A stretch of 62,544 nt of DNA from Bacteroidales bacterium (GTDB lineage: Bacteria; Bacteroidota; Bacteroidia; Bacteroidales; VadinHA17), in NCBI GenBank assembly GCA_034004335.1, contig JAVEWX010000002.1, positions 1 through 62,544 of the forward strand, written 5' to 3'. Shown in pieces: positions 1 to 62,544 of this stretch. The notes beneath the pieces were generated by a model that made no database searches, was not told where the DNA came from, and saw only the letters and a list, made by a program, of their open reading frames with translations. Every line of letters begins with the position of its first letter. Within the stretch, counting starts at the first letter, position 1. A program made the translations under genes and the position numbers.

Positions 1-1495
1 GTATTTTTGCCGACCTGTTGGTATTGGAGTGCTGGTTTATCAGTAAGTTGGATGCTACAGACCAGATTAGCTTTATATTGTTATCGAGCCTGTCGACGCC
101 CTGCACTCCATCATTTTCCGCAGTCATCTCCTTGCCTCTCAGTATCGCCTCAGTCCAGAGATAGACAGGTATTCTTCCTCTGACAGGATTATTTCCCATA
201 GGCAGCACCGTCCAGAAGGGGGCCCCGCCAACCTGATTTGCAAGGCCGCTGGCCCATCCACCCGGGATACCCACGTTGCCTGTAATCGCAGCGAGTACTG
301 CGCCGGCCCTCACAACCTGTTCGCCGTATGCCCTTCTCTGCATACCGTATCCCTGGTATAGCACTGCCGGCTTTGTGGTGGCGTATTCCCTGGCTATCCT
401 GCTGATGGTTTCTGCGGGAACCATGGTTATCCTGGCGGCCCACTCCGGCGTTTTTGGCGTACCGTCGCGTGTTCCGAGAACATAATCGGACAACGATTCC
501 TCATCTTCATAGCCCTCAGGCATCTGCGACTTGTCGAACCCGATGCATGCTTTCCTTATAAATTCATCATCGGCAAGCTTCTCGGTGATGATAACATAGA
601 TCATGGCAGTCATCATGGCTGTATCGGTTCCCGGGCGAATGGGGATCCATTCATCGGCCAGGGCTACTGCGCTGAGGCTCAGCCTGGGGTCAATGCATAC
701 TGTTCTGGCTCCGTTTTCGCGGGCTTTCCTGATAAAATAGTCGCTGTTGGTGCCATCCTTCATCTCGGCAGGATTCCAGCCCCACATCAGGATATATCTT
801 GAATTCATCCAGTCCTGTCTCTGGTTACCCGTATCGAGTGTGCCGTAGACATATGGAGTGGCTATGTTGATACAGGCCCAGCTATAACTATTGTAATAGC
901 CGAGGCATCCCCCTATAAGGTTCATCAGCCTTGCCGCGGGCCACCTTCCGTTGGTGTTGTTGTAGGAACCCGTACCGTAGGGAACATATATTGCTGAGTT
1001 CCCATATTTGGCGATAACCTCCGTGATGCGGTCGTGCATTATCGTATAAGCCTCATCCCAGCTTATGCGCTCGAAGCTGCCCTCACCCCTTCTTCCCGTA
1101 CGCTTAAGCGGATACTTTAACCTGTCGGGGTGGTATTGCCTCTTACGGTATGCCCTTCCACGCATGCAGGCCCTAAGCTGAGGATCGTCGATGCCGTCAT
1201 AGGGCCTGTCATCTGTTTCGATGCGGGTTATGATGCCACCTGTAACATGGACCTTCAGCAGACATTTCCCTCCGCAGTTATGAGCCGGACAACCGGTACG
1301 GATGATGGCATCGGGCTGCTGGTATTCCTTAATGCCTGTTCCATTCGGTTTTCGTCCCGGGGCGGGTGCCGAAAAGGCTTCGAAGGCAGGAGCTGCCAGC
1401 AGCGATCCTCCTATGACGGATGACCACTGCACAAAGTTCCTCCTGTTTATTGATGGTCCTTTCTGCCTGTCTTTATCAGCTTTGTGGTTCTTCAT
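1..1495 (-). CDS. DMSO-reductase-family (DmsA-like) molybdopterin oxidoreductase, N-terminal ~498 aa; gene continues past the window start
   Basis: Absent from the ORF track because it is open at the window edge. Hand translation of the minus strand from ATG 1495 gives MKNHKADKDRQKGPSINRRNFVQWSSVIGGSLLAAPAFEAFS (twin-arginine signal). This is followed by a CPAHNCGGKC Fe-S motif and LMWGWNPAEM, CIDPRLS and IPIRPGTDTAMM blocks typical of MopB enzymes. No stop codon down to nt 1. Confidence 0.8.
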   Translation of the reverse strand, partial: MKNHKADKDRQKGPSINRRNFVQWSSVIGGSLLAAPAFEAFSAPAPGRKPNGTGIKEYQQPDAIIRTGCPAHNCGGKCLLKVHVTGGIITRIETDDRPYDGIDDPQLRACMRGRAYRKRQYHPDRLKYPLKRTGRRGEGSFERISWDEAYTIMHDRITEVIAKYGNSAIYVPYGTGSYNNTNGRWPAARLMNLIGGCLGYYNSYSWACINIATPYVYGTLDTGNQRQDWMNSRYILMWGWNPAEMKDGTNSDYFIRKARENGARTVCIDPRLSLSAVALADEWIPIRPGTDTAMMTAMIYVIITEKLADDEFIRKACIGFDKSQMPEGYEDEESLSDYVLGTRDGTPKTPEWAARITMVPAETISRIAREYATTKPAVLYQGYGMQRRAYGEQVVRAGAVLAAITGNVGIPGGWASGLANQVGGAPFWTVLPMGNNPVRGRIPVYLWTEAILRGKEMTAENDGVQGVDRLDNNIKLIWSVASNLLINQHSNTNRSAKI

Positions 1496-1584
1496 TATTC
1501 CTCTTTTCTGTTTAGCCGCCGGTTGATACTGCACTGTGAGGCATTCGCGGCAGGGGGTAAAAATAATAAAAAATATTGTTCAGG

Positions 1585-1875
1585 TTCCTCGTTCTTCGTT
1601 CCTCGTTCCTCGTTCTTCGTTCCTCGTTCCTCGTTCCTCGTTCCTCGTTTAGGGTTTAGAGTTCTGAGTTCAGGCTATGCCAGCCATAGCTGATGGAGTC
1701 AGCATCTGCTGGGTTGCGTGTTACGGGTTGCGGATATATGGGTGGAAGCTGAAGGATGAATCACTATGGTTTTGAGGGACAGGCCACAGGTCGTTAAGAC
1801 TTCAAAGACAGCCCGAAGGGCGTCAAGACAGGGCGAAGCCCGTATGGACAATTCCGATTACCGATAACCGGTGGA
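1585..1875. repeat. Heptanucleotide mosaic element, locus A (inverted relative to loci B, C, E)
   Basis: 1585-1675 is 13 in-register heptads: (TTCYTCG)x9, TTTAGGG, TTTAGAG, TTCTGAG, TTCAGGC. A hairpin module lies at 1679-1714. GGGTTGC GTGTTAC GGGTTGC lies at 1711-1731. Two 20-nt hairpin units lie at 1805-1844. CGATTAC CGATAAC lies at 1855-1868. Confidence 0.9.
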
Positions 1876-1953
1876 AAATAAGTATTAATAAGTATCTGCC
1901 GGTAATTGTTAATATCTACTTTTGGGGCGGAAAACAAAAAAATCAGTCTTATC

Positions 1954-3201
1954 GTGGATATTTTTGACAAAATCAGATCGAACAGGGGTGCATTGGGACA
2001 ATACCAGATGCAGGCTCATGGGTACTTTACATTTCCGAAGCTCGAGGGTGTGATAGCCCCGAGGATGAAATTCATGGGCAAGGAGGTTTTAACATGGAGT
2101 CTCAACAATTATCTGGGACTGGGTAATCATCCTGATATCAGGAAAACGGATGCAGAGGCGGCTGCACAGTACGGACTTGCTTACCCGATGGGTGCAAGGA
2201 TGATGTCGGGACAGACATCCGTTCATGAAAAATTTGAAAGGATGGCTGCTGAATTCACCGGGAAGGAGGATGCATACCTGCTCAACTATGGTTACCAGGG
2301 TATGGTCTCGATCATTGACTCCCTGCTCGACAGGCGTGATGTAGTGGTCTATGACTCCGAGTCGCATGCCTGCATAATCGACGGCCTGAGGCTTCACATA
2401 GGAAAGAGGTTCGTTTTCCCGCACAACGACATTGAAAATTGTGAGAAGCAACTGCAGAGGGCAGAGAAGCTGACCAGTGAAACAGGCGGAGGAATACTTG
2501 TCATCACTGAAGGGGTGTTCGGAATGGCCGGTGACCTCGGGAAGCTCGATAAGATAGCCGCTCTCAAGAAGAAATACAAATTCCGTCTTCTCGTTGATGA
2601 TGCTCATGGATTCGGAACCATGGGCAATACAGGAGCCGGTACGGGTGAACACTTTGGCGTGCAGGATGAGATAGATGTCTATTTTGCCACCTTTGCCAAA
2701 GCGTTCGCAGGAATAGGAGGATTCGTATCGAGTACCAGGGATGTCATCAACTATCTTCGCTACAACCTGAGATCGCAGATATATGCCAAGTCGTTGCCGA
2801 TGGCAATGACATTGGGAGCCATCAAGCGACTTGAGATGATGAAGACCAATCCGGAACTCAGAGAGAAGCTCTGGGTAATAGTAAGGGCCCTTCAGAAAGG
2901 GCTTAGGGAGGCCGGATTCAACCTTGGCAATACCGAGTCCCCGGTAACGCCGGTGTTCCTCAAAGGAGGCATCCCGGAAGCTACCCAGGTCACATACGAT
3001 CTGAGAGAGAACTATGGTATCTTCTGTTCAATAGTCATCTATCCGGTTGTTCCAAAGGATGTGATCATGCTTCGGATAATCCCGACAGCCGTTCATACCC
3101 TCGAGGATGTCAACTATACGATTAAGTGCTTCAAGGCGGTCAAGGAAAAACTCGAGAAGGGTCTTTACCCGAAGGAAGTAGCCGATTTTACAAAAAGATA
3201 A
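1954..3201 (+). CDS. PLP-dependent alpha-oxoamine synthase family acyltransferase (KBL/AONS/serine-palmitoyltransferase-like)
   Basis: ORF 1906..3201. The conserved N-terminus starts at in-frame GTG 1954 (VDIFDKIRSNRGALGQY..HGYFTFPKLEG). Motifs LNNYLGLGNHP, DDAHGFG and the PLP-lysine context ATFAKAF are present. Substrate specificity cannot be read from the sequence. Confidence 0.8.
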   Translation: MDIFDKIRSNRGALGQYQMQAHGYFTFPKLEGVIAPRMKFMGKEVLTWSLNNYLGLGNHPDIRKTDAEAAAQYGLAYPMGARMMSGQTSVHEKFERMAAEFTGKEDAYLLNYGYQGMVSIIDSLLDRRDVVVYDSESHACIIDGLRLHIGKRFVFPHNDIENCEKQLQRAEKLTSETGGGILVITEGVFGMAGDLGKLDKIAALKKKYKFRLLVDDAHGFGTMGNTGAGTGEHFGVQDEIDVYFATFAKAFAGIGGFVSSTRDVINYLRYNLRSQIYAKSLPMAMTLGAIKRLEMMKTNPELREKLWVIVRALQKGLREAGFNLGNTESPVTPVFLKGGIPEATQVTYDLRENYGIFCSIVIYPVVPKDVIMLRIIPTAVHTLEDVNYTIKCFKAVKEKLEKGLYPKEVADFTKR

Positions 3202-3233
3202 CCCGCAAAGCCCAAAGGCATCCTTCAATAATG

Positions 3234-3263
3234 AGATCCCGGTAACCAGCCGGGATCTTTTTC
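3234..3263 (+). terminator. Rho-independent terminator after the alpha-oxoamine synthase gene
   Basis: AGATCCCGG (3234-3242), loop TAACCAG, CCGGGATCT (3250-3258), followed by a T-run. Confidence 0.6.
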
Positions 3264-3340
3264 ATTTCCGATCCTGTCTGACTGGTCCATAATATTGACC
3301 CAATTCAAGCGTTGTTAGATGGTAATACAAATATTTATTG

Positions 3341-3348
3341 TAATTTTG
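3341..3348 (+). promoter_or_regulatory. Candidate Bacteroidota -7 promoter box (TAnnTTTG) for bamD
   Basis: TAATTTTG, 16 nt upstream of the bamD ATG at 3365. Confidence 0.3.
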
Positions 3349-3364
3349 CGCAACATTTCAGATT

Positions 3365-4183
3365 ATGAGGCTTTACAGTTTATTGATAATCCTTTCTGCC
3401 CTACTTGTCACCTCCTGCGGCGAATATGAGAAGCTGCTCAAGAGCAGCGATTATGAGCTGAAGAAGGATAAGGCCATCGAATATTACGAAGCCGGAAAAT
3501 ACATTAAGGCCACCGAACTACTGGGGCAGGTCCTGCCCCGCTACAGGGCTTCTGAGGAGGCTGAACGGCTTAGCTGGCTCAATGCCCGCTCCTTTTATGA
3601 GCTTCAGGACTATATGATGGCCGGCACCTATTTCTCTAACTTCAGCTTGACATTTCCTTTCAGCAGGTATGAGGAGGAGGCTGTTTTCATGGCTGCATAT
3701 TGCGATTATAAGATGTCACCAAGGCCTCAACTTGACCAGGAATATACACGTAAGGCTATTGAGGGATTCAACCTGTTCAGGAGAAGGTTTCCTGCAAGTA
3801 CCAGGCTGGCCGAAGCAGACAAGATTATCATGGAACTGGAGGAAAAGCTTGTTGAGAAATCTTACCTGAGTGCCAGGCTCTATTACGACATGGGACAGTT
3901 CAGGGCGGCAACGGTAGCCCTTAACAACAGCCTTAATGAATATCCCGACACCAAATTCAGGGAGGAGATGATGTATCTGAAGCTTAGCGCCCACATGCTG
4001 TATGCTGAATATAGTGTCTCCGACAAGAAGCTTGAAAGGTATCAGGATGCTTATGACGATTATCTTTCCTTCGTTGAGGAATATCCTGAAGGCAGATATG
4101 ATAAGGAGGTAAAGAAAATACATGATACCCTGCTCAGAATTCTGAAACCCGGGGACAGTAAAATTGATATTGAAAACAGATAG
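3365..4183 (+). CDS. bamD: Outer membrane protein assembly factor BamD (lipoprotein)
   Basis: Signal peptide plus lipobox (LLVTSC). TPR-like YfiO/BamD sequence (AIEYYEAGKYIKATELL..). Conserved position upstream of rpoZ-coaBC in Bacteroidota. Confidence 0.8.
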   Translation: MRLYSLLIILSALLVTSCGEYEKLLKSSDYELKKDKAIEYYEAGKYIKATELLGQVLPRYRASEEAERLSWLNARSFYELQDYMMAGTYFSNFSLTFPFSRYEEEAVFMAAYCDYKMSPRPQLDQEYTRKAIEGFNLFRRRFPASTRLAEADKIIMELEEKLVEKSYLSARLYYDMGQFRAATVALNNSLNEYPDTKFREEMMYLKLSAHMLYAEYSVSDKKLERYQDAYDDYLSFVEEYPEGRYDKEVKKIHDTLLRILKPGDSKIDIENR

Positions 4184-4186
4184 GAT

Positions 4187-4525
4187 ATGGATTACAAGAA
4201 GTCACCTGCACCACTTACTACAGTTACCAGGAACATCACCACCTTTGATGAAAATACCGAAAACCTCTATGAGGCTGTGGTGATCTGTTCGAAGAGATCC
4301 AACCAGATTGGTGTGGAGATGAAACAGGAGCTTAACAAGAAGCTTGAAGAGTTTGCCTCATTCTCCGATAATCTCGAGGAGGTTTTTGAGAACAGGGAGC
4401 AGATAGAGATATCGAAGTTCTATGAGCGTCTTCCGAAACCGACGCTCATTGCCCTGAAGGAATTTGAGGATGATAAGATATATTTCCGGAACCCTGACAA
4501 GGAGTCAAGGACAAGGACAAAATAA
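4187..4525 (+). CDS. rpoZ: DNA-directed RNA polymerase subunit omega (Bacteroidota long form)
   Basis: 112 aa. NLYEAVVICSKRSNQIG and LEEVFENREQIEISKFYERLPKPTLIAL match the Bacteroidota omega family. Lies between bamD and coaBC. Confidence 0.7.
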   Translation: MDYKKSPAPLTTVTRNITTFDENTENLYEAVVICSKRSNQIGVEMKQELNKKLEEFASFSDNLEEVFENREQIEISKFYERLPKPTLIALKEFEDDKIYFRNPDKESRTRTK

Positions 4526-4534
4526 ATAGTCCCG

Positions 4535-5104
4535 ATGCTGAAGGGCAGGCACATACTGGTAGGCGTGACGGGGGGTATCGCTGCATACAAGACAGCGCAC
4601 CTCGTCAGGATGCTTGTCAGGGAGGGTGCTGAGGTGAAGGTTGTGATGACCCCTCTGGCCAAAGAATTCATCACACCACTGACACTGGCCACACTCTCGC
4701 GAAACCCGGTGCTTGTCGATTTCTACAATCCCATGAATGGCGACTGGAACAGTCATGTTGATCTTGGCCTGTGGGCTGACCTTTTTGTCATAGCCCCTGC
4801 TACTGCCAATACAATGGGAAAAATGGCCTCTGGCATCGCCGACAATCTGTTGCTCACCACCTACCTGTCAGCGAGGTGCCCGGTAGTGCTTGCTCCGGCA
4901 ATGGATTTTGACATGCTAAAGCACCCGGCAACCGTTGCCAGCATTGCTACTTTAAGGTCATTCGGCAACCATATCGTAGAACCAGTTTCAGGAGAACTGG
5001 CCAGCGGCCTTGAGGGAAAGGGACGCATGGCGGAACCTGAGGCAATAATGAAGGAAATTGCGGCGATCCTTTCAAAAAAAAAAGGCCTGACCTCTCGGGG
5101 ATAA
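4535..5104 (+). CDS. coaC: Phosphopantothenoylcysteine decarboxylase (CoaC half of a frameshift-split coaBC)
   Basis: Flavoprotein motifs ILVGVTGGIAAYK and PAMDFDM. The ORF ends 18 nt after an A10 tract (5074-5083). Confidence 0.8.
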   Translation: MLKGRHILVGVTGGIAAYKTAHLVRMLVREGAEVKVVMTPLAKEFITPLTLATLSRNPVLVDFYNPMNGDWNSHVDLGLWADLFVIAPATANTMGKMASGIADNLLLTTYLSARCPVVLAPAMDFDMLKHPATVASIATLRSFGNHIVEPVSGELASGLEGKGRMAEPEAIMKEIAAILSKKKGLTSRG

Positions 5105-5106
5105 GG

Positions 5107-5748
5107 GTGCTCGTCAACGCCGGGCCCACACACGAATCAATCGATCCGGTAAGGTTTATAGGGAATCATTCATCAGGAAAGATGGGTGTTGCCATTGCAG
5201 TAGCGGCATCTGCCTGCGGGGCTGATGTACATCTCATTGCCGGTCCCGGTGTAGTAGTGCCACCAGGCCTGCCCCTCCAGGTAACATGGGTTACTACTGC
5301 CGATGAGATGGCTGCCGCCTGCCAGGGATCGTTCCCGGGATGTGATGTGGCAGTGCTGGCTGCGGCCGTTGCTGACTTTACCCCGGTGGAAAAACATGAC
5401 ACGAAGGTTAAAAGGGGAACCGGTGAAATGATCATTCGCCTCAGGCCTACATCTGATATTGCCGCCGGTCTTGGTTCCACAAAAAAAAGCGGTCAGATCA
5501 TCTGCGGCTTTGCACTGGAAACTGATAATGAGATTGATAATGCGGTCGGCAAACTCAGGCGCAAGAACCTCGACATGATAGTACTGAACTCTCTGCGCGA
5601 CGAAGGTGCCGGATTCGGAGTCGACACCAACAGGGTAACCATCATTGACAGTAACAATAAAATTGATAAATTTGAGTTGAAACCTAAGGATGAAGTGGCC
5701 CTCGACATATTGTGGAAAATCGTTTCGCTAAGAGAAAGGAAACTATGA
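5107..5748 (+). CDS. coaB: Phosphopantothenate--cysteine ligase (CoaB half of a frameshift-split coaBC)
   Basis: NAGPTHESIDPVRFIGNHSSGKMG motif. This reading frame stays open upstream of GTG 5107 back into the A10 tract and there encodes the conserved DLSGIRVLV linker. Confidence 0.8.
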   Translation: MLVNAGPTHESIDPVRFIGNHSSGKMGVAIAVAASACGADVHLIAGPGVVVPPGLPLQVTWVTTADEMAAACQGSFPGCDVAVLAAAVADFTPVEKHDTKVKRGTGEMIIRLRPTSDIAAGLGSTKKSGQIICGFALETDNEIDNAVGKLRRKNLDMIVLNSLRDEGAGFGVDTNRVTIIDSNNKIDKFELKPKDEVALDILWKIVSLRERKL

Positions 5749-6662
5749 GGAGGCTTTTCGCGGTTCTGACTGTTGTGCTTTTGATCGCACCTGCAACGGT
5801 GTCGGGACAGGAGTTGCTGTGTAATGTCCAGGTGACGGCGCAGCGTATTCAGGGATCCAACAGACAGGTCTTCCAGACGATGCAGCGCGACATATATGAG
5901 TTCATGAACAACACCGTCTGGACCAACCATGTATACAGCTATGCCGAACGCATCGACTGCAACATAATGATAAACCTTACCGAGCAGCTGTCGGCCGATG
6001 AATTCAGGGGAACCCTGCAGGTCCAGCTCAGGCGGCCCGTGTACAACACAACATACAATTCCACCATACTGAACTTCATCGACAACAACATACAGTTCAG
6101 GTATGTGGAGTTCCAGCCACTCGAGTTCGATCCCAACAGTCACAGGTCAAACCTGGTGTCGTTGCTGGCATATTATGCCTACATGGTTATTGGCTTCGAT
6201 TACGATACCTATTCTCCTGAGGGGGGTACCGAGTTTTTCCAGATAGCGGAGAAGATCGTCACCAATGCCCAGAGCGCACCGGAAACAGGGTGGAAACCTT
6301 ATGACGGAACCCGTAACCGCAACCGCTACTGGCTTGTCAAGAATGTGCTTGACCGTCAGTACCAGATGGTCAGGATGTTTGTCTATGAGTATCACAGGAA
6401 GGGACTTGACATGATGGAGTCGAGGGTCAACGAGTCGAGAACATCAATAGTGGAGAGCCTTAGATTGTTGCAGCAGGTATACCGGACAAGGCCCGATCCC
6501 TTCATGTACTATATGCAGATAGTAATAGAGGCCAAGACCGATGAACTGGTCAATATCTACAGCAAAGCCTTTGCCGAGGAGAAGAGCAGGGTGGTACAGA
6601 TACTGACGGAAATCGACCCGGCCAACAAGGCAAAATACGAAAAGATACTGAGTACAACATAA
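5745..6662 (+). CDS. DUF4835 family protein (named PorD, T9SS-associated, in some annotations)
   Basis: Signal peptide MRRLFAVLTVVLLIAPATVSGQ. ATG 5745 overlaps the coaB stop (ATGA). Conserved coaBC-DUF4835-recN synteny. Confidence 0.65.
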   Translation: MRRLFAVLTVVLLIAPATVSGQELLCNVQVTAQRIQGSNRQVFQTMQRDIYEFMNNTVWTNHVYSYAERIDCNIMINLTEQLSADEFRGTLQVQLRRPVYNTTYNSTILNFIDNNIQFRYVEFQPLEFDPNSHRSNLVSLLAYYAYMVIGFDYDTYSPEGGTEFFQIAEKIVTNAQSAPETGWKPYDGTRNRNRYWLVKNVLDRQYQMVRMFVYEYHRKGLDMMESRVNESRTSIVESLRLLQQVYRTRPDPFMYYMQIVIEAKTDELVNIYSKAFAEEKSRVVQILTEIDPANKAKYEKILSTT

Positions 6663-6678
6663 TCATCTCCCCCCTGCA

Positions 6679-8340
6679 ATGCTGGTCAGACTGACTGTTC
6701 GCAACTATGCCCTCATCAGGGAACTCGACATGGAACCGGGTGACGGGCTGACCATAATTACCGGGGAGACCGGAGCCGGGAAGTCCATTCTTCTTGGAGC
6801 CCTTTCCCTTATTCTCGGGAACCGTGCTGATACCTCCGTCCTTCTGAATCACGATGAAAAATGTGTTGTGGAGGGAGTCTTTGACCTTGCCGGAAAGGAT
6901 ATGGAGATCTATTTCAGTGAGAATGACCTCGACTATTCCGATAATACCATACTTCGCCGCGAGATCAATCCTGCGGGAAAATCGAGGGCCTTTGTGAACG
7001 ACACTCCGGTTAACCTTAATATCCTCAGAGAGATAGGCGACCGCCTCGTGGATATCCATTCACAGCACAACAACCTGCTTCTCAACGACAGCGCCTTCCA
7101 GCTTGGAGTACTCGATTCGGTGGCAGATAATGCTGCTCTTCTGAAGAGTTACAGGGAGGCCTATGAGGAATACAGGGCTCTAAAGAGGGAATATGAGGGA
7201 CTGAAGGAGAATGCAGACCGTAACAGGGCTGATCTCGATTACTACAACTTCCAGCTCAGTCAACTGGATGAGGCCCGCATGGTGCCCGGTGAACTCCCGG
7301 AACTGGAGACGGAGCGTGACATGCTCGCTCATGCAGGCGAGATAAGGACTGTTTTGGGAAGTGTTACCGGAGCCCTTGGTTCCGACGATATTTCAGTCGC
7401 AAACATGCTGGGTGAGGCGAGAATCGCATTGCAGAAGGTAGCAGGATTCATCGCCGGTGGCAGGGAACTGTTGTCGCGGCTTGAGTCGGCTGCCATTGAG
7501 CTGGACGACATCACCTCCGACCTGGCGAGGATAGCGAATGCCACGGAGGATGATCCCCGGCGTCTTCAGATAGTCAGTGACCGCATCGACCTGTTGTATA
7601 CACTGCTGCATAAGCACCGGCTTGAAACAGTGGAACAGCTGATCGAAAGGAGGGAGGAGATTGCCGCTTCACTGAACAGGATAGCCACAGGTGATGAACG
7701 TCTGTCAGAGTTGGAGGGACTTGTTGCGGCATCGCTCGCCAGACTGACCGGACTGGCAGAACAACTGACCGCATCGAGGAGAGATGTTATTGGTGAACTC
7801 GGGAACAGGGTGGCCGGATTACTGACATCGCTCGGCATACCTGCCGCCCGTTTCCAGGTGAAGATGGAACCATCGGCAGGGTTTACCCCAACCGGCGCCG
7901 ACAGGGCTGAGTTTCTATTCTCTGCCAACAGGCAGGTTGCCCCGGAAACACTTTCACGTGTTGCGTCGGGAGGCGAACTTTCGAGGGTTATGCTGAGTCT
8001 GAAGTACCTTCTCTCACAAAGCCGCAGCCTGCCAACAATCATCTTTGACGAGATCGACGCCGGAGTTTCAGGGGAGGTGGCCGAAATGGTAGGGACAATG
8101 CTTGCCGGAATGGGCAGAACCATGCAGGTCATTAACATAACCCACCTTCCGCAGGTGGCCGCCCTGGGTGACCGCCACTTTTTTGTTTATAAAAATGACT
8201 CAACCGACTCAACAATTACTCACCTTCGTTTGTTATCGGATGAGGAAAGGGTTCAGGAGGTGGCCAGACTCATAAGCGGCAGTGAGATTACTGATGCTGC
8301 GGTTGAACATGCCAGAACGCTCTTCCGAAAAGATACCTGA
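6679..8340 (+). CDS. recN: DNA repair protein RecN
   Basis: 553 aa. Walker A GETGAGKS, long coiled-coil middle, C-terminal SGGELSR signature and IFDEIDAG Walker B. Confidence 0.9.
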   Translation: MLVRLTVRNYALIRELDMEPGDGLTIITGETGAGKSILLGALSLILGNRADTSVLLNHDEKCVVEGVFDLAGKDMEIYFSENDLDYSDNTILRREINPAGKSRAFVNDTPVNLNILREIGDRLVDIHSQHNNLLLNDSAFQLGVLDSVADNAALLKSYREAYEEYRALKREYEGLKENADRNRADLDYYNFQLSQLDEARMVPGELPELETERDMLAHAGEIRTVLGSVTGALGSDDISVANMLGEARIALQKVAGFIAGGRELLSRLESAAIELDDITSDLARIANATEDDPRRLQIVSDRIDLLYTLLHKHRLETVEQLIERREEIAASLNRIATGDERLSELEGLVAASLARLTGLAEQLTASRRDVIGELGNRVAGLLTSLGIPAARFQVKMEPSAGFTPTGADRAEFLFSANRQVAPETLSRVASGGELSRVMLSLKYLLSQSRSLPTIIFDEIDAGVSGEVAEMVGTMLAGMGRTMQVINITHLPQVAALGDRHFFVYKNDSTDSTITHLRLLSDEERVQEVARLISGSEITDAAVEHARTLFRKDT

Positions 8341-8372
8341 TCAATGGTTAACGATTTGCGATTTATGAAATG

Positions 8373-8550
8373 GGTACCAGGTGTCAGGTATCCGGCGTCC
8401 GGCATCCGGCATCCGGCATCCGGCGTCCGGCGTCCGGCGTCAGCTCTAAACCCTAAACCCTGAACGAAGAACGAAGAACGAAGAACGAAGAACGAAGAAC
8501 GAAGAACGAAGAACTGGCGACCAGTAACAAGCAACCAGCAACCAGATACC
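8373..8550. repeat. Heptanucleotide mosaic element, locus B
   Basis: 25 consecutive in-register heptads (8373-8547): GGTACCA GGTGTCA GGTATCC (GGCRTCC)x6 GGCGTCA GCTCTAA ACCCTAA ACCCTGA (ACGAAGA)x7 ACTGGCG ACCAGTA ACAAGCA ACCAGCA ACCAGAT. These are followed by ACC and the fabI ATG. Confidence 0.95.
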
Positions 8551-9387
8551 ATGTCAAACGGATTACTTAATGGAAAGAAGGGCATCATTTTCGGTGCGCT
8601 GAATGATAAATCAATAGCCTGGCAGGTCGCCCTAAAAGCTCACGAGCAGGGCGCTAAGCTGATACTTACAAACGCTCCTGTGGCCATGAGGCTGGGAACA
8701 ATAAACGAGCTGGCTGATATTACAGGCAGCAGGGTTATTCCGGCTGATGCCACAAGCATGGATGATCTCAGGCTCCTTTTTGACGAAGCAATGAAGGAAT
8801 TCGGCGGAAAAATCGACTTCGTACTTCATTCAATCGGTATGTCACCAAATGTCAGGAAGGGAATACCGTATCCCGAGATAAGCTATGAGAATATGCTCAA
8901 AACCCTTGACATATCGGCGCTCAGCTTTCACAGGATACTACAGATTGCCTACAGGATGGACGCTATCAATGAATGGGGATCGGTTTTGGCCCTCAGCTAT
9001 GTGGCTGCCCAGAGAACCCTGGCAGGGTATAATGACATGGGTGATGCCAAGGCCCTGCTCGAATCCATTGCCAGGAGTTTCGGTTACATTTACGGCAGGG
9101 ACAGGAAGGTAAGGGTTAACACTATATCCCAGTCACCAACTCCGACCACTGCCGGGGCCGGAATATCGGGCTTCGACAGCCTGACCGACTTCTCGGACAG
9201 GATGTCACCGCTCGGCAATGCAACGGCAGAGGAGTGCGCCAACTACTGCGTGGTGCTGTTCTCCGATCTTACCCGCAAGGTTACAATGCAGAACCTTTAC
9301 CACGACGGTGGCTTCTCGAGCATGGGCATGAGTCAGAGGGCGATAGAGCAGTACAATAAGAGCTTCAATGAGTGTATATGCGACTAG
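8551..9387 (+). CDS. fabI: Enoyl-[acyl-carrier-protein] reductase (NADH) FabI
   Basis: N-terminus LLNGKKGIIFGALNDKSIAWQVA and SDR fold, typical of Bacteroidota FabI. Confidence 0.85.
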   Translation: MSNGLLNGKKGIIFGALNDKSIAWQVALKAHEQGAKLILTNAPVAMRLGTINELADITGSRVIPADATSMDDLRLLFDEAMKEFGGKIDFVLHSIGMSPNVRKGIPYPEISYENMLKTLDISALSFHRILQIAYRMDAINEWGSVLALSYVAAQRTLAGYNDMGDAKALLESIARSFGYIYGRDRKVRVNTISQSPTPTTAGAGISGFDSLTDFSDRMSPLGNATAEECANYCVVLFSDLTRKVTMQNLYHDGGFSSMGMSQRAIEQYNKSFNECICD

Positions 9388-9476
9388 CTGCTAAGCATTT
9401 ATACCTATTTTAAACACCGGACATACCCTGTGTGAACCCCTTTACATATTTTTGGTATACATCAAACCTGTATGCC

Positions 9477-10748
9477 ATGGTTAAGCTTTTAATACTGGTT
9501 GTATTTTATGTAACCTTTCCGCTTGCAATCATTTCCATGTGCAAAAAATGGTCCTTCTTCAAGAAGATGGGGACCATTGTGCTGGCCTATTTTTTCGGAC
9601 TTCTCCTGGGGAACATAGGGTTGTTGCCCAAGGGCTCTGAGGCTTACAGATTTCAATTGCAGGGGAGGGCAGCAATACCCTCCGCGGAGATTGAAGGTCT
9701 GGTGTCAGCCGGAACGCTGAATCAGAATGATGTCTGGGTTAACCAGGTTGCCGGATTGCAGGACATAATGGTAACGATCATCGTCCCCCTGGCAATACCA
9801 CTGCTGCTTTTTTCACTGAACATACGGAGGTGGTTCAAACTTGCGGGCCAGGGCCTGCTGTCAATGATTCTTGCTTTCATATCAGTTATTGTAGTCATTG
9901 CCACAGGTTACCTGATCTTCAGGGACCTGGTTCCCGACTCATGGAAGGTTGCAGGCATGCTTACAGGGGTATACACCGGTGGAACGCCTAACCTGGCCGC
10001 TATCAGGACTGCGTTGGATGTTGACCCCAGCCTCTACATCATGACCCACACCTACGATTTGATTATAGGAGCATTTGTTATACTTTTTTTCATTTCTGCA
10101 GGGCGACAGATTTTCGGTCTTGTATTGCCACCGTTCAAAAAACCTGAGATAACCGGTGATACAACAGATGTCGTTGAGGAACTCGAGGATATGGATGATT
10201 TTACCGGGATGCTGGTCAGGAGAAGGTGGACTGGACTGCTTGCGGCTCTCGGAATTTCAATACTTATTTTCGGAATTTCAGCCGGCCTTAGTCTCATTTT
10301 CAAATCAATACCCCAGATGGTTGTCGTGATATTGGCGATAACGACATTTGGTATCCTGGCATCTCTGCTACCGAGGATAAACAAGATTGAGAAGACCTTT
10401 CATCTGGGCATGTACCTCATTCTTATTTTCTCACTGGTGGTTTCCTCCATGGCCGACCTGAGTATAGTATTTAGCATCAAGTATATAGATCTTTTCCTGT
10501 TCGTGCTTTATGCATACTTCGGCTCGATGATACTTCACCTGCTGCTGTCGGTTATTTTCAGGGTTGATACGGATAATTTCCTTATAACCACAACCGCATT
10601 GATCTATTCACCTCCATTTGTCCCGGTGGTTGCGGCAGCCCTGAAAAACAAGGATGTCATCACCACCGGCCTTACGGTCGGGCTGATAGGCTATGTGGTA
10701 GGCAACTACCTTGCCGTTCCATTGGCTTATCTCCTTAAAGGACTCTAA
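9477..10748 (+). CDS. Polytopic membrane protein, DUF819-like putative transporter
   Basis: ORF 9432..10748; start ATG 9477 (MVKLLILVV) is more plausible. Two bundles of ~5 TM helices are separated by an acidic loop. GGTPNLAAI motif present. Confidence 0.45.
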   Translation: MVKLLILVVFYVTFPLAIISMCKKWSFFKKMGTIVLAYFFGLLLGNIGLLPKGSEAYRFQLQGRAAIPSAEIEGLVSAGTLNQNDVWVNQVAGLQDIMVTIIVPLAIPLLLFSLNIRRWFKLAGQGLLSMILAFISVIVVIATGYLIFRDLVPDSWKVAGMLTGVYTGGTPNLAAIRTALDVDPSLYIMTHTYDLIIGAFVILFFISAGRQIFGLVLPPFKKPEITGDTTDVVEELEDMDDFTGMLVRRRWTGLLAALGISILIFGISAGLSLIFKSIPQMVVVILAITTFGILASLLPRINKIEKTFHLGMYLILIFSLVVSSMADLSIVFSIKYIDLFLFVLYAYFGSMILHLLLSVIFRVDTDNFLITTTALIYSPPFVPVVAAALKNKDVITTGLTVGLIGYVVGNYLAVPLAYLLKGL

Positions 10749-12067
10749 AAAAGGTAGTTCAGGCCCATATAGAATCCCATCCCGCCATCCTGCTTGTTGA
10801 AGGCCTTGCCCAGATCGACAGCGATGATGAAATTTTCATTCATCACGATCCTCAGGCCTGCACCGGCAGTGAAGTGAAGCTTCTCGGAGTCGGGACTGAA
10901 GAAATCAGACAACTCCCACCCATTATCCAGAACAGGGTTGACATCTATCGTGCCGGTTATCATCCCGAAATCGGAGAAACCGTTAAGGCCTATGTAGAAT
11001 GACTGGTTAATGAAGTTGAACCTTACTGCCTTCCAGCGAAGCTCGACGTTGCCGTACATGAATCCGTCTCCTATGACCCTGTTGCGCAGCACACCCCTTA
11101 TTGATTTCCCCCCTCCCAGTCCTTCCGATGTTGCACCACGGAGTACGGAGACAATTACCTGTGACTGGTAATATGCAGGTGTCTCACCAAATATGGTTGT
11201 CTGATATCCCAACCGGTATGCCAGGCTGAGGTCGTTAGGGACAATAGTGAAGTATTGCCTGTGTGTGAAGTAAAATTTTCCGAAGCTGTTTTCACTTCCC
11301 AGGAACTCCAATGAGGCTTCAATACCGGCCTCTGTCCAGAGTCCCTTCATCGGGTTTGCCCTGTTGTCGCGCGAATCAAATGTCAGTCCGGCCTTAATGG
11401 TATTGACCCACCCGCCATCGAACTCTTCATCGGAAATAATACCCCATCTGTTATACAGCTCATAGAGTCCGGGCTCATCCTCATGTGAAGGCAGGAGATC
11501 TTCTGCGTCCTTGCCCTTGTTCAGCTTGTCAATGTCAACCAGTCCCACCGTGAATTTCTGAATATTAAAGCCTGCATTCCATTTCAGGTTGTTGCCTGAG
11601 AGATTGCCCTGGAAGTCATTCTTGAACCTGAAATACTGCCTCTTGTTCCGGTAGAACATCCTTGTAAGGTATGATTCAGATTCACTGTCTGCCCAGTCCT
11701 TGTTGAACACTGCATCATATCCGTTGAAACCGTAAAAGTCGTAAGCCTCATCGGTCAGATAGCTCAGGTCGACCGTATATTGAATACCGGGGATAAGGTG
11801 TTCGGAGTCAAACATAAACCTGTTTATGCCGCTGCCCTTCGTGAACCGCGACACTTCAAAATAGAGCGACTGGTAGTAATTGGGGAAGATATCACCCGTT
11901 CCATAATTGAAGAGGTTTATCAGTCCTCCGTACTGAAAGCCAAGGTCGCTGTCGAAGGTTACCGAAGGAAGAGCTCCGAAGTTCCACCCGGTCTTGGGTT
12001 TGACATCCTGCGCATTGGTTCCTGCCACGAGGAAGAGAATAGCTAAAACTGTCAGGGTCTTTTTCAT
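10745..12067 (-). CDS. Omp85/BamA-TamA family outer-membrane beta-barrel protein (no POTRA domains)
   Basis: Signal peptide MKKTLTVLAILFLVAGTNAQ. Alternating beta-strand pattern. C-terminal aromatic GLNYLF. Confidence 0.7.
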   Translation of the reverse strand: MKKTLTVLAILFLVAGTNAQDVKPKTGWNFGALPSVTFDSDLGFQYGGLINLFNYGTGDIFPNYYQSLYFEVSRFTKGSGINRFMFDSEHLIPGIQYTVDLSYLTDEAYDFYGFNGYDAVFNKDWADSESESYLTRMFYRNKRQYFRFKNDFQGNLSGNNLKWNAGFNIQKFTVGLVDIDKLNKGKDAEDLLPSHEDEPGLYELYNRWGIISDEEFDGGWVNTIKAGLTFDSRDNRANPMKGLWTEAGIEASLEFLGSENSFGKFYFTHRQYFTIVPNDLSLAYRLGYQTTIFGETPAYYQSQVIVSVLRGATSEGLGGGKSIRGVLRNRVIGDGFMYGNVELRWKAVRFNFINQSFYIGLNGFSDFGMITGTIDVNPVLDNGWELSDFFSPDSEKLHFTAGAGLRIVMNENFIIAVDLGKAFNKQDGGMGFYMGLNYLF

Positions 12068-12175
12068 GCTGTGAGGTTTAAAATGTGACTAAAGATAAAC
12101 AAAATCGGAAAATGCAAACAACATGATAATATTGGCTGTCATGCGCCCCGGGAGATGGCAACGTTTTTTTATTCC

Positions 12176-12183
12176 TATCTTTG
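12176..12183 (+). promoter_or_regulatory. Candidate -7 promoter box (TAnnTTTG) for hutI
   Basis: TATCTTTG, 24 nt upstream of ATG 12208. Confidence 0.4.
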
Positions 12184-12207
12184 GCAATTGAATAGTGAAC
12201 TGTGATT

Positions 12208-13449
12208 ATGAGCATATTAATAAGAAACATAAAAGGGATAGTTCAGGCCGGGGAGAATATGCCACTGTTCAGGGCCGGTAACAGTATGTCTGAACTGGGC
12301 GTCATTGAAAACGGCTGGATACTTGTTGAGGGGCAACTCATTTCGGATTATGGAAAGATGGATGAGATGCCTTCGCACCTGATAGCCGCCGATACATTTG
12401 ATGCAGCGGGAAGATTCGTGTTGCCTTCCTGGTGCGACAGCCACACACATATTGTTTATGCCGGGAGCAGGGAGAAGGAGTACATGGACAAGATCAGGGG
12501 CCTTTCGTATGAGGAGATAGCAAAGAGGGGAGGAGGAATCCTTAATTCAGCAAAGCTCCTTAGGGAAACACCCGGGGAGGAGCTTTACAGGCAGTCGATG
12601 CAGAGGATAAGGGAAATAATCGGTTTCGGAACCGGTGCCGTTGAGATCAAGAGCGGCTATGGACTCGATACCGAATCGGAGATTAAGATGCTGAGGGTAA
12701 TAAGGAGAATAGCAGAGACCTCACCAATTGAGGTAAAAGCCACCTTCCTGGGGGCACATGCCCTGCCTGGCGAATACTGCAATGACCGTAACGGTTACGT
12801 TGAACTGATAATTAACGAGATGATACCCCGCATTGCATATGAGGGACTGGCTGATTTCATTGATGTCTTCTGCGACAGGGGATTCTTTACGGTTGATGAG
12901 ACCGAAAGGATAGTGATGGCAGGCATCAAATACGGATTGAAGCCCAAGCTCCATGCCAATGAGCTTGACTATTCCGGAGGTGTTCAGGTAGGGGTTAAGT
13001 ACAACGCCTTGTCAGTTGACCACCTTGAATTTACCGGGGATAATGAGATTGGGGCCCTTCTTGCATCTGAGACCATGCCGACACTCCTTCCCGGTGCAGC
13101 ATTCTTCCTGGGAATGACCGATCCCCCGGCAAGGAAGATGATCGGCGCCGGACTTCCCTTGGCCCTGGCTTCCGATTATAATCCCGGCAGCTCACCACAG
13201 GGTAACATGAAGCTTATAATGTCGTTTGGCTGCGTGAAGCTGAGGATGCTCCCTGCGGAGGTGATCAATGCCGTAACCATAAATTCAGCCTATGCCATGG
13301 ATCTTTCGGAAAGCCACGGTTCAGTAACCAGGGGTAAAGTAGCGAATCTTATCATCACAAAGGAGATACCCTCCTATGAGTACCTGCCCTACGCTTATGG
13401 GAGCAATCTTGTGGAAAGAGTGATGTTAAGGGGAAACTGGGTTGATTAA
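12208..13449 (+). CDS. hutI: Imidazolonepropionase
   Basis: Motifs PSWCDSHTHIVYAGSR and YEEIAKRGGGI; amidohydrolase fold. ATG 12208 lies two codons inside the listed GTG 12202. Confidence 0.9.
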   Translation: MSILIRNIKGIVQAGENMPLFRAGNSMSELGVIENGWILVEGQLISDYGKMDEMPSHLIAADTFDAAGRFVLPSWCDSHTHIVYAGSREKEYMDKIRGLSYEEIAKRGGGILNSAKLLRETPGEELYRQSMQRIREIIGFGTGAVEIKSGYGLDTESEIKMLRVIRRIAETSPIEVKATFLGAHALPGEYCNDRNGYVELIINEMIPRIAYEGLADFIDVFCDRGFFTVDETERIVMAGIKYGLKPKLHANELDYSGGVQVGVKYNALSVDHLEFTGDNEIGALLASETMPTLLPGAAFFLGMTDPPARKMIGAGLPLALASDYNPGSSPQGNMKLIMSFGCVKLRMLPAEVINAVTINSAYAMDLSESHGSVTRGKVANLIITKEIPSYEYLPYAYGSNLVERVMLRGNWVD

Positions 13450-13507
13450 CGATCGGAGCAGTATTCAAAACCGGACCCCCGGACAAGGATTTAAGTGAAC
13501 TACTTCC

Positions 13508-13515
13508 TATCTTTG
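13508..13515 (+). promoter_or_regulatory. Candidate -7 promoter box (TAnnTTTG) for ftcD
   Basis: TATCTTTG, about 93 nt upstream of ATG 13609. Confidence 0.3.
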
Positions 13516-13608
13516 CCAGATCGGGCTTTACCTGAACAAGAAAAATAAACTAAAGAATCAAATATTAACGAAACATTAGTTTTAGCTAATCAAACTATTT
13601 GGCAGATA

Positions 13609-15300
13609 ATGAAAAACCAACCTATCCTCGAATGCGTTCCCAACTTTTCGGAGGGCCGCGACATGACAATCATAAAACAGATCACCGACCAGATTGAGTC
13701 GGTAGCCGGTGTCAAGCTGCTGGACGTTGATCCGGGCAGGGATACGAACCGCACTGTAGTAACGTTCGTTGGATCTCCTGAGTCGGTTTGCGAGGCTGCC
13801 TTCATGGCTGTGGGTAAGGCTGCGGAACTTATAGATATGTCGAAGCATCATGGTGAACATCCGCGCATGGGCGCCACCGATGTCTGTCCATTGGTGCCTG
13901 TATCGGGCATTACTATGGAGGAGACCGTGGTATATGCCCGTAAGCTTGCCGGAAGAATCGGCGGGGAACTGGGTATTCCGGTTTACTGCTACGAAAATGC
14001 AGCCTTTGAGGAGAAGAGGAGGAACCTTGCCAACTGCCGGGCAGGCGAATATGAGGGTCTAAGTCAGAAACTGGTGGATCCGGCATGGCGTCCCGATTTT
14101 GGTCCTGCGGAATTCAATGCCAGGGCTGGGGCCACGGCCGTTGGTGCCCGTGACTTCCTGGTGGCATTCAATGTAAATCTCAACACCACATCAACCCGGA
14201 GGGCAAATGCTATTGCCTATGATGTGCGCGAGAAGGGTCGTCCGATGAGGGAGGGGAACCCCATAACCGGAAAGATAGTGAAGGATGAACAGGGCAATAC
14301 CGTTATGGTGCCGGGTTCCCTGAAGGCAGTCAAGGCCATAGGCTGGTATATTGAGGAGTACGGCATGGCACAGATATCGATGAACCTCACGAACATATCG
14401 GTTACCCCGGTTCACATAGCATTTGATGAGGTATGCAGGAAGGCAGAAACCAGGGGGGTAAGGGTTACAGGTTCTGAGCTGGTAGGGCTGATACCCCTGA
14501 AGGCGATTCTCGATGCAGGCAGGTATTTTCTTAAGAAGCAGCAGCGTTCTGCCGGTGTGCCTGACGAGGAGCTGATAAGGATAGCCGTAAGGTCGATGGG
14601 CCTTAGTGACATACATGAATTCAAGCCATCCGAGAAGATAATAGAGTATGTGATGGGAGAGAAAAGCAGCGACAGGCTGGTGTCAATGAGCCTCAGGGGT
14701 TTCATGGATATTACTGCCTCTGAATCTCCCGCCCCCGGCGGAGGGTCTGTATCCTCGTACGTCGGAGCTCTTGGCGTGGCTCTTGGTACAATGGTGGCTA
14801 ACCTCTCATCGCACAAGCGGGGATGGGATGAACGATGGGAGGAGTTCGGCGAATGGGCTGTAATGGGCAAAGAGATACAGAATGAGCTTCTCAGGTTCGT
14901 CGATGCGGATACTGCAGCCTTTAAAAGGGTACTGGAAGCCTACAGTCTCCCTAAAAAAAATGAGGAGGAAAAGGCAGCAAGGAGCCTGGCAATCCAGGAG
15001 GCAATAAAGTATGCAACCCTGGTACCTTTCAGGGTGATGGAGATCGCATTCAGGGGTTTTGAGGTCATCAGGGCAATGGTTGAGAAGGGAAATCCTAATT
15101 CCATAACCGACGCAGGGGTGGGGGCGCTTGCCCTCAGAACATGCATAAGAGGAGCATTCCTCAATGTAAAGGTCAATGCAGCAGACATTGAAGACAGGCA
15201 ATTTGTCGATGAACTTATTATGAGAGGTGAGGAGATTGATGCTGCCAGTGCTGAATTCGAAAAGGAGATAACGAGAATACTGAAAACAAGACTGGGTTAA
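13609..15300 (+). CDS. ftcD: Bifunctional glutamate formimidoyltransferase / formimidoyltetrahydrofolate cyclodeaminase
   Basis: N-terminus ILECVPNFSEGRD (formiminotransferase). C-terminal ~190 aa carries ESPAPGGGSVSSYVGALGVALGTMV (cyclodeaminase). Both lie in one 563-aa ORF. Confidence 0.85.
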   Translation: MKNQPILECVPNFSEGRDMTIIKQITDQIESVAGVKLLDVDPGRDTNRTVVTFVGSPESVCEAAFMAVGKAAELIDMSKHHGEHPRMGATDVCPLVPVSGITMEETVVYARKLAGRIGGELGIPVYCYENAAFEEKRRNLANCRAGEYEGLSQKLVDPAWRPDFGPAEFNARAGATAVGARDFLVAFNVNLNTTSTRRANAIAYDVREKGRPMREGNPITGKIVKDEQGNTVMVPGSLKAVKAIGWYIEEYGMAQISMNLTNISVTPVHIAFDEVCRKAETRGVRVTGSELVGLIPLKAILDAGRYFLKKQQRSAGVPDEELIRIAVRSMGLSDIHEFKPSEKIIEYVMGEKSSDRLVSMSLRGFMDITASESPAPGGGSVSSYVGALGVALGTMVANLSSHKRGWDERWEEFGEWAVMGKEIQNELLRFVDADTAAFKRVLEAYSLPKKNEEEKAARSLAIQEAIKYATLVPFRVMEIAFRGFEVIRAMVEKGNPNSITDAGVGALALRTCIRGAFLNVKVNAADIEDRQFVDELIMRGEEIDAASAEFEKEITRILKTRLG

Positions 15301-15485
15301 GTTAGTGCTCAACTAGCATGCATAAGGCTATTTCCTGACCAGATTTAGCAGGATCCCGATATGCATGAATTCAAGGTATGTGAAAAAAATTCACAAAATT
15401 TAACATATTTTAATTTTTTTTTCATACATTCGCCTATGAGTTAAATTAAGCAATAAACCTTTTTATTAACCTAAATCTAGTGTTT

Positions 15486-18400
15486 ATGAAAAAACTATTG
15501 ATGTTGTTTACACTGTTGCTTGTGACAACTGCCCTGGCATTGGCGCAGACAGTGCAAATTACGGGAACCGTAACAAGTTCCGAAGATGGTTTACCACTGC
15601 CTGGCGTTGCAGTCACGGTTAGTGGGACAACCATTGGTGCCGTTACCGAGGCTAACGGCAGGTACACAATAAATGTGCCGGCAAATGCAACAACCCTCCA
15701 GTTCAAATTCCTGGGCATGGTGACGGTTGATGCTGAGATTGCCGGCAGAACGGTCATCAATGTTACGATGACAGAGGACCGCCAGGCCCTCGGGGAGGTA
15801 ATCGTTCTGGGTTACAGCACAAGGGGGAAAAACCAGATTACCGGATCAACGGTGCAGGTTTCTGCCGAACAGCTGAAGCAGACGCCTGTTACATCGGTTG
15901 AGCAGACCCTCCAGGGTAAGGTAGCCGGTCTGGTTATCAACACCACTTCGGGAACTCCGGGTTCTGTACAGGAGATCAGGATCAGGGGTGTAAGCTCATT
16001 CAGCGCTACAAATACTCCGCTGATGGTTATCGATGGTGTTCCGACAATTAACAGCAACGTCTCCGGTGATGCAGCATTTTCGTCACTGACGACCATGGCT
16101 GCCCTCAATGCAAACGATATTGAATCAATTACCGTTCTCAAGGATGCATCGGCAACATCGGCTTACGGTGCAAGAGGTTCAAACGGTGTTATTGTTATTA
16201 CCACTATCAAGGGTAAGGAAGGAAGAACCAGGTACAACTTCAACGCCAGCTACGGCTTCCAGAACAAGGCTGTACCCGGACGTACGGAACTTACTGCTGC
16301 TGACAGGTTCACATTGTGGCTTGAAGGTATAGTAAATACCTACGGGTCTACTCCCGGCGGCCCCACTACACCAGAGGCAGCATGGGCTTATGCCGCAGCA
16401 AATACCCTTACCGGTTATAGTGGCAGTGTTGGCTACAGGGCATGGGATCTGGCTGGTCGCCCCGAGGGTGACTGGGGTAATGCAGTAATCAACAAAAATG
16501 CTCCTACCTACAATGTCAACCTTGCGGCATCAGGTGGTGAGGGCGGATCATCATTCTATACCTCACTCGGCTATACCAATACCCAGTCAGTCGTTATTGG
16601 CAACCTCTTCGAGAGATTCTCGGGTGTTGTAAACCTGAACCGCAAGCTTAATGACAAAATGAGGTTCATAACCAATAATACCATTTCATATACCAACCAG
16701 GATCAGATCTTCCTGGAGACATCGGCATATTTTGGTAACCCGCATACCCTGAGGTATTTCATGCCTCCGACATTCGGCCCGTACAATGATGACGGATCTT
16801 ACAACATTACCCGTATGGGTTCCCTGTTCAACATCCTTTACCTCCAGGAAAACAATATTTCCTGGAACCATATGACAAGGGGTATTACCAACAATACCTT
16901 TGAGTATGAGATTATAGATAATCTGAAATTCAAGTCGGTTGCCTCCTTTGACTATGTTTTTGCACAGTACAAGGACTACAGGAACAGGATACACGGTGAC
17001 TCAAGGGATGAGAACGGTACCTCCTATGCAGTATGGGATACCAATTTCAACATGGTGTTCCAGAACTCCCTCGACTACAGTCTCAACTTTGAGGATCACC
17101 AGGTCGACCTTAAAGCCCTTGTTGAGTTCCAGAAATACAAGTCATGGAACCTCTGGGGCTGGGGAGAGAATTTCATCACCGATGGTCTTACCAATATAGC
17201 ATCAGCCGGTGCAAACTGGGATGCCTCATCGAGTTTCTCCGACTGGGCACAGGTTTCCTACCTCGGAATGGCCAACTATAACTATATGGGCAAATATATT
17301 GCCGACTTTACCTTCCGCCGTGAGGGTTCATCACGTTTCCCCGCTGACAGGAGGTTCGGTAATTTCTGGGCCCTGGGAGCTGCCTGGAACATTGCACAGG
17401 AGAATTTTATGAGCGGTGTGTCGTTCGTTGACAACCTCAGGTTCCGTGCATCATACGGAGTGAGCGGCAACTCGGGAGTATCACTGAACTCATACCAGGC
17501 TCTTCTTTCATTTTCCGGAGACTACGCCGGCATGGGAGCTTCATCTCCGAGCGGATACGGCAACCCGGCGCTTACATGGGAGAAGAACAGGAACTATGAC
17601 ATTGGCATTGACTTTACCCTCTTCAACCAGAGGATAGACGGATCGATTGCATACTTCAACAAGGAAACCTTCGACCTGCTTCAGGGTGTGCCTCTGACTC
17701 TTACTTCTGGCCACAGTTCTGTTACATCCAACGTTGGTACAATGGTTAACCAGGGTGTTGAGGCAATCATGGATATTGATATCATCAGGACCTCGAAATT
17801 TAATTTTGGCCTGAATTTCAACGTTGCCACACTCAATAACGAAGTTACCGAACTTGCCAAGGATGGCGAGGGCAACTATATCAATGCAACCAGCTCTTCC
17901 ACCAGGACGATCGAGGTGGGCCATACCTACATGGAATGGTATGTACAGGAATGGGCTGGCGTTGATACTGAAACCGGAGTCCCGTTGTGGTATGTTGACA
18001 GGAGTGTTGATGAAACAACAACTACCACATACTCAAATGCTAAGCGTAACTACATTGGCAAAAGCGCAATACCGACAATTACTGCCGGTGGAGGTATCAA
18101 TGCTGATTTCATGGGCGCATATTTCAATGCCAATTTCTATTACGCCGGCGGTCACATGGTATGGGAAGACTGGACAGGCTACTTCTGGGATAATGGATTG
18201 TATGCTACATCCGGTTATCAGGGAGTCGAACTGCTTCTTGAAAGGTGGCAGAAACCAGGTGATGGCGGCCCCAATGCACTTGTACCAAAGATTGAGCATG
18301 CCTATAGGCCACGACAGTCAAACGCTAACTCTACCAGGTTTATGTTCCCGGGTGACTACATCAGGCTTAAGGACCTCGTACTTGGTTATAACCTCCCGCA

Positions 18401-18587
18401 GTCTCTGCTTTCAAAGGTTAAGCTTGATAATGCTGCTGTGTACATGAGGGGTACCAATTTGTGGACCTATGCGTTTGACGAAAGACTCAGAGCAGGTTTC
18501 GATCCCGAAACAGGGGCAGACGGATTTACAGGTCTTGAGACTCCTCCGATCAAGTCCCTCATTTTTGGTATAAACGTAAATTTCTAG
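15486..18587 (+). CDS. SusC/RagA family TonB-dependent outer-membrane transporter
   Basis: Signal peptide, carboxypeptidase-regulatory-like domain (ITGTVTSSEDGLPLPGVAVTV), plug, ~1030 aa, C-terminal FGINVNF. Followed 4 nt later by a SusD-like gene. Confidence 0.9.
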   Translation: MKKLLMLFTLLLVTTALALAQTVQITGTVTSSEDGLPLPGVAVTVSGTTIGAVTEANGRYTINVPANATTLQFKFLGMVTVDAEIAGRTVINVTMTEDRQALGEVIVLGYSTRGKNQITGSTVQVSAEQLKQTPVTSVEQTLQGKVAGLVINTTSGTPGSVQEIRIRGVSSFSATNTPLMVIDGVPTINSNVSGDAAFSSLTTMAALNANDIESITVLKDASATSAYGARGSNGVIVITTIKGKEGRTRYNFNASYGFQNKAVPGRTELTAADRFTLWLEGIVNTYGSTPGGPTTPEAAWAYAAANTLTGYSGSVGYRAWDLAGRPEGDWGNAVINKNAPTYNVNLAASGGEGGSSFYTSLGYTNTQSVVIGNLFERFSGVVNLNRKLNDKMRFITNNTISYTNQDQIFLETSAYFGNPHTLRYFMPPTFGPYNDDGSYNITRMGSLFNILYLQENNISWNHMTRGITNNTFEYEIIDNLKFKSVASFDYVFAQYKDYRNRIHGDSRDENGTSYAVWDTNFNMVFQNSLDYSLNFEDHQVDLKALVEFQKYKSWNLWGWGENFITDGLTNIASAGANWDASSSFSDWAQVSYLGMANYNYMGKYIADFTFRREGSSRFPADRRFGNFWALGAAWNIAQENFMSGVSFVDNLRFRASYGVSGNSGVSLNSYQALLSFSGDYAGMGASSPSGYGNPALTWEKNRNYDIGIDFTLFNQRIDGSIAYFNKETFDLLQGVPLTLTSGHSSVTSNVGTMVNQGVEAIMDIDIIRTSKFNFGLNFNVATLNNEVTELAKDGEGNYINATSSSTRTIEVGHTYMEWYVQEWAGVDTETGVPLWYVDRSVDETTTTTYSNAKRNYIGKSAIPTITAGGGINADFMGAYFNANFYYAGGHMVWEDWTGYFWDNGLYATSGYQGVELLLERWQKPGDGGPNALVPKIEHAYRPRQSNANSTRFMFPGDYIRLKDLVLGYNLPQSLLSKVKLDNAAVYMRGTNLWTYAFDERLRAGFDPETGADGFTGLETPPIKSLIFGINVNF

Positions 18588-18591
18588 AACA

Positions 18592-19986
18592 ATGAAAAAG
18601 ACTATCTATATTCTATTCACAATCGCATTGTTCGCAGGGATATTCTCTTCCTGCAACAAGGATGTGCTCGAACCGACACTGGCACAGTCCAGAGCGGTGG
18701 AGGGCAGCCTCAATACGGTTGAAGATGTTAAGGGTATCCTGTACGGAGCCTATAACAGGATGACGTCCACTACATATTACGGTCGCGACTATATCATCCA
18801 TGGTGAGATAAGGGGTGACAACTGCTTCTCAAATGGTAACTCCGGCCGTTTTGTTACTGAGGCCAAAATGATATATACCAATACTTTCGGTGGATTCTGG
18901 TCACAGATTTACACAGTTATTGCATCTGCCAATATCATCATCGGACTCGACCCGGCTAAGATTTCGGGTGATGCCGACGTGCTCGATCACTACAAGGGAC
19001 AGGCCTATGCAATAAGGGCCATGGCTCATTTCGACCTGCTAAGGTACTACGGCCAGCAGCATGTTACAGTGACAGGAGATCCACTGGGTGTACCGTATAT
19101 TAAGGTATACAAAGGAGAGGACTTTGCTCCGGCAAGACAAACCGTAGCCCAGAACAGGCTCGACATCTATGCCGACATAGTCGATGCCCTGGCACTGATG
19201 GATCCTGCTCTGGATGATGATTCGAAGGAACTGATGACATATTACGGTGCACAGGCTCTCAAGTCGAGGGTTGCCATCTACTTCGGTGACTGGGACGAAG
19301 CTATAGCAGCATGCACATCAGTTATCGGATCGGCCAGGTACAGCATTATTGATGGAGCCCAGTATGCCAACTCATTCCTTGTTGACGGCGCTGCCAACTC
19401 AATTTTTGAACTGGCATTCAGCTCAACCGACAACGCTAACATCAACGGTCTGCAGTACATCTACAGGGGTCCTTCCTACGGTGACGTTGAGGTCCTCGAG
19501 GATCTGTACAACTGCTTTGAGGCTGGCGACGTAAGGGCTGCAGCTGACATGATCGGCCCGGATCCATATCCTACAGTCGTAAGGCCGTACATCAACATTG
19601 GCAAATATCCTTCATATGACTATTCCGACAATGTTCCCATTCTTCGTTACGAGGAGGTTATCCTGAACTATGCCGAGGCCCTGTGGAGGAAAAACAATGC
19701 CGATCCGAATGCACTTACCCAGCTTAACCTGGTGCCTGCCAAGAGGAACGCCACAGCCTATGCGGCAATCAATGAGGATAATATTCTTCTTGAGAGAAGG
19801 AAGGAATTATGCTTCGAGGGTATGAGGTTTCACGACCTGATGCGTACCGGAAGGGATATTCCTCTGGTTGATGCATTCAAACAGACACACGGAGGCCCGG
19901 AATATGGCGACTATAAGATGGCCTTCCCGATACCTTTGGGAGAGATGCAGGCCAACCCGAATATGGTACAGAATAAGAGTTACTAA
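18592..19986 (+). CDS. SusD/RagB family nutrient-binding outer-membrane lipoprotein
   Basis: Lipobox FSSC. RagB/SusD blocks ILRYEEVILNYAEAL and ERRKELCFEGMRFHDLMR. Confidence 0.9.
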   Translation: MKKTIYILFTIALFAGIFSSCNKDVLEPTLAQSRAVEGSLNTVEDVKGILYGAYNRMTSTTYYGRDYIIHGEIRGDNCFSNGNSGRFVTEAKMIYTNTFGGFWSQIYTVIASANIIIGLDPAKISGDADVLDHYKGQAYAIRAMAHFDLLRYYGQQHVTVTGDPLGVPYIKVYKGEDFAPARQTVAQNRLDIYADIVDALALMDPALDDDSKELMTYYGAQALKSRVAIYFGDWDEAIAACTSVIGSARYSIIDGAQYANSFLVDGAANSIFELAFSSTDNANINGLQYIYRGPSYGDVEVLEDLYNCFEAGDVRAAADMIGPDPYPTVVRPYINIGKYPSYDYSDNVPILRYEEVILNYAEALWRKNNADPNALTQLNLVPAKRNATAYAAINEDNILLERRKELCFEGMRFHDLMRTGRDIPLVDAFKQTHGGPEYGDYKMAFPIPLGEMQANPNMVQNKSY

Positions 19987-20013
19987 AACCTGATCTGTTT
20001 CATATAACATGAC

Positions 20014-20047
20014 GAGGGTGATCCGGAAGGGTCACCCTCTTTTTTTT
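20014..20047 (+). terminator. Rho-independent terminator after the SusD-like gene
   Basis: GAGGGTGA..GGAA..TCACCCTC stem-loop followed by T8. Confidence 0.7.
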
Positions 20048-20074
20048 GCTGCTTCGCAGCACAAGGGGATAAAT

Positions 20075-20193
20075 GTAATCGGTAATCGGTAATCGGTAAT
20101 AGATGGCCGGCGGCCGGCGTCCGGCGACCCTGAACTCAGTACTCTAAACCCTAAACGAAGAACGAAGAACGAAGAACCATCAACCCGCAACCC
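20075..20193. repeat. Heptanucleotide mosaic element, locus C
   Basis: 17 in-register heptads: (GTAATCG)x3 GTAATAG ATGGCCG GCGGCCG GCGTCCG GCGACCC TGAACTC AGTACTC TAAACCC TAAACGA (AGAACGA)x2 AGAACCA TCAACCC GCAACCC. The array ends at the stop codon of the convergent gene. Confidence 0.95.
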
Positions 20194-20957
20194 TATCCCT
20201 CAATTCTCCTTATCGCCCTTAGCAGGTGAGTATACCTGCCAAGGTCATCGCGATAGATGCCGGTATGGTCAATGCGATCGATCCTTACCCTGCCAGATGC
20301 GTGGATGATCAGACCCTGCGAGATGAAGAGTCCGACGTGCGAAATCCTGCCCACCTCGTTATCAAAGAAGAGGAGGTCTCCCGGGACTGCCTCATCGAGA
20401 AAGTTAATTGAGATACCTTCCTCAACCTGTCTGAAGCTGTCTCTCGGGATTGATATGCCATGTATTTTGCAGACAAGCTGTGTCAGCCCGGAGCAATCCA
20501 TACCCGAAGGTATCCGTCCTCCCCATAAATAGGGACTGTTAAGAAAACGCATAGCTGTGTCGGCTTTTGTTTCATTTACGGAGACATAGCTCTCTGCAAA
20601 ATTCTCCGATGCTTTAAATACATCGCCGGCCAGCTTGAATGTCCTTGCATTGAAATCAGGTTCATAAATCTCGCAACCTGCTTCGAGTATTAACTTTGTA
20701 CCGTCTGCACGATAGCATCGCAGGGCCCTGTTGAGTACATGTCCTTTAATGACCCCGTCTGACGCCACAGGCTGCAGATGGTCTCCGTCGACCCATCCGC
20801 TATAGTTGTCAAATAGCGTATTTACTTTTAGCCAGTTCCCGGTCTTTTCAGTGACGAGGTATTTTTCTCCGAAAAGCAGCTGACTCAGCATTTCCGATTT
20901 ATGGGATGGTGCTGCTCTCAACGGCACAAACACATTATTACAGAAGAATAGTTTCAT
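20193..20957 (-). CDS. NlpC/P60 (C40) cell-wall peptidase with N-terminal SH3-like domains
   Basis: Catalytic DCSGLTQLV context, downstream His (ISHVGLF), SH3b-like N-terminus. Confidence 0.8.
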   Translation of the reverse strand: MKLFFCNNVFVPLRAAPSHKSEMLSQLLFGEKYLVTEKTGNWLKVNTLFDNYSGWVDGDHLQPVASDGVIKGHVLNRALRCYRADGTKLILEAGCEIYEPDFNARTFKLAGDVFKASENFAESYVSVNETKADTAMRFLNSPYLWGGRIPSGMDCSGLTQLVCKIHGISIPRDSFRQVEEGISINFLDEAVPGDLLFFDNEVGRISHVGLFISQGLIIHASGRVRIDRIDHTGIYRDDLGRYTHLLRAIRRIEG

Positions 20958-21050
20958 TGCCTGCCGGTTTTCTTCAAAATTAGCAAAAAAGGTCGGTTCC
21001 TGGTATAACTGTTAATACTGTGCTTGTAACCCATATTGGGAAATTAAGGC

Positions 21051-21058
21051 TAAATTTG
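21051..21058 (+). promoter_or_regulatory. Candidate -7 promoter box (TAnnTTTG)
   Basis: TAAATTTG, 26 nt upstream of ATG 21085. Confidence 0.35.
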
Positions 21059-21084
21059 CGATATTGCCTGAAAATCAAAGGTGG

Positions 21085-23202
21085 ATGAGTAATACCGTGA
21101 ACGATAAGAAACAGGGAAAAAGGTATAAGAGCCTCATGAACCTGCTCCTTTTTGGAGTCAGCATCATAATAGTTGTCATAATATTCCCGATGGAAGGGAA
21201 GTTCAGGTATGAGTTTCAGAAGGGGAAGCCCTGGTTGCATGAAACTCTCATAGCTCCGTGGGATTTTCCCGTCAGGAAGCAGGAAGCTGAACTGAAAAGG
21301 GAACGAGACAGCCTTCTTGCCTCTTTTGCTCCCTATTTTAATTATGACTCGGTTATTACGAGCTATAATCTTTCAGAATTTACAGAACATCTGAACAGTA
21401 TCACATTGACTGGTGAAGAACAGCCGGGCAGCGAGATACCGGCTTACAGGCTTTTGCCTCTCAAGGAGAGACTTACCTCAATAATCTCGGACATATATAT
21501 GGCAGGTATCCTGGAGTCTTCCGACATTACCGATGCCCTGATCCAGGACAATGGAAAGATAACCATAGTCAGGGGAAGGATAGCTACCGAATCAACCCTC
21601 GACAGGATATATACCCAGAAGGATGCTTACCAGGCAGCCAATGCGGCACGGAACGAAATTGCAGAGGATCTTGAGGATGCGGGAAGGATTGGTGAGTCAG
21701 AGTTTGCGAGGAGTGTGCAGGTATACGAGTATATAAGGCCGAACCTCCTCTACAATGAGGAAACCAGCAATACCCTTCGTGAAAGGCTGATAAGGAGTAT
21801 CAGTCCATCGAAAGGACTGGTGCAGGAAAGAGAGCTGATAATATATAAGGGACAGATTGTTGACGGGAACAAGTACCAGGTACTTGAGTCCCTTAAGATG
21901 GAATATGAGAAGCGACTGGGAAAATATGGATCATGGTTCATTATTGTCGGAAGGCTTATACTGATCAGTGCCTGTTACCTGGTGTTATATCTTTTCCTTT
22001 TCAACTTTCGCCGGGAAGTTCTGGGATCGGTGCACAAGACACTGTTCATTATACTCGTAATCCTGCTTTTTGTCGTGATTACCAGGCTGGTAATACTTAT
22101 GCCCAATGTCAGCATATACCTTATACCTTTTGGAATCATACCGATCCTGGTGAGAACATTTTACGATTCCAGGCTGGCCCTCTTTATACTCCTGGTCACG
22201 ATAATGATTGCGGGCTTTCTTGTTCCAAATTCATTTGAGTTTGTATTCACAACCTTCATTGGCGGGGTGGTTGCCATCTTTTCACTTACCAATATCTACA
22301 GGCGCGGCCGCCTTTTCTTTTCTGCCGTGGTGGTTGTACTCAGTTACTCCGCCGTTTACTTCGGTATCGGGATCATCCAGGAGGGGTCGCTTGCCGGCAT
22401 TGAATGGAACAGATTAGGCTGGTTTGCAGGCAACGGAGTACTGTTGCTCCTTACTTACCCGATGATTTTCCTTTTTGAAAAGACATTCGGATTCCTTTCC
22501 GAAGCAACACTTTTTGAACTTTCGGATACGAACCAGCCACTCCTTCGCAGGCTGGCGGAGGAGGCTCCGGGATCGTTCCAGCATTCAATGCAGGTGGCTA
22601 ACCTTGCCGAGGAGGCTGCCAGGGCTATTGGTGCCAACCACCTTCTTGTAAGGACGGGAGCACTCTATCATGACATCGGCAAACTGGGCAGGTCGGAGCT
22701 TTTTGCCGAGAACATCGCCCATGGGTTCAATCCGCATAAGGACCTGTCGCCGGAAGAGAGCGCCAACCTTATTATTAAACATATAGATACAGGTATCGAA
22801 CTGGCTAAGAAGAATAACCTTCCCTCACAGATCATAGATTTCATAAAGACACACCAGGGGACCACCCGGGCTTATTTCTTTTATCATAAATACATGGAGG
22901 CTCACAAGGGAGAAGAGGTGGATGAATCCCTGTTTACCTATCCCGGTCCGAAGCCCTTCAGCAGGGAGACGGCAGTACTGATGATGACTGATGCCGTAGA
23001 GGCCAGCTCAAGGAGTCTTGAAGTCTACACCAGGGAGTCGGTTAGCCGCATGGTCGACAGCGTTATTGATAACCAGATCAGGGACGGGCAGTTTACTGAT
23101 GCCCCTATAACTTTCAGGGATATATCAGTGATTAAGGAGGTCTTCAAAAAGAGGCTTATCAATATCTACCATGCACGGATAGCCTATCCGGAGAGAAGTT
23201 AG
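21085..23202 (+). CDS. 7TM-receptor HDIG-domain phosphohydrolase (PgpH/YqfF family, candidate cyclic-di-AMP phosphodiesterase)
   Basis: Extracytoplasmic N-domain, seven TM helices, C-terminal HD domain (QHSMQVANL, LYHDIGK). ATG 21085 preferred over the listed TTG 21064. Confidence 0.8.
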   Translation: MSNTVNDKKQGKRYKSLMNLLLFGVSIIIVVIIFPMEGKFRYEFQKGKPWLHETLIAPWDFPVRKQEAELKRERDSLLASFAPYFNYDSVITSYNLSEFTEHLNSITLTGEEQPGSEIPAYRLLPLKERLTSIISDIYMAGILESSDITDALIQDNGKITIVRGRIATESTLDRIYTQKDAYQAANAARNEIAEDLEDAGRIGESEFARSVQVYEYIRPNLLYNEETSNTLRERLIRSISPSKGLVQERELIIYKGQIVDGNKYQVLESLKMEYEKRLGKYGSWFIIVGRLILISACYLVLYLFLFNFRREVLGSVHKTLFIILVILLFVVITRLVILMPNVSIYLIPFGIIPILVRTFYDSRLALFILLVTIMIAGFLVPNSFEFVFTTFIGGVVAIFSLTNIYRRGRLFFSAVVVVLSYSAVYFGIGIIQEGSLAGIEWNRLGWFAGNGVLLLLTYPMIFLFEKTFGFLSEATLFELSDTNQPLLRRLAEEAPGSFQHSMQVANLAEEAARAIGANHLLVRTGALYHDIGKLGRSELFAENIAHGFNPHKDLSPEESANLIIKHIDTGIELAKKNNLPSQIIDFIKTHQGTTRAYFFYHKYMEAHKGEEVDESLFTYPGPKPFSRETAVLMMTDAVEASSRSLEVYTRESVSRMVDSVIDNQIRDGQFTDAPITFRDISVIKEVFKKRLINIYHARIAYPERS

Positions 23203-23203
23203 T

Positions 23204-23502
23204 TTGGGGTTCTGGGTTCAGGGTTCAGGGTTCAAGGTTCAAGGTTACACCTTCGGTCGTGAGCTCGCCCCGACAAGTCGGGGCTCGGTTCAAGGTTCAA
23301 GGTTACTCCCTTCGGTCGTGAGCTCGACCGGCTTCAGGTGCTCCCATTCGGTCGCGAGCTCGTCGCTTTGCGCCTCGGTTCGCCGGTCTCGGTTCAGGTT
23401 TTGCTAGCCATAGCTGACGGAGTCAGCGTCGGCTGGGTCGCCGGATGCCGGCCGCCGGCCGCCTGGTACCTGGTACCTGGTACCTGGTACCTGATACCCG
23501 TA
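23204..23502. repeat. Heptanucleotide/hairpin mosaic element, locus D (inverted orientation, largest copy)
   Basis: GGGTTCT (GGGTTCA)x3 AGGTTCA AGGTTAC at 23207-23248. ~40-nt subrepeats at 23229-23267 and 23287-23326, with a partial copy at 23341-23362. Hairpin module at 23403-23438. CCGGATG (CCGGCCG)x2 and (CTGGTAC)x4 CTGATAC extend up to 23497. Confidence 0.9.
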
Positions 23503-24138
23503 TTATCTCATATCAATTATTTCCACGCCTTTGTAGGCGGCGGGATTGAAATCGAAATATTTGCTGTCGGGTTTGAACTTCAGGTTATACTGCCTGATGT
23601 CAAGCCGTATGGTAAGTCCGTTCCTGGTTTTGTATTCCGCTGTCCTGAGGTCCAGCCCCTGCTTACCTATTGAAAGCCTGACCCTTATCATGTCTGATTT
23701 GATGTCGTTGGGATACAGGTCTATTATCCATTCGGATGAAGTCTGGTCGGTGAGTCGGGCCTTGTAATCCTGCCTGTACATCCCGAAGAGGAGTGATGGT
23801 TTTGAGAAGAAGGAAATATCATCAGGTGAGGGTCGGGTTATTGTAACCTCCTTCACGGAAGGCATGTAGTTCCAGTTGTCGGTGCCGTTGAACCAGGTTG
23901 TACTCTCTGGCATGGTAAGCCTGTATTTGTCGCCTGAAATCACAATGGCTCCGGTAAGGGTATCCGTTCTGTTTTCTGGCAGGTCGGTGGTGGTCATGAA
24001 AAACTCCATCGATATCGAGGGAGCCGCTTTTACCGCGTTTGAAAAGCGATCGAGGATCATGACTGCTTCCGGGTCCTCCTGAGCAGGTGATGGGTTCCAT
24101 GCCGTGATGGCCATTAATATAAACAGGTACTTTTTCAT
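23503..24138 (-). CDS. lolA: LolA-like outer-membrane lipoprotein carrier protein
   Basis: Signal peptide, ~210 aa, immediately downstream of ftsK (conserved ftsK-lolA pairing). Confidence 0.7.
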   Translation of the reverse strand: MKKYLFILMAITAWNPSPAQEDPEAVMILDRFSNAVKAAPSISMEFFMTTTDLPENRTDTLTGAIVISGDKYRLTMPESTTWFNGTDNWNYMPSVKEVTITRPSPDDISFFSKPSLLFGMYRQDYKARLTDQTSSEWIIDLYPNDIKSDMIRVRLSIGKQGLDLRTAEYKTRNGLTIRLDIRQYNLKFKPDSKYFDFNPAAYKGVEIIDMR

Positions 24139-24164
24139 TCCGGATTCAACAATTGAGTTGTCTG

Positions 24165-26567
24165 TTATTCGAGACTGTTCAAAATCCGTTCCAAACCCGA
24201 CATGTCGGTTATAAGTACATCCCTGGCCTTGCTGCCTTCGAAAGGTCCCACAATGCCTGCTGCCTCCAGCTGGTCTATGATCCTTCCGGCGCGGTTGTAG
24301 CCTATTGAAAGTTTCCTCTGAATGAGGGATGTCGATCCCTGCTGGTACTGCACTACCATCCGTGCGGCTTCATCGAACATGCTGTCGCGCTTCTTTAGAT
24401 CCACTTCAGATGGACCGTTTTCCCCCTCCTCGAAGTATTCCGGCAGCAGCATAGCTTCCGGGTAGCCCTGTTGGGAACCAATGAAATCGGTAAGTTCTTC
24501 AATCTCAGGGGTGTCGATGAAGGCACATTGTACCCTTACAGGCTCGGCGCCTGTTGAAACGAGCATATCTCCCCTGCCAACAAGCTGGTCGGCACCGTTT
24601 GCATCGAGGATGGTCCTGGAATCGACTGAGGAGAATACCCTGAAGGCTATCCTTACCGGGAAGTTAGCCTTGATAAAGCCGGTGATTATATTCGTTGAAG
24701 GCCGCTGTGTGGATATAATGAGATGAATGCCGATAGCCCTTGCCAGCTGGGCCAGCCTTCCTATGGGTCCCTCTATTTCCCTTCCGGCTGTCATAATGAG
24801 GTCGGCAAACTCATCGATGATAAGTACGATATAGGGCATATACCTGTGACCTTTCTGAGGATTGAGTCGTCTGTTGATGAATTTCTCATTGTACTCCTTC
24901 ACGTTTCTTGCGCCGGCAGCTTTCATGAGTTCCAGGCGGTTGTCCATTTCGATGCATAATGAGTTGAGGGTATTGATGACCTTCCTGGTATCGGTGATAA
25001 TGGCATCCTCATCGCCCGGGAGCTTTGCCAGGTAGTGCCTTTCAATCTTGGCATACAGGGGGAGTTCCACCCTTTTCGGGTCGATAAGGACGAACTTGAC
25101 CTCTGCCGGATGCTTTTTATAAAGTATGGATGTGATAACAGCGTTAATACCGACCGATTTACCCTGTCCCGTGGCACCGGCCACCAGCAGGTGAGGCATC
25201 CTGGTAAGGTCAACGATGAAGGGGTCGTTGGTTATTGTCCGGCCAAGGGCCAGGGCTATCTCGGCTTTTGACTCCTGGAATGCCCGGGATGTTATAAGGG
25301 ACCTCATTGAGACCGTTTCCGGCTTCTTGTTGGGGACCTCGATACCAACCGTTCCCCGTCCGGGTATGGGGGCAATGATCCTGATGCCAAGTGCAGAGAG
25401 ATTAAGGGCTATGTCGTTTTCGAGCGATTTAATGCGGGCTATACGTACTCCTCTCTCGGGAACCACTTCGTAAAGGGTGACGGTAGGACCTACAGTGGCA
25501 GATATGGACCTTATGTTTATTTTGTGGTCTGCCAGAGCGTTTATGATATTGCTCTTGTTTTCAATGACTTCAGAGTCATCGAAGGTGCCTGCCTTCTGGT
25601 ACTCCCTCAGTATTGTAACTGGCGGAAACTGATACCTCGGGAGGTCGAGTCTCGGGTCAAAATCCTCCATGAGCCTGTGTACTTCATCATCGGAGAGTGT
25701 TTCTCCTGCATCGGCATGGGTTATTGTAATAGATACATCTTTATTGTCGGGTTCCTGGATCTCCTCTTCATCCTCCAGATCCCTTATGATAGGTCTCTTC
25801 AGTGAACCATTGCCGGTTTCGCCGGCAAGGTTCTCGTCTTCAGGTTCAGGTCCGGTAATTGTAAAAGGAACCTCCTCCCGTTCTTCATGTGACTGATCCG
25901 GAAACTCGCCTTCATGCACAGCATCCTCCATTCGTTTTCTTCTTCTCAACCTCAGATTCGGTATCCGTCTGATAAGTGCCTCGGGGCTGACCTTAAGTGC
26001 AAAGACCAGGTAGGCAATGACCAGGACGGATAATGTTGCCCCTGTGCCTATTTTACCCATAAAGGCATTAAGCCACCGGGTCGCCAGGTATCCATGGGCT
26101 CCTCCCGGACCGCTGCCCAGGAAACCTCCCCCCATACCGAAAAGATATCCCGTTGTAAGAGAGATAATGATAATGGCGACAGCAATTTTAATTATCAGGC
26201 TCCAGATGGGTATCCGCCTCAGGTTAAGCATATAAAGCCCTAGACTTCCGATTACTACCGGGATGAGGAAAGAGGCCACACCAAATCCTCTGGTTATAAG
26301 CAGATCAGCCAGCCAGTGACCGCTCTTTCCCGACCAGTTGCGGACCTGTATTTCAGGACCTGTCAACACACGGCTTCCGAGACTCTGGTCGGTCTTCCAC
26401 CAGAGAATATAGGCAATAAGCGCGAAAAGCAGGTATATGGCAAGGGCGGTAAAGAGAGCCCCGAAGATGAATTTGACCCTTTCATCCTTTTCGGTGTTTC
26501 CTTTCGGGTTTTTCCTGCCGTTTGTTTTCTGACCGGTTCCTGACTTGCCACTCATCCCATTCTGCAA
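24165..26567 (-). CDS. ftsK: DNA translocase FtsK/SpoIIIE
   Basis: N-terminal TM helices, acidic linker, motor domain with Walker A GATGQGKS, C-terminal winged-helix gamma domain (LIQRKLSIGYNRAGRIIDQLE). Confidence 0.95.
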   Translation of the reverse strand: MQNGMSGKSGTGQKTNGRKNPKGNTEKDERVKFIFGALFTALAIYLLFALIAYILWWKTDQSLGSRVLTGPEIQVRNWSGKSGHWLADLLITRGFGVASFLIPVVIGSLGLYMLNLRRIPIWSLIIKIAVAIIIISLTTGYLFGMGGGFLGSGPGGAHGYLATRWLNAFMGKIGTGATLSVLVIAYLVFALKVSPEALIRRIPNLRLRRRKRMEDAVHEGEFPDQSHEEREEVPFTITGPEPEDENLAGETGNGSLKRPIIRDLEDEEEIQEPDNKDVSITITHADAGETLSDDEVHRLMEDFDPRLDLPRYQFPPVTILREYQKAGTFDDSEVIENKSNIINALADHKINIRSISATVGPTVTLYEVVPERGVRIARIKSLENDIALNLSALGIRIIAPIPGRGTVGIEVPNKKPETVSMRSLITSRAFQESKAEIALALGRTITNDPFIVDLTRMPHLLVAGATGQGKSVGINAVITSILYKKHPAEVKFVLIDPKRVELPLYAKIERHYLAKLPGDEDAIITDTRKVINTLNSLCIEMDNRLELMKAAGARNVKEYNEKFINRRLNPQKGHRYMPYIVLIIDEFADLIMTAGREIEGPIGRLAQLARAIGIHLIISTQRPSTNIITGFIKANFPVRIAFRVFSSVDSRTILDANGADQLVGRGDMLVSTGAEPVRVQCAFIDTPEIEELTDFIGSQQGYPEAMLLPEYFEEGENGPSEVDLKKRDSMFDEAARMVVQYQQGSTSLIQRKLSIGYNRAGRIIDQLEAAGIVGPFEGSKARDVLITDMSGLERILNSLE

Positions 26568-26620
26568 TTATGGCATCAAAATTAGCAAAATAGAGTGATG
26601 AAACAAAAGCCTGCCAGGTT

Positions 26621-27313
26621 TTAGAAATTCACAAGACGGACAATGAATTCGTCCATGGCCTCTTTGGTTACCCTTCTGTATTTCTCTCTTCTCAGGAAGA
26701 TTCTGTCAGGGATCTCCTTTAAGTATATGCCATCAGCCTCAAAGATAAACTCTCTTTCACCCATCAGGAAGAAGAATTTGAGGAGTACACCATCAATTTC
26801 CCTGAAAGGATTGGCTGCATTTGGATCATTAATGTCAAGTTCACCGGTAAACCATATTTCGAATACCGAATCAGGCATTGAAGGAAGTGTAACAGTTGCA
26901 TGTTCGCAGCTGAATCCCAGAATCTCCGCAGTCTTGCCCGTACGGGTTATTTTCATGCCGTTCATCGATTTCATGCCGGGAGGCGTTTCTTCAGGGTCAC
27001 CGGAGTATAAAAATCTGCCTCCTCCGAACATATTGACATAGGTATCATAAATTTCTTCCTCGTGATTTGAAAGGTTCGCTATTCCCATATTCCCGAACGG
27101 CGACTGGATGTCAAACAATATCCTATCCCTCTTAAAGCTAACAACGAGTGTTCTTGGCATCAATTCCACGGGAATCGACCCGGAAGGTCCCCCGTAGCTG
27201 ATGCTGTAGTGGATCTCTCCCTGGCTAAAGCTCTTCGTTTCCCTGTTTCTACAGGAAGAGTTTAGGATGATAATTAAGATTGCGGCTGTAACTGTGGAAA
27301 GAGAGATTCTCAC
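26621..27313 (-). CDS. Hypothetical lipoprotein
   Basis: The listed ORF 26621..27469 has an implausible AT-rich N-terminal extension. In-frame GTG 27313 gives VRISLSTVTAAILIIILNSSC (signal peptide plus lipobox). No family recognised. Confidence 0.5.
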   Translation of the reverse strand: MRISLSTVTAAILIIILNSSCRNRETKSFSQGEIHYSISYGGPSGSIPVELMPRTLVVSFKRDRILFDIQSPFGNMGIANLSNHEEEIYDTYVNMFGGGRFLYSGDPEETPPGMKSMNGMKITRTGKTAEILGFSCEHATVTLPSMPDSVFEIWFTGELDINDPNAANPFREIDGVLLKFFFLMGEREFIFEADGIYLKEIPDRIFLRREKYRRVTKEAMDEFIVRLVNF

Positions 27314-27536
27314 TTTGTATGGAGATTTTGTATTATGTAAAAATAGAAATAAAATACAATTTGTGAAGTAATGAATGCTTATTTGATCTCTACGACAATA
27401 ATAATTGATGCATAGTTGCATACCAGCTATGAAAAATTCACGGAAATTGATAGATTTGTGGTTTTTCATTACCGGCTGTATTAATAGTTATTGGAAAACC
27501 CTGTAATCACTGGGGCCTGGATTAATAAGTAGTAAT

Positions 27537-28496
27537 ATGAACAGCAAAATTGCGGTCGTTGCACTAGGTGGCAACGCACTTCTGCGCGGTGATCAGATTG
27601 GAACCATAGAGGAGCAGGAGGCCAATACTACGGCTACCCTTGAGAACCTTGTATTCCTGTTGCGCGAGGGATATGAGCTAGTTTTAACTCATGGCAACGG
27701 GCCGCAGGTTGGTAATATATTAATGAGAAATGATGCTGGCGAGCACATGTACGGAATTGCGCAGATGCCTCTTGACATCTGTGTGGCTGACTCACAGGGG
27801 GGAATAGGATATATGATTGAAAGGATGTTAAGGAATGTCCTTAACCGGCATGGAATAGAGAAGAACGTTGTATGTCTGATAACCCAGGTGCTTGTTGATA
27901 AGGATGATCCTGCTTTTTCCGATCCCCAGAAGCGGGTAGGAAAGATCTATTCGAAGGGGGAAGCTGACGAACTGGCAGCGGCCAAAGGATGGATATTCAG
28001 GGAGGAGGTTAAAGCCGAGGGTGGTTACAGGAGGGTTGTACCATCACCGGTTCCGACAGGCATTATGAACGAAACAATCATTTCCGATCTGGTAAGGGCA
28101 GGCAATATAGTCATTGCGGCCGGCGGGGGAGGAGTGCCGGTTTACATCGATGAAAACAATGATGTCAGGCCTTCGGAGGCCGTTATCGACAAGGATATGG
28201 CATCATCACTCCTCGCAACGAGAATAGGGGCCGATGAATTTTATATCCTTACTGACGTACCATATATATATATTAACTACAAAAAACCGGATCAGGAGAT
28301 AAAGGAATTCCTGAATTACGCCGATGCACTCAGGTACCTTAATGAGGGTCATTTTGCAAAAGGCAGTATGGCCCCGAAGATCCAGGCCTGTCTGAACTTC
28401 ATAAAAAGCGGGGGCAGGAAGAGTGTCATCACTGAAGCCTTCAAGCTCGAGGATAAGAAATACGGATCGAAGATTACGATGGAGTATGAAGACTAG
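27537..28496 (+). CDS. arcC: Carbamate kinase
   Basis: VVALGGNAL and THGNGPQVG motifs, ~319 aa. Confidence 0.9.
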   Translation: MNSKIAVVALGGNALLRGDQIGTIEEQEANTTATLENLVFLLREGYELVLTHGNGPQVGNILMRNDAGEHMYGIAQMPLDICVADSQGGIGYMIERMLRNVLNRHGIEKNVVCLITQVLVDKDDPAFSDPQKRVGKIYSKGEADELAAAKGWIFREEVKAEGGYRRVVPSPVPTGIMNETIISDLVRAGNIVIAAGGGGVPVYIDENNDVRPSEAVIDKDMASSLLATRIGADEFYILTDVPYIYINYKKPDQEIKEFLNYADALRYLNEGHFAKGSMAPKIQACLNFIKSGGRKSVITEAFKLEDKKYGSKITMEYED

Positions 28497-28497
28497 G

Positions 28498-28637
28498 GAT
28501 TTCAGATGTCAGATTAACGATTTAAGATATCGTATTTGAAATACGAAAGAACGAAGAACGAAGAACAAAAAACGCTAAACCCTTCACCCTAAAAGCGGAA
28601 CCAGTAACCAGCAACCCTTTAATAACCACATAACACC
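28498..28637. repeat. Heptanucleotide mosaic element, locus E
   Basis: Exactly 20 in-register heptads between the arcC stop and the argF ATG: GATTTCA GATGTCA GATTAAC GATTTAA GATATCG TATTTGA AATACGA (AAGAACG)x2 AAGAACA AAAAACG CTAAACC CTTCACC CTAAAAG CGGAACC AGTAACC AGCAACC CTTTAAT AACCACA TAACACC. Confidence 0.9.
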
Positions 28638-29639
28638 ATGGGATACAATTTACGTAACAGGCATTTTCTGAAGCTTCTCGACTTCACTCCGGAGGAGATA
28701 AAGTTTTTTCTTGATCTTTCAAAAGACCTTAAGAAGGCCAAATATGGCGGGTATGAGCAGCAGAGGCTGACAGGCAGGAATATTGCCCTCATCTTCGAAA
28801 AGACATCTACCCGCACCAGGTGTGCCTTTGAGGTAGCTGCTTTTGACCAGGGAGCTCATGTGACCTATCTCGGTCCGAGTGGCTCACAGATTGGTCATAA
28901 GGAATCGATGAAGGACACCGCAAGGGTTCTCGGAAGGATGTATGACGGGATAGAATACAGAGGGTACGGACAGGAAATCGTTGAGGAATTGGCCCGGTAT
29001 GCGGGTGTGCCGGTATGGAACGGGCTGACCAATGAGTTTCATCCCACCCAGATTCTGGCTGACTTCTTGACCATGATGGAACATACGGACAAGCCGCTGA
29101 AGGATGTAAGTTTCTGTTATCTTGGCGATGCCCGCAACAACATGGGTAACAGCCTTATGGTTGGTGCCGCCAAGATGGGAATGGATTTCAGGGCTGCTGC
29201 TCCGGAGAAATGCCAGCCTTCAAGGGATCTGGTTGACAAGTGCAGGGAGATTGCCCTTTCGACAGGAGCCAGGATAACAATTACTGACAATGTAAAGGAG
29301 GCAGTTAAAGGGGTCGACTTCCTTTATACCGACGTTTGGGTCTCAATGGGAGAGGCTGACTCGGTATGGGAAGAGCGGATCAGGTTACTTAAGCCCTACC
29401 AGGTGAACTTGGACGTCATTAAGATGACGGGTAACCCCGGAGTAAAATTCCTTCATTGCCTTCCTGCATTTCACAATCGCGAGACGAAGATGGGGGAGGA
29501 GATCTACCGTAAGTTCGGGCTTGATGGCATGGAGGTAACAGAAGATGTGTTCGAATCGGCACACTCAATTGTCTTTGACCAGGCGGAGAACAGGATGCAT
29601 ACAATAAAAGCAGTTATGGTAGCAACCCTGGGTAGCTGA
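28638..29639 (+). CDS. argF: Ornithine carbamoyltransferase
   Basis: STRTR, HPTQ and HCLPAFH motifs. Classical OTCase length (333 aa). Adjacent to carbamate kinase, which suggests a catabolic role. Confidence 0.85.
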
Positions 29640-29670
29640 AGGACAGAATAACCTTTCAAACGGATAAATG

Positions 29671-29702
29671 ACGTGGCAGCTTCAGGGCTGCCATGTTTTT
29701 TT
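29671..29702 (+). terminator. Rho-independent terminator after argF
   Basis: ACGTGGCAGC / GCTGCCATGT 10-bp stem (one G-T pair), loop TTCAGG, then T7. Confidence 0.65.
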
Positions 29703-29723
29703 GTGATTGGCAGGACAGTAAAT

Positions 29724-30206
29724 TTAATTTAATATTATCCCCCTGATGAAGTAGAATGTAATTGCGAAAGATGCAGCCAGCTTAAGTCCGACACCTGTCA
29801 TAAAGCCCAGCAGGGAACCAAATCCTGCTTTAAGGGCGTACCTGACATCATCCTTATAGATGAGCTCGCCCACGAAAGCCCCGATAAAAGGTCCTATTAT
29901 GATACCGGCAGGACCAAGGAATAAACCTATTATCAGACCTACCGTTGCACCCCGTGCTCCATATTTTGATCCCCCGAATTTACGGGTTCCCCAGACAGGC
30001 ACTATATAGTCGAGTACTGTTACAACAACAGCTACTATTGCCAGGATGATGAGCACCTGTTTACTGAATTCTGCAAATCGCGAGAAATGAAGCAGAAGCA
30101 ATCCTGCATAGCTTAACGGCGGTCCCGGAAGAACAGGAAGGAGGCATCCGAGGATACCCAGGATAATCAGTGTCACTGCGCCGGCGAATAGGAGATAATC
30201 AGCCAT
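29724..30206 (-). CDS. DUF456 family membrane protein
   Basis: 160 aa, four TM helices, LPVLPGPPL motif. Confidence 0.65.
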   Translation of the reverse strand: MADYLLFAGAVTLIILGILGCLLPVLPGPPLSYAGLLLLHFSRFAEFSKQVLIILAIVAVVVTVLDYIVPVWGTRKFGGSKYGARGATVGLIIGLFLGPAGIIIGPFIGAFVGELIYKDDVRYALKAGFGSLLGFMTGVGLKLAASFAITFYFIRGIILN

Positions 30207-30241
30207 TGGCTGTTATTATAAATATGGAGAAGAGAAAATAG

Positions 30242-30634
30242 TTATTTGTCATCCAGGTCCTCAAATTTGACCTCAGTGAAATTTTCCCCCGTTACTTTAC
30301 CGTTATCCTGAACAGTGGTATCCTTTTCAGGCACACCAGCATCTGTACTCTCCTCCTTGACATGGGTTATTGCCTCATTAAGACCATCGAGGAATTTTTC
30401 TATGTCCTCGTTGTACAGGAATATCTTGTGCTTGAGGTAGAATGGATTGCCGGAGCTGTCAATCTTCCTCTTGCTCTCCGTAATAGTAAGGTATCTGCTG
30501 TTGTCGCGAACCGTTTTCACGTCGAAATAATAGGTGCGCGTTCCTGCCCTGACTATTTTTGTAAAGACCTCCTCCTGCCAGTTGCCGTTCCTTGCAACAG
30601 AGCCTTCTTCCTTCTTTTCCTGTGATTCTGTCAT
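30242..30634 (-). CDS. DUF3276 / PUR-like nucleic-acid-binding protein
   Basis: RAGTRTYYFDVKTVRDNSRYLTITESKRK and KIFLYNEDIEKF blocks typical of the Bacteroidota PUR-like family. Confidence 0.65.
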   Translation of the reverse strand: MTESQEKKEEGSVARNGNWQEEVFTKIVRAGTRTYYFDVKTVRDNSRYLTITESKRKIDSSGNPFYLKHKIFLYNEDIEKFLDGLNEAITHVKEESTDAGVPEKDTTVQDNGKVTGENFTEVKFEDLDDK

Positions 30635-30758
30635 CAGTGGTTAGTTTCTTTAGGTTTTAGGTATGTCAAAAATAGAAATAATTTAATCAAATCAAAACAA
30701 TGGCGTTACTGAAGGCTATTAATTGGACAGGCAGTTGAACAGGTAAGATTTATTTCCT

Positions 30759-30766
30759 TATTTTTG
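30759..30766 (+). promoter_or_regulatory. Candidate -7 promoter box (TAnnTTTG) for the nusB operon
   Basis: TATTTTTG, 26 nt upstream of ATG 30793. Confidence 0.4.
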
Positions 30767-30792
30767 CACCCTGTATCACGGCTCTTTTACAG

Positions 30793-31749
30793 ATGATAAG
30801 CAGAAGGTTATTGAGAATAAAGACTCTTCAGGCGCTCTACGCATTCAACAGAAAGGAGGGAGACGATCTGGTTCCTGCCGAGAGAGAACTTAACGTGAGC
30901 GTCAATAAGGCTTATGATCTTTACCTGTACATGTTGATCATGTTTGTTGAACTGGCTTCTGTTGCTGAAAAGAGGATCGAAACCGGTCTTCAGAAAAAAG
31001 TTCCGCAATGGGAGGACCTTAATCCCAACAGACGATTCGTCAATAACCGGATAATAAAGAAACTTGTTGATAGTGAGGAGCTTTGGAAGCTAACCTCAGA
31101 AAGGGTTGTGACATGGAACGGGTACAGTGAAATCCCAAGGGTCCTTTTCAGCCGGATCACGGAGTGGAGTCTCTACAATGAGTACATCACCTCACCGGAA
31201 GACAATATAATAGCCGACAGGAAGTTCCTCAACAATCTCCTGCAATGGCTGCTTACCGGATCGGAGGACCTCTTGTTGCATCTTGAGGAGAGAAGCATTT
31301 ACTGGAACGATGATCTTGATTATGCCATAATGATGGTGGAAAAAACCTTCAGGAAGATTACTGAAGCCGGGGATGATGAAATAAAGATACTCCCGTTGTA
31401 CAAGAATACCGAAGATGAGGAGTTCGCGATCGTTCTTTTAAGGAATTCGCTGCTCAGGGACCGGGACTTGAAAAAGCTCATTGACAGCAACACCACAAAC
31501 TGGGAGATAGAACGTATAGCCCTGATGGATACTCTGGTAATGCAGCTTGCCATAGCTGAAATCATATCATTCCCCGAGATCCCGGTAAGGGTAACGCTGA
31601 ATGAGTACATAGAGATAGCCAAATACTACAGTACATCGAAAAGCAGTACTTTTATCAACGGTATTCTCGACAAGGTTGTCAGGGAGATGAGATCGGGGAA
31701 TATGTTTGAGAAAACCGGACGCGGACTTATAGGTGAGACAGAGAAATAA
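30793..31749 (+). CDS. nusB: Transcription antitermination factor NusB (long Bacteroidota form)
   Basis: N-terminus RRLLRIKTLQALYAF. C-terminal NusB block EYIEIAKYYSTSKSSTFINGILD. Confidence 0.8.
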   Translation: MISRRLLRIKTLQALYAFNRKEGDDLVPAERELNVSVNKAYDLYLYMLIMFVELASVAEKRIETGLQKKVPQWEDLNPNRRFVNNRIIKKLVDSEELWKLTSERVVTWNGYSEIPRVLFSRITEWSLYNEYITSPEDNIIADRKFLNNLLQWLLTGSEDLLLHLEERSIYWNDDLDYAIMMVEKTFRKITEAGDDEIKILPLYKNTEDEEFAIVLLRNSLLRDRDLKKLIDSNTTNWEIERIALMDTLVMQLAIAEIISFPEIPVRVTLNEYIEIAKYYSTSKSSTFINGILDKVVREMRSGNMFEKTGRGLIGETEK

Positions 31750-31762
31750 TACTGCATATAAC

Positions 31763-32206
31763 ATGAAATCGGTTATACATAACATCAGCCTGCAAGCTCT
31801 TATTCTGATGATCATCGTGGCTTCATCATGCAGGGGAGGAGGAACCGGTACTGCAGAAGCCGGTATTCAGGACGATGATTCCACCTCCGTGCCGGAGATC
31901 ACCTTCAACACCCTTGCTCACGACTTTGGCGTTATTACAGAGGGGGAGAAGGTAGCTTACGTTTTTACATTTACCAACAGCGGCTCCGGGAGCCTTGTGA
32001 TCAACTCTGCAACGACGAGCTGCGGGTGCACGGTCCCTCAATACAGCAGGAAACCTGTACTGCCGGGAGGAAAAGGCACCCTCGAGGTGGTGTTCAATAC
32101 CTCAGGATATAAAGGCATGCAGACCAAGACAATAACAGTCCAGTCGAATGCCATGACCCCTGTAATCGTCCTGGCTATCAAGGCCGACATAAAAAGCGAA
32201 AACTGA
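31763..32206 (+). CDS. DUF1573 domain lipoprotein
   Basis: Signal peptide plus lipobox (IIVASSC) from ATG 31763. DUF1573 core FDFG..SCGCT (HDFGVITEGE..TTSCGCTVP). Confidence 0.75.
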   Translation: MKSVIHNISLQALILMIIVASSCRGGGTGTAEAGIQDDDSTSVPEITFNTLAHDFGVITEGEKVAYVFTFTNSGSGSLVINSATTSCGCTVPQYSRKPVLPGGKGTLEVVFNTSGYKGMQTKTITVQSNAMTPVIVLAIKADIKSEN

Positions 32207-32230
32207 ATTAACCAATAAAAATAAAATAAA

Positions 32231-32554
32231 ATGGGAAATCTTAATTTATTCTATTTCATGGCTCAGCCTTCGGAAGATGCGAATCCGCTTATGACCTTTT
32301 TGCCTCTTATACTGCTGTTTGTGATCTTTTATTTCTTTTTGATACGTCCGCAGGTGAGGAAACAGAAAGAACTGTCGAATTACAGGAGTTCCCTGCAGAA
32401 GGGCGATAAAATTGTTACAACTGGAGGTATCTACGGTAAGATTGTTGAAATAAAGGATAACGTAGTAACCGTTGATGTTGGCTCCGAAGTAAGGATGAAA
32501 ATAGACAAGAGCGCCATACTCAAGGATCCTACCGACATTCAGCAGAAACAATAA
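32231..32554 (+). CDS. yajC: Preprotein translocase subunit YajC
   Basis: Single TM helix followed by IRPQVRKQKE..LQKGDKIVTTGGIYGKIVEI. Confidence 0.85.
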   Translation: MGNLNLFYFMAQPSEDANPLMTFLPLILLFVIFYFFLIRPQVRKQKELSNYRSSLQKGDKIVTTGGIYGKIVEIKDNVVTVDVGSEVRMKIDKSAILKDPTDIQQKQ

Positions 32555-32561
32555 CCCTGGC

Positions 32562-33572
32562 ATGGGGGACAGGAAACATGAATCCGGCATCGGGCAAAGC
32601 CTTCTGTCGCGAAGAAAACACAGCGACAGGGATATTATTGTGTTCGGATTCTTCCTGGTACTATCCTTCATTTTCTGGTATCTGAATGGTCTCAGTAAGG
32701 AAATTGAGAACCATCTGAAATATCCGGTAAGGTATATTAATCCTCCCCGCGAAATGGTTCTGGTTGGTAATATGCCTTCGCGACTTGAGATGCTGCTGAG
32801 CGGACCCGGGTACTCACTTCTGAAGCTTAGACTTTCAGGCAGCAGGGCACCCGTTGTCATCGACATGTCGAGACTGGATTACAGACCTGTTCCGGGTTCA
32901 GCCCCCGATGACTATTATGTACTTACATCTGACCTGGCGGATAATTTTCACAGGCAGATGAGAGCAGATTTCCTGATACTTGACATTGATCCCGATACCC
33001 TCAAGTTTGTGTTTGATCGTCTGGGTTCAAAAAAGGTGCCGGTAGTTGCTGATATAGAGGTGGTCACGGATAAGGAGTTCTTTGTCAAGGATCGGGTTCT
33101 TACCAACCCCGACAGCGTTACCATTACCGGCCCTTTACCTGTAATCGACACTGTCAGGTTTGTCAGTACCAGGAACAGGAGATTTACCGGTATCAACCGT
33201 CCCTTTACCAGCAACATCCAGCTCGCGGGTTCCCGTGATTATACGATGTCGGAGAAGAGGGTTTCGGTTACGGTAGATGTGGAACAATATACCGAAGCCA
33301 GGATCGATTTGAGGGTAAGACTTATCAATCAGCCTGATTCACTTGATCTTAAGCTTTTCCCCGATGAAGTTGACGTGAGGCTTCAGGTAGCCGTGTCGGA
33401 CTATAACGGGGTATTTGAGTCGAATATGCAGGCTGTGATTGATCTGGCAGAAATAAATATTGAAGGGCTGGAAAAGTTGCCGGTCACAATTATCAATGTT
33501 CCACCCTTTGTCAGAGCGTTGATGTACTCTCCCCAGGAGCTTGATTACCTGATTGAAACCAGGCAAAGATGA
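32562..33572 (+). CDS. YbbR-like domain protein (CdaR family)
   Basis: N-terminal TM helix and repeated YbbR-type beta domains. Conserved nusB-DUF1573-yajC-ybbR-coaE order. Confidence 0.6.
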   Translation: MGDRKHESGIGQSLLSRRKHSDRDIIVFGFFLVLSFIFWYLNGLSKEIENHLKYPVRYINPPREMVLVGNMPSRLEMLLSGPGYSLLKLRLSGSRAPVVIDMSRLDYRPVPGSAPDDYYVLTSDLADNFHRQMRADFLILDIDPDTLKFVFDRLGSKKVPVVADIEVVTDKEFFVKDRVLTNPDSVTITGPLPVIDTVRFVSTRNRRFTGINRPFTSNIQLAGSRDYTMSEKRVSVTVDVEQYTEARIDLRVRLINQPDSLDLKLFPDEVDVRLQVAVSDYNGVFESNMQAVIDLAEINIEGLEKLPVTIINVPPFVRALMYSPQELDYLIETRQR

Positions 33573-34165
33573 GGGTAGGTGTTACCGGAGGAATAGGTAG
33601 CGGAAAGAGTTCCGTATGCAGGATGTTCAGCACCCTCGGAATACCTGTATTTGACGCTGATCTGGAAGCCAGAAAGATAATCGATGGTGATCAGGATGTG
33701 TTGAAAGAGCTTTCTGAGATAGCGGGACTGGACCTGCTGGCCTCAGGTGTACTCGACAGGAGGCTTCTGGCCTCACTCATTTTCAACGATCCCGTTAAGC
33801 TTGAGAAGGTTAATACACTGATCCATCCACTTGTTTTTGATGCATTTGAATCATGGTGCCTTCATTGCAGGGCTCCCTATGTAATACTCGATGCGGCTAT
33901 TCTGTTCGAAAGCGGTGCAGACAGGCTTGTTGACAGAACCATAACCGTGATTGCCCCCCGGAATGAGAGAATTGAGAGGGTAGTTGCAAGAAGTGGTCTC
34001 TCACCGGCCGAAGTGGAAGCCAGGGTCAGAAACCAGTATACCCAGGAACAACTGATGAGCAGGTCTGACTTCATAATCGACAACAGCGAACGGAAAATGA
34101 TAATACCGGCAGTCCTGGATATTCACACCAGGCTCCTGGCTGAATCGGCTAATATATCAAGATGA
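33569..34165 (+). CDS. coaE: Dephospho-CoA kinase
   Basis: P-loop [12 protein letters not shown]. The start overlaps the ybbR-like stop (ATGA). Confidence 0.9.
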
Positions 34166-34890
34166 GCAGTATGGCCAGATGGATAGGAGGCGGGCTAGGC
34201 TGGCTCGCGGGGGGGCCACTGGGTGCCCTGCTCGGATTTATTATAGGGTCGGTAATTGACAGGACAAGGATCGACACAGTACCATATGGGCACGGAACGG
34301 ATCGAACGACCCCGGGAGCATTCGGCATGAGCCTGCTGGTACTGGTGGCAGCCGTTATGAAGGCCGATGGCAGGGTCGTTAAGTCTGAACTCGACTATGT
34401 AAAGAATTTCTTCGTAAGGCAGTTCGGTACTGAAGGTGCGGGAGAGGCCCTGCACCTGCTGAGGGACATTCTCGATCAGGATATACCGGTCAGGGATGTT
34501 TGTCTGCAGATAGCTTCCAATATGGATTACTCCTCAAGGCTGCAGTTACTGCACATGCTGTATGGAATATCGGCAGCAGACGGTCGCCACGATGCCTCCG
34601 AGCTAAAGATGATTGATGCCATTGCAGGTTACCTGGGAATAAGGGAAGCTGATCAGGTCTCAATCCGCAGCATGTTTGTATCCGAAACCGATTCGCTCTA
34701 CAAAATTCTGGAGATAGATCGTAATGCCACTGACGAGGAGGTGAAGAGGGCTTACAGGAGAATGGCAATGAAGTATCATCCCGATAAGGTCAGCCATCTT
34801 GGTGAAGATTTCAGGAAAGCTGCCGATGAGAAGTTCAAAAAGGTTAATGAAGCCTATAAAAAGATAAAATCAGAGCGAAATATGGTATAA
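34162..34890 (+). CDS. DjlA-like co-chaperone (TerB-like domain plus C-terminal J domain)
   Basis: N-terminal TM helix, TerB-like middle, J domain [30 protein letters not shown]. Confidence 0.7.
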
Positions 34891-34959
34891 TAATGCCATT
34901 GTCAAATGCTATTTGCAGTTTCTTGATTATTTTTGTGTTCCACCAAACAACAGAGTGAT

Positions 34960-35523
34960 ATGAATTTAAAGGATCTACTGGCCATTTCCGGAGAGAGCGG
35001 GCTGTTCCGTTTTGTAGCCCAGGGCAGGAATGCCATCATTGTTGAGCATCTTGATACTGGAAAGAGACAGACGGCGTCTTCTACGGCCAGGGTCAGTTCA
35101 TTGGAGGATATATCAATCTTCACCGATAGCGAGGAGATAAAACTCAGCCTGGTTTTTGACAGGATATGGGATAAAGAGAGGGGAGGAACCGCGCCCGATC
35201 CCAAGAAGGCTTCCCCTGATATCCTTGACAGCTACTTCTCAGAAGTGGTGCCGGAATATGACAAGGAAAGGGTTTATCCTTCAGACATTAAAAAGGTCCT
35301 GATGTGGTATAATACCCTTCACAGGCTAAACCTGCTCGTAAAGGAGGAGGAGAGTGCTGAAAAAGATCCGGAACAGGAAACGCACAGGCCGGAAACCAAG
35401 GCTGAAACACCGCCTGAACCCAAAAGACCCGTCAAAGTCCCGGAGAAGAAGAAAACTGTGAAAAAGGCGACAGTCACCCCGGCTAAAAAACGCATGACCA
35501 CAGCACCGAGGAAGCAGGGCTGA
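34960..35523 (+). CDS. DUF5606 family protein with Lys/Pro/Glu-rich C-terminal tail
   Basis: MNLKDLLAISGESGLFRFVAQGRNAIIVEHL.. matches the conserved Bacteroidota family. A TATTTTTG box lies at 34928-34935. Confidence 0.6.
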   Translation: MNLKDLLAISGESGLFRFVAQGRNAIIVEHLDTGKRQTASSTARVSSLEDISIFTDSEEIKLSLVFDRIWDKERGGTAPDPKKASPDILDSYFSEVVPEYDKERVYPSDIKKVLMWYNTLHRLNLLVKEEESAEKDPEQETHRPETKAETPPEPKRPVKVPEKKKTVKKATVTPAKKRMTTAPRKQG

Positions 35524-35629
35524 GGAGGTTTTAGTTAAATTTAGTTAAGCTGGAATAGGCTTGCCCCAGGAAAGGTCTAATAGCTGTAAATTTACATAAG
35601 CTAATACTCCGGCCTTTATCCATATCCCA

Positions 35630-37057
35630 ATGTGTCGTGCCCTTGCAATCTGTTTCGGGAGACCCTTCCCGGTAACCTGTGATGCCGGTTCAAAGGCTGA
35701 CAGGCTTATTATTGCAGGGTTTCTTCTTGTAATCCTGTTTTTCGCCCGTAGCACTCAACTGACAGCGCAGGTCTCTGTCAGACCCGCCCCTGCACTGGGT
35801 TTCGAAGATCGAATTGCAGCATATGTCGACACCGTGAGAATTGTAGACTGCCATGAACATCTTGCTGATCCCAGATTTGTCAGGTACCTCAGCTTTCTTG
35901 ATTTCATGCTTCTTCTGCATCAGTTCAACTACAATGATCTTATTTCAGCAGGTCTTCCAAAAAGACATTTCGACAGGCTCTTTACACAGAGAACAACCCC
36001 GGTGACAAAATGGGACCTGATAGAACCCTATTGGCAAACCTCATTCAATACATCATACAACAGGATATCAATTATTGCAGCCCAGAGGATCTACAATGTG
36101 GATGACATTAACCGCAGGACGGTAGATACGCTCTCCCGTCGAATTGCCAGGGCATACCAGGATCCTGACTGGACTAACAGGGTATTGAAAGATATGTCGG
36201 GCATTGACTATATAATCCAGGATGGCGATGAGATCCTTACCGACATAGATAATGTACTGTACGTTAAAAGATTCACGGAATGGTTGAGTGTCAGGTCAAG
36301 GGGCAGAATAGACTCACTGGCCAGGAGACAGGGGAACCCGATAGGGACTCTTGAAGAATTCGTGGCGTCAATGGAGAATGAATTCATGGTGGCATTAAAG
36401 CGAGGGATTGTCGGCGTCAAGATAAACATGGCCTACTACAGAACTCTCCATGTTGACAATGTTTCCATAGACGAGGCGCGAAGGGTTTTCAGAAGCCTGA
36501 GAAACGGAGGTGACAGATATGTGCTTACATGGCAGGAGGCTAAACCGTTGCAGGACTATATGTTTCTCGAGCTTGTCAAGCTATCCAGGGACAATCGCAT
36601 GCCGGTAGTAATACATACGGGACTCCAATCGGGTAATGGCAACATCCTTGAGAACTCAAATCCATTGCTGCTGGCTAATATTTTCCTTCGATTTCCGGAA
36701 GTCAGGTTCGGGCTGTTCCATGGCAGTTATCCCTTTGGGGGAGAGGTATCGAGCCTGGCCAAAAACTTCCCTAACGTGTATATTGATCTTAACTGGATGT
36801 ATGCAATCTCACCCTCCTACAGTGAGCGATATCTCAACGAATGGCTGGAGACCGTTCCGGTGGGAAAAATTATGGGATTCGGGGGCGATTCGCGGATTGC
36901 TGAAAATGTTTATGGAGGAGTTGAGGTTGCCAGGGAAATAATAACCAATGTCCTTGTGGAAAAGGTCAGAGATGGATATTTCTCGGAACAGGAGGCAATT
37001 ACTGTTGCCAGGATGATACTTCGCGACAACGCGATAAAATTCTACAACATCCGGTAA
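35630..37057 (+). CDS. Amidohydrolase-superfamily metal-dependent hydrolase with N-terminal signal/anchor
   Basis: VDCHEHL metal-binding motif, VIHTG, TIM-barrel hydrolase length. Substrate unknown. Confidence 0.55.
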   Translation: MCRALAICFGRPFPVTCDAGSKADRLIIAGFLLVILFFARSTQLTAQVSVRPAPALGFEDRIAAYVDTVRIVDCHEHLADPRFVRYLSFLDFMLLLHQFNYNDLISAGLPKRHFDRLFTQRTTPVTKWDLIEPYWQTSFNTSYNRISIIAAQRIYNVDDINRRTVDTLSRRIARAYQDPDWTNRVLKDMSGIDYIIQDGDEILTDIDNVLYVKRFTEWLSVRSRGRIDSLARRQGNPIGTLEEFVASMENEFMVALKRGIVGVKINMAYYRTLHVDNVSIDEARRVFRSLRNGGDRYVLTWQEAKPLQDYMFLELVKLSRDNRMPVVIHTGLQSGNGNILENSNPLLLANIFLRFPEVRFGLFHGSYPFGGEVSSLAKNFPNVYIDLNWMYAISPSYSERYLNEWLETVPVGKIMGFGGDSRIAENVYGGVEVAREIITNVLVEKVRDGYFSEQEAITVARMILRDNAIKFYNIR

Positions 37058-37180
37058 CAGGCCTGGAAGCGGGTTACGGCCCTGCACATTTTCCCTTGTT
37101 TATACCCCGATTAATGCCGGGAAATCTTCAGAATCGTGAATTCGGTCACCTTAGAATCATTGCCCAATTTTGAATTATGT

Positions 37181-37188
37181 TAATTTTG
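37181..37188 (+). promoter_or_regulatory. Candidate -7 promoter box (TAnnTTTG) for speB
   Basis: TAATTTTG, 22 nt upstream of ATG 37211. Confidence 0.35.
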
Positions 37189-37210
37189 ATGCGGATAAAC
37201 TGCACCCGGA

Positions 37211-38062
37211 ATGATAAACTTCGGAGGATCAGAGATCATTTATACATACAATGAGTCGGAGATAATTATTGTTCCCGTACCTTACGATTCCACGAGTACC
37301 TGGATAAAGGGGGCCGATAAGGGGCCCGGGGCAATACTTGAAGCATCCTGTAACCTTGAGTTTTATGATATCGAGACCGGCACTGAAGCCCACAGGAGGG
37401 GAATATTTACCCTGCCCCCGGTGGCTGCTGACTCAACGCCGGAGGCGATGGTTGAAACTGTAAGGGAGCGGTGTCAGAAGATTTACAATGAGAAGCGATT
37501 CCCTGTAGTGATAGGAGGGAATCATTCAGTCAGTATCGGTGCCATGAAGGCAGCTTCCATAAGCTATGATGATCTGACAATACTTCAGATAGATGCACAC
37601 GCTGACCTCAGGCAGGAATATGAGGGTTCTCCCCTGAACCATGCCTGTGTCATGGCCAGGGCGCGTGAAATGGCACCCATTGTACAGGTCGGGATACGCA
37701 GCATGAGTCTCGATGAAATTCCCTATGCCGACAGATCAAGGATGTTCTGTGCCCACGAATTGTGGAGTGACAATTTGCTTTGGGACAGAGCTCTAAGTCT
37801 CCTAACAGAAAATGTATATCTCACCATTGATCTCGATGGCTTTGACCCGGGAATAATGCCTTCAACAGGAACACCCGAGCCGGGAGGACCCCACTACCGG
37901 GATATAATGAATTTTTTACGGGAGGTTATCACCGGAAGAAACCTGGTAGGCTTTGACATCGTTGAACTCTGTCCCTCGCCTCATAACAAGGCGCCGGACT
38001 TCATGGCGGCGCGTATTCTCTACCAGATCTTGAGTTACAGGGAGTTCAAGGCTTCCCTTTAG
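37211..38062 (+). CDS. speB: Agmatinase (arginase/ureohydrolase family)
   Basis: Mn-ligand blocks GGNHSVS, DAHADLR and IDLDGFDP. Confidence 0.85.
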   Translation: MINFGGSEIIYTYNESEIIIVPVPYDSTSTWIKGADKGPGAILEASCNLEFYDIETGTEAHRRGIFTLPPVAADSTPEAMVETVRERCQKIYNEKRFPVVIGGNHSVSIGAMKAASISYDDLTILQIDAHADLRQEYEGSPLNHACVMARAREMAPIVQVGIRSMSLDEIPYADRSRMFCAHELWSDNLLWDRALSLLTENVYLTIDLDGFDPGIMPSTGTPEPGGPHYRDIMNFLREVITGRNLVGFDIVELCPSPHNKAPDFMAARILYQILSYREFKASL

Positions 38063-38825
38063 CCTCCTCCCAGATGACATTCATCTCTTCCAGGGTCATG
38101 TCATGGAGTGAGCGGCCCTTTTTGATGGTCTGCTCCTCAAGGTAACGGAACCTTTTGATGAACTTCTTGTTCGTCCTTTCAAGGGCAGCCTCGGGATCGA
38201 CATTGTAAAGCCTGGCAGCATTGATAACCGAGAAGAGCAGGTCACCGAATTCAGCCTCTGTATTTGCCTGGTCTTTTTTCCCGATCTCCTCCTTCAGTTC
38301 TCCGAGCTCTTCATCTATCTTGTCCCATATCTGGTCCCTGACCTCCCAGTCGAAACCCACTCCCCTGACCTTCTCCTGGATGCGGGTTGCCTTGACCATT
38401 GCCGGCAGCGTTCTGGGAACACCCGACAAAACAGCCTTATATTCTTCAGATTCGGTCATCTTGAGCTGCTCCCAGTTCTGAAGCACCTCCTCCGATCCGT
38501 TCACCTTCACTTCACCAAAGACATGAGGGTGCCTGTAAACAAGTTTTTTGTTTATGCCTCTCAGGACATCTCCAATATCGAAAAGACCCTTCTCGCTGCC
38601 AATCCTTGCATAAAACACCAGGTGAAGCATAAGGTCTCCCAGTTCCTTCTTAATCTCCTCATTGTCACCCTCGAGGATCGCATCAGCAAGTTCATATGTC
38701 TCTTCAATGGTAAGCTTCCTCAGCGATTCGTTGGTCTGTTCCCTGTCCCAGGGACATTTTTCCCGGAGTTCATCCATGATTTCAAGGAGTCTCCTGAACT
38801 CAGATATTCTATTGTCGTCTTTCAT
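38046..38825 (-). CDS. mazG: Nucleoside triphosphate pyrophosphohydrolase MazG
   Basis: Tandem MazG domains, CPWDREQT and EEx2E motifs. ATG 38825 (MKDDNRISEF) preferred. The 3' end overlaps the convergent speB by 17 nt. Confidence 0.85.
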   Translation of the reverse strand: MKDDNRISEFRRLLEIMDELREKCPWDREQTNESLRKLTIEETYELADAILEGDNEEIKKELGDLMLHLVFYARIGSEKGLFDIGDVLRGINKKLVYRHPHVFGEVKVNGSEEVLQNWEQLKMTESEEYKAVLSGVPRTLPAMVKATRIQEKVRGVGFDWEVRDQIWDKIDEELGELKEEIGKKDQANTEAEFGDLLFSVINAARLYNVDPEAALERTNKKFIKRFRYLEEQTIKKGRSLHDMTLEEMNVIWEEAKGKP

Positions 38826-38832
38826 AGTACTA

Positions 38833-39630
38833 TCATGTAAAAAGCCCTGTTCCACCCTGTTTGTCAGTTTCGGCAGCAATTCTCACAACGGAACCAGGCT
38901 CGAGGTCAAACAGCTCACTGACGTTGGCCCCATTTATGGCTATTTCAAGCAGGTCGAGGCTGTTAAAAAGGGCTAACAGTTCACCTACGGGAGCATCGCT
39001 GTAGAACTTGCTCAGATGGTCTACCCTGTGTCTGTTGCTCTGAATGAAGATTGAGAATCCCTTTTCACTGAAGACCCTTGAAAGGATGTCGCGGGTTATA
39101 TTGGTAATGGCATTTCCATAGGAGTCGATGAAGATAACGCTCCCGTTCACTGCATTGGAATCGATTGTTGCCCTTAGTGGGACCATCTCCCTGATGCTGT
39201 CGGCAGGGTGGCCAAGTTTGGAAGTATCGGCGCCTCCCAGTATTGCCGCGGCTGTTTTTGCAAAAAGAACCGCGTCGCCGCACTCTTCGGAGTCGTCAAG
39301 TACAATAACCATTTCAGGCTCGCTGTTCAGTATAAGGTTGAATATGCCGTTGTCGGTTCCAATGAAATAATGACCCCGGGCCTTTACGAGAAGATGTCGT
39401 GCCCTGATCCCCGATTCGGTGTTCACAGAAATCAGATGCACTGTGCCTTCCGGATAATGATGAAAGGTATTTCTTACCACGAAGGCTGCATGTGCAGTGT
39501 TGAGAGGAGGTAATCCGGATGCATTGACAATGACCTGTGCTCCGGGGCTAAGGCTCTCAATGGTACCTCTGAGAATGCCGAAGAAGTAATCATCAGCCCT
39601 CCATTCCGTCGTCAATGTGATTACCGCCAT
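38833..39630 (-). CDS. SAM hydroxide adenosyltransferase family protein (DUF62, chlorinase/fluorinase-like)
   Basis: N-terminus ITLTTEWRADDYFFGILRG and overall ~265-aa two-domain layout. Confidence 0.65.
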   Translation of the reverse strand: MAVITLTTEWRADDYFFGILRGTIESLSPGAQVIVNASGLPPLNTAHAAFVVRNTFHHYPEGTVHLISVNTESGIRARHLLVKARGHYFIGTDNGIFNLILNSEPEMVIVLDDSEECGDAVLFAKTAAAILGGADTSKLGHPADSIREMVPLRATIDSNAVNGSVIFIDSYGNAITNITRDILSRVFSEKGFSIFIQSNRHRVDHLSKFYSDAPVGELLALFNSLDLLEIAINGANVSELFDLEPGSVVRIAAETDKQGGTGLFT

Positions 39631-39758
39631 GGGGAAATTTGTTATGGCAAAGATAATCTTCTAAGGAAAAATAATCTTATTTTGTAGCACTCAAAAAAAG
39701 AATTATAACGATTGACACTATAAATAAAAGAAATCCTGAAGGTATAACATAATACCTT

Positions 39759-40718
39759 ATGATAGAAAGAATTATATATCTCGACGACATAAATCCCGTA
39801 CATTTCTTCGGGCCGAATAACTCTTTGCTCGATAGACTGACCGGACTGTTCCCCAAAATCAAGATAATGGTCCGGGGCAATGAGCTGAAATGTTTTGGCG
39901 AGGAGGAGGAACTCGACAGTTTCACCACGAAGTTCGGAAACCTGCTGGAATATTACCGAAGGTATAACCGCCTGGACGAAGAGGATATCGAGAAATACCT
40001 GTTCGATCCCTCCCATATGCAGTCAGCTTCAAATGGTGATTTCGAACAGGCACTGGTATTCGGGGCTTCAGGGAAACCAATAAGGGCACGTACCGTTAAC
40101 CAGCTTCGACTGGTAAAGGACTATTTCGCCAATGACCTGATCATTGCCGAAGGTCCTGCCGGTACCGGAAAGACCTATACTTCCATTGCATTGGCAGTAA
40201 GGGCTTTAAGAAATAATGAAGTCAGGAGGATAGTCCTTACCAGGCCTGCTGTTGAAGCCGGGGAGAGACTGGGGTTTCTACCCGGTGATGTGAAGGAGAA
40301 ACTTGACCCTTACCTTCAGCCCCTCTACGACGCACTTCATGATATGATACCTTCAAAGAAGCTTGAACTATGGACTGAGGATGGCACCGTTCAGATAGCC
40401 CCGCTGGCCTTCATGAGGGGCAGAACCCTTGAAAACTCATTTGTAATCCTCGATGAGGCCCAGAATGCTACCGTGAATCAGCTAAAAATGTTTCTTACCC
40501 GCATGGGGGCTAATTCGAAGTTTATAATGACGGGCGACACTACCCAGATTGACCTTCCGAAGCGTAGTGATTCGGGACTGTTGCAGGCTATGAATATTCT
40601 GGGAGGCATAGAGAGAATCTCCGTGATACGTTTTGATGAACGTGATATTGTAAGGCACGGGCTCGTTAAGGATATTGTCAGGGCTTATGAGGCGAATGAG
40701 AAAAAACCGGAAGGATAG
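39759..40718 (+). CDS. phoH: PhoH family ATPase
   Basis: Walker A GPAGTGKTY, DEAQN Walker B. Confidence 0.9.
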   Translation: MIERIIYLDDINPVHFFGPNNSLLDRLTGLFPKIKIMVRGNELKCFGEEEELDSFTTKFGNLLEYYRRYNRLDEEDIEKYLFDPSHMQSASNGDFEQALVFGASGKPIRARTVNQLRLVKDYFANDLIIAEGPAGTGKTYTSIALAVRALRNNEVRRIVLTRPAVEAGERLGFLPGDVKEKLDPYLQPLYDALHDMIPSKKLELWTEDGTVQIAPLAFMRGRTLENSFVILDEAQNATVNQLKMFLTRMGANSKFIMTGDTTQIDLPKRSDSGLLQAMNILGGIERISVIRFDERDIVRHGLVKDIVRAYEANEKKPEG

Positions 40719-40774
40719 ATTTAAGTGCCGGCGAGCTTTGAATAACACAGGTTAAAAGGATAATCAGACAGCAG

Positions 40775-41737
40775 ATGAGCACAGTAAAAGGAATTGATTA
40801 CAGTTTCCCCCGACAGAAGGGAATATACCGTGGCAAGGTGAGGGATGTATTCGCTATTGAGGATGATTATCTGTTGATGGTGGTCACTGACCGTATTTCC
40901 GCCTTCGATGTCGTTCTTCCAAGGGGCATACCATACAAGGGTCAGGTTCTTAATCAGATAGCTTCGAGGTTCCTGGACGCCACCTCCGACATTGTGCCAA
41001 ACTGGAAGATAGCCACTCCCGATCCCAATGTGACTTTTGGCTACAGGTGCGAGCCATATCCTGTGGAAATGATAGTCAGGGCATACCTCACAGGAAGCTC
41101 ATGGAGGACCTACAAATCGGGTAAGAGGGAGATATGCGGAGTGCAGATACCCGATGGCATGAAGGAGCACCAGAGGTTTGAGAAGCCGATAATAACACCC
41201 ACCACAAAGGCCCAGCAGGGAGCTCATGATGAAGATATCTCGCCTGAGGAAATAATAGAAAGCGGACTGGTTTCGGAGGAGGTTTACCGTCTTCTTGAGA
41301 AGTATACCATGGATATCTTCCTCAGGGGTTCAGAGATAGCCGCACAGCAGGGTCTTATCCTCGTGGATACCAAGTATGAATTCGGACACCGCGATGGGAA
41401 AATTTATCTGATGGACGAGATCAATACTCCCGATTCATCAAGGTATTTCTTTGCCGATGAGTACCAGTACCGGTTTGACAAAGGCCTTCCCCAGAAACAA
41501 CTTTCAAAGGAATTCGTGAGGGAATGGCTGATGGAGAGAAATTTTAGCGGGCAGCGCGGCCAGATAGTTCCTGAGATGCCGGATGACTTCATAAGGCAGG
41601 TATCTGACAGGTACATTGAACTTTATGAGAATATTACGGGAGAAAAATTCATAAGGGCTGACATTTCGGATATTGATACCAGAATTGAAAGGAATGTCAG
41701 GGAATTTATTACAGACTACTTGAATCTGCATGCATAA
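40775..41737 (+). CDS. purC: Phosphoribosylaminoimidazole-succinocarboxamide synthase
   Basis: Long-form PurC: [25 protein letters not shown]. Confidence 0.9.
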
Positions 41738-41863
41738 AGGCTGTTTAAAAACACCTTGTCAAATATCAATTTTTTCCATATCACCGGTTTTTACTGTTGC
41801 GATAAAAACCGAAAATGATTTATTTTACTTTTCCTAAAGACCTGAAAAACCATCCTGCCAGAA

Positions 41864-42385
41864 ATGAGAATCCAGAGAGTTTCAAGGGAGAAGGAGTCTA
41901 AGGCTCCTGCCGCGCCGGTTGATCTTACCCTGATCGACGGACTGCTGAAAAAATACAAGGGCAAACCAGGCAACATGATCCCTCTCCTGCAGGGGGTACA
42001 GGCTGTTTACGGCTATATCCCCAGGGAAGTTTTCCTGAAATTGTCGCATGAGACGGGTTTGACGCTCAGTGAGATGTATGGAGTTGCAACATTCTATGCC
42101 CAATTCCGGCTCAATCCTGTCGGCAAGCACATAATCAAGGTTTGTCACGGTACCGCCTGTCATGTACAGAATGCAGACTTAATCAGTGACGCTGTCCGCG
42201 AGGCTCTGAAGATCAAGGATGGAGAGACAACCTCCGACGGCCTCTTTACTCTCGAGTCAGTAGCCTGCCTTGGTTGTTGCTCGCTGGCCCCTGTTATGAT
42301 GATAGGTGAAAGCAGCTACGGCAAACTTACAGGCAGAAGTGCAGTCAAGATCATCCGTGACATAAAGGCTGCTGAGTCGAACTAA
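41864..42385 (+). CDS. NuoE/HydC-like thioredoxin-fold [2Fe-2S] subunit
   Basis: VCHGTACH and CLGCCSLAP cysteine motifs. Confidence 0.85.
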   Translation: MRIQRVSREKESKAPAAPVDLTLIDGLLKKYKGKPGNMIPLLQGVQAVYGYIPREVFLKLSHETGLTLSEMYGVATFYAQFRLNPVGKHIIKVCHGTACHVQNADLISDAVREALKIKDGETTSDGLFTLESVACLGCCSLAPVMMIGESSYGKLTGRSAVKIIRDIKAAESN

Positions 42386-42403
42386 TCCCCTAATTCTGAA
42401 GGA

Positions 42404-44179
42404 ATGAAAACGCAAGTTATTGTTGGACTCGGAAGCTGCGGAATAGCAGCAGGAGCCGGAAAGGTTTATGATGTCCTTTTGAATATTAATAAGGAGAAGG
42501 GTGCTGATTTCTCCCTGTCCCGGACAAGTTGTATCGGGATGTGCTACAGAGAGCCGCTGGTTGAGGTTATTGATGAGCGCGGGTCGGTGATTTATGGCAA
42601 TATCGATGAGGAAAAGGCCCGGGAAATAGTTACCAGGCACCTGATAAACAAGGAGATAATAGAAGAGTGGATTGTCAGATCAGATAAGATTGCCACCAGT
42701 GATGATACCTTTTTCAGCGGTCAGATCAAGATTGCCCTGAGGAATTGCGGCATAATTGACCCTGAAAAAATCGAGGAATATGAGAAGATGGGCGGATACA
42801 AGTCCCTTGAGATGATAGCCGTGGATAAAATCCCGTCAGAAAAAGTTGTGCAGATGGTAATAGACTCGGGACTGCGGGGCAGGGGAGGAGGCGGATTCCC
42901 CACGGGCCTGAAGTGGAAGCTGACTCTCAACAGCAAATCGGATGAGAAATATATCATCTGCAATGCTGACGAAGGTGATCCCGGGGCTTTCATGGACAGA
43001 TCATTGCTGGAGGGCGACCCTCACTCTGTACTGGAGGGCATGATAATAGGAGCCTATGCCGTAAAAGCATCTGAGGGCGTCATCTACTGCAGGGCAGAGT
43101 ACCCCCTTGCCATAAAGAGGCTTAACATAGCTATAACCCAGGCCCGGGAAAAGGGCTACCTGGGGAAAAATATTGCAGGAATTACAGGGTTCAATTTCGA
43201 CCTTTTTGTCAAGGAGGGCGCCGGAGCCTTTGTTTGCGGTGAGGAAACGGCCCTGATGGCCTCGGTCGAAGGTAAAAGGGGTATGCCTTACAAGAAGCCC
43301 CCCTTCCCTGCTGAATCGGGACTCTGGCGTAAACCTACCAACATTAACAACGTTGAGACCTGGGCCAACATACCATGGATAATCTCAAACGGACCTGAGA
43401 AATACGCAGCGTACGGCACAGAGAAGAGTAAGGGAACCAAAGTTTTTGCCCTTACCGGAAAGATAAGGAGGGGCGGCCTGGTGGAGGTGCCGATGGGGAT
43501 CACCCTCAGGGAAATAATCTACGAATTGGGTGGGGGCATCCAGAATGACCGTCGTTTTAAGGCAGTACAGATGGGAGGCCCGTCGGGTGGCTGCATACCT
43601 GCCGCCCTTATTGATACTATTATTGATTATGAGTCTGTTACCTCAACCGGAGCCATCATGGGTTCCGGCGGCATGGTGGTGATGGACGAAACGACCTGCA
43701 TGGTTGACATCGCCCGGTTCTTTCTCGATTTCACATACAAGGAATCATGCGGGAAATGTACTTTCTGCAGGGTCGGAACCAAAAGAATGCTGGAAATACT
43801 GACCCGCATCTGCGAAGGTGAGGGCAAAGAATCTGATCTCGAGCTGCTCGAGGAACTGGCAGTACAGATTAAGGACAGTTCACTCTGCGGACTCGGACAG
43901 ACGGCACCCAATCCCGTGCTGACAACCCTGAAGTATTTCAGGAATGAATACCTCGAACACATTGTCAACAAAAAATGTCCCGCTGGCATCTGTACCAAAT
44001 TGCTGACATACGAGGTTGTGCCGGATAAGTGTACCGGTTGTACGGTATGCGCAAAGAATTGTCCGGTGAATGCCATCAGCGGCGAGAGAAAGCAGGTGCA
44101 CCTGATCGATCAGGCTGTATGCATAAAGTGTGGTGTCTGCTTTACCAAATGTACATTTGATGCCATCAGGAAATACTAA
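42404..44179 (+). CDS. NuoF/HydB-like NADH-FMN subunit with N-terminal Trx-like domain and C-terminal 2x[4Fe-4S] ferredoxin domain
   Basis: GRGGGGFPTGLKW (FMN), EGDPGAFMDR (NADH), SCGKCTFCR (N3 cluster), two CxxCxxCxxxCP motifs at the C-terminus. Confidence 0.9.
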   Translation: MKTQVIVGLGSCGIAAGAGKVYDVLLNINKEKGADFSLSRTSCIGMCYREPLVEVIDERGSVIYGNIDEEKAREIVTRHLINKEIIEEWIVRSDKIATSDDTFFSGQIKIALRNCGIIDPEKIEEYEKMGGYKSLEMIAVDKIPSEKVVQMVIDSGLRGRGGGGFPTGLKWKLTLNSKSDEKYIICNADEGDPGAFMDRSLLEGDPHSVLEGMIIGAYAVKASEGVIYCRAEYPLAIKRLNIAITQAREKGYLGKNIAGITGFNFDLFVKEGAGAFVCGEETALMASVEGKRGMPYKKPPFPAESGLWRKPTNINNVETWANIPWIISNGPEKYAAYGTEKSKGTKVFALTGKIRRGGLVEVPMGITLREIIYELGGGIQNDRRFKAVQMGGPSGGCIPAALIDTIIDYESVTSTGAIMGSGGMVVMDETTCMVDIARFFLDFTYKESCGKCTFCRVGTKRMLEILTRICEGEGKESDLELLEELAVQIKDSSLCGLGQTAPNPVLTTLKYFRNEYLEHIVNKKCPAGICTKLLTYEVVPDKCTGCTVCAKNCPVNAISGERKQVHLIDQAVCIKCGVCFTKCTFDAIRKY

Positions 44180-44210
44180 ATTCCAACTCAATTCAGAATC
44201 AGACCATACC

Positions 44211-47200
44211 ATGGACGAAATAAAGATAATCCTTAACGGCAGGGAGGTGGCGGCTACCAAAGGCGAGAAAATACTTGCCGTCGCTGAGAGAAATGGCATC
44301 AGCATACCGACATTGTGCAATGACAAGCGTCTGGAACCCTACAGTTCATGTTTTGTTTGTGTCGTTGAAGTAGAGGGTATGAGGGGACTTCAGCCCTCCT
44401 GCTCGACACCGGTCAGCAATGGCATGGTGGTAACAACTGACAACAACAAGATAAGAAGGGCAAGGAAAACAGCACTTGACCTTTTACTGAGCAATCACTA
44501 TGCCGATTGTCTTGGACCCTGCAGGCAAACATGCCCGGCAGGTGTCGATGTTCAGGGATATATTTCACTCATTGAGAAGGGTCAGTATCGTGAAGCTGTG
44601 GCGCTTATAAAGCAGGCAAACCCGTTACCTGCAATCTGCGGAAGGGTATGTGTCAGGCCATGTGAGGTGGCATGCCGGCGCAATCTGCTGAATGAAGGGG
44701 CACCTGTTGGTGTTGACTATATGAAACGATTTGCTGCCGACAGGGACCTGGAGGCAGATGACCGGTTCCTTCCCGATACTGAACCGCCAACAGGGAAAAA
44801 GGTGGCTATAATCGGCGCCGGACCAGGGGGATTGTCGGCAGCCTACTGGCTGCAGCAGAAGGGCCATCAGTGTGATATCTACGAGGCTGCTCCGCAGCCC
44901 GGAGGGTGGCTGCGGTACGGTATCCCCGAGTACCGACTTCCGAACGACGTTCTCGACAAGGAGATAGAGGGTATCACCGGAATAGGAGTCAACATCTTCT
45001 GCAAAAAACGTCTTGGGGACAATGTCAGTTTTGCTGACCTCGACTCAAGGTATGATGCCTTCATACTGGCCCCGGGTTCGCAGAAAGGTACCAGACTGGG
45101 TTGCGAAGGAGATGACGCCGAAAACGTGCTGCCCGGAATTGATTTTCTGAAGCAGATGGAGCTTACCGGCAAGAGACATGACTTCAGTGGCAAGACAGTT
45201 GCTGTTGTCGGGGGTGGAAATACCGCGATGGACTGCTGCCGTACCAGCATAAGGTGTGGTGCGGAAAAAGTTTTTGTTGTATACCGCAGAACCGAGAAGG
45301 AGATGCCTGCCAACCCCATTGAGATTCATGAATCGAAACTTGAGGGGGTCGAATATATGTTTCTGACCAATCCGGTGAGAGTCAACAAGGATGCTTCGGG
45401 AAGGGCTGGAAGCATGACCCTTATAAGGATGGAGCTTGGTGAACCCGATGCTTCAGGCCGGAGAAGACCGGTTGAGGTTCCCGGTTCGGAATTTGAAATG
45501 GAGATTGATTTCATCCTTGCAGCTATCGGACAGAAGACTGACCTCAATTTTCTCGATGATATAAATGGTGTGACCAGGAAGGGCATGCTGAAGGCAAACA
45601 AATATGGTGACATTGACGCTGACCCCGGCACACTGAGGACCGGAGTGGAGAATATCTTTGCTGCTGGCGACAGCGTAAGCGGGCCTGCTACCATTATCGA
45701 GGCCATAGCACAGGCACAGATTGCTGTACACAGCTGCCATAACTACCTGTTGGGCGCCGATGTTGTACCACCCTCCAGGGTTTTCTACAGCAGGAAGGAG
45801 AACTTCAGGAAACTTTCGAGCACCGACTATGCAGGGAGATTCGTGCCTCAGACACGTCAGGAAATGCCTGTGCTGGAGCCAGCAAAAAGGATGAACTTCA
45901 ATGAGGTGGAGCTCGGCTATGCTGATGAGAAAATTGTAAAGCAGGAGGCCAACAGGTGTCTTGAATGCGGGTGTACTGCCTTTTTTGACTGCGATCTGCA
46001 GAGGGTAGCTACCGAATACGCTGCCGACCAGACCCGCTTTTCGGGTGAGTTTAATGCCTTCGATGTGGATTTTTCCCATCCCTTCATCGAATTCGACCGC
46101 AACAAATGTATTCTATGCGGTAAATGCGTACGGATATGCCACGAGTATGTGGGAGCCGATGCCCTGGGCCTTGTAAACAGGGGATTCGTTACATATGTTA
46201 GTCCCGATCTTGACGGTTCATTGCGCGATACCAACTGCGAAACCTGCGGTATGTGTATATCGGTTTGTCCGACAGGGGCATTGATGGAGAATTACAAGTT
46301 TAAACCGGGCCCGGTTGAATCAGTGCCGCTGAAGGTTGTCGACTTCTTTGGTTCAGAAGGTTGCGAGTATAATCTTTTTACACGGTCAGGCTTCTTCTTT
46401 GGCGCCGACGGCTCTGAGGGAATGGTTAACAGCGATGGCAGTATAGGGCGACAGCAGCGTTTCGGGTATAACGTGCTTAATCGTCTTAACCGGATCACAA
46501 AACCCCTTGTTAAGGTAGACGGTGAGTTCAGGGAGATAGGATACGATGAGGCGTTGAGGATGATGGCGGGTAAGATCAGAAGTGTTGAGCCTGATGAAAA
46601 CCTGTTCATTGCAGGTGCGCGTCTTTCCAATGAGGAATTATACCTGGTCCAGAAGATTGCCCGTGCCGCGGTTAAAACGAATAATGTAGGCTCATTCCAT
46701 TACATGGGAAGATGTCACGGTTATCTCAACTCCTCGGCCAATAATGTTCCTTTCAGTGAACTAAGCGGAGCCTCAGCCTTCTTTGTTGTAGGCGCGGAGA
46801 TGACGGAAGACAATCAATATGTCGGTTTCCTGGTTAACAATACCCGGTTCAGAAAAGCTGTTCCGGTGAAGCTCTTCACCGATAAGCCGGAAAGCACCAT
46901 GCGCCATAAGGCAAGTGAGGTAATGACAGTTAAATCCTACTATAGCCTGATAATGGCTGTCAACTGCTATCTTGTTGACAATAAAATGTATAACAAGATG
47001 TACATCGACGATCATTGCGATGACTTTGAGGAATATATTTCCTCACTGAAGAAGCTGAACTTCAAGAGACTTGTTAAAGCTGCGGGTGTCACTGAAGAGG
47101 TCATAGCAGGATTTGCAACAGCTCTGACCTCCACTCACAATCCCGTCATAATATTCAGCGAGAAGGAGGTTTGCCCCGACACGGCCGTTGAAATCAGAAA

Positions 47201-47897
47201 TATGGCTATGCTGACCGGCATCCTTGGCAAGAGATCGGCAGGAGTCGTGTGTCTGAAGGAGAAGAACAACAGCCAGGGATTGATTGACGCCGGTATTTCA
47301 TCGGCAAGGCTCCCGGGCAACAGGGAGATAACCGGACCAGAAGCCCTGAAGGTGGCAGAGGATGTATGGGGCGTTACCGGATTGTCTTATCGTACCGGTT
47401 CTCTAAAGGCTTCACTAATGGATGGAGGTTTCTCCAATATTTTCATCTTTGGTGAGGACCCTGTCGGATGCGCCGTTGACAGCAGTACCATTTCAGATGC
47501 CCTCAGCAAGGCTGCATTTATGGTTGTGCAGGATTATACACTAACCGATACTGCCATGCTTGCCGACCTGGTGCTGCCGGCAACCTATCCCTTTGAGACA
47601 GGTGGAAGCTTCACAAATACCCAGCGATACCTGCAGCGTTTTGAGAAGGTTGCTGACTCCCCGGTAAAGATGGACAACCTGAGGCAACTTGCAGCATTAT
47701 CAAACCTGTTGGGAATGACTGCTGACGCTGATCCCGATGCAATACTGAGTGAGATGTTCTGGTTCCTGACCAAAAACAACGATGACCATAAGTTTGAAGT
47801 TACAGACGGAAGGTGTATGCCACCGTTATTTTTGCACGGAGCCGATGTACTCAACAGGTTGTTTGACATGTATTACAAAGAGGAAATGGGTATATAA
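44211..47897 (+). CDS. 1228-aa fusion: NuoG-type N-terminal [2Fe-2S] + GltD/NfnB-like FAD/NAD(P)H module + NuoG-type [4Fe-4S] + cofactor-poor MopB-like domain (StnA-like)
   Basis: ATG 44211 (MDEIKIILNGREV) lies after the upstream stop. Dinucleotide folds VAIIGAGPGGLSAA and VAVVGGGNTAMDC. CILCGKCVRIC and CETCGMCISVCPTGAL motifs. The C-terminal ~520 aa is MopB-like but lacks the CxxCxxxC motif. Confidence 0.8.
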   Translation: MDEIKIILNGREVAATKGEKILAVAERNGISIPTLCNDKRLEPYSSCFVCVVEVEGMRGLQPSCSTPVSNGMVVTTDNNKIRRARKTALDLLLSNHYADCLGPCRQTCPAGVDVQGYISLIEKGQYREAVALIKQANPLPAICGRVCVRPCEVACRRNLLNEGAPVGVDYMKRFAADRDLEADDRFLPDTEPPTGKKVAIIGAGPGGLSAAYWLQQKGHQCDIYEAAPQPGGWLRYGIPEYRLPNDVLDKEIEGITGIGVNIFCKKRLGDNVSFADLDSRYDAFILAPGSQKGTRLGCEGDDAENVLPGIDFLKQMELTGKRHDFSGKTVAVVGGGNTAMDCCRTSIRCGAEKVFVVYRRTEKEMPANPIEIHESKLEGVEYMFLTNPVRVNKDASGRAGSMTLIRMELGEPDASGRRRPVEVPGSEFEMEIDFILAAIGQKTDLNFLDDINGVTRKGMLKANKYGDIDADPGTLRTGVENIFAAGDSVSGPATIIEAIAQAQIAVHSCHNYLLGADVVPPSRVFYSRKENFRKLSSTDYAGRFVPQTRQEMPVLEPAKRMNFNEVELGYADEKIVKQEANRCLECGCTAFFDCDLQRVATEYAADQTRFSGEFNAFDVDFSHPFIEFDRNKCILCGKCVRICHEYVGADALGLVNRGFVTYVSPDLDGSLRDTNCETCGMCISVCPTGALMENYKFKPGPVESVPLKVVDFFGSEGCEYNLFTRSGFFFGADGSEGMVNSDGSIGRQQRFGYNVLNRLNRITKPLVKVDGEFREIGYDEALRMMAGKIRSVEPDENLFIAGARLSNEELYLVQKIARAAVKTNNVGSFHYMGRCHGYLNSSANNVPFSELSGASAFFVVGAEMTEDNQYVGFLVNNTRFRKAVPVKLFTDKPESTMRHKASEVMTVKSYYSLIMAVNCYLVDNKMYNKMYIDDHCDDFEEYISSLKKLNFKRLVKAAGVTEEVIAGFATALTSTHNPVIIFSEKEVCPDTAVEIRNMAMLTGILGKRSAGVVCLKEKNNSQGLIDAGISSARLPGNREITGPEALKVAEDVWGVTGLSYRTGSLKASLMDGGFSNIFIFGEDPVGCAVDSSTISDALSKAAFMVVQDYTLTDTAMLADLVLPATYPFETGGSFTNTQRYLQRFEKVADSPVKMDNLRQLAALSNLLGMTADADPDAILSEMFWFLTKNNDDHKFEVTDGRCMPPLFLHGADVLNRLFDMYYKEEMGI

Positions 47898-47920
47898 ATT
47901 TTTATTGCATATTAAACAGG

Positions 47921-47958
47921 AGCGATCCGCCGTTATTGAAGCGGGTCGCTTTCGTTTT
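47921..47958 (+). terminator. Rho-independent terminator after the three-gene flavoprotein cluster
   Basis: AGCGATCCGC / GCGGGTCGCT 10-bp stem (one G-T pair), 10-nt loop, then TTCGTTTT. Confidence 0.5.
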
Positions 47959-48020
47959 AAGGGGCTCGGATGCAAATAAAAAAATGTTGTACTTTTACCC
48001 GTGAAATTCAAAGTTTATTG

Positions 48021-49979
48021 ATGATGGGTCGTATCAGAATCCCGGCATATTTTCTTATTGTTCTGATGGTGGTCATGGCTGCTTCCCCGGTATCATTGCA
48101 CGGGCAGGTGCCTGTTGTCAAATCGACCGAAAGGGTGGTAATAAGGGGCAAAAACTTTTTCATTCATAAGGTTGAGAAGGGGCAGACGGCCTTCTCTATT
48201 GCCAGGGCATACTCTGTTACAGTGGAAGTGCTTCATAATGAGAATCCTGAAGCCCTGTATGGACTGAAGGAGGGACAGATGCTGAAGATACCGGTGGTGG
48301 ATGTTGTCGAAAAACCGGTGCGCGAGAAGGATCCTGACAAGTATATCTATCATACCATTGTTGCGGGAGAGACAATATTTGCCCTCTCGAGGATGTATGA
48401 TGTGCCTCAGAGCGCGATACTCGAGGCAAACCCCGGCCTCGATCCCGAAGATATTCCTGTAGGATCTGAGATTGCCATTCCGAGAAAGGAGTTCAGGTCA
48501 GAGATAGTCTCCATTGCTCCCAGGCAGGAGGATTACACTGTTCATAAGGTTTTGTCCGGTGAAACAATATCCTCAATATCAAGGAAATATGGTGTTCCGG
48601 CGAGGGAGATCAGAAGGATCAACGGCGGCACAATATTTTTAAGGCCTGGCGACCTGGTCAGAATACCGGGACGATATGAGATCGGGGGCGAACAGCAGGT
48701 CATAATTGCAGATACGGTGATAGCTGAGATCGATACCCTTGAAAATGTGCCCCGGACCATAGGCTATACCGATATCTCCACTCTGAGAGGCAGTATTGAC
48801 ATTGCGGTCATGCTTCCGCTTTATCTCGACCGGAATGAAGAAAGGGTAGAGATCGATACCACCCTTCCGCCGTCAAGAAGAATCAGGGAACGACCCTTTA
48901 GCTGGATATACCCCGGTACAGTAAGCTTCCTTGAGATGTACGAGGGGATCCTTATTGCTGCCGACGATATGAGGGATGCAGGCCTTGATGTCAGGATCCA
49001 TACTTTTGATACCCGTGCCAACCCCGATGTTGTTGATGAGATTGTGGAGTCGGGAGGACTCAGGAATGTAGATATGATCATCGGACCGATCTATTCATTC
49101 AACCTGACCAGGCTTTTGCCCTATGCAACGAGGTACAATATCCCGGTAGTGTCGCCGGTGCCCCTGCATGATAACTCACTACTGAAGGAAAATCCGGGAC
49201 TGTTTATTGTACACTCCTCCCTCGAGACCGAACAGGAAATCATATCGAGGACTATTGCCGATTACTATGACAACAACATGGTATTCCTTTATTCCGACAC
49301 CGCCACAGAGGGTAATGAAAGCATGCCCTTCAGGAATATGATTATGAGGGAACTCTCATTCAGGACCCCGGTGGAAAGGGTCAACTTCAAGCAGGTTATG
49401 TACCGGAGCAGGTCAGGCTTCGCGAACGACACACTGAACAGGCTTTCCCACGCCCTCACCCCGGCCTCCGACAATTTAATAATACTTGGAACCGAGGACG
49501 AGGCTGTCCTTCATGAATCAATTATGAACCTTCACGGACTCCTGAAAAGAAACAGGATGACCGTCTTTGGATATCACTCGATCAGGAACCTGGAAAACAA
49601 TATTGATCTGAATTATCTTTTCGATCTGGGTATCAATGTTTTTTCTCCGGTTTACATCGATTATAGTCACAGGAAGACCACCGAATTCCTTGGCAAGTTC
49701 AGGTCACTGTTTGGTATGGAACCTAACGAGACCAGCTTCGCCTGGATAGGTTATGATATTGTTACCTACTTCACAAGCGGCCTTGCCATGCACGGACGAA
49801 GGTTTATTGCCAATCCTGGCATGCATAACCCTGAACTGCTGAGCGCAAAATTTGATTTCAGGCGCGAAAGTCCGGCAGACGGATATGAGAACTGGGGTTT
49901 GTTCCGGCTGAGATATTCGGGAGCCATGGAACTTGTGGTTATAAGTGAACCGCAGATCAGCAACGGACTGAAATACTGA
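48021..49979 (+). CDS. Secreted protein with three LysM domains and a periplasmic-binding-protein (type I, Leu/Ile/Val-binding-like) domain
   Basis: Signal peptide from ATG 48021. Three LysM repeats (HKVEKGQTAFSIA.., HTIVAGETIFALS.., HKVLSGETISSIS..). Confidence 0.7.
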   Translation: MMGRIRIPAYFLIVLMVVMAASPVSLHGQVPVVKSTERVVIRGKNFFIHKVEKGQTAFSIARAYSVTVEVLHNENPEALYGLKEGQMLKIPVVDVVEKPVREKDPDKYIYHTIVAGETIFALSRMYDVPQSAILEANPGLDPEDIPVGSEIAIPRKEFRSEIVSIAPRQEDYTVHKVLSGETISSISRKYGVPAREIRRINGGTIFLRPGDLVRIPGRYEIGGEQQVIIADTVIAEIDTLENVPRTIGYTDISTLRGSIDIAVMLPLYLDRNEERVEIDTTLPPSRRIRERPFSWIYPGTVSFLEMYEGILIAADDMRDAGLDVRIHTFDTRANPDVVDEIVESGGLRNVDMIIGPIYSFNLTRLLPYATRYNIPVVSPVPLHDNSLLKENPGLFIVHSSLETEQEIISRTIADYYDNNMVFLYSDTATEGNESMPFRNMIMRELSFRTPVERVNFKQVMYRSRSGFANDTLNRLSHALTPASDNLIILGTEDEAVLHESIMNLHGLLKRNRMTVFGYHSIRNLENNIDLNYLFDLGINVFSPVYIDYSHRKTTEFLGKFRSLFGMEPNETSFAWIGYDIVTYFTSGLAMHGRRFIANPGMHNPELLSAKFDFRRESPADGYENWGLFRLRYSGAMELVVISEPQISNGLKY

Positions 49980-50055
49980 ACATTCCCTCAGTAATGTGAG
50001 CCTGGCAAAGTACCCGGATGGAATAAAAGTTAATAACCAATTGTCTAACTTGCGT

Positions 50056-50616
50056 ATGGCTGCCGCCAATTACAGGGAATCTGATGATGCAACTCTCATA
50101 AAAGCTTCTCTGTCAGGCGATAAGCTGGCGTTCACTGAAATAGTCCATCGGTACAGGGGTATGGTTGCCCGTACCGTTAAGGGTATGATCGGAGACAACG
50201 CATTTGCCGAGGATGTGGGTCAGGAAGTATTTATCAAGCTTTACCATTCCCTCAGGGATTTCAGGGGTGAGTCGAAGCTGTCAACATATCTGCACCGCAT
50301 TACCGTCAACATTACCCTTAACGAGATAAAGAGGAACAGGCGCATGAATGCACCCGGACAGGCAGATGAACTTGATTCTTTAAGACCGGCCATTCTGGCT
50401 GGTGAAGACCTGGTATCGAGAAGCGAAACGAAGGAACTCGTGGAGAAGGCACTGCAGATGCTTGAACCCAGGTACAGGATAGTAATTGTAATGAGGATGC
50501 TCCAGGGATATGATACAAAGGAAACCGCCGAAGCTCTGGGTCTGCCGGTGGGGACAGTGTTATCGCGGCTTTCGAGGGCGCAGGAACAGATGAGAAAAAT
50601 ATTGAAAGCAATATAG
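50056..50616 (+). CDS. ECF-type RNA polymerase sigma-70 factor
   Basis: Region 2 (FTEIVHRYRGMV..QEVFIKLYHSL) and region 4 HTH (ETAEALGLPVGTVLSRLSRA). ATG 50056 preferred over the listed GTG 49996. Confidence 0.85.
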   Translation: MAAANYRESDDATLIKASLSGDKLAFTEIVHRYRGMVARTVKGMIGDNAFAEDVGQEVFIKLYHSLRDFRGESKLSTYLHRITVNITLNEIKRNRRMNAPGQADELDSLRPAILAGEDLVSRSETKELVEKALQMLEPRYRIVIVMRMLQGYDTKETAEALGLPVGTVLSRLSRAQEQMRKILKAI

Positions 50617-50625
50617 TAACAGTAC

Positions 50626-50979
50626 ATGAAGGCAAATGAACTCTTGAACCTGATTGAAAAGGGACTGCAAACCGGTATCGGAGCGGAGGACCTTCACAGC
50701 AGAATGAAATCTGAAGGGGTTGACTACAACTTCGGGCAGGGCTTCACGGGCAGGGTTATGGACAGGATATCCGACGGATTAACTCTTGCCGCAAGGCAGG
50801 TTGACTTCGTCAGTTCCCTCAACTCCATATTCTACCGTGTAGCTTTTGCGGGAGTGGCTGCCATAATAATAATGCTTATATCGATCTTCATATCGGAAGG
50901 ATCACTTACACTGAATGCCATAGTCGGAATAAGTGATACTATTGACGAGAACCTTATCAGTCTGATTACCGAAAACTAA
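50626..50979 (+). CDS. Hypothetical single-pass membrane protein (candidate anti-sigma partner)
   Basis: 117 aa with one TM helix (VAFAGVAAIIIMLISIFI), 10 nt after the ECF sigma gene. Role assigned by position only. Confidence 0.35.
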   Translation: MKANELLNLIEKGLQTGIGAEDLHSRMKSEGVDYNFGQGFTGRVMDRISDGLTLAARQVDFVSSLNSIFYRVAFAGVAAIIIMLISIFISEGSLTLNAIVGISDTIDENLISLITEN

Positions 50980-50989
50980 CCTCCCGGAG

Positions 50990-51520
50990 ATGAAGTTCAG
51001 ATCAATATCCGTAATCGTTGCCACCCTGGTGCTGGGCTTCGTGCTGGGGATGCTTACCTCGGCGCAGATAAGATATCACAAGCTAAAACCCGTGAGGGCC
51101 TTTTTCTCTGAAGAGCGCTTCAGGCAGACCATATACCATGATATTAATCCCGATGAGCAGCAGAAGGAAAAGCTTGATGTTGTGATGAGAAAATATGCCA
51201 GGATCAACCGTGAAATACAAACAAACTACCGTAAAGAACTGGATGACTATGTGAGTGATTTCTGGCATGAGTTGTCGCCTCTTCTGACCGATGAACAGAG
51301 AGACAAGCTTGAGGAGATGGAACGGAAGAGAATGGAGTTTTTTATGTCAGCCAGGGGCAAATATCAGGGTGATTCCATTCGAGGCGATGAATTCAGGCCA
51401 CGGATGAGACCTCCCGGAGATTCCTCTTTTATGCGGTTCCCCGGCGACACCCTCCGCGGCAGGATGCCTGGCGATTCAATGAGAACACGCGATGGGCTGC
51501 CCCCGGGAGGCAGACCGTGA
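50990..51520 (+). CDS. Spy/CpxP-like periplasmic protein (LTxxQ motif)
   Basis: N-terminal anchor, helical K/E-rich body with LLTDEQRDKLEEM. C-terminal PGDS/PGDT repeats. Confidence 0.5.
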   Translation: MKFRSISVIVATLVLGFVLGMLTSAQIRYHKLKPVRAFFSEERFRQTIYHDINPDEQQKEKLDVVMRKYARINREIQTNYRKELDDYVSDFWHELSPLLTDEQRDKLEEMERKRMEFFMSARGKYQGDSIRGDEFRPRMRPPGDSSFMRFPGDTLRGRMPGDSMRTRDGLPPGGRP

Positions 51521-51530
51521 TTCCTGGTTT

Positions 51531-53756
51531 TCAACCCGCAAGAAACAGTACGTAGTCGGTAATAATGGGTATGTCGGCAGGATCGACGCCATGCTTTAGC
51601 AATATCTCCTCATCGTATTTCATTGTAGTCAGGAATGATTCCCGGTTGAAGTCTGCCGCCATGAGCGATTGCCGGTAATATTCCGCCGCCTCCTTCTTCT
51701 TCTTCATGCACAGGTAAAGGTGTCCTATGTTGATATAGTCGTGGGCATTAAGCTCGGAGCGGGTAAGCCTTTCATAATATTTCTGCGATTCCCCGAATTT
51801 TCCCAGCGCAAAGTAGCACCATGCTATTGGCCTGAGGATCTTTACATTGTCGGGCTGTTCGTATTCAATCTTGAAATAGTATTTCAGGGCAGATTCGTAG
51901 TTCTTCAGATCGAGCCAGCAGTGTGCCGTCATAAGGATAGTGCTCTTATCTGCCGGATCGGCATCGCCAGCCAGCAGGTAGTAGTCGAGTGCCTCCTCGA
52001 ACCTCCCGAGTTTTCTAAGGCAAAGCCCGATCTTCTTTACCGTCCAGGCTCTGCGCTCAATAAGCTCAGCCATCTTGTAATTTTTTACCGCCTGTTCATA
52101 ATTACTGGCCTGCTGATAGCAATATCCTATCTTCTCATATAACTGGACACTCGAAGGTTCCTCCTTCAGCCTCGCCTCGTACAGGTCGCGGGCATCCTCG
52201 AAGAAATCCTTGCTGAACAGGTAGTCAGCCATGCTGGTGTCTGATTCCGGACTGCTGCAATAATCGCGGTAGAAGGCTGAGTTGTAAATATCCAGTCTCC
52301 CCTCAAAAATATCTTCAAATTCCTTCCTGTAGGGTGATAACTTGAAGAAGCGGTACAGGTCCTGAAGGTATTGTGTAATAGCCACCCTGAAGCTCCTGAA
52401 GGGATCGGTGGTCGATTCAGTCTCCTCAAATTGCCCCAGGCTTTCGAGTTCCATCCTGAAAACCTTCAGCATCATGGTTTTCTGGGCTGACGGAAGGTGT
52501 TTGAGGTTAAGTACCAGGCTGAATTTATCGGAGTTGCAGATGAACGGTGTCTTGTAAAGGGCTTCGGCAAGCTCGTTGGTTCCGGGACCCAGTATCTCGT
52601 CCCTGAAAACCTCATCAACGGCCTCGTGGTCGGGATGAAATGGCATGAACCAGTTCCCGAAATCCCTGAAAAAGTCAAAATGCTTCAGGTTGGAGAATGC
52701 CTGCATGTAAACATCTGCTCCCTCCATCTGTAGTTTTGTCAGTTCTTCGAACGATCTGAATATCTCCTCCGAATCTCCGAACATATCTGACCAGTCAGGA
52801 TTTCTGTCATCGGCGGGATTGTCGGGCATTATATTGTCGAGGTCGAGCTTCTCCTCTATCTTTGGTTTAAGCCTGGCTACCTGAGGGAGTATCTCTTCGG
52901 TAAGCTTTCTTCCGAGCTTTTCAGTCTCTCTCGACCTCAGAATCTGCAGTACGATTATACGGCAGTGTTCGCGGAACCTGTCACCCGAACATGCTGAATT
53001 GAGCCATTCATTAACCTCAGGGTAAAGCGGCAGCCGTTCCTTGTGGTACTGCATTAGAATTATCAGTCCGGCCAGGGCTCTTCCCTTAAGCTGGTTGTCA
53101 TCCGGGTTGCAGAACCTTAGCAGAACACTGATCTTTTCAACCTGGAACACCCTGAGTGCACTGAGGGTTATGGCGCTGATCATCGTGGCTGTTTCGTACC
53201 ATCTGAATTTACCGGTGCCGTAGATTATGTCGATAAGGCTGAACTCGGCTTCCCCGTAGTAATCGGTCAGCCACAGGTGGTTGAAAATGCTTCTTATCAG
53301 TTGCCTGTGACGGATTGCCTGTTCCGAACCATGATCGTTTGATACCTCTCCGGGAACCCTGAGCCATTCATCCAGGTCCTCCTTGAAGATCAGGTCGTCG
53401 ACTGAATCGGTAATGGTTTTACCGCTTAACAGCTGCTCCCTTTCGGCTTGCTGCTTTACCCAGTAGGTGTGCCACCCTGAGTAACGTGACAATATGTCCT
53501 GTTTTACCCTGTCGGCAAGGCCCAGGATTGATTGCTGCAGCTTGTGGTACACCCTGTCCCTTTCCGGATCGTTGACTCCGTCGATAGTGTACATGAGCAT
53601 GTTTCTGTATGTCATCGACAGTGACTCAAGATCATCCTTGAATAAACCGGGGGACCCTCTCTCCATCATACTGTTAAGCAGGTCAAGGCCCTGCTTGATC
53701 CTTTTTTCCGAAATCAGGGAGACGATATTTTTATGCTGGCTTATTACCCTGTTCAT
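51531..53756 (-). CDS. 741-aa protein: uncharacterised ~500-aa N-terminal region plus C-terminal TPR repeats
   Basis: TPR-like repeats are visible in the last ~230 aa (LYEKIGYCYQQASNYEQAVKNY.., GLCLRKLGRFEEALDYY..). No signal peptide. Confidence 0.6.
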   Translation of the reverse strand: MNRVISQHKNIVSLISEKRIKQGLDLLNSMMERGSPGLFKDDLESLSMTYRNMLMYTIDGVNDPERDRVYHKLQQSILGLADRVKQDILSRYSGWHTYWVKQQAEREQLLSGKTITDSVDDLIFKEDLDEWLRVPGEVSNDHGSEQAIRHRQLIRSIFNHLWLTDYYGEAEFSLIDIIYGTGKFRWYETATMISAITLSALRVFQVEKISVLLRFCNPDDNQLKGRALAGLIILMQYHKERLPLYPEVNEWLNSACSGDRFREHCRIIVLQILRSRETEKLGRKLTEEILPQVARLKPKIEEKLDLDNIMPDNPADDRNPDWSDMFGDSEEIFRSFEELTKLQMEGADVYMQAFSNLKHFDFFRDFGNWFMPFHPDHEAVDEVFRDEILGPGTNELAEALYKTPFICNSDKFSLVLNLKHLPSAQKTMMLKVFRMELESLGQFEETESTTDPFRSFRVAITQYLQDLYRFFKLSPYRKEFEDIFEGRLDIYNSAFYRDYCSSPESDTSMADYLFSKDFFEDARDLYEARLKEEPSSVQLYEKIGYCYQQASNYEQAVKNYKMAELIERRAWTVKKIGLCLRKLGRFEEALDYYLLAGDADPADKSTILMTAHCWLDLKNYESALKYYFKIEYEQPDNVKILRPIAWCYFALGKFGESQKYYERLTRSELNAHDYINIGHLYLCMKKKKEAAEYYRQSLMAADFNRESFLTTMKYDEEILLKHGVDPADIPIITDYVLFLAG

Positions 53757-53905
53757 ATATTTACAGTGGTTTATATGTCATTAAGAACAGACTGTCAATC
53801 ATGCATGACAGTGCTAAGATATTCATAGTTCAACAATCCTGCCGAATATTTTACCCGGTACGATTGTGGCACTTTCATTTGATAATGTAATTTACCACCT
53901 ATGAT

Positions 53906-55768
53906 ATGTCTATGGGTGAGGCTGGAAAAAATATGAGGGAAACATTATGGTTGCCTGCAAGCCGGCATGAGCTCGAGTCCCGCGGACTGGAAGAGGTGGA
54001 TATCATCATCTTTACCGGCGACGCCTATGTTGATCATCCGTCGTTTGGTGCTGCGGTGATAGGCAGAGTTATGGAGGATGCAGGTGCAACGGTAGCCATT
54101 GTTCCTCAACCCAACTGGAGGGATGACCTGCGTGATTTCCGTAAGCTCGGCATACCCGCGATGTTCTTTGCCGTTACGGCCGGCAATATGGATTCCATGG
54201 TCAATCACTACACCGCAGCAAGGCGCCTGCGCTCCGATGACGCCTACACCCCGGGAGGAAAGTCCGGGTTCCGGCCCGATTACCCGACCATTGTATATAC
54301 TTCAATACTTAAGAGGCTATATCCCGATGTGCCTGTTCTGCTCGGGGGTATTGAGGCATCGATGCGAAGGTTGAGCCATTACGATTACTGGAAGGACAGT
54401 GTGGAACCTTCGATACTGATGTCAAGTGGCGCCGACATGCTGGTATATGGAATGGGGGAGGAACCGGTACGTGAGATCATAAGGCTGATGCGCAGAGGGG
54501 TCCCCTTCGGGTCGCTGAGAACCCTCCCTCAAACCGGTATCGTTGTTGAAAAAGATGAGAGACTGCCAGTGAACAAACACTGGAGGGATAAGTGGCTTGA
54601 CCCTCATGAAATGGTTGTTTCCGATAAAAATGCATTTGCCCGCAGTTTCGTGACATTCGAGAAGGAATCGCACAAGATTGAACAGGCAAGGCTTATACAA
54701 GAGTGTGGCGGCAGCCTGGTTGTTGTCAATCCGCCACTGCCCCCTGCTGATTCAGATGTGGCAGATTCAGTATACAGCCTGCCATTTACATATCTTCCGC
54801 ACCCCCGCTACCACGGGAAAGGGCCTATTCCCGCATTTGAGATGATAAGGAACTCGGTAAACATTCACCGTGGCTGCTTCGGCGGCTGCAGTTTCTGCGC
54901 GATTGCCGCCCACCAGGGTAAGCATGTTGTAAGCAGGTCGAAGGAGTCAGTGCTCGGGGAGATAGAAAAGATAAGCCTCCAGGAGGGTTTTCGAGGTGTT
55001 ATCAGCGACCTGGGGGGACCTTCCGCCAACATGTACGCCATGAAACCTGCAGACCGGTCGAAATGCCTGCACTGCAGCAGGCCGTCGTGTATATGGCCTT
55101 CGGTTTGCAGCAACCTGCAGGTATCTCATCGCGAGCTCAACGAACTTTATGAAGCGGCCCTGAGGGTGCCGGGAGTGAAGCAGATCCTCGTGGGAAGCGG
55201 GGTGAGGTATGACCTTCTGCTCAGCGAGTTTAACCGGCGCGCCGGTAAAGATGAGGATCTGTACCTGCGTAATCTTATTGAGAGGCATGTCTCGGGTTGG
55301 TTCAAGGTTGCTCCCGAGCATTCTGATGACGACGTGCTGAAGCTGATGCGCAAGCCTTCTTTCAGCCTGTTCAGGGTACTTAAGGTCAGGTATGATGCCA
55401 TAATGAGTAAGTCAGGCAGGAAGGGTCTGTTAGTTCCATACCTTATTTCGGCTCATCCGGGATGTACTGCGGCAAAGATGGAGGCTCTGGCCGGTGAGTT
55501 GCGGTCGCTCGACATAAGGCCCGAGCAGGTTCAGGAGTTCACACCGACGCCGATGACTCTCTCCACTACCATATATTATACCGGTTTTGATCCCTATACC
55601 GGCAGGAGGGTTTTTGTGCCCCGAAGCAGGAAAGAGAGGCAGGTCCAGAAGGATATGGTGTTCTGGTACCGGAGACCTCCGAAGGATTTTTCGGGAGGGA
55701 GGGAAAAGATAAAAGACAAAAGACAAAAGACAAAAGACAAAAGACAAAAGACAAAAGATAAAAGATAA
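53906..55768 (+). CDS. ygiQ: YgiQ family (UPF0313) radical SAM protein
   Basis: N-terminal block DIIIFTGDAYVDHPSFG. Radical-SAM cysteine motif CFGGCSFC. The last ~20 aa are encoded by the (AAAGAYA)n array. Confidence 0.85.
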   Translation: MSMGEAGKNMRETLWLPASRHELESRGLEEVDIIIFTGDAYVDHPSFGAAVIGRVMEDAGATVAIVPQPNWRDDLRDFRKLGIPAMFFAVTAGNMDSMVNHYTAARRLRSDDAYTPGGKSGFRPDYPTIVYTSILKRLYPDVPVLLGGIEASMRRLSHYDYWKDSVEPSILMSSGADMLVYGMGEEPVREIIRLMRRGVPFGSLRTLPQTGIVVEKDERLPVNKHWRDKWLDPHEMVVSDKNAFARSFVTFEKESHKIEQARLIQECGGSLVVVNPPLPPADSDVADSVYSLPFTYLPHPRYHGKGPIPAFEMIRNSVNIHRGCFGGCSFCAIAAHQGKHVVSRSKESVLGEIEKISLQEGFRGVISDLGGPSANMYAMKPADRSKCLHCSRPSCIWPSVCSNLQVSHRELNELYEAALRVPGVKQILVGSGVRYDLLLSEFNRRAGKDEDLYLRNLIERHVSGWFKVAPEHSDDDVLKLMRKPSFSLFRVLKVRYDAIMSKSGRKGLLVPYLISAHPGCTAAKMEALAGELRSLDIRPEQVQEFTPTPMTLSTTIYYTGFDPYTGRRVFVPRSRKERQVQKDMVFWYRRPPKDFSGGREKIKDKRQKTKDKRQKTKDKR

Positions 55769-55808
55769 AAGATAAAAGACAAAAGATAAAAGATAAAAGG
55801 AAAAAGCA
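55704..55808. repeat. Heptanucleotide array, locus F: (AAAAGAY)x13 plus two degenerate units
   Basis: 15 in-register units from 55704. The array overlaps the 3' end of ygiQ, whose stop is at 55766-55768. A GC hairpin AGCCTT-CGCC-AAGGCT and GATCGGT AGTCGGT heptads follow. Confidence 0.95.
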
Positions 55809-55980
55809 TGGGGCCAGCCTTCGCCAAGGCTTCGGCTGACAAAGTATGGGGCATGGAGAAAAAGGTGATCGGTAGTCGGTGGAACACCGTAATGGTTGAA
55901 TATCAATAGAATAGAGGTACCACCCTAATTTAATCTGTCCCGGCGACCAGGCCTCTTGCAAACTGTGGAGTACATAAATG

Positions 55981-56004
55981 AAAAAACCGGGGCGTGAGCC
56001 CCGG
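55981..56004 (-). terminator. Rho-independent terminator of the hydrogenase operon
   Basis: On the minus strand: CCGGGGC-TCAC-GCCCCGG followed by T6, 68 nt downstream of the hydC stop. Confidence 0.7.
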
Positions 56005-56071
56005 TCAGATGCACCGCGAGTTACCAGTTCACGGCACGTTGTTAACCTAAAAACCAAACCATGAAGCAGCC

Positions 56072-56560
56072 TTATCGGCCTTCATATTCTTTAATAATAT
56101 TTTTTACATCGTCGGGAGCAACCCTGCCATAGGTTTTGTCACCAACCAGCACAACGGGAGCCAGTCCGCAGGCACCTACGCAGCGCAGACTTGAAAGTGA
56201 GAACTTGCCATCGGGTGTCGACTGACCAACTTCCACACCAAGTTGTTTCCTGAATTCTTCAAGTACCTTTTCAGCACCCCTGACATAGCAGGCTGTTCCC
56301 ATGCAGATACTGACAGGGAATTTGCCCTTGGGGATCATGGTGAAGAAGGAGTAGAAGGTTACAACTCCGTAAATCTTTGCTACCGGAACGTTGAGAAAGC
56401 CTGAAATAACCTCCTGTACCTCTGCGGGAAGATAGCCGAAGTGCTCCTGACACTTGTGCAGAACATTAATTAGTTCGTGCTGATCATTATCGAATGATTT
56501 GCAGATCTCCTGGATTTTGTCTACATCTGCCTGTCTGAGTTCTATCTTAATGCTTGACAT
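56072..56560 (-). CDS. hydC: [FeFe]-hydrogenase NuoE-like [2Fe-2S] subunit
   Basis: ICMGTACYV and CVGACGLAP motifs. Last gene of the hydrogenase operon. Confidence 0.85.
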   Translation of the reverse strand: MSSIKIELRQADVDKIQEICKSFDNDQHELINVLHKCQEHFGYLPAEVQEVISGFLNVPVAKIYGVVTFYSFFTMIPKGKFPVSICMGTACYVRGAEKVLEEFRKQLGVEVGQSTPDGKFSLSSLRCVGACGLAPVVLVGDKTYGRVAPDDVKNIIKEYEGR

Positions 56561-56595
56561 GATACTGTTATATTAGAATTAAACAACCCCAAAGG

Positions 56596-58374
56596 TTACT
56601 GTTTAACAATAATCTTCTTCTTCTTATCGAAATATCCCGTATGGAGAAGGTGATGAGCCTTCTCACTGTTGGGCTCTCCCAGAAACTCCTCGTACAACTT
56701 GATGATGAAGGGATTCTCATGCGATTTCCTCAGGGGCTTTTTCCTGTCTTCTTCATAGATTGCTGCTGCCCTGGCCTTCAATATTTCCGATTTGCCGTGG
56801 TGCAAAGGCTGACCACCGCCTCCGATACATCCGCCGGGGCATGCCATTACCTCAATGGCATGGAACTGCGATATGCCTGATTTAACATCGTCGAGCAACT
56901 TGCGTGCGTTTCCGAGTCCATGTGCAATACCGATATTGACAGGAAGCCCGTCAAAATCGATGACTGCGCTTCTGACACCTTCCATGCCCCTGAGTTCGGT
57001 GAAATCGAGTCTGGTTAGCTTCTTACCGGTAAATACTTCATAAGCCGTACGTACCGCTGCTTCAATCACGCCACCGGTTGTGCCGAAAATAACACCTGCT
57101 CCTGTCGATTCACCCATCGGGTTGTCAAACTCCTCATCCTCGAGGCTGTTGAAATCAATATTTGCCTGCTTTATGAAGTGGGCAAGTTCGCGTGTCGATA
57201 TTGAAAAATCAACATCGGGGTTGTTGTCGACAGAGAATTCATCTCTCTGACATTCATATTTCTTTGCAAGACAAGGCATAATGGATATCACTACCATGTC
57301 TTTCCTGTTAACCTTGATCTTCCCGGCGAAATAGGATTTGGCTATTGCCCCGAACATCTGCTGTGGCGATTTTGCAGTCGACGGCACATCCTTCAGTTCC
57401 GGGAAGTAGTGTTCAAAGAAGTTGACCCAGCCGGGACAACATGATGTAAGTATTGGTAACCTGACACTCTTGTCTCCTGCGAGATGGCGCCTGAGACGGT
57501 CGAGCAGTTCGGTTCCCTCCTCCATGATGGTGAGATCGGCTGCGAAATCTGTATCGAATACATAATCGAACCCGAGAGCCCTCAATGCTGCCACCATTTT
57601 TCCTGTGACAAGTGTTCCCGGTTTCATGCCGAATTCCTCTCCCAGGGCAGCCCTTACTGCAGGGGCTGTCTGCACAACGACTGTTTTTGTCGGGTCGGCC
57701 AGTGCCCTCAGTACTTCCGGGGTATGGTCGACTTCGGTAAGGGCTCCGGTAGGACAAACTGCGACGCACTGACCGCAATAGGTACACGTTGAATGTTCCA
57801 GGTTCATCTCAAATGCCGGAGCTACGGTAGCCATGAACCCGCGATTAACAGCTGACAGTGCGCCTACAGTTTGTACTTCATTGCACATCATCTCGCACCT
57901 GCGGCACATTATGCATTTATCAAGATCCCTTATTATTGAGGGGGATGTATCCTTCCTGTAGGTTGACATTGCGGCAATCTCCATTCCGGGTATATCCCTG
58001 ATGCCGAGCCTGGTTGCCATATCCTGAAGCTCACAGTTACCCGATTTGGGGCATACCAGGCAGTCCTTGGGGTGATCTGAGAGTATGAACTCCATCACGG
58101 TGCGGCGTGCATTCAAAACCCTCGATGTGTGTGTTTTAACAACCATCCCCTCCTCGCATTTAGTGGCACATGATGGGGCGAGGTTCCTGCGGCCCTCAAC
58201 TTCAACGACACATATACGACAACCTGCCGGCTTGTTCTCTATGTTCATGTCGTGAAGTTCCATATGGCAAAGGGTGGGGATCTCTATTCCGAGCTCTTTT
58301 GCAGCCTTATGTATGGTAATCCCTTTCGGGACCTCAACCATCTTGTTGTCTATTTTAAGTTTTACCGTTTCCAT
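56596..58374 (-). CDS. hydA: [FeFe]-hydrogenase catalytic subunit (multimeric, NuoEF-associated type)
   Basis: N-terminal [2Fe-2S] and [4Fe-4S] domains. H-cluster motifs TSCCPGW, MPCLAKKYE and EVMACPGGCIGGGGQP. Confidence 0.92.
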   Translation of the reverse strand: METVKLKIDNKMVEVPKGITIHKAAKELGIEIPTLCHMELHDMNIENKPAGCRICVVEVEGRRNLAPSCATKCEEGMVVKTHTSRVLNARRTVMEFILSDHPKDCLVCPKSGNCELQDMATRLGIRDIPGMEIAAMSTYRKDTSPSIIRDLDKCIMCRRCEMMCNEVQTVGALSAVNRGFMATVAPAFEMNLEHSTCTYCGQCVAVCPTGALTEVDHTPEVLRALADPTKTVVVQTAPAVRAALGEEFGMKPGTLVTGKMVAALRALGFDYVFDTDFAADLTIMEEGTELLDRLRRHLAGDKSVRLPILTSCCPGWVNFFEHYFPELKDVPSTAKSPQQMFGAIAKSYFAGKIKVNRKDMVVISIMPCLAKKYECQRDEFSVDNNPDVDFSISTRELAHFIKQANIDFNSLEDEEFDNPMGESTGAGVIFGTTGGVIEAAVRTAYEVFTGKKLTRLDFTELRGMEGVRSAVIDFDGLPVNIGIAHGLGNARKLLDDVKSGISQFHAIEVMACPGGCIGGGGQPLHHGKSEILKARAAAIYEEDRKKPLRKSHENPFIIKLYEEFLGEPNSEKAHHLLHTGYFDKKKKIIVKQ

Positions 58375-58391
58375 TGCAAAATCTACATGAA

Positions 58392-60158
58392 TTACTGAAT
58401 ACTGATGGCATCAAACTTGCATTTTTCCATACACGCCCCGCATTTGATGCAGATGGAAGCATCAATGAAGTGGGCCTCCTTCCTTTCACCCGTGATGGCG
58501 TTGACCGGACAAACACGAGCGCATGCGGTACACCCCACACAATTGACCGGATCAATAATATATTGCATCAGATCCTTGCAGCTTCCTGCCGGGCATTTTT
58601 TATCCCTGACGTGTGCAAGATACTCATCCATGAAATTGTCGAGTGTCGACAGCACCGGATTAGGGGATGATTGTCCCAGTCCGCATAGTGAGGTGTCCTT
58701 TATCACATTCGACATATTCCTCAGTCTTACCAGGTCGGCTTCGGTTCCGTTACCCCTGGTTATGTGCTCCAGAAGCTCATGAAGTCTCTTGTTGCCAATC
58801 CGGCACGGGGCACACTTGCCACATGATTCTTCTACCGTGAATTCAAGGAAGTACTTGGCTACGGAAACCATGCAGTCATCTTCATCGAGTACTATCATTC
58901 CGCCTGACCCCATCATTGACCCTGCGGCCAGCAGATTGTCAAAATCGATGGGGGTATCAAGGTGTTTTTCGGTAAGACATCCGCCTGAAGGACCGCCAGT
59001 CTGGACAGCCTTGAATTTTTTACCTCCCTTTATGCCTCCGCCTATTTCGAAAATTACTTCGCGGAGTGTGGTTCCCATCGGGACTTCGATTAGTCCGACA
59101 TTGTTTATTTTGCCTGCCAGTGCAAAAACCTTTGTTCCTTTCGATTTCTCGGTTCCTATGCTGCTGAACCATTTTGCACCCTTCAGGAATATGGGGGGGA
59201 TACATGCCAGTGTTTCTACGTTATTAACGTTGGTCGGCTTTTCCATGAATCCCGATTCTGCAGGGAACGGGGGTTTAACAGTCGGTTCCCCGCGGTGTCC
59301 CTCCATCGAATGGATCAGGGCTGTCTCTTCTCCGCATACAAAAGCACCTGCCCCGTAACGGAGACTTATGTCGAATGAAAAGCCGGTGCCGAAGATGTTC
59401 CTGCCCAGGAGGCCATATTCCCTGGCCTGGCTGATTGCTGTTTTGAGCCTCTGGATGGCCAGGGGGTACTCCGCGCGGATGTATATTAGTCCCTCGTCAG
59501 CACCAATGCAATATCCGCAGATTGCCATCGCTTCAAGCACCGAATGAGGATCACCCTCAAGGATGGATCTGTCCATGAATGCTCCGGGGTCTCCCTCGTC
59601 GGCATTGCACACGACATATTTTTTGCTGCCCTTGCTTTTCCGCGCGTAATTCCACTTAACACCGGTGGGGAAACCTCCTCCTCCGCGTCCCCTCAATCCC
59701 GATTCAATCATCTCCTTTATGGCTTCTTCCGGCGACATTTCTGTTATAACCCTGCCGAGTGCCTGATAGGCATCCCTGGCCAGTGAGTCGTCTATATTTT
59801 CGGGATCGAGAAAACCACAGTTTCTGAGGGCTATTCTAAGCTGTTTCTTAAGTGATTTTATCTTTTCCGGACCTTCAGGGTGTAACCTTTCTATTTTCAA
59901 GCCCTTCATGATGTGTCCTGATACTATTTCGGGCGCATCAGAGGGGGATACCCTGGTATAATAAATATTATCGGGCATTATTTTTATAACCGGACCGTGG
60001 CCGCAAAGCCCAAAACAACCGGTTTTAATCACCTGAACTTCATCGGCCAGACCGTTGGCTTCAATTTCGTTTCTGAGGCCGGCTATCAGCGTGTCACTCT
60101 TCAATGCGCTGCATCCCTCGCCCCCGCAAACCATTATCTGCATTCTGTATTTTGCCAT
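58392..60158 (-). CDS. hydB: [FeFe]-hydrogenase NuoF-like NADH-FMN subunit
   Basis: Start ATG 60158 (MAKYRMQIMVCGGEGC..) lies just after the upstream stop at 60178. Four-Cys Trx-like domain, GRGGGGFPTGVKW, EGDPGAFMDR, SCGKCAPCR, C-terminal 2x[4Fe-4S]. Confidence 0.9.
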   Translation of the reverse strand: MAKYRMQIMVCGGEGCSALKSDTLIAGLRNEIEANGLADEVQVIKTGCFGLCGHGPVIKIMPDNIYYTRVSPSDAPEIVSGHIMKGLKIERLHPEGPEKIKSLKKQLRIALRNCGFLDPENIDDSLARDAYQALGRVITEMSPEEAIKEMIESGLRGRGGGGFPTGVKWNYARKSKGSKKYVVCNADEGDPGAFMDRSILEGDPHSVLEAMAICGYCIGADEGLIYIRAEYPLAIQRLKTAISQAREYGLLGRNIFGTGFSFDISLRYGAGAFVCGEETALIHSMEGHRGEPTVKPPFPAESGFMEKPTNVNNVETLACIPPIFLKGAKWFSSIGTEKSKGTKVFALAGKINNVGLIEVPMGTTLREVIFEIGGGIKGGKKFKAVQTGGPSGGCLTEKHLDTPIDFDNLLAAGSMMGSGGMIVLDEDDCMVSVAKYFLEFTVEESCGKCAPCRIGNKRLHELLEHITRGNGTEADLVRLRNMSNVIKDTSLCGLGQSSPNPVLSTLDNFMDEYLAHVRDKKCPAGSCKDLMQYIIDPVNCVGCTACARVCPVNAITGERKEAHFIDASICIKCGACMEKCKFDAISIQ

Positions 60159-60177
60159 TGTCATCTCCACATCTATT

Positions 60178-60570
60178 TTAGTCAATTGTGCGGTAGTTGT
60201 CGGGAATGATGCCCTCAACGAGTTCACCGTATTTGATGAACTTTTCGATGATCTCATCCGCTTTTTCCCTGCTGACATAACCGAAGACGACGGGTTCCTC
60301 ACCGGGCCTCTTAACCTCAATTGTCGGTTCGGCATAACAATACCCCATGTCACCTGCCGGTATCACCAGGGCATCGACATTTCGCTTTTCCAGTTCCTCA
60401 GTCATGAAGGTCAGGACATCCCTGGCACCGGATGCAATTCCACTGGTAGCCATGCCTACCTTTATCACGACACGGCTCTCAGGTGTACCTGCCTTTTCTC
60501 TTTGTTCAATCCTGGCCTGTAGCTCACTTCTTATCTTTTTAAGATCGGCCAATGTTTTGATTTTGTTCAT
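60178..60570 (-). CDS. HydD-like small thioredoxin-fold protein lacking the [2Fe-2S] cysteine ligands
   Basis: 130 aa. VGMATSGIASGA and GDMGYCYAEP align with GLGSCGIAAGA and TSCIGMCYREP in the N-terminus of the 42404 gene. It has only one Cys in total. Confidence 0.6.
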   Translation of the reverse strand: MNKIKTLADLKKIRSELQARIEQREKAGTPESRVVIKVGMATSGIASGARDVLTFMTEELEKRNVDALVIPAGDMGYCYAEPTIEVKRPGEEPVVFGYVSREKADEIIEKFIKYGELVEGIIPDNYRTID

Positions 60571-60664
60571 TTCTAACTGATATACAATTTGTTATACCTA
60601 TAATTATTAATCACATCAATTTCCGGGCAATTATGTTTTCCAGGATTTATAATGATTGCCGGTA

Positions 60665-60672
60665 CAAAGATA
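60665..60672 (-). promoter_or_regulatory. Candidate -7 promoter box (TAnnTTTG) for the hydrogenase operon
   Basis: TATCTTTG on the minus strand, ~95 nt upstream of ATG 60570, in a 213-bp AT-rich spacer. Confidence 0.3.
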
Positions 60673-60783
60673 AAATATTTGATGTGAAATAAATAACAAT
60701 GTTACATAAATAACAGTAAAATATAATGATTCTAAAATAGCTGCTGGCGGCAGGGAATTTTCAGCAGTATTTTCTGAAGGGGT

Positions 60784-62433
60784 TTATTTATCCCGGCTTC
60801 TTATTCTGCCGAACTCAGAACCCTCTTTCCAGCGCGGGAACCAGGTGCTGTTTGCCAGCATGTATCCTGCCTCGAACATCAGCGCTGCGTCCTCGACTAT
60901 GCCCGTAAGGTCCCATACAGAGGGATCGTAGTTATCGGCAGGCCTGTGGTATCTGTTGTTTATGTAGTCTCTCTCCTGTTCAGCGGCCCATTCCTTACCT
61001 AACTCCCGGCTGTCGCAGTTACCTCTTGCGAACATTGCCGGGATGCCGACAGCTGCGAATGAGAAGTGATCAGACCTGAAGTACATTCCGGTATGGGGAT
61101 TGGGGTCGGGCATCAGATACCTGTCCTGTTTGGCTGCAACGAGGCCAACGATACTGTCGAGGTCAGACTGTCCGAAACCTGTTATCATCACATCCTTCAT
61201 CCTGCCTATAGGCAGCAGGAGGTCATTATTGAAGCAGGCAACAGTCAGCTCAGGGTCAAAAACAGGATTTGCGGCATAGTATTTTGATCCCACTAATCCA
61301 TCCTCTTCCGCGGTGGGAAAAAACAGCATAATGCTTCTTTCAGGGCGGCGGGCAAACGAGGAAAACGCCTCTCCGATCTCCAGTGCCCATGCTATGCTGG
61401 TACCGTTATCGACGGCTCCATTGTATATGGAATCTCCCATCTCACTTTCCCCTATCCCGAAATGGTCCCAATGGGCGGAATATACGATGACCTCATCAGG
61501 TCTCAGGCTTCCCCTGAGAATACCGCCCACATTTGATGAACTGCTCTTCCTTATGCTGTTGCTGATGCTTATATCGATCGTCGAGCCCATGCTGAACCCG
61601 GAATACCCGCTGATGCATGCCTCATTCCTCAGGTCAGTCACCGACATTCCCAGTGCCCCGAATATTTTGTCGGCAGTTTCTGCAGAGAACCAACCCGTAA
61701 ATGCACACCCGGAGGCGAATCCATTTTTGTTGTCAATGAATAGTCCCGGTCCCAGTGAGCTTTTCCTTGGTATGGTGTACTCATAGCCCGCTCCCTCCGT
61801 TTCATGTATTATCAACACTCCTGTTGCTCCCTGGCGGGCTGCCTCCTCGAATTTATAGGTCCATCTGCCGTAATAAGTCATTTCGCGACCTTTGAAGAGT
61901 TCACGGTTACCCGTGTATAGTCCGGGATCGTTGATAAGCACCACTACCGTCTTATTCCTGACATCAAGATTGCGATAGTCGTTCCAGTCATATTCAGGGG
62001 CTACAATACCGAATCCTGCAAAGACCATTTCGGAGGCTCTGACCTCTACTGCAACCTCTTCGCGAGGTGAGGTTACGGCAATGTCGTCGGGAGAATTAAG
62101 CCGGATTACTTCATTACCCTGAACTATTGTCACCGGACCGTTAACGGCCGATTGTATCTCGGTCATGGGCACCTCCTGGAACCAGCTTCCGTTGAATGCC
62201 GGTTCAAAACCTGTCCTTTCAATCTCAGATGCAAGCCAGTTAATGGTTATGCGTTCTCCTTCAGTAAAGGGTTGCCGGCCCATGAAACTGTCATCTGAAA
62301 CCTCCTTCACCAGTCGTGAAAGGTCTTCAACGGTTATGGTCTCTATTGCCTTCCGGATTGCATTATTTTCCGAACATCCGTTGAGAATCGTTATCAACAG
62401 GGCAACTGCAATGAGGATAAGGTGCTTTTTCAT
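60784..62433 (-). CDS. M28 family metallopeptidase with PA domain (secreted lipoprotein)
   Basis: Lipobox ILNGC. Zn-ligand contexts HWDHFG, GAVDNGTS, AEEDGLVGS and RSDHFSF. Confidence 0.8.
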   Translation of the reverse strand: MKKHLILIAVALLITILNGCSENNAIRKAIETITVEDLSRLVKEVSDDSFMGRQPFTEGERITINWLASEIERTGFEPAFNGSWFQEVPMTEIQSAVNGPVTIVQGNEVIRLNSPDDIAVTSPREEVAVEVRASEMVFAGFGIVAPEYDWNDYRNLDVRNKTVVVLINDPGLYTGNRELFKGREMTYYGRWTYKFEEAARQGATGVLIIHETEGAGYEYTIPRKSSLGPGLFIDNKNGFASGCAFTGWFSAETADKIFGALGMSVTDLRNEACISGYSGFSMGSTIDISISNSIRKSSSSNVGGILRGSLRPDEVIVYSAHWDHFGIGESEMGDSIYNGAVDNGTSIAWALEIGEAFSSFARRPERSIMLFFPTAEEDGLVGSKYYAANPVFDPELTVACFNNDLLLPIGRMKDVMITGFGQSDLDSIVGLVAAKQDRYLMPDPNPHTGMYFRSDHFSFAAVGIPAMFARGNCDSRELGKEWAAEQERDYINNRYHRPADNYDPSVWDLTGIVEDAALMFEAGYMLANSTWFPRWKEGSEFGRIRSRDK

Positions 62434-62434
62434 T

Positions 62435-62544
62435 TTACATTGATTTAGGTGATGCTGCTATTGCTGCAATTTCACAGATTACCTCCACGGCCTTCTGCAT
62501 TGATTCAAGGGGTATGAACTCATATCTTCCGTGGAAGTTATGGC
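62435..62544 (-). CDS. pepT: C-terminal 36 aa of an M20-family peptidase, probably peptidase T
   Basis: Hand translation: ..[35 protein letters not shown]. The NFHG.(Y/H)EF..LE.M.KAV.VI pattern is as I remember the PepT C-terminus. The 5' part lies outside the window. Confidence 0.5.

Follow-up and report, generated by a model that had tools for sequence, protein, structure and literature searches.

Six intergenic spacers of the analysed window (the whole stretch of 62,544 nt) appear to be built of short tandem 7-nt units of several types, which raises the question of whether these arrays are copies of one dispersed element and how they were formed. Tandem Repeats Finder (TRF) detected period-7 arrays at all six loci where the original prediction had placed them. 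A lag scan of the window (at least 85% identity over 21 nt) detected 10 runs at lag 7, 515 nt in all, and zero runs at lags 4–6 and 8–12. With the threshold relaxed to at least 68% over 35 nt, 13 runs (973 nt) were found at lag 7 and none at the other lags, and loci B (8367–8554) and C (20063–20202) were covered over their full length. TRF and the lag scans thus confirmed mosaic tracts of period 7 and of no other period between 4 and 12. Within the window, these tracts were confined to the six loci, which all lie in its intergenic share of 7.4% and occupy 6 of the 20 spacers of at least 80 nt. The intergenic placement holds with one qualification, since locus F overlaps the last ~21 codons of a YgiQ-family ORF (stop codon 55766–55768). 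The genes flanking the array spacers are ordinary housekeeping genes. The loci and their parts are as follows.

1575–1880, − strand: locus A, the whole composite element
1584–1646, − strand: (GARGAAC)9 array of locus A
1645–1674, − strand: 30-nt core of locus A, CCTGAAC TCAGAAC TCTAAAC CCTAAAC GA
1675–1712, − strand: 38-nt insert CCAGCAGATGCTGACTCCATCAGCTATGGCTGGCATAG of locus A, with the hairpin GCTGA-CTCCA-TCAGC inside
1854–1874, − strand: 5′ block of locus A, GGTTATC GGTAATC GG
8341–8550, + strand: locus B, the entire recN–fabI spacer
20066–20192, + strand: locus C, a convergent spacer
23203–23502, − strand: locus D, the convergent 7TMR-HD/LolA-like spacer, from stop codon to stop codon
23252–23362, + strand: module TTCGGTCGYGAGCTCG, three copies in locus D (starts 23252, 23311 and 23347)
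23399–23436, − strand: 38-nt insert CCAGCCGACGCTGACTCCGTCAGCTATGGCTAGCAAAA of locus D
28497–28637, + strand: locus E, the whole amino-acid kinase/ornithine carbamoyltransferase spacer
55704–55808, + strand: locus F, (AAAAGAY)13 followed by AAAAGGA
55865–55883, + strand: GGTGATC GGTAGTC GGTGG, short heptamers of the GGTxxTC type, 60 nt past the F array

The genes that diverge from the locus A spacer encode a Mo-oxidoreductase (− strand, with its ATG near 1495) and a KBL-like aminotransferase (+ strand). On the − strand, locus A leads from GGTTATC GGTAATC through ~150 nt with GC hairpins to CCGCAAC-type units, and then through the 38-nt insert and the core to (GARGAAC)9, whose end lies upstream of the Mo-oxidoreductase start codon at a distance of ~90 AT-rich nt. 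Locus B contains GGTACCA-type units, (CCGGCRT)7, TCTAAAC CCTAAAC CCTGAAC, (GAAGAAC)7–8 and TGGCGAC CAGTAAC AAGCAAC CAGCAAC CAGATAC, in this order, and ends one base (C) before the fabI ATG. Locus C follows a SusD-like gene and its terminator hairpin (20014–20048) and reaches the NlpC/P60 stop codon; it is composed of (GGTAATC)3–4, GGCGGCC-type units, the core, (GAAGAAC)3 and CATCAAC CCGCAAC. On the − strand, locus D begins with GGTATCA (GGTACCA)4, GGCGGCC-type units, the 38-nt insert and CCTGAAC, and continues with three hairpin modules and (CCTTGAAC/CCTGAAC) arrays. The module TTCGGTCGYGAGCTCG is not heptameric, includes the near-palindrome GCGAGCTCGC and also adjoins GGTATCA arrays in genus-level relatives. 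Locus E consists of ~20 heptamers in a single register, runs from a GATTTCA-type 5′ block, orthologous to the arrays of relatives, through GAAGAAC and CTAAAC to CAGTAAC CAGCAAC units, and ends one base (C) before the ATG. Locus F occupies a convergent spacer.

Different unit types had been said to abut without losing the 7-nt register, and this was confirmed by two approaches. Read in a single fixed 7-frame, locus B is an unbroken run of 30 units between the recN stop codon and the fabI ATG, and loci C and E and the 3′ part of locus A likewise keep one phase. Lag-7 identity was 0.56–0.65 even after identical adjacent units had been collapsed, versus at most 0.36 at the non-multiple lags (4–6, 8–10). 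Adjacent unit types have 3.9–4.6 of 7 bases in common, compared with 2.5–2.7 in shuffled unit order, and the observed value was reached in 0 of 20,000 shuffles. One register is maintained and adjacent types resemble each other more than types paired at random, which supports mutation followed by local amplification.

An assembly or polishing artefact would be in line with the short-read assemblies, which often break inside the arrays, and with the N-gaps found within a heptamer array of a relative (L030). Against this, the same species was recovered in independent assemblies at 99.3–100% nucleotide identity: locus E is identical base for base in three of them (L201, L202 and L203), which come from different samples, F and parts of C and D were likewise recovered independently, and several related species carry orthologous arrays. 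The repeats are real, and the independent assemblies rule out the artefact, whose probability we consider negligible. The copy number changes in steps of 7 nt. At F, the array of the window comprises 13 units and that of MAG GCA_964615355.1 of the same species 11 (a 14-nt indel), the E spacer of the sister species differs between two samples, 99 nt versus 71 nt (4 units, 28 nt), and the D-orthologous array is (GGTATCA)4 in L217–L219 versus (GGTATCA)5 in L220 (7 nt). These differences of 14, 28 and 7 nt between strains or relatives support replication slippage.

The kinship of the loci is apparent from what they share besides the period. An ordered series of units, CGGCGAC/CCTGAAC/TCAGWAC/TCTAAAC/CCTAAAC/GARGAAC, recurs in A–D. 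As reported originally, the 30-nt core is identical at 29 of 30 positions between A and C, where the arms 1619–1674 and 20129–20184 are 88% complementary over 56 nt; locus B has part of the core. The 38-nt insert has the same sequence and position in A and D (84% identity in the repeat-family comparison over 55 nt), and its site is the CGGCGAC/CCTGAAC junction, where the two units directly abut in C. The same polarity was seen in L209, an additional copy or allele, and in the relatives L027 and L020, where GGTWWYM-type units form the 5′ part and CAGCAAC/CAGACAA-type units the 3′ part, adjoining the start codon. These comparisons show that A–D are true paralogues and support their reading as oriented copies of one composite element. 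Locus E has the order GAAGAAC, CTAAAC, CAGCAAC, so it does not follow the order of A–C and is a permuted partial copy. Locus F is made of a different, unrelated unit and is not demonstrably a member of the family; the heptamers beyond it show a weak similarity to locus A at its distal end, a link that is only suggestive. Consequently, the proposed oriented, dispersed element with a shared polar order stands for A–D, on the basis of the common series, the insert and the polarity in relatives, but the order does not extend to E, nor the element demonstrably to F.

Could the six loci nevertheless be independent slippage products, to which a common bias of polymerase or mutation gave similar heptamers? 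More than 120 unrelated metagenome contigs contain (GARGAAC)3 arrays, many of them within mosaics of NNNGAAC units, thus similar units arise repeatedly, and the F unit is unrelated to those of the other loci, so that an independent slippage origin of F is possible. However, a 30-nt series of four different units with a single mismatch between A and C, and a 38-nt non-repeat insert at one junction in both A and D, cannot be convergent. The shared core and insert rule out independent slippage for A–D, and convergence as the origin of all six loci is highly improbable. The earlier opposition of oriented copies to slippage events fails all the same, because the multiple-of-7 indels between strains directly show slippage, so that slippage and dispersal are both at work.

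Dispersal could also be due to a non-autonomous mobile element (MITE-, REP/BIME- or small-dispersed-repeat-like) that contains the heptamer satellites and depends on a transposase encoded elsewhere in the genome. The oriented copies with the same ordered modules in several spacers, the hairpin insert at a shared junction, which resembles a small insertion element, the contig breaks at module edges, as multi-copy sequence would cause, and a related module that is present in L022 as two inverted copies are consistent with this. Yet terminal inverted repeats were not above chance, comparison with relatives revealed neither a target-site duplication nor a clean empty site, and the ends coincide with stop or start codons instead of fixed termini. 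No transposase, RAYT, reverse transcriptase or integrase was found among the 40 window proteins scanned, and neither the junction pattern in 185,579 species-representative genomes nor the core in viral contigs had a match. We regard such an element as unlikely.

Protein binding, insulation and RNA structure had been put forward as candidate roles, none of which received direct support. No family reached the gathering score in the Rfam search, nor was any hit at E ≤ 1 meaningful. Folding z-scores were between −0.2 and +1.9 for B, C, E and A, and only D reached −2.7, owing to its hairpin modules; folding thus gave no general excess of RNA structure.

At the orthologous D, E and C spacers, genus-level relatives possess simpler GGTATCA or GATTTCA arrays of 64–99 nt, compared with 141–300 nt here, and the CCGGCRT, CTAAAC, GARGAAC and CAGCAAC blocks are missing from these spacers of the relatives. 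Of 30 relatives, 29 have a recN–fabI spacer of 20–60 nt that is free of arrays. Across relatives, GGTATCA immediately follows the LolA stop codon and GATTTCA that of the kinase gene, and the sequence, position and orientation of the units at orthologous spacers are kept though the flanking genes are 68–78% identical at the DNA level. Persistence of this kind exceeds the expectation for a freely drifting neutral satellite and therefore gives a hint of constraint, or else of homogenisation among the loci.

The arrays may accordingly be considered as functional cis-regulatory sequences, either iterated RNA or DNA sites for a factor reading ~7 nt per subunit (an OB-fold, cold-shock or S1-like protein or a dedicated regulator), or a "rheostat" whose copy number determines translation, transcription or termination at the neighbouring genes. 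The units conserved at D and E in genus-level relatives and the polymorphic copy number speak for such a function, as does the placement of the arrays: in every tandem pair (B, E, L020 twice and L027) 3′-type units lie on the sense strand 1–17 nt from the start codon, which would fit a leader function. Precedents exist, as H. influenzae hmw1A is under the control of 7-bp repeats and TTTTGAT heptads are located in the V. cholerae ctx promoter. In Nostoc, deletion of heptamer repeats changed recO and recF reporter activity (bioRxiv 10.1101/2022.06.06.494920). On the other hand, the contexts are mixed: three of the six loci (C, D and F) are convergent with no downstream start codon and locus A sits upstream of a probable promoter. 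Unit types vary widely within single arrays, no candidate binding protein is encoded nearby among the window proteins scanned, and fabI can do without the array, since most relatives lack it. A crude test on 120 metagenomic loci showed no strand bias of (GARGAAC)n, with 11 sense versus 13 antisense cases in tandem pairs. A regulatory function is conceivable, but we hold it only tentatively.

Among comparable systems, the BIMEs/REP of enterobacteria are intergenic mosaics of motifs in a preferred order, located at gene 3′-ends and between co-transcribed genes, and REP units are imperfect palindromes of ~35 nt mobilised by RAYT transposases. Compared by description, not by sequence, the present arrays are likewise intergenic mosaics of a few ordered motifs, but they are built from a direct repeat of 7 nt, with palindromic modules as a minor component, and no RAYT was seen. 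Nostoc small dispersed repeats reportedly insert within heptamer arrays; the 38-nt insert resembles them as a short (21–38 nt), hairpin-capable sequence inside arrays at more than one locus (A and D), although only two copies were seen here and its mobility is a candidate property.

In many bacteria, heptamers outnumber all other long simple repeats (Mrazek 2007, as cited in PMC4679880 and PMC4692102), and polymerase slippage with a ~7-nt contact was proposed as their cause (Mrazek, Guo & Shah 2007, as cited in PMC4679880). As presented there, long simple sequence repeats are also dominated by heptanucleotides in many non-pathogens, but they form a statistical class and not a sequence family, and blocks shared between loci are not addressed. 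The arrays further resemble the cyanobacterial STRR of Calothrix/Anabaena (three tandem heptanucleotides in Calothrix PCC7601; Mazel et al. 1990, as cited in PMC4692102) in their tandem 7-nt units, several types per genome and dispersed intergenic copies. In contrast to STRR, the host is a member of Bacteroidales and not a heterocystous cyanobacterium, the unit types here were found in a fixed 5′-to-3′ order, together with a non-repeat insert that is shared, and CCCCAGT, TTGGTCA and CAACAGT do not occur in tandem in the window. Neither does TAACTGA, whose repeats and assemblages in Beggiatoaceae, cyanobacteria and five Bacteroidetes (PMC4679880) are otherwise similar: intergenic, frequently near a start codon in sense orientation, partly in multi-type spacers, with shorter, repeat-free spacers in close relatives, and with contigs ending within repeats. 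The GGGAATC/GGGGAYT repeats of Xanthomonas and Nostoc (Rehm et al. 2015, PMC4692102) are also heptamers over-represented in spacers, some in inverted pairs, but these are G-rich and quadruplex-forming, while the units described here have no G-runs. The assertion that nothing similar is described in Bacteroidota was too strong, as several heptamer types occur within spacers of Gramella and Aequorivita, and Elizabethkingia has near-identical spacers with larger heptamer-repeat assemblages, relatives having shorter, repeat-free spacers (MacGregor 2015, PMC4679880). The units of the present arrays, their phase-locked polar order and the orthologous persistence across a genus go beyond the description in that study.

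Considering these results, we favour, with a probability of roughly 55%, a non-coding, lineage-specific intergenic heptamer satellite of the STRR-like, long-simple-sequence-repeat type in an uncultured Bacteroidales species, formed by slippage, mutation and block copying and having a passive role. Each spacer would in effect be one long degenerate array, to which replication slippage adds and from which it removes units, and local re-amplification of point-mutated units would create a phase-locked gradient from one unit type to the next. Blocks of several units (CCGGCRT, the CCTGAAC-TCAGWAC-TCTAAAC-CCTAAAC core, GARGAAC, CAGCAAC and the 38-nt hairpin insert) would later have been copied from spacer to spacer, most likely by ectopic recombination, gene conversion or template switching that started at heptamers common to the spacers, and less likely by transposition; no donor–recipient pair or conversion tract was observed in the 62 kb of genome examined. 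On the same reading, the arrays would have grown recently in the present species. We infer this copying and a near-neutral role: the arrays encode nothing and form no conserved RNA fold, and their probable effect is the passive lengthening of spacers. At the start codons of fabI and the ornithine carbamoyltransferase gene, they may provide an A/C-rich, T-poor, unstructured leader free of start codons, which the Shine–Dalgarno-independent ribosome of Bacteroidetes would tolerate; the 3′ blocks contain 7–13% T and no ATG, GTG or TTG in 375 nt. The present arrays are thus a fresh example of the poorly understood heptamer-repeat DNA known from cyanobacteria and a few other bacteria.

Period-7 arrays were found by TRF at all six reported loci (A–F) with 2.6–13.7 copies, and each of these loci represents a long simple repeat, that is, a head-to-tail unit of 1–11 nt that extends further than expected by chance. 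Their positions in the window and their flanking genes, all of which are ordinary core genes, are as follows:

Locus A, 1575–1880 (−): spacer between the Mo-oxidoreductase and KBL-like aminotransferase genes
Locus B, 8341–8550 (+): spacer between the recN-like gene and fabI
Locus C, 20066–20192 (+): spacer between the SusD-like and NlpC/P60 genes
Locus D, 23203–23502 (−): spacer between the 7TMR-HD and LolA-like genes
Locus E, 28497–28637 (+): spacer between the amino-acid kinase and ornithine carbamoyltransferase genes
Locus F, 55704–55808 (+): spacer between the YgiQ-family radical SAM protein and NuoE-like protein genes

A lag-identity scan detected 10 runs (515 nt) at lag 7 under strict settings and zero runs at lags 4–6 and 8–12 in the window. 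Relaxed settings yielded 13 runs (973 nt) at lag 7, which covered B (8367–8554) and C (20063–20202) end to end, and again zero runs at every other lag between 4 and 12. When locus B was read in one fixed frame, it resolved into 30 consecutive heptamers that start at the recN stop codon and finish one base short of the fabI ATG, and a single phase was also kept in C and E as well as in the 3′ part of A. The unit series of C runs CGGTAAT, CGGCGGC, CGGCGTC, CGGCGAC, CCTGAAC, TCAGTAC, TCTAAAC, CCTAAAC, GAAGAAC, CATCAAC, CCGCAAC. After identical neighbours had been collapsed, the lag-7 identity was 0.56–0.65 compared with at most 0.36 at the non-multiple lags tested (4–6 and 8–10), and neighbouring unit types had 3.9–4.6 of their 7 bases in common compared with 2.5–2.7 in shuffled order (none of 20,000 shuffles matched the observed value). 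Thus, the claim that different unit types abut in one 7-nt register was upheld. The common register and the likeness of neighbours suggested that each spacer behaves as one degenerate heptamer array, which was diversified by point mutation and local re-amplification.

According to a simple gene map, the window, which is the whole 62,544-nt contig of a metagenome-assembled 'Bacteroidales bacterium', carries 50 genes and 4,612 nt of intergenic DNA (7.4%). All six loci lie in this intergenic fraction and fill 6 of the 20 spacers of at least 80 nt, including five of the six longest ones. The sole overlap with an ORF is at F, where the YgiQ-family ORF (53906–55768, +) runs into the AAAAGAY array and ends in a low-complexity tail of ~21 codons (...REKIKDKRQKTKDKRQKTKDKR*); the DUF3362 match of this ORF covers only positions 1–53 of 151. 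Sigma-70 promoters and terminators were predicted at chance level, except for a genuine terminator at 20014–20039 upstream of C, and neither tRNA nor tmRNA genes were found in the window. Two further features of the contig were recorded. The KBL-like aminotransferase gene (1906–3201, +) is inverted relative to ~25 syntenic relatives (compared with L003–L034), where it and a BamD/YfiO-like gene are divergent. The inverted segment has locus A at one of its edges, and no flanking inverted repeat was seen. In addition, two ~100-nt inverted matches (42947–43173 and 59395–59621, 73–76% complementary) join NuoF-like/Fe-hydrogenase-type clusters at 41.9–47.9 kb (+) and 56.1–60.3 kb (−), which are paralogous operons in opposite orientation and have no relation to the heptamers.

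The original prediction regarded the arrays as copies of an oriented, dispersed composite element. This holds for A–D. The four-unit core of A (−) is 29/30 identical to that of C (+), inside a 56-nt match at 88%, and B holds a variant of it. Furthermore, a 38-nt sequence, CCAGCRGAYGCTGACTCCRTCAGCTATGGCTRGCAWAR, sits in both A and D exactly at the junction of the CGGCGAC and CCTGAAC units, which are adjacent in C. The two copies of this insert are 84% identical and are the only ones within the window. Judged from their sequence, we concluded that the A–D copies are paralogous and not convergent, the shared insert being the proof of paralogy. D also contains three copies of the module TTCGGTCGYGAGCTCG. 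For E, the claim stands in part, as GAAGAAC, CTAAAC, and CAGTAAC-CAGCAAC units are present in a different order, while for F it is unproven, since F is (AAAAGAY)13 with a unit unrelated to the other loci, and its flank, which weakly resembles the distal part of A, is suggestive of a family link.

The same species was recovered in independent assemblies at 99.3–100% identity. Locus E is reproduced base for base in three of them, namely in L201 (Logan, ERR14964773), which equals window positions 23357–38531 without a gap, L202 (NCBI MAG GCA_964615355.1), and L203 (Logan, SRR27710296). This rules out an assembly or polishing artefact, and the dispersed family recognized in the original prediction is real. 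Contig CAZTON010000095.1 of GCA_964615355.1 opens with ACTCTTTCCCTACACGACGCTCTTCCGATCT (L202:1–31), an Illumina adapter left in the deposited sequence, and its genomic match to the window starts only at base 32. In another contig of the same MAG (L212), F has 11 units compared with 13 in the window, a 14-nt indel within the species, and the tail of the YgiQ-family ORF changes with the copy number (625 aa in L212 versus 620 aa in the window). The gene caller also predicted a 149-aa ORF antisense through the F array of L212, which is probably spurious. Contig L209 (SRR25572339) matches window 23246–20141 at 99.97% and then runs into a different 5′ half of C (GGTATTG GGTATTC GGTAATC ... (CGGCTTC)3 ... 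CCGTAAC ... CTCTAAAC CCTAAAC (GAAGAAC)3). Either this half is an allele, or a paralogue was joined to the contig in the assembly graph; on both readings it is a further copy of the same polarity. Among the short-read contigs of the species, ends fall at the edges of arrays or modules (1836, 23246, 23357, 55755, 55770, 55811, and 55884), as would be the case for modules with several genomic copies. Exact-protein look-ups of FabI and RecN, the neighbours of B, found no other assembly.

The history of the arrays was followed in relatives at increasing distance. In a sister species (ornithine carbamoyltransferase 89% identical), the orthologous E spacer contains GATATCA/GATTTAC/GATTTCA heptamers, and two samples gave lengths of 99 nt and 71 nt for it. 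Whole-unit changes in copy number were seen as 14 nt in F within the species, 28 nt in E of the sister species, and 7 nt in the D orthologue (L220 versus L217). Genus-level relatives (L217–L221, flanking genes 68–78% identical at the nucleotide level) retain arrays at orthologous spacers: GGTATCA ×4 (×5 in L220) directly 3′ of the LolA stop codon at D, GATTTCA ×3–4 directly 3′ of the kinase stop codon at E, and GGTATCA arrays with the module TTCGGTCGCGAGCTCG at C. This module, which has a perfect 10-bp palindrome, GCGAGCTCGC, was found at window 23252–23362 and in L217, L218, and L221; it is kept beside GGTATCA arrays in a different spacer, C-orthologous in the relatives and D here, and may act as a site of protein binding or represent a small mobile module. 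The CCGGCRT, CTAAAC, GARGAAC, and CAGCAAC blocks were found in none of L217–L221. From the simple arrays of these relatives and the lack of the other blocks there, we concluded that D, E, and C have long carried simple arrays, which were later extended in the species of the window, where the extension blocks are now common to at least five spacers.

At larger distance, ~30 syntenic Bacteroidales MAGs (FabI 79–89% identical, ~68% nucleotide identity overall) have an AT-rich, array-free recN–fabI spacer of 20–60 nt, with the exception of L020, which has CGGCAAC/AAGCAAC heptamers ahead of fabI. In total, 19 period-7 runs were detected in 1.3 Mb of syntenic relatives compared with 0–4 at every other period. 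The polarity of the window is kept in the more distant relatives L027 and L020. In L020 the series proceeds from GATTCCA/GGTTTCA units through AAAAAAC to (CAGCAAC)4 CAGAA ATG. In L027 (15015–15210), a 91-nt composite of four GGTTATC-type units, CTYAAGCTAAAYYC, and three to four CAGACAA units is tandemly duplicated in the interval from a stop codon to the following ATG, ending 10 nt before the latter; it is a higher-order repeat of the whole mosaic. Relative L022 carries two inverted copies of CAGTAAC RAGGAAC CAGCAAC (20/21 and 19/21 identical to window 8522–8542). They lie at 6133–6153 (−) and 18933–18953 (+) within two inverted sequences that are each at least 100 nt long and separated by about 4.2 kb. 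Both sequences contain the series AACTAAC CAGTAAC RAGGAAC CAGCAAC TAGCAAC and may mark the two ends of a segment of L022 that is mobile or invertible. An N-run scaffold gap lies inside an ATTCTGT heptamer array of another related MAG (L030:3021–3196), illustrating how such arrays break or collapse short-read assemblies.

The conservation of unit, position, and strand at orthologous spacers is what would be expected if the arrays had a function as iterated binding sites or as a rheostat of expression, and each of the five tandem contexts observed has its 3′ units beside the ATG and on the sense strand; hints of function have also been published for Nostoc and Beggiatoaceae heptamers. Half of the loci, however, are in convergent spacers, the B array is missing in nearly all relatives, and a crude test, run with a home-made ORF caller on 120 metagenomic (GARGAAC)n loci, revealed no strand bias relative to genes, a noisy result as many arrays lay 'inside' probably spurious ORFs of high-GC contigs. 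When the A+C-rich strand was taken as 'forward' in the orientation test on relatives, the 5′ and 3′ blocks of one element received opposite labels. On balance, we consider this explanation, which is the chief rival of the favoured reading, possible but doubtful. Less probable still is a clade-wide, oriented cis-acting system, in which the arrays would be read in 7-nt steps by a putative Bacteroidales-specific nucleic-acid-binding protein or serve as a Shine-Dalgarno-independent ribosome landing pad, and in which directed gene conversion would maintain their uniformity between the dispersed loci. GGTATCA/GATTTCA-type units would then mark the position immediately 3′ of stop codons and CAGCAAC/GAAGAAC-type units that immediately 5′ of start codons, which would explain the conservation at orthologous spacers across genus-level divergence.

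RNA structure had been listed among the candidate roles, and the comparison with known classes spoke against it. The whole window gave no Rfam match at the gathering score, and at E ≤ 1 only a spurious 16.7-bit match was obtained in D and nothing in A. Folding z-scores of A, B, C, and E were between −0.2 and +1.9, showing no general excess of structure, and only D, which has hairpin modules, was more stable than its shuffles (−2.7). The structured-RNA idea was therefore dropped; there is no sign of either a structured RNA or a gene product. The 3′ blocks, rich in A and C with 7–13% T, are free of ATG, GTG, and TTG and predicted to be unpaired. A rut (Rho-utilization)-like role was considered for these C-rich, G-poor, unstructured blocks after stop codons, but C already has an intrinsic terminator. 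A MITE or another non-autonomous transposon was not supported, since the best terminal inverted repeats of the elements (6–8 nt) equalled the mean of shuffled controls and no transposase, integrase, RAYT, or reverse transcriptase was found among the 40 window proteins scanned. The shorter spacers of the relatives fail to align with the flanks of the window loci, and thus insertion boundaries are undefinable. REP/BIME elements have ~35-nt imperfect palindromes as the main block, whereas the main blocks here are direct 7-nt repeats, with palindromic or hairpin modules confined to A and D, and the contiguous 7-nt units differ from the 23–50 nt repeats and unique spacers of similar length of a CRISPR array. 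In the comparison with phase-variation (contingency) loci, the varying copy number and, at F, the altered tail of the YgiQ-family ORF were noted.

The units themselves are widespread. (GARGAAC)3 was found in at least 120 metagenome contigs and, among the matches listed, many came from high-GC organisms, with arrays often lying inside NNNGAAC mosaics or paired with inverted GTTCYTC arrays around GC hairpins. Such pairs of (GARGAAC)n and inverted (GTTCYTC)n around a GC-rich hairpin (L081–L200, e.g. L082, L106, L107, L155, L167, and L185) give very long potential stem-loops after genes and look like a separate phenomenon, that is, heptamer arrays extending terminator-like hairpins. The junction CTAAACCCTAAAC-N0-8-GAAGAACGAAGAAC gave 0 matches in 185,579 species-representative genomes, and viral contigs contained no match to the 28-nt core or the 38-nt insert.

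Intergenic heptamer repeats are on record since 1990, their role and their period of 7 being, to our knowledge, unexplained. Heptamers were described as the dominant long simple repeats, with slippage as the proposed cause (Mrazek 2007, as cited in PMC4679880 and PMC4692102), and GGGAATC repeats of Xanthomonas and Nostoc differ in length between relatives (PMC4692102). In Bacteroidetes, Gramella and Aequorivita have spacers with several heptamer types and Elizabethkingia has near-identical spacers with 'larger assemblages of heptamer repeats', while the spacers of their close relatives are repeat-free (MacGregor 2015, PMC4679880). The original statement that no such mosaic family is described for Bacteroidota is thus too strong. 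None of the cyanobacterial STRR1-3 units (CCCCA(A/G)T, TT(G/T)GTCA, and CAACAGT) is in tandem on either strand of the window, which belongs to an uncultured Bacteroidales, according to flanking proteins and synteny, and not to a heterocystous cyanobacterium, and TAACTGA (MacGregor 2015) has four single occurrences and no tandem one. Since the published units are not in tandem here, the family is new in sequence but belongs to a known, still unexplained kind and is not categorically new.

The reading we favour, with a probability of roughly 55%, is an STRR-like satellite. Its arrays grow by slippage, as the whole-unit length changes show, and diversify by mutation, as the gradient of units shows; recombination or template switching that starts in heptamers common to several spacers may have carried its blocks from one spacer to another, and its role would be passive, that of spacer filler and tolerated unstructured leader.

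What this analysis adds to the earlier descriptions is the explicit demonstration of one register across unit types, the conserved polar order together with the shared insert proving paralogy, and the finding that arrays persist, with 7n polymorphism, in orthologous positions across three levels of divergence. The family provides a clean natural data set from another phylum, in which orthologous arrays can be traced in strains, sister species, and genus-level relatives, and in which unit-by-unit length polymorphism is visible along with evidence of whole multi-unit blocks copied between spacers. In practical terms, the arrays interrupt short-read assemblies and lead to spurious ORF predictions across the spacers of metagenome-assembled genomes. 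The conservation of unit and strand, if genome-wide, would argue for function.
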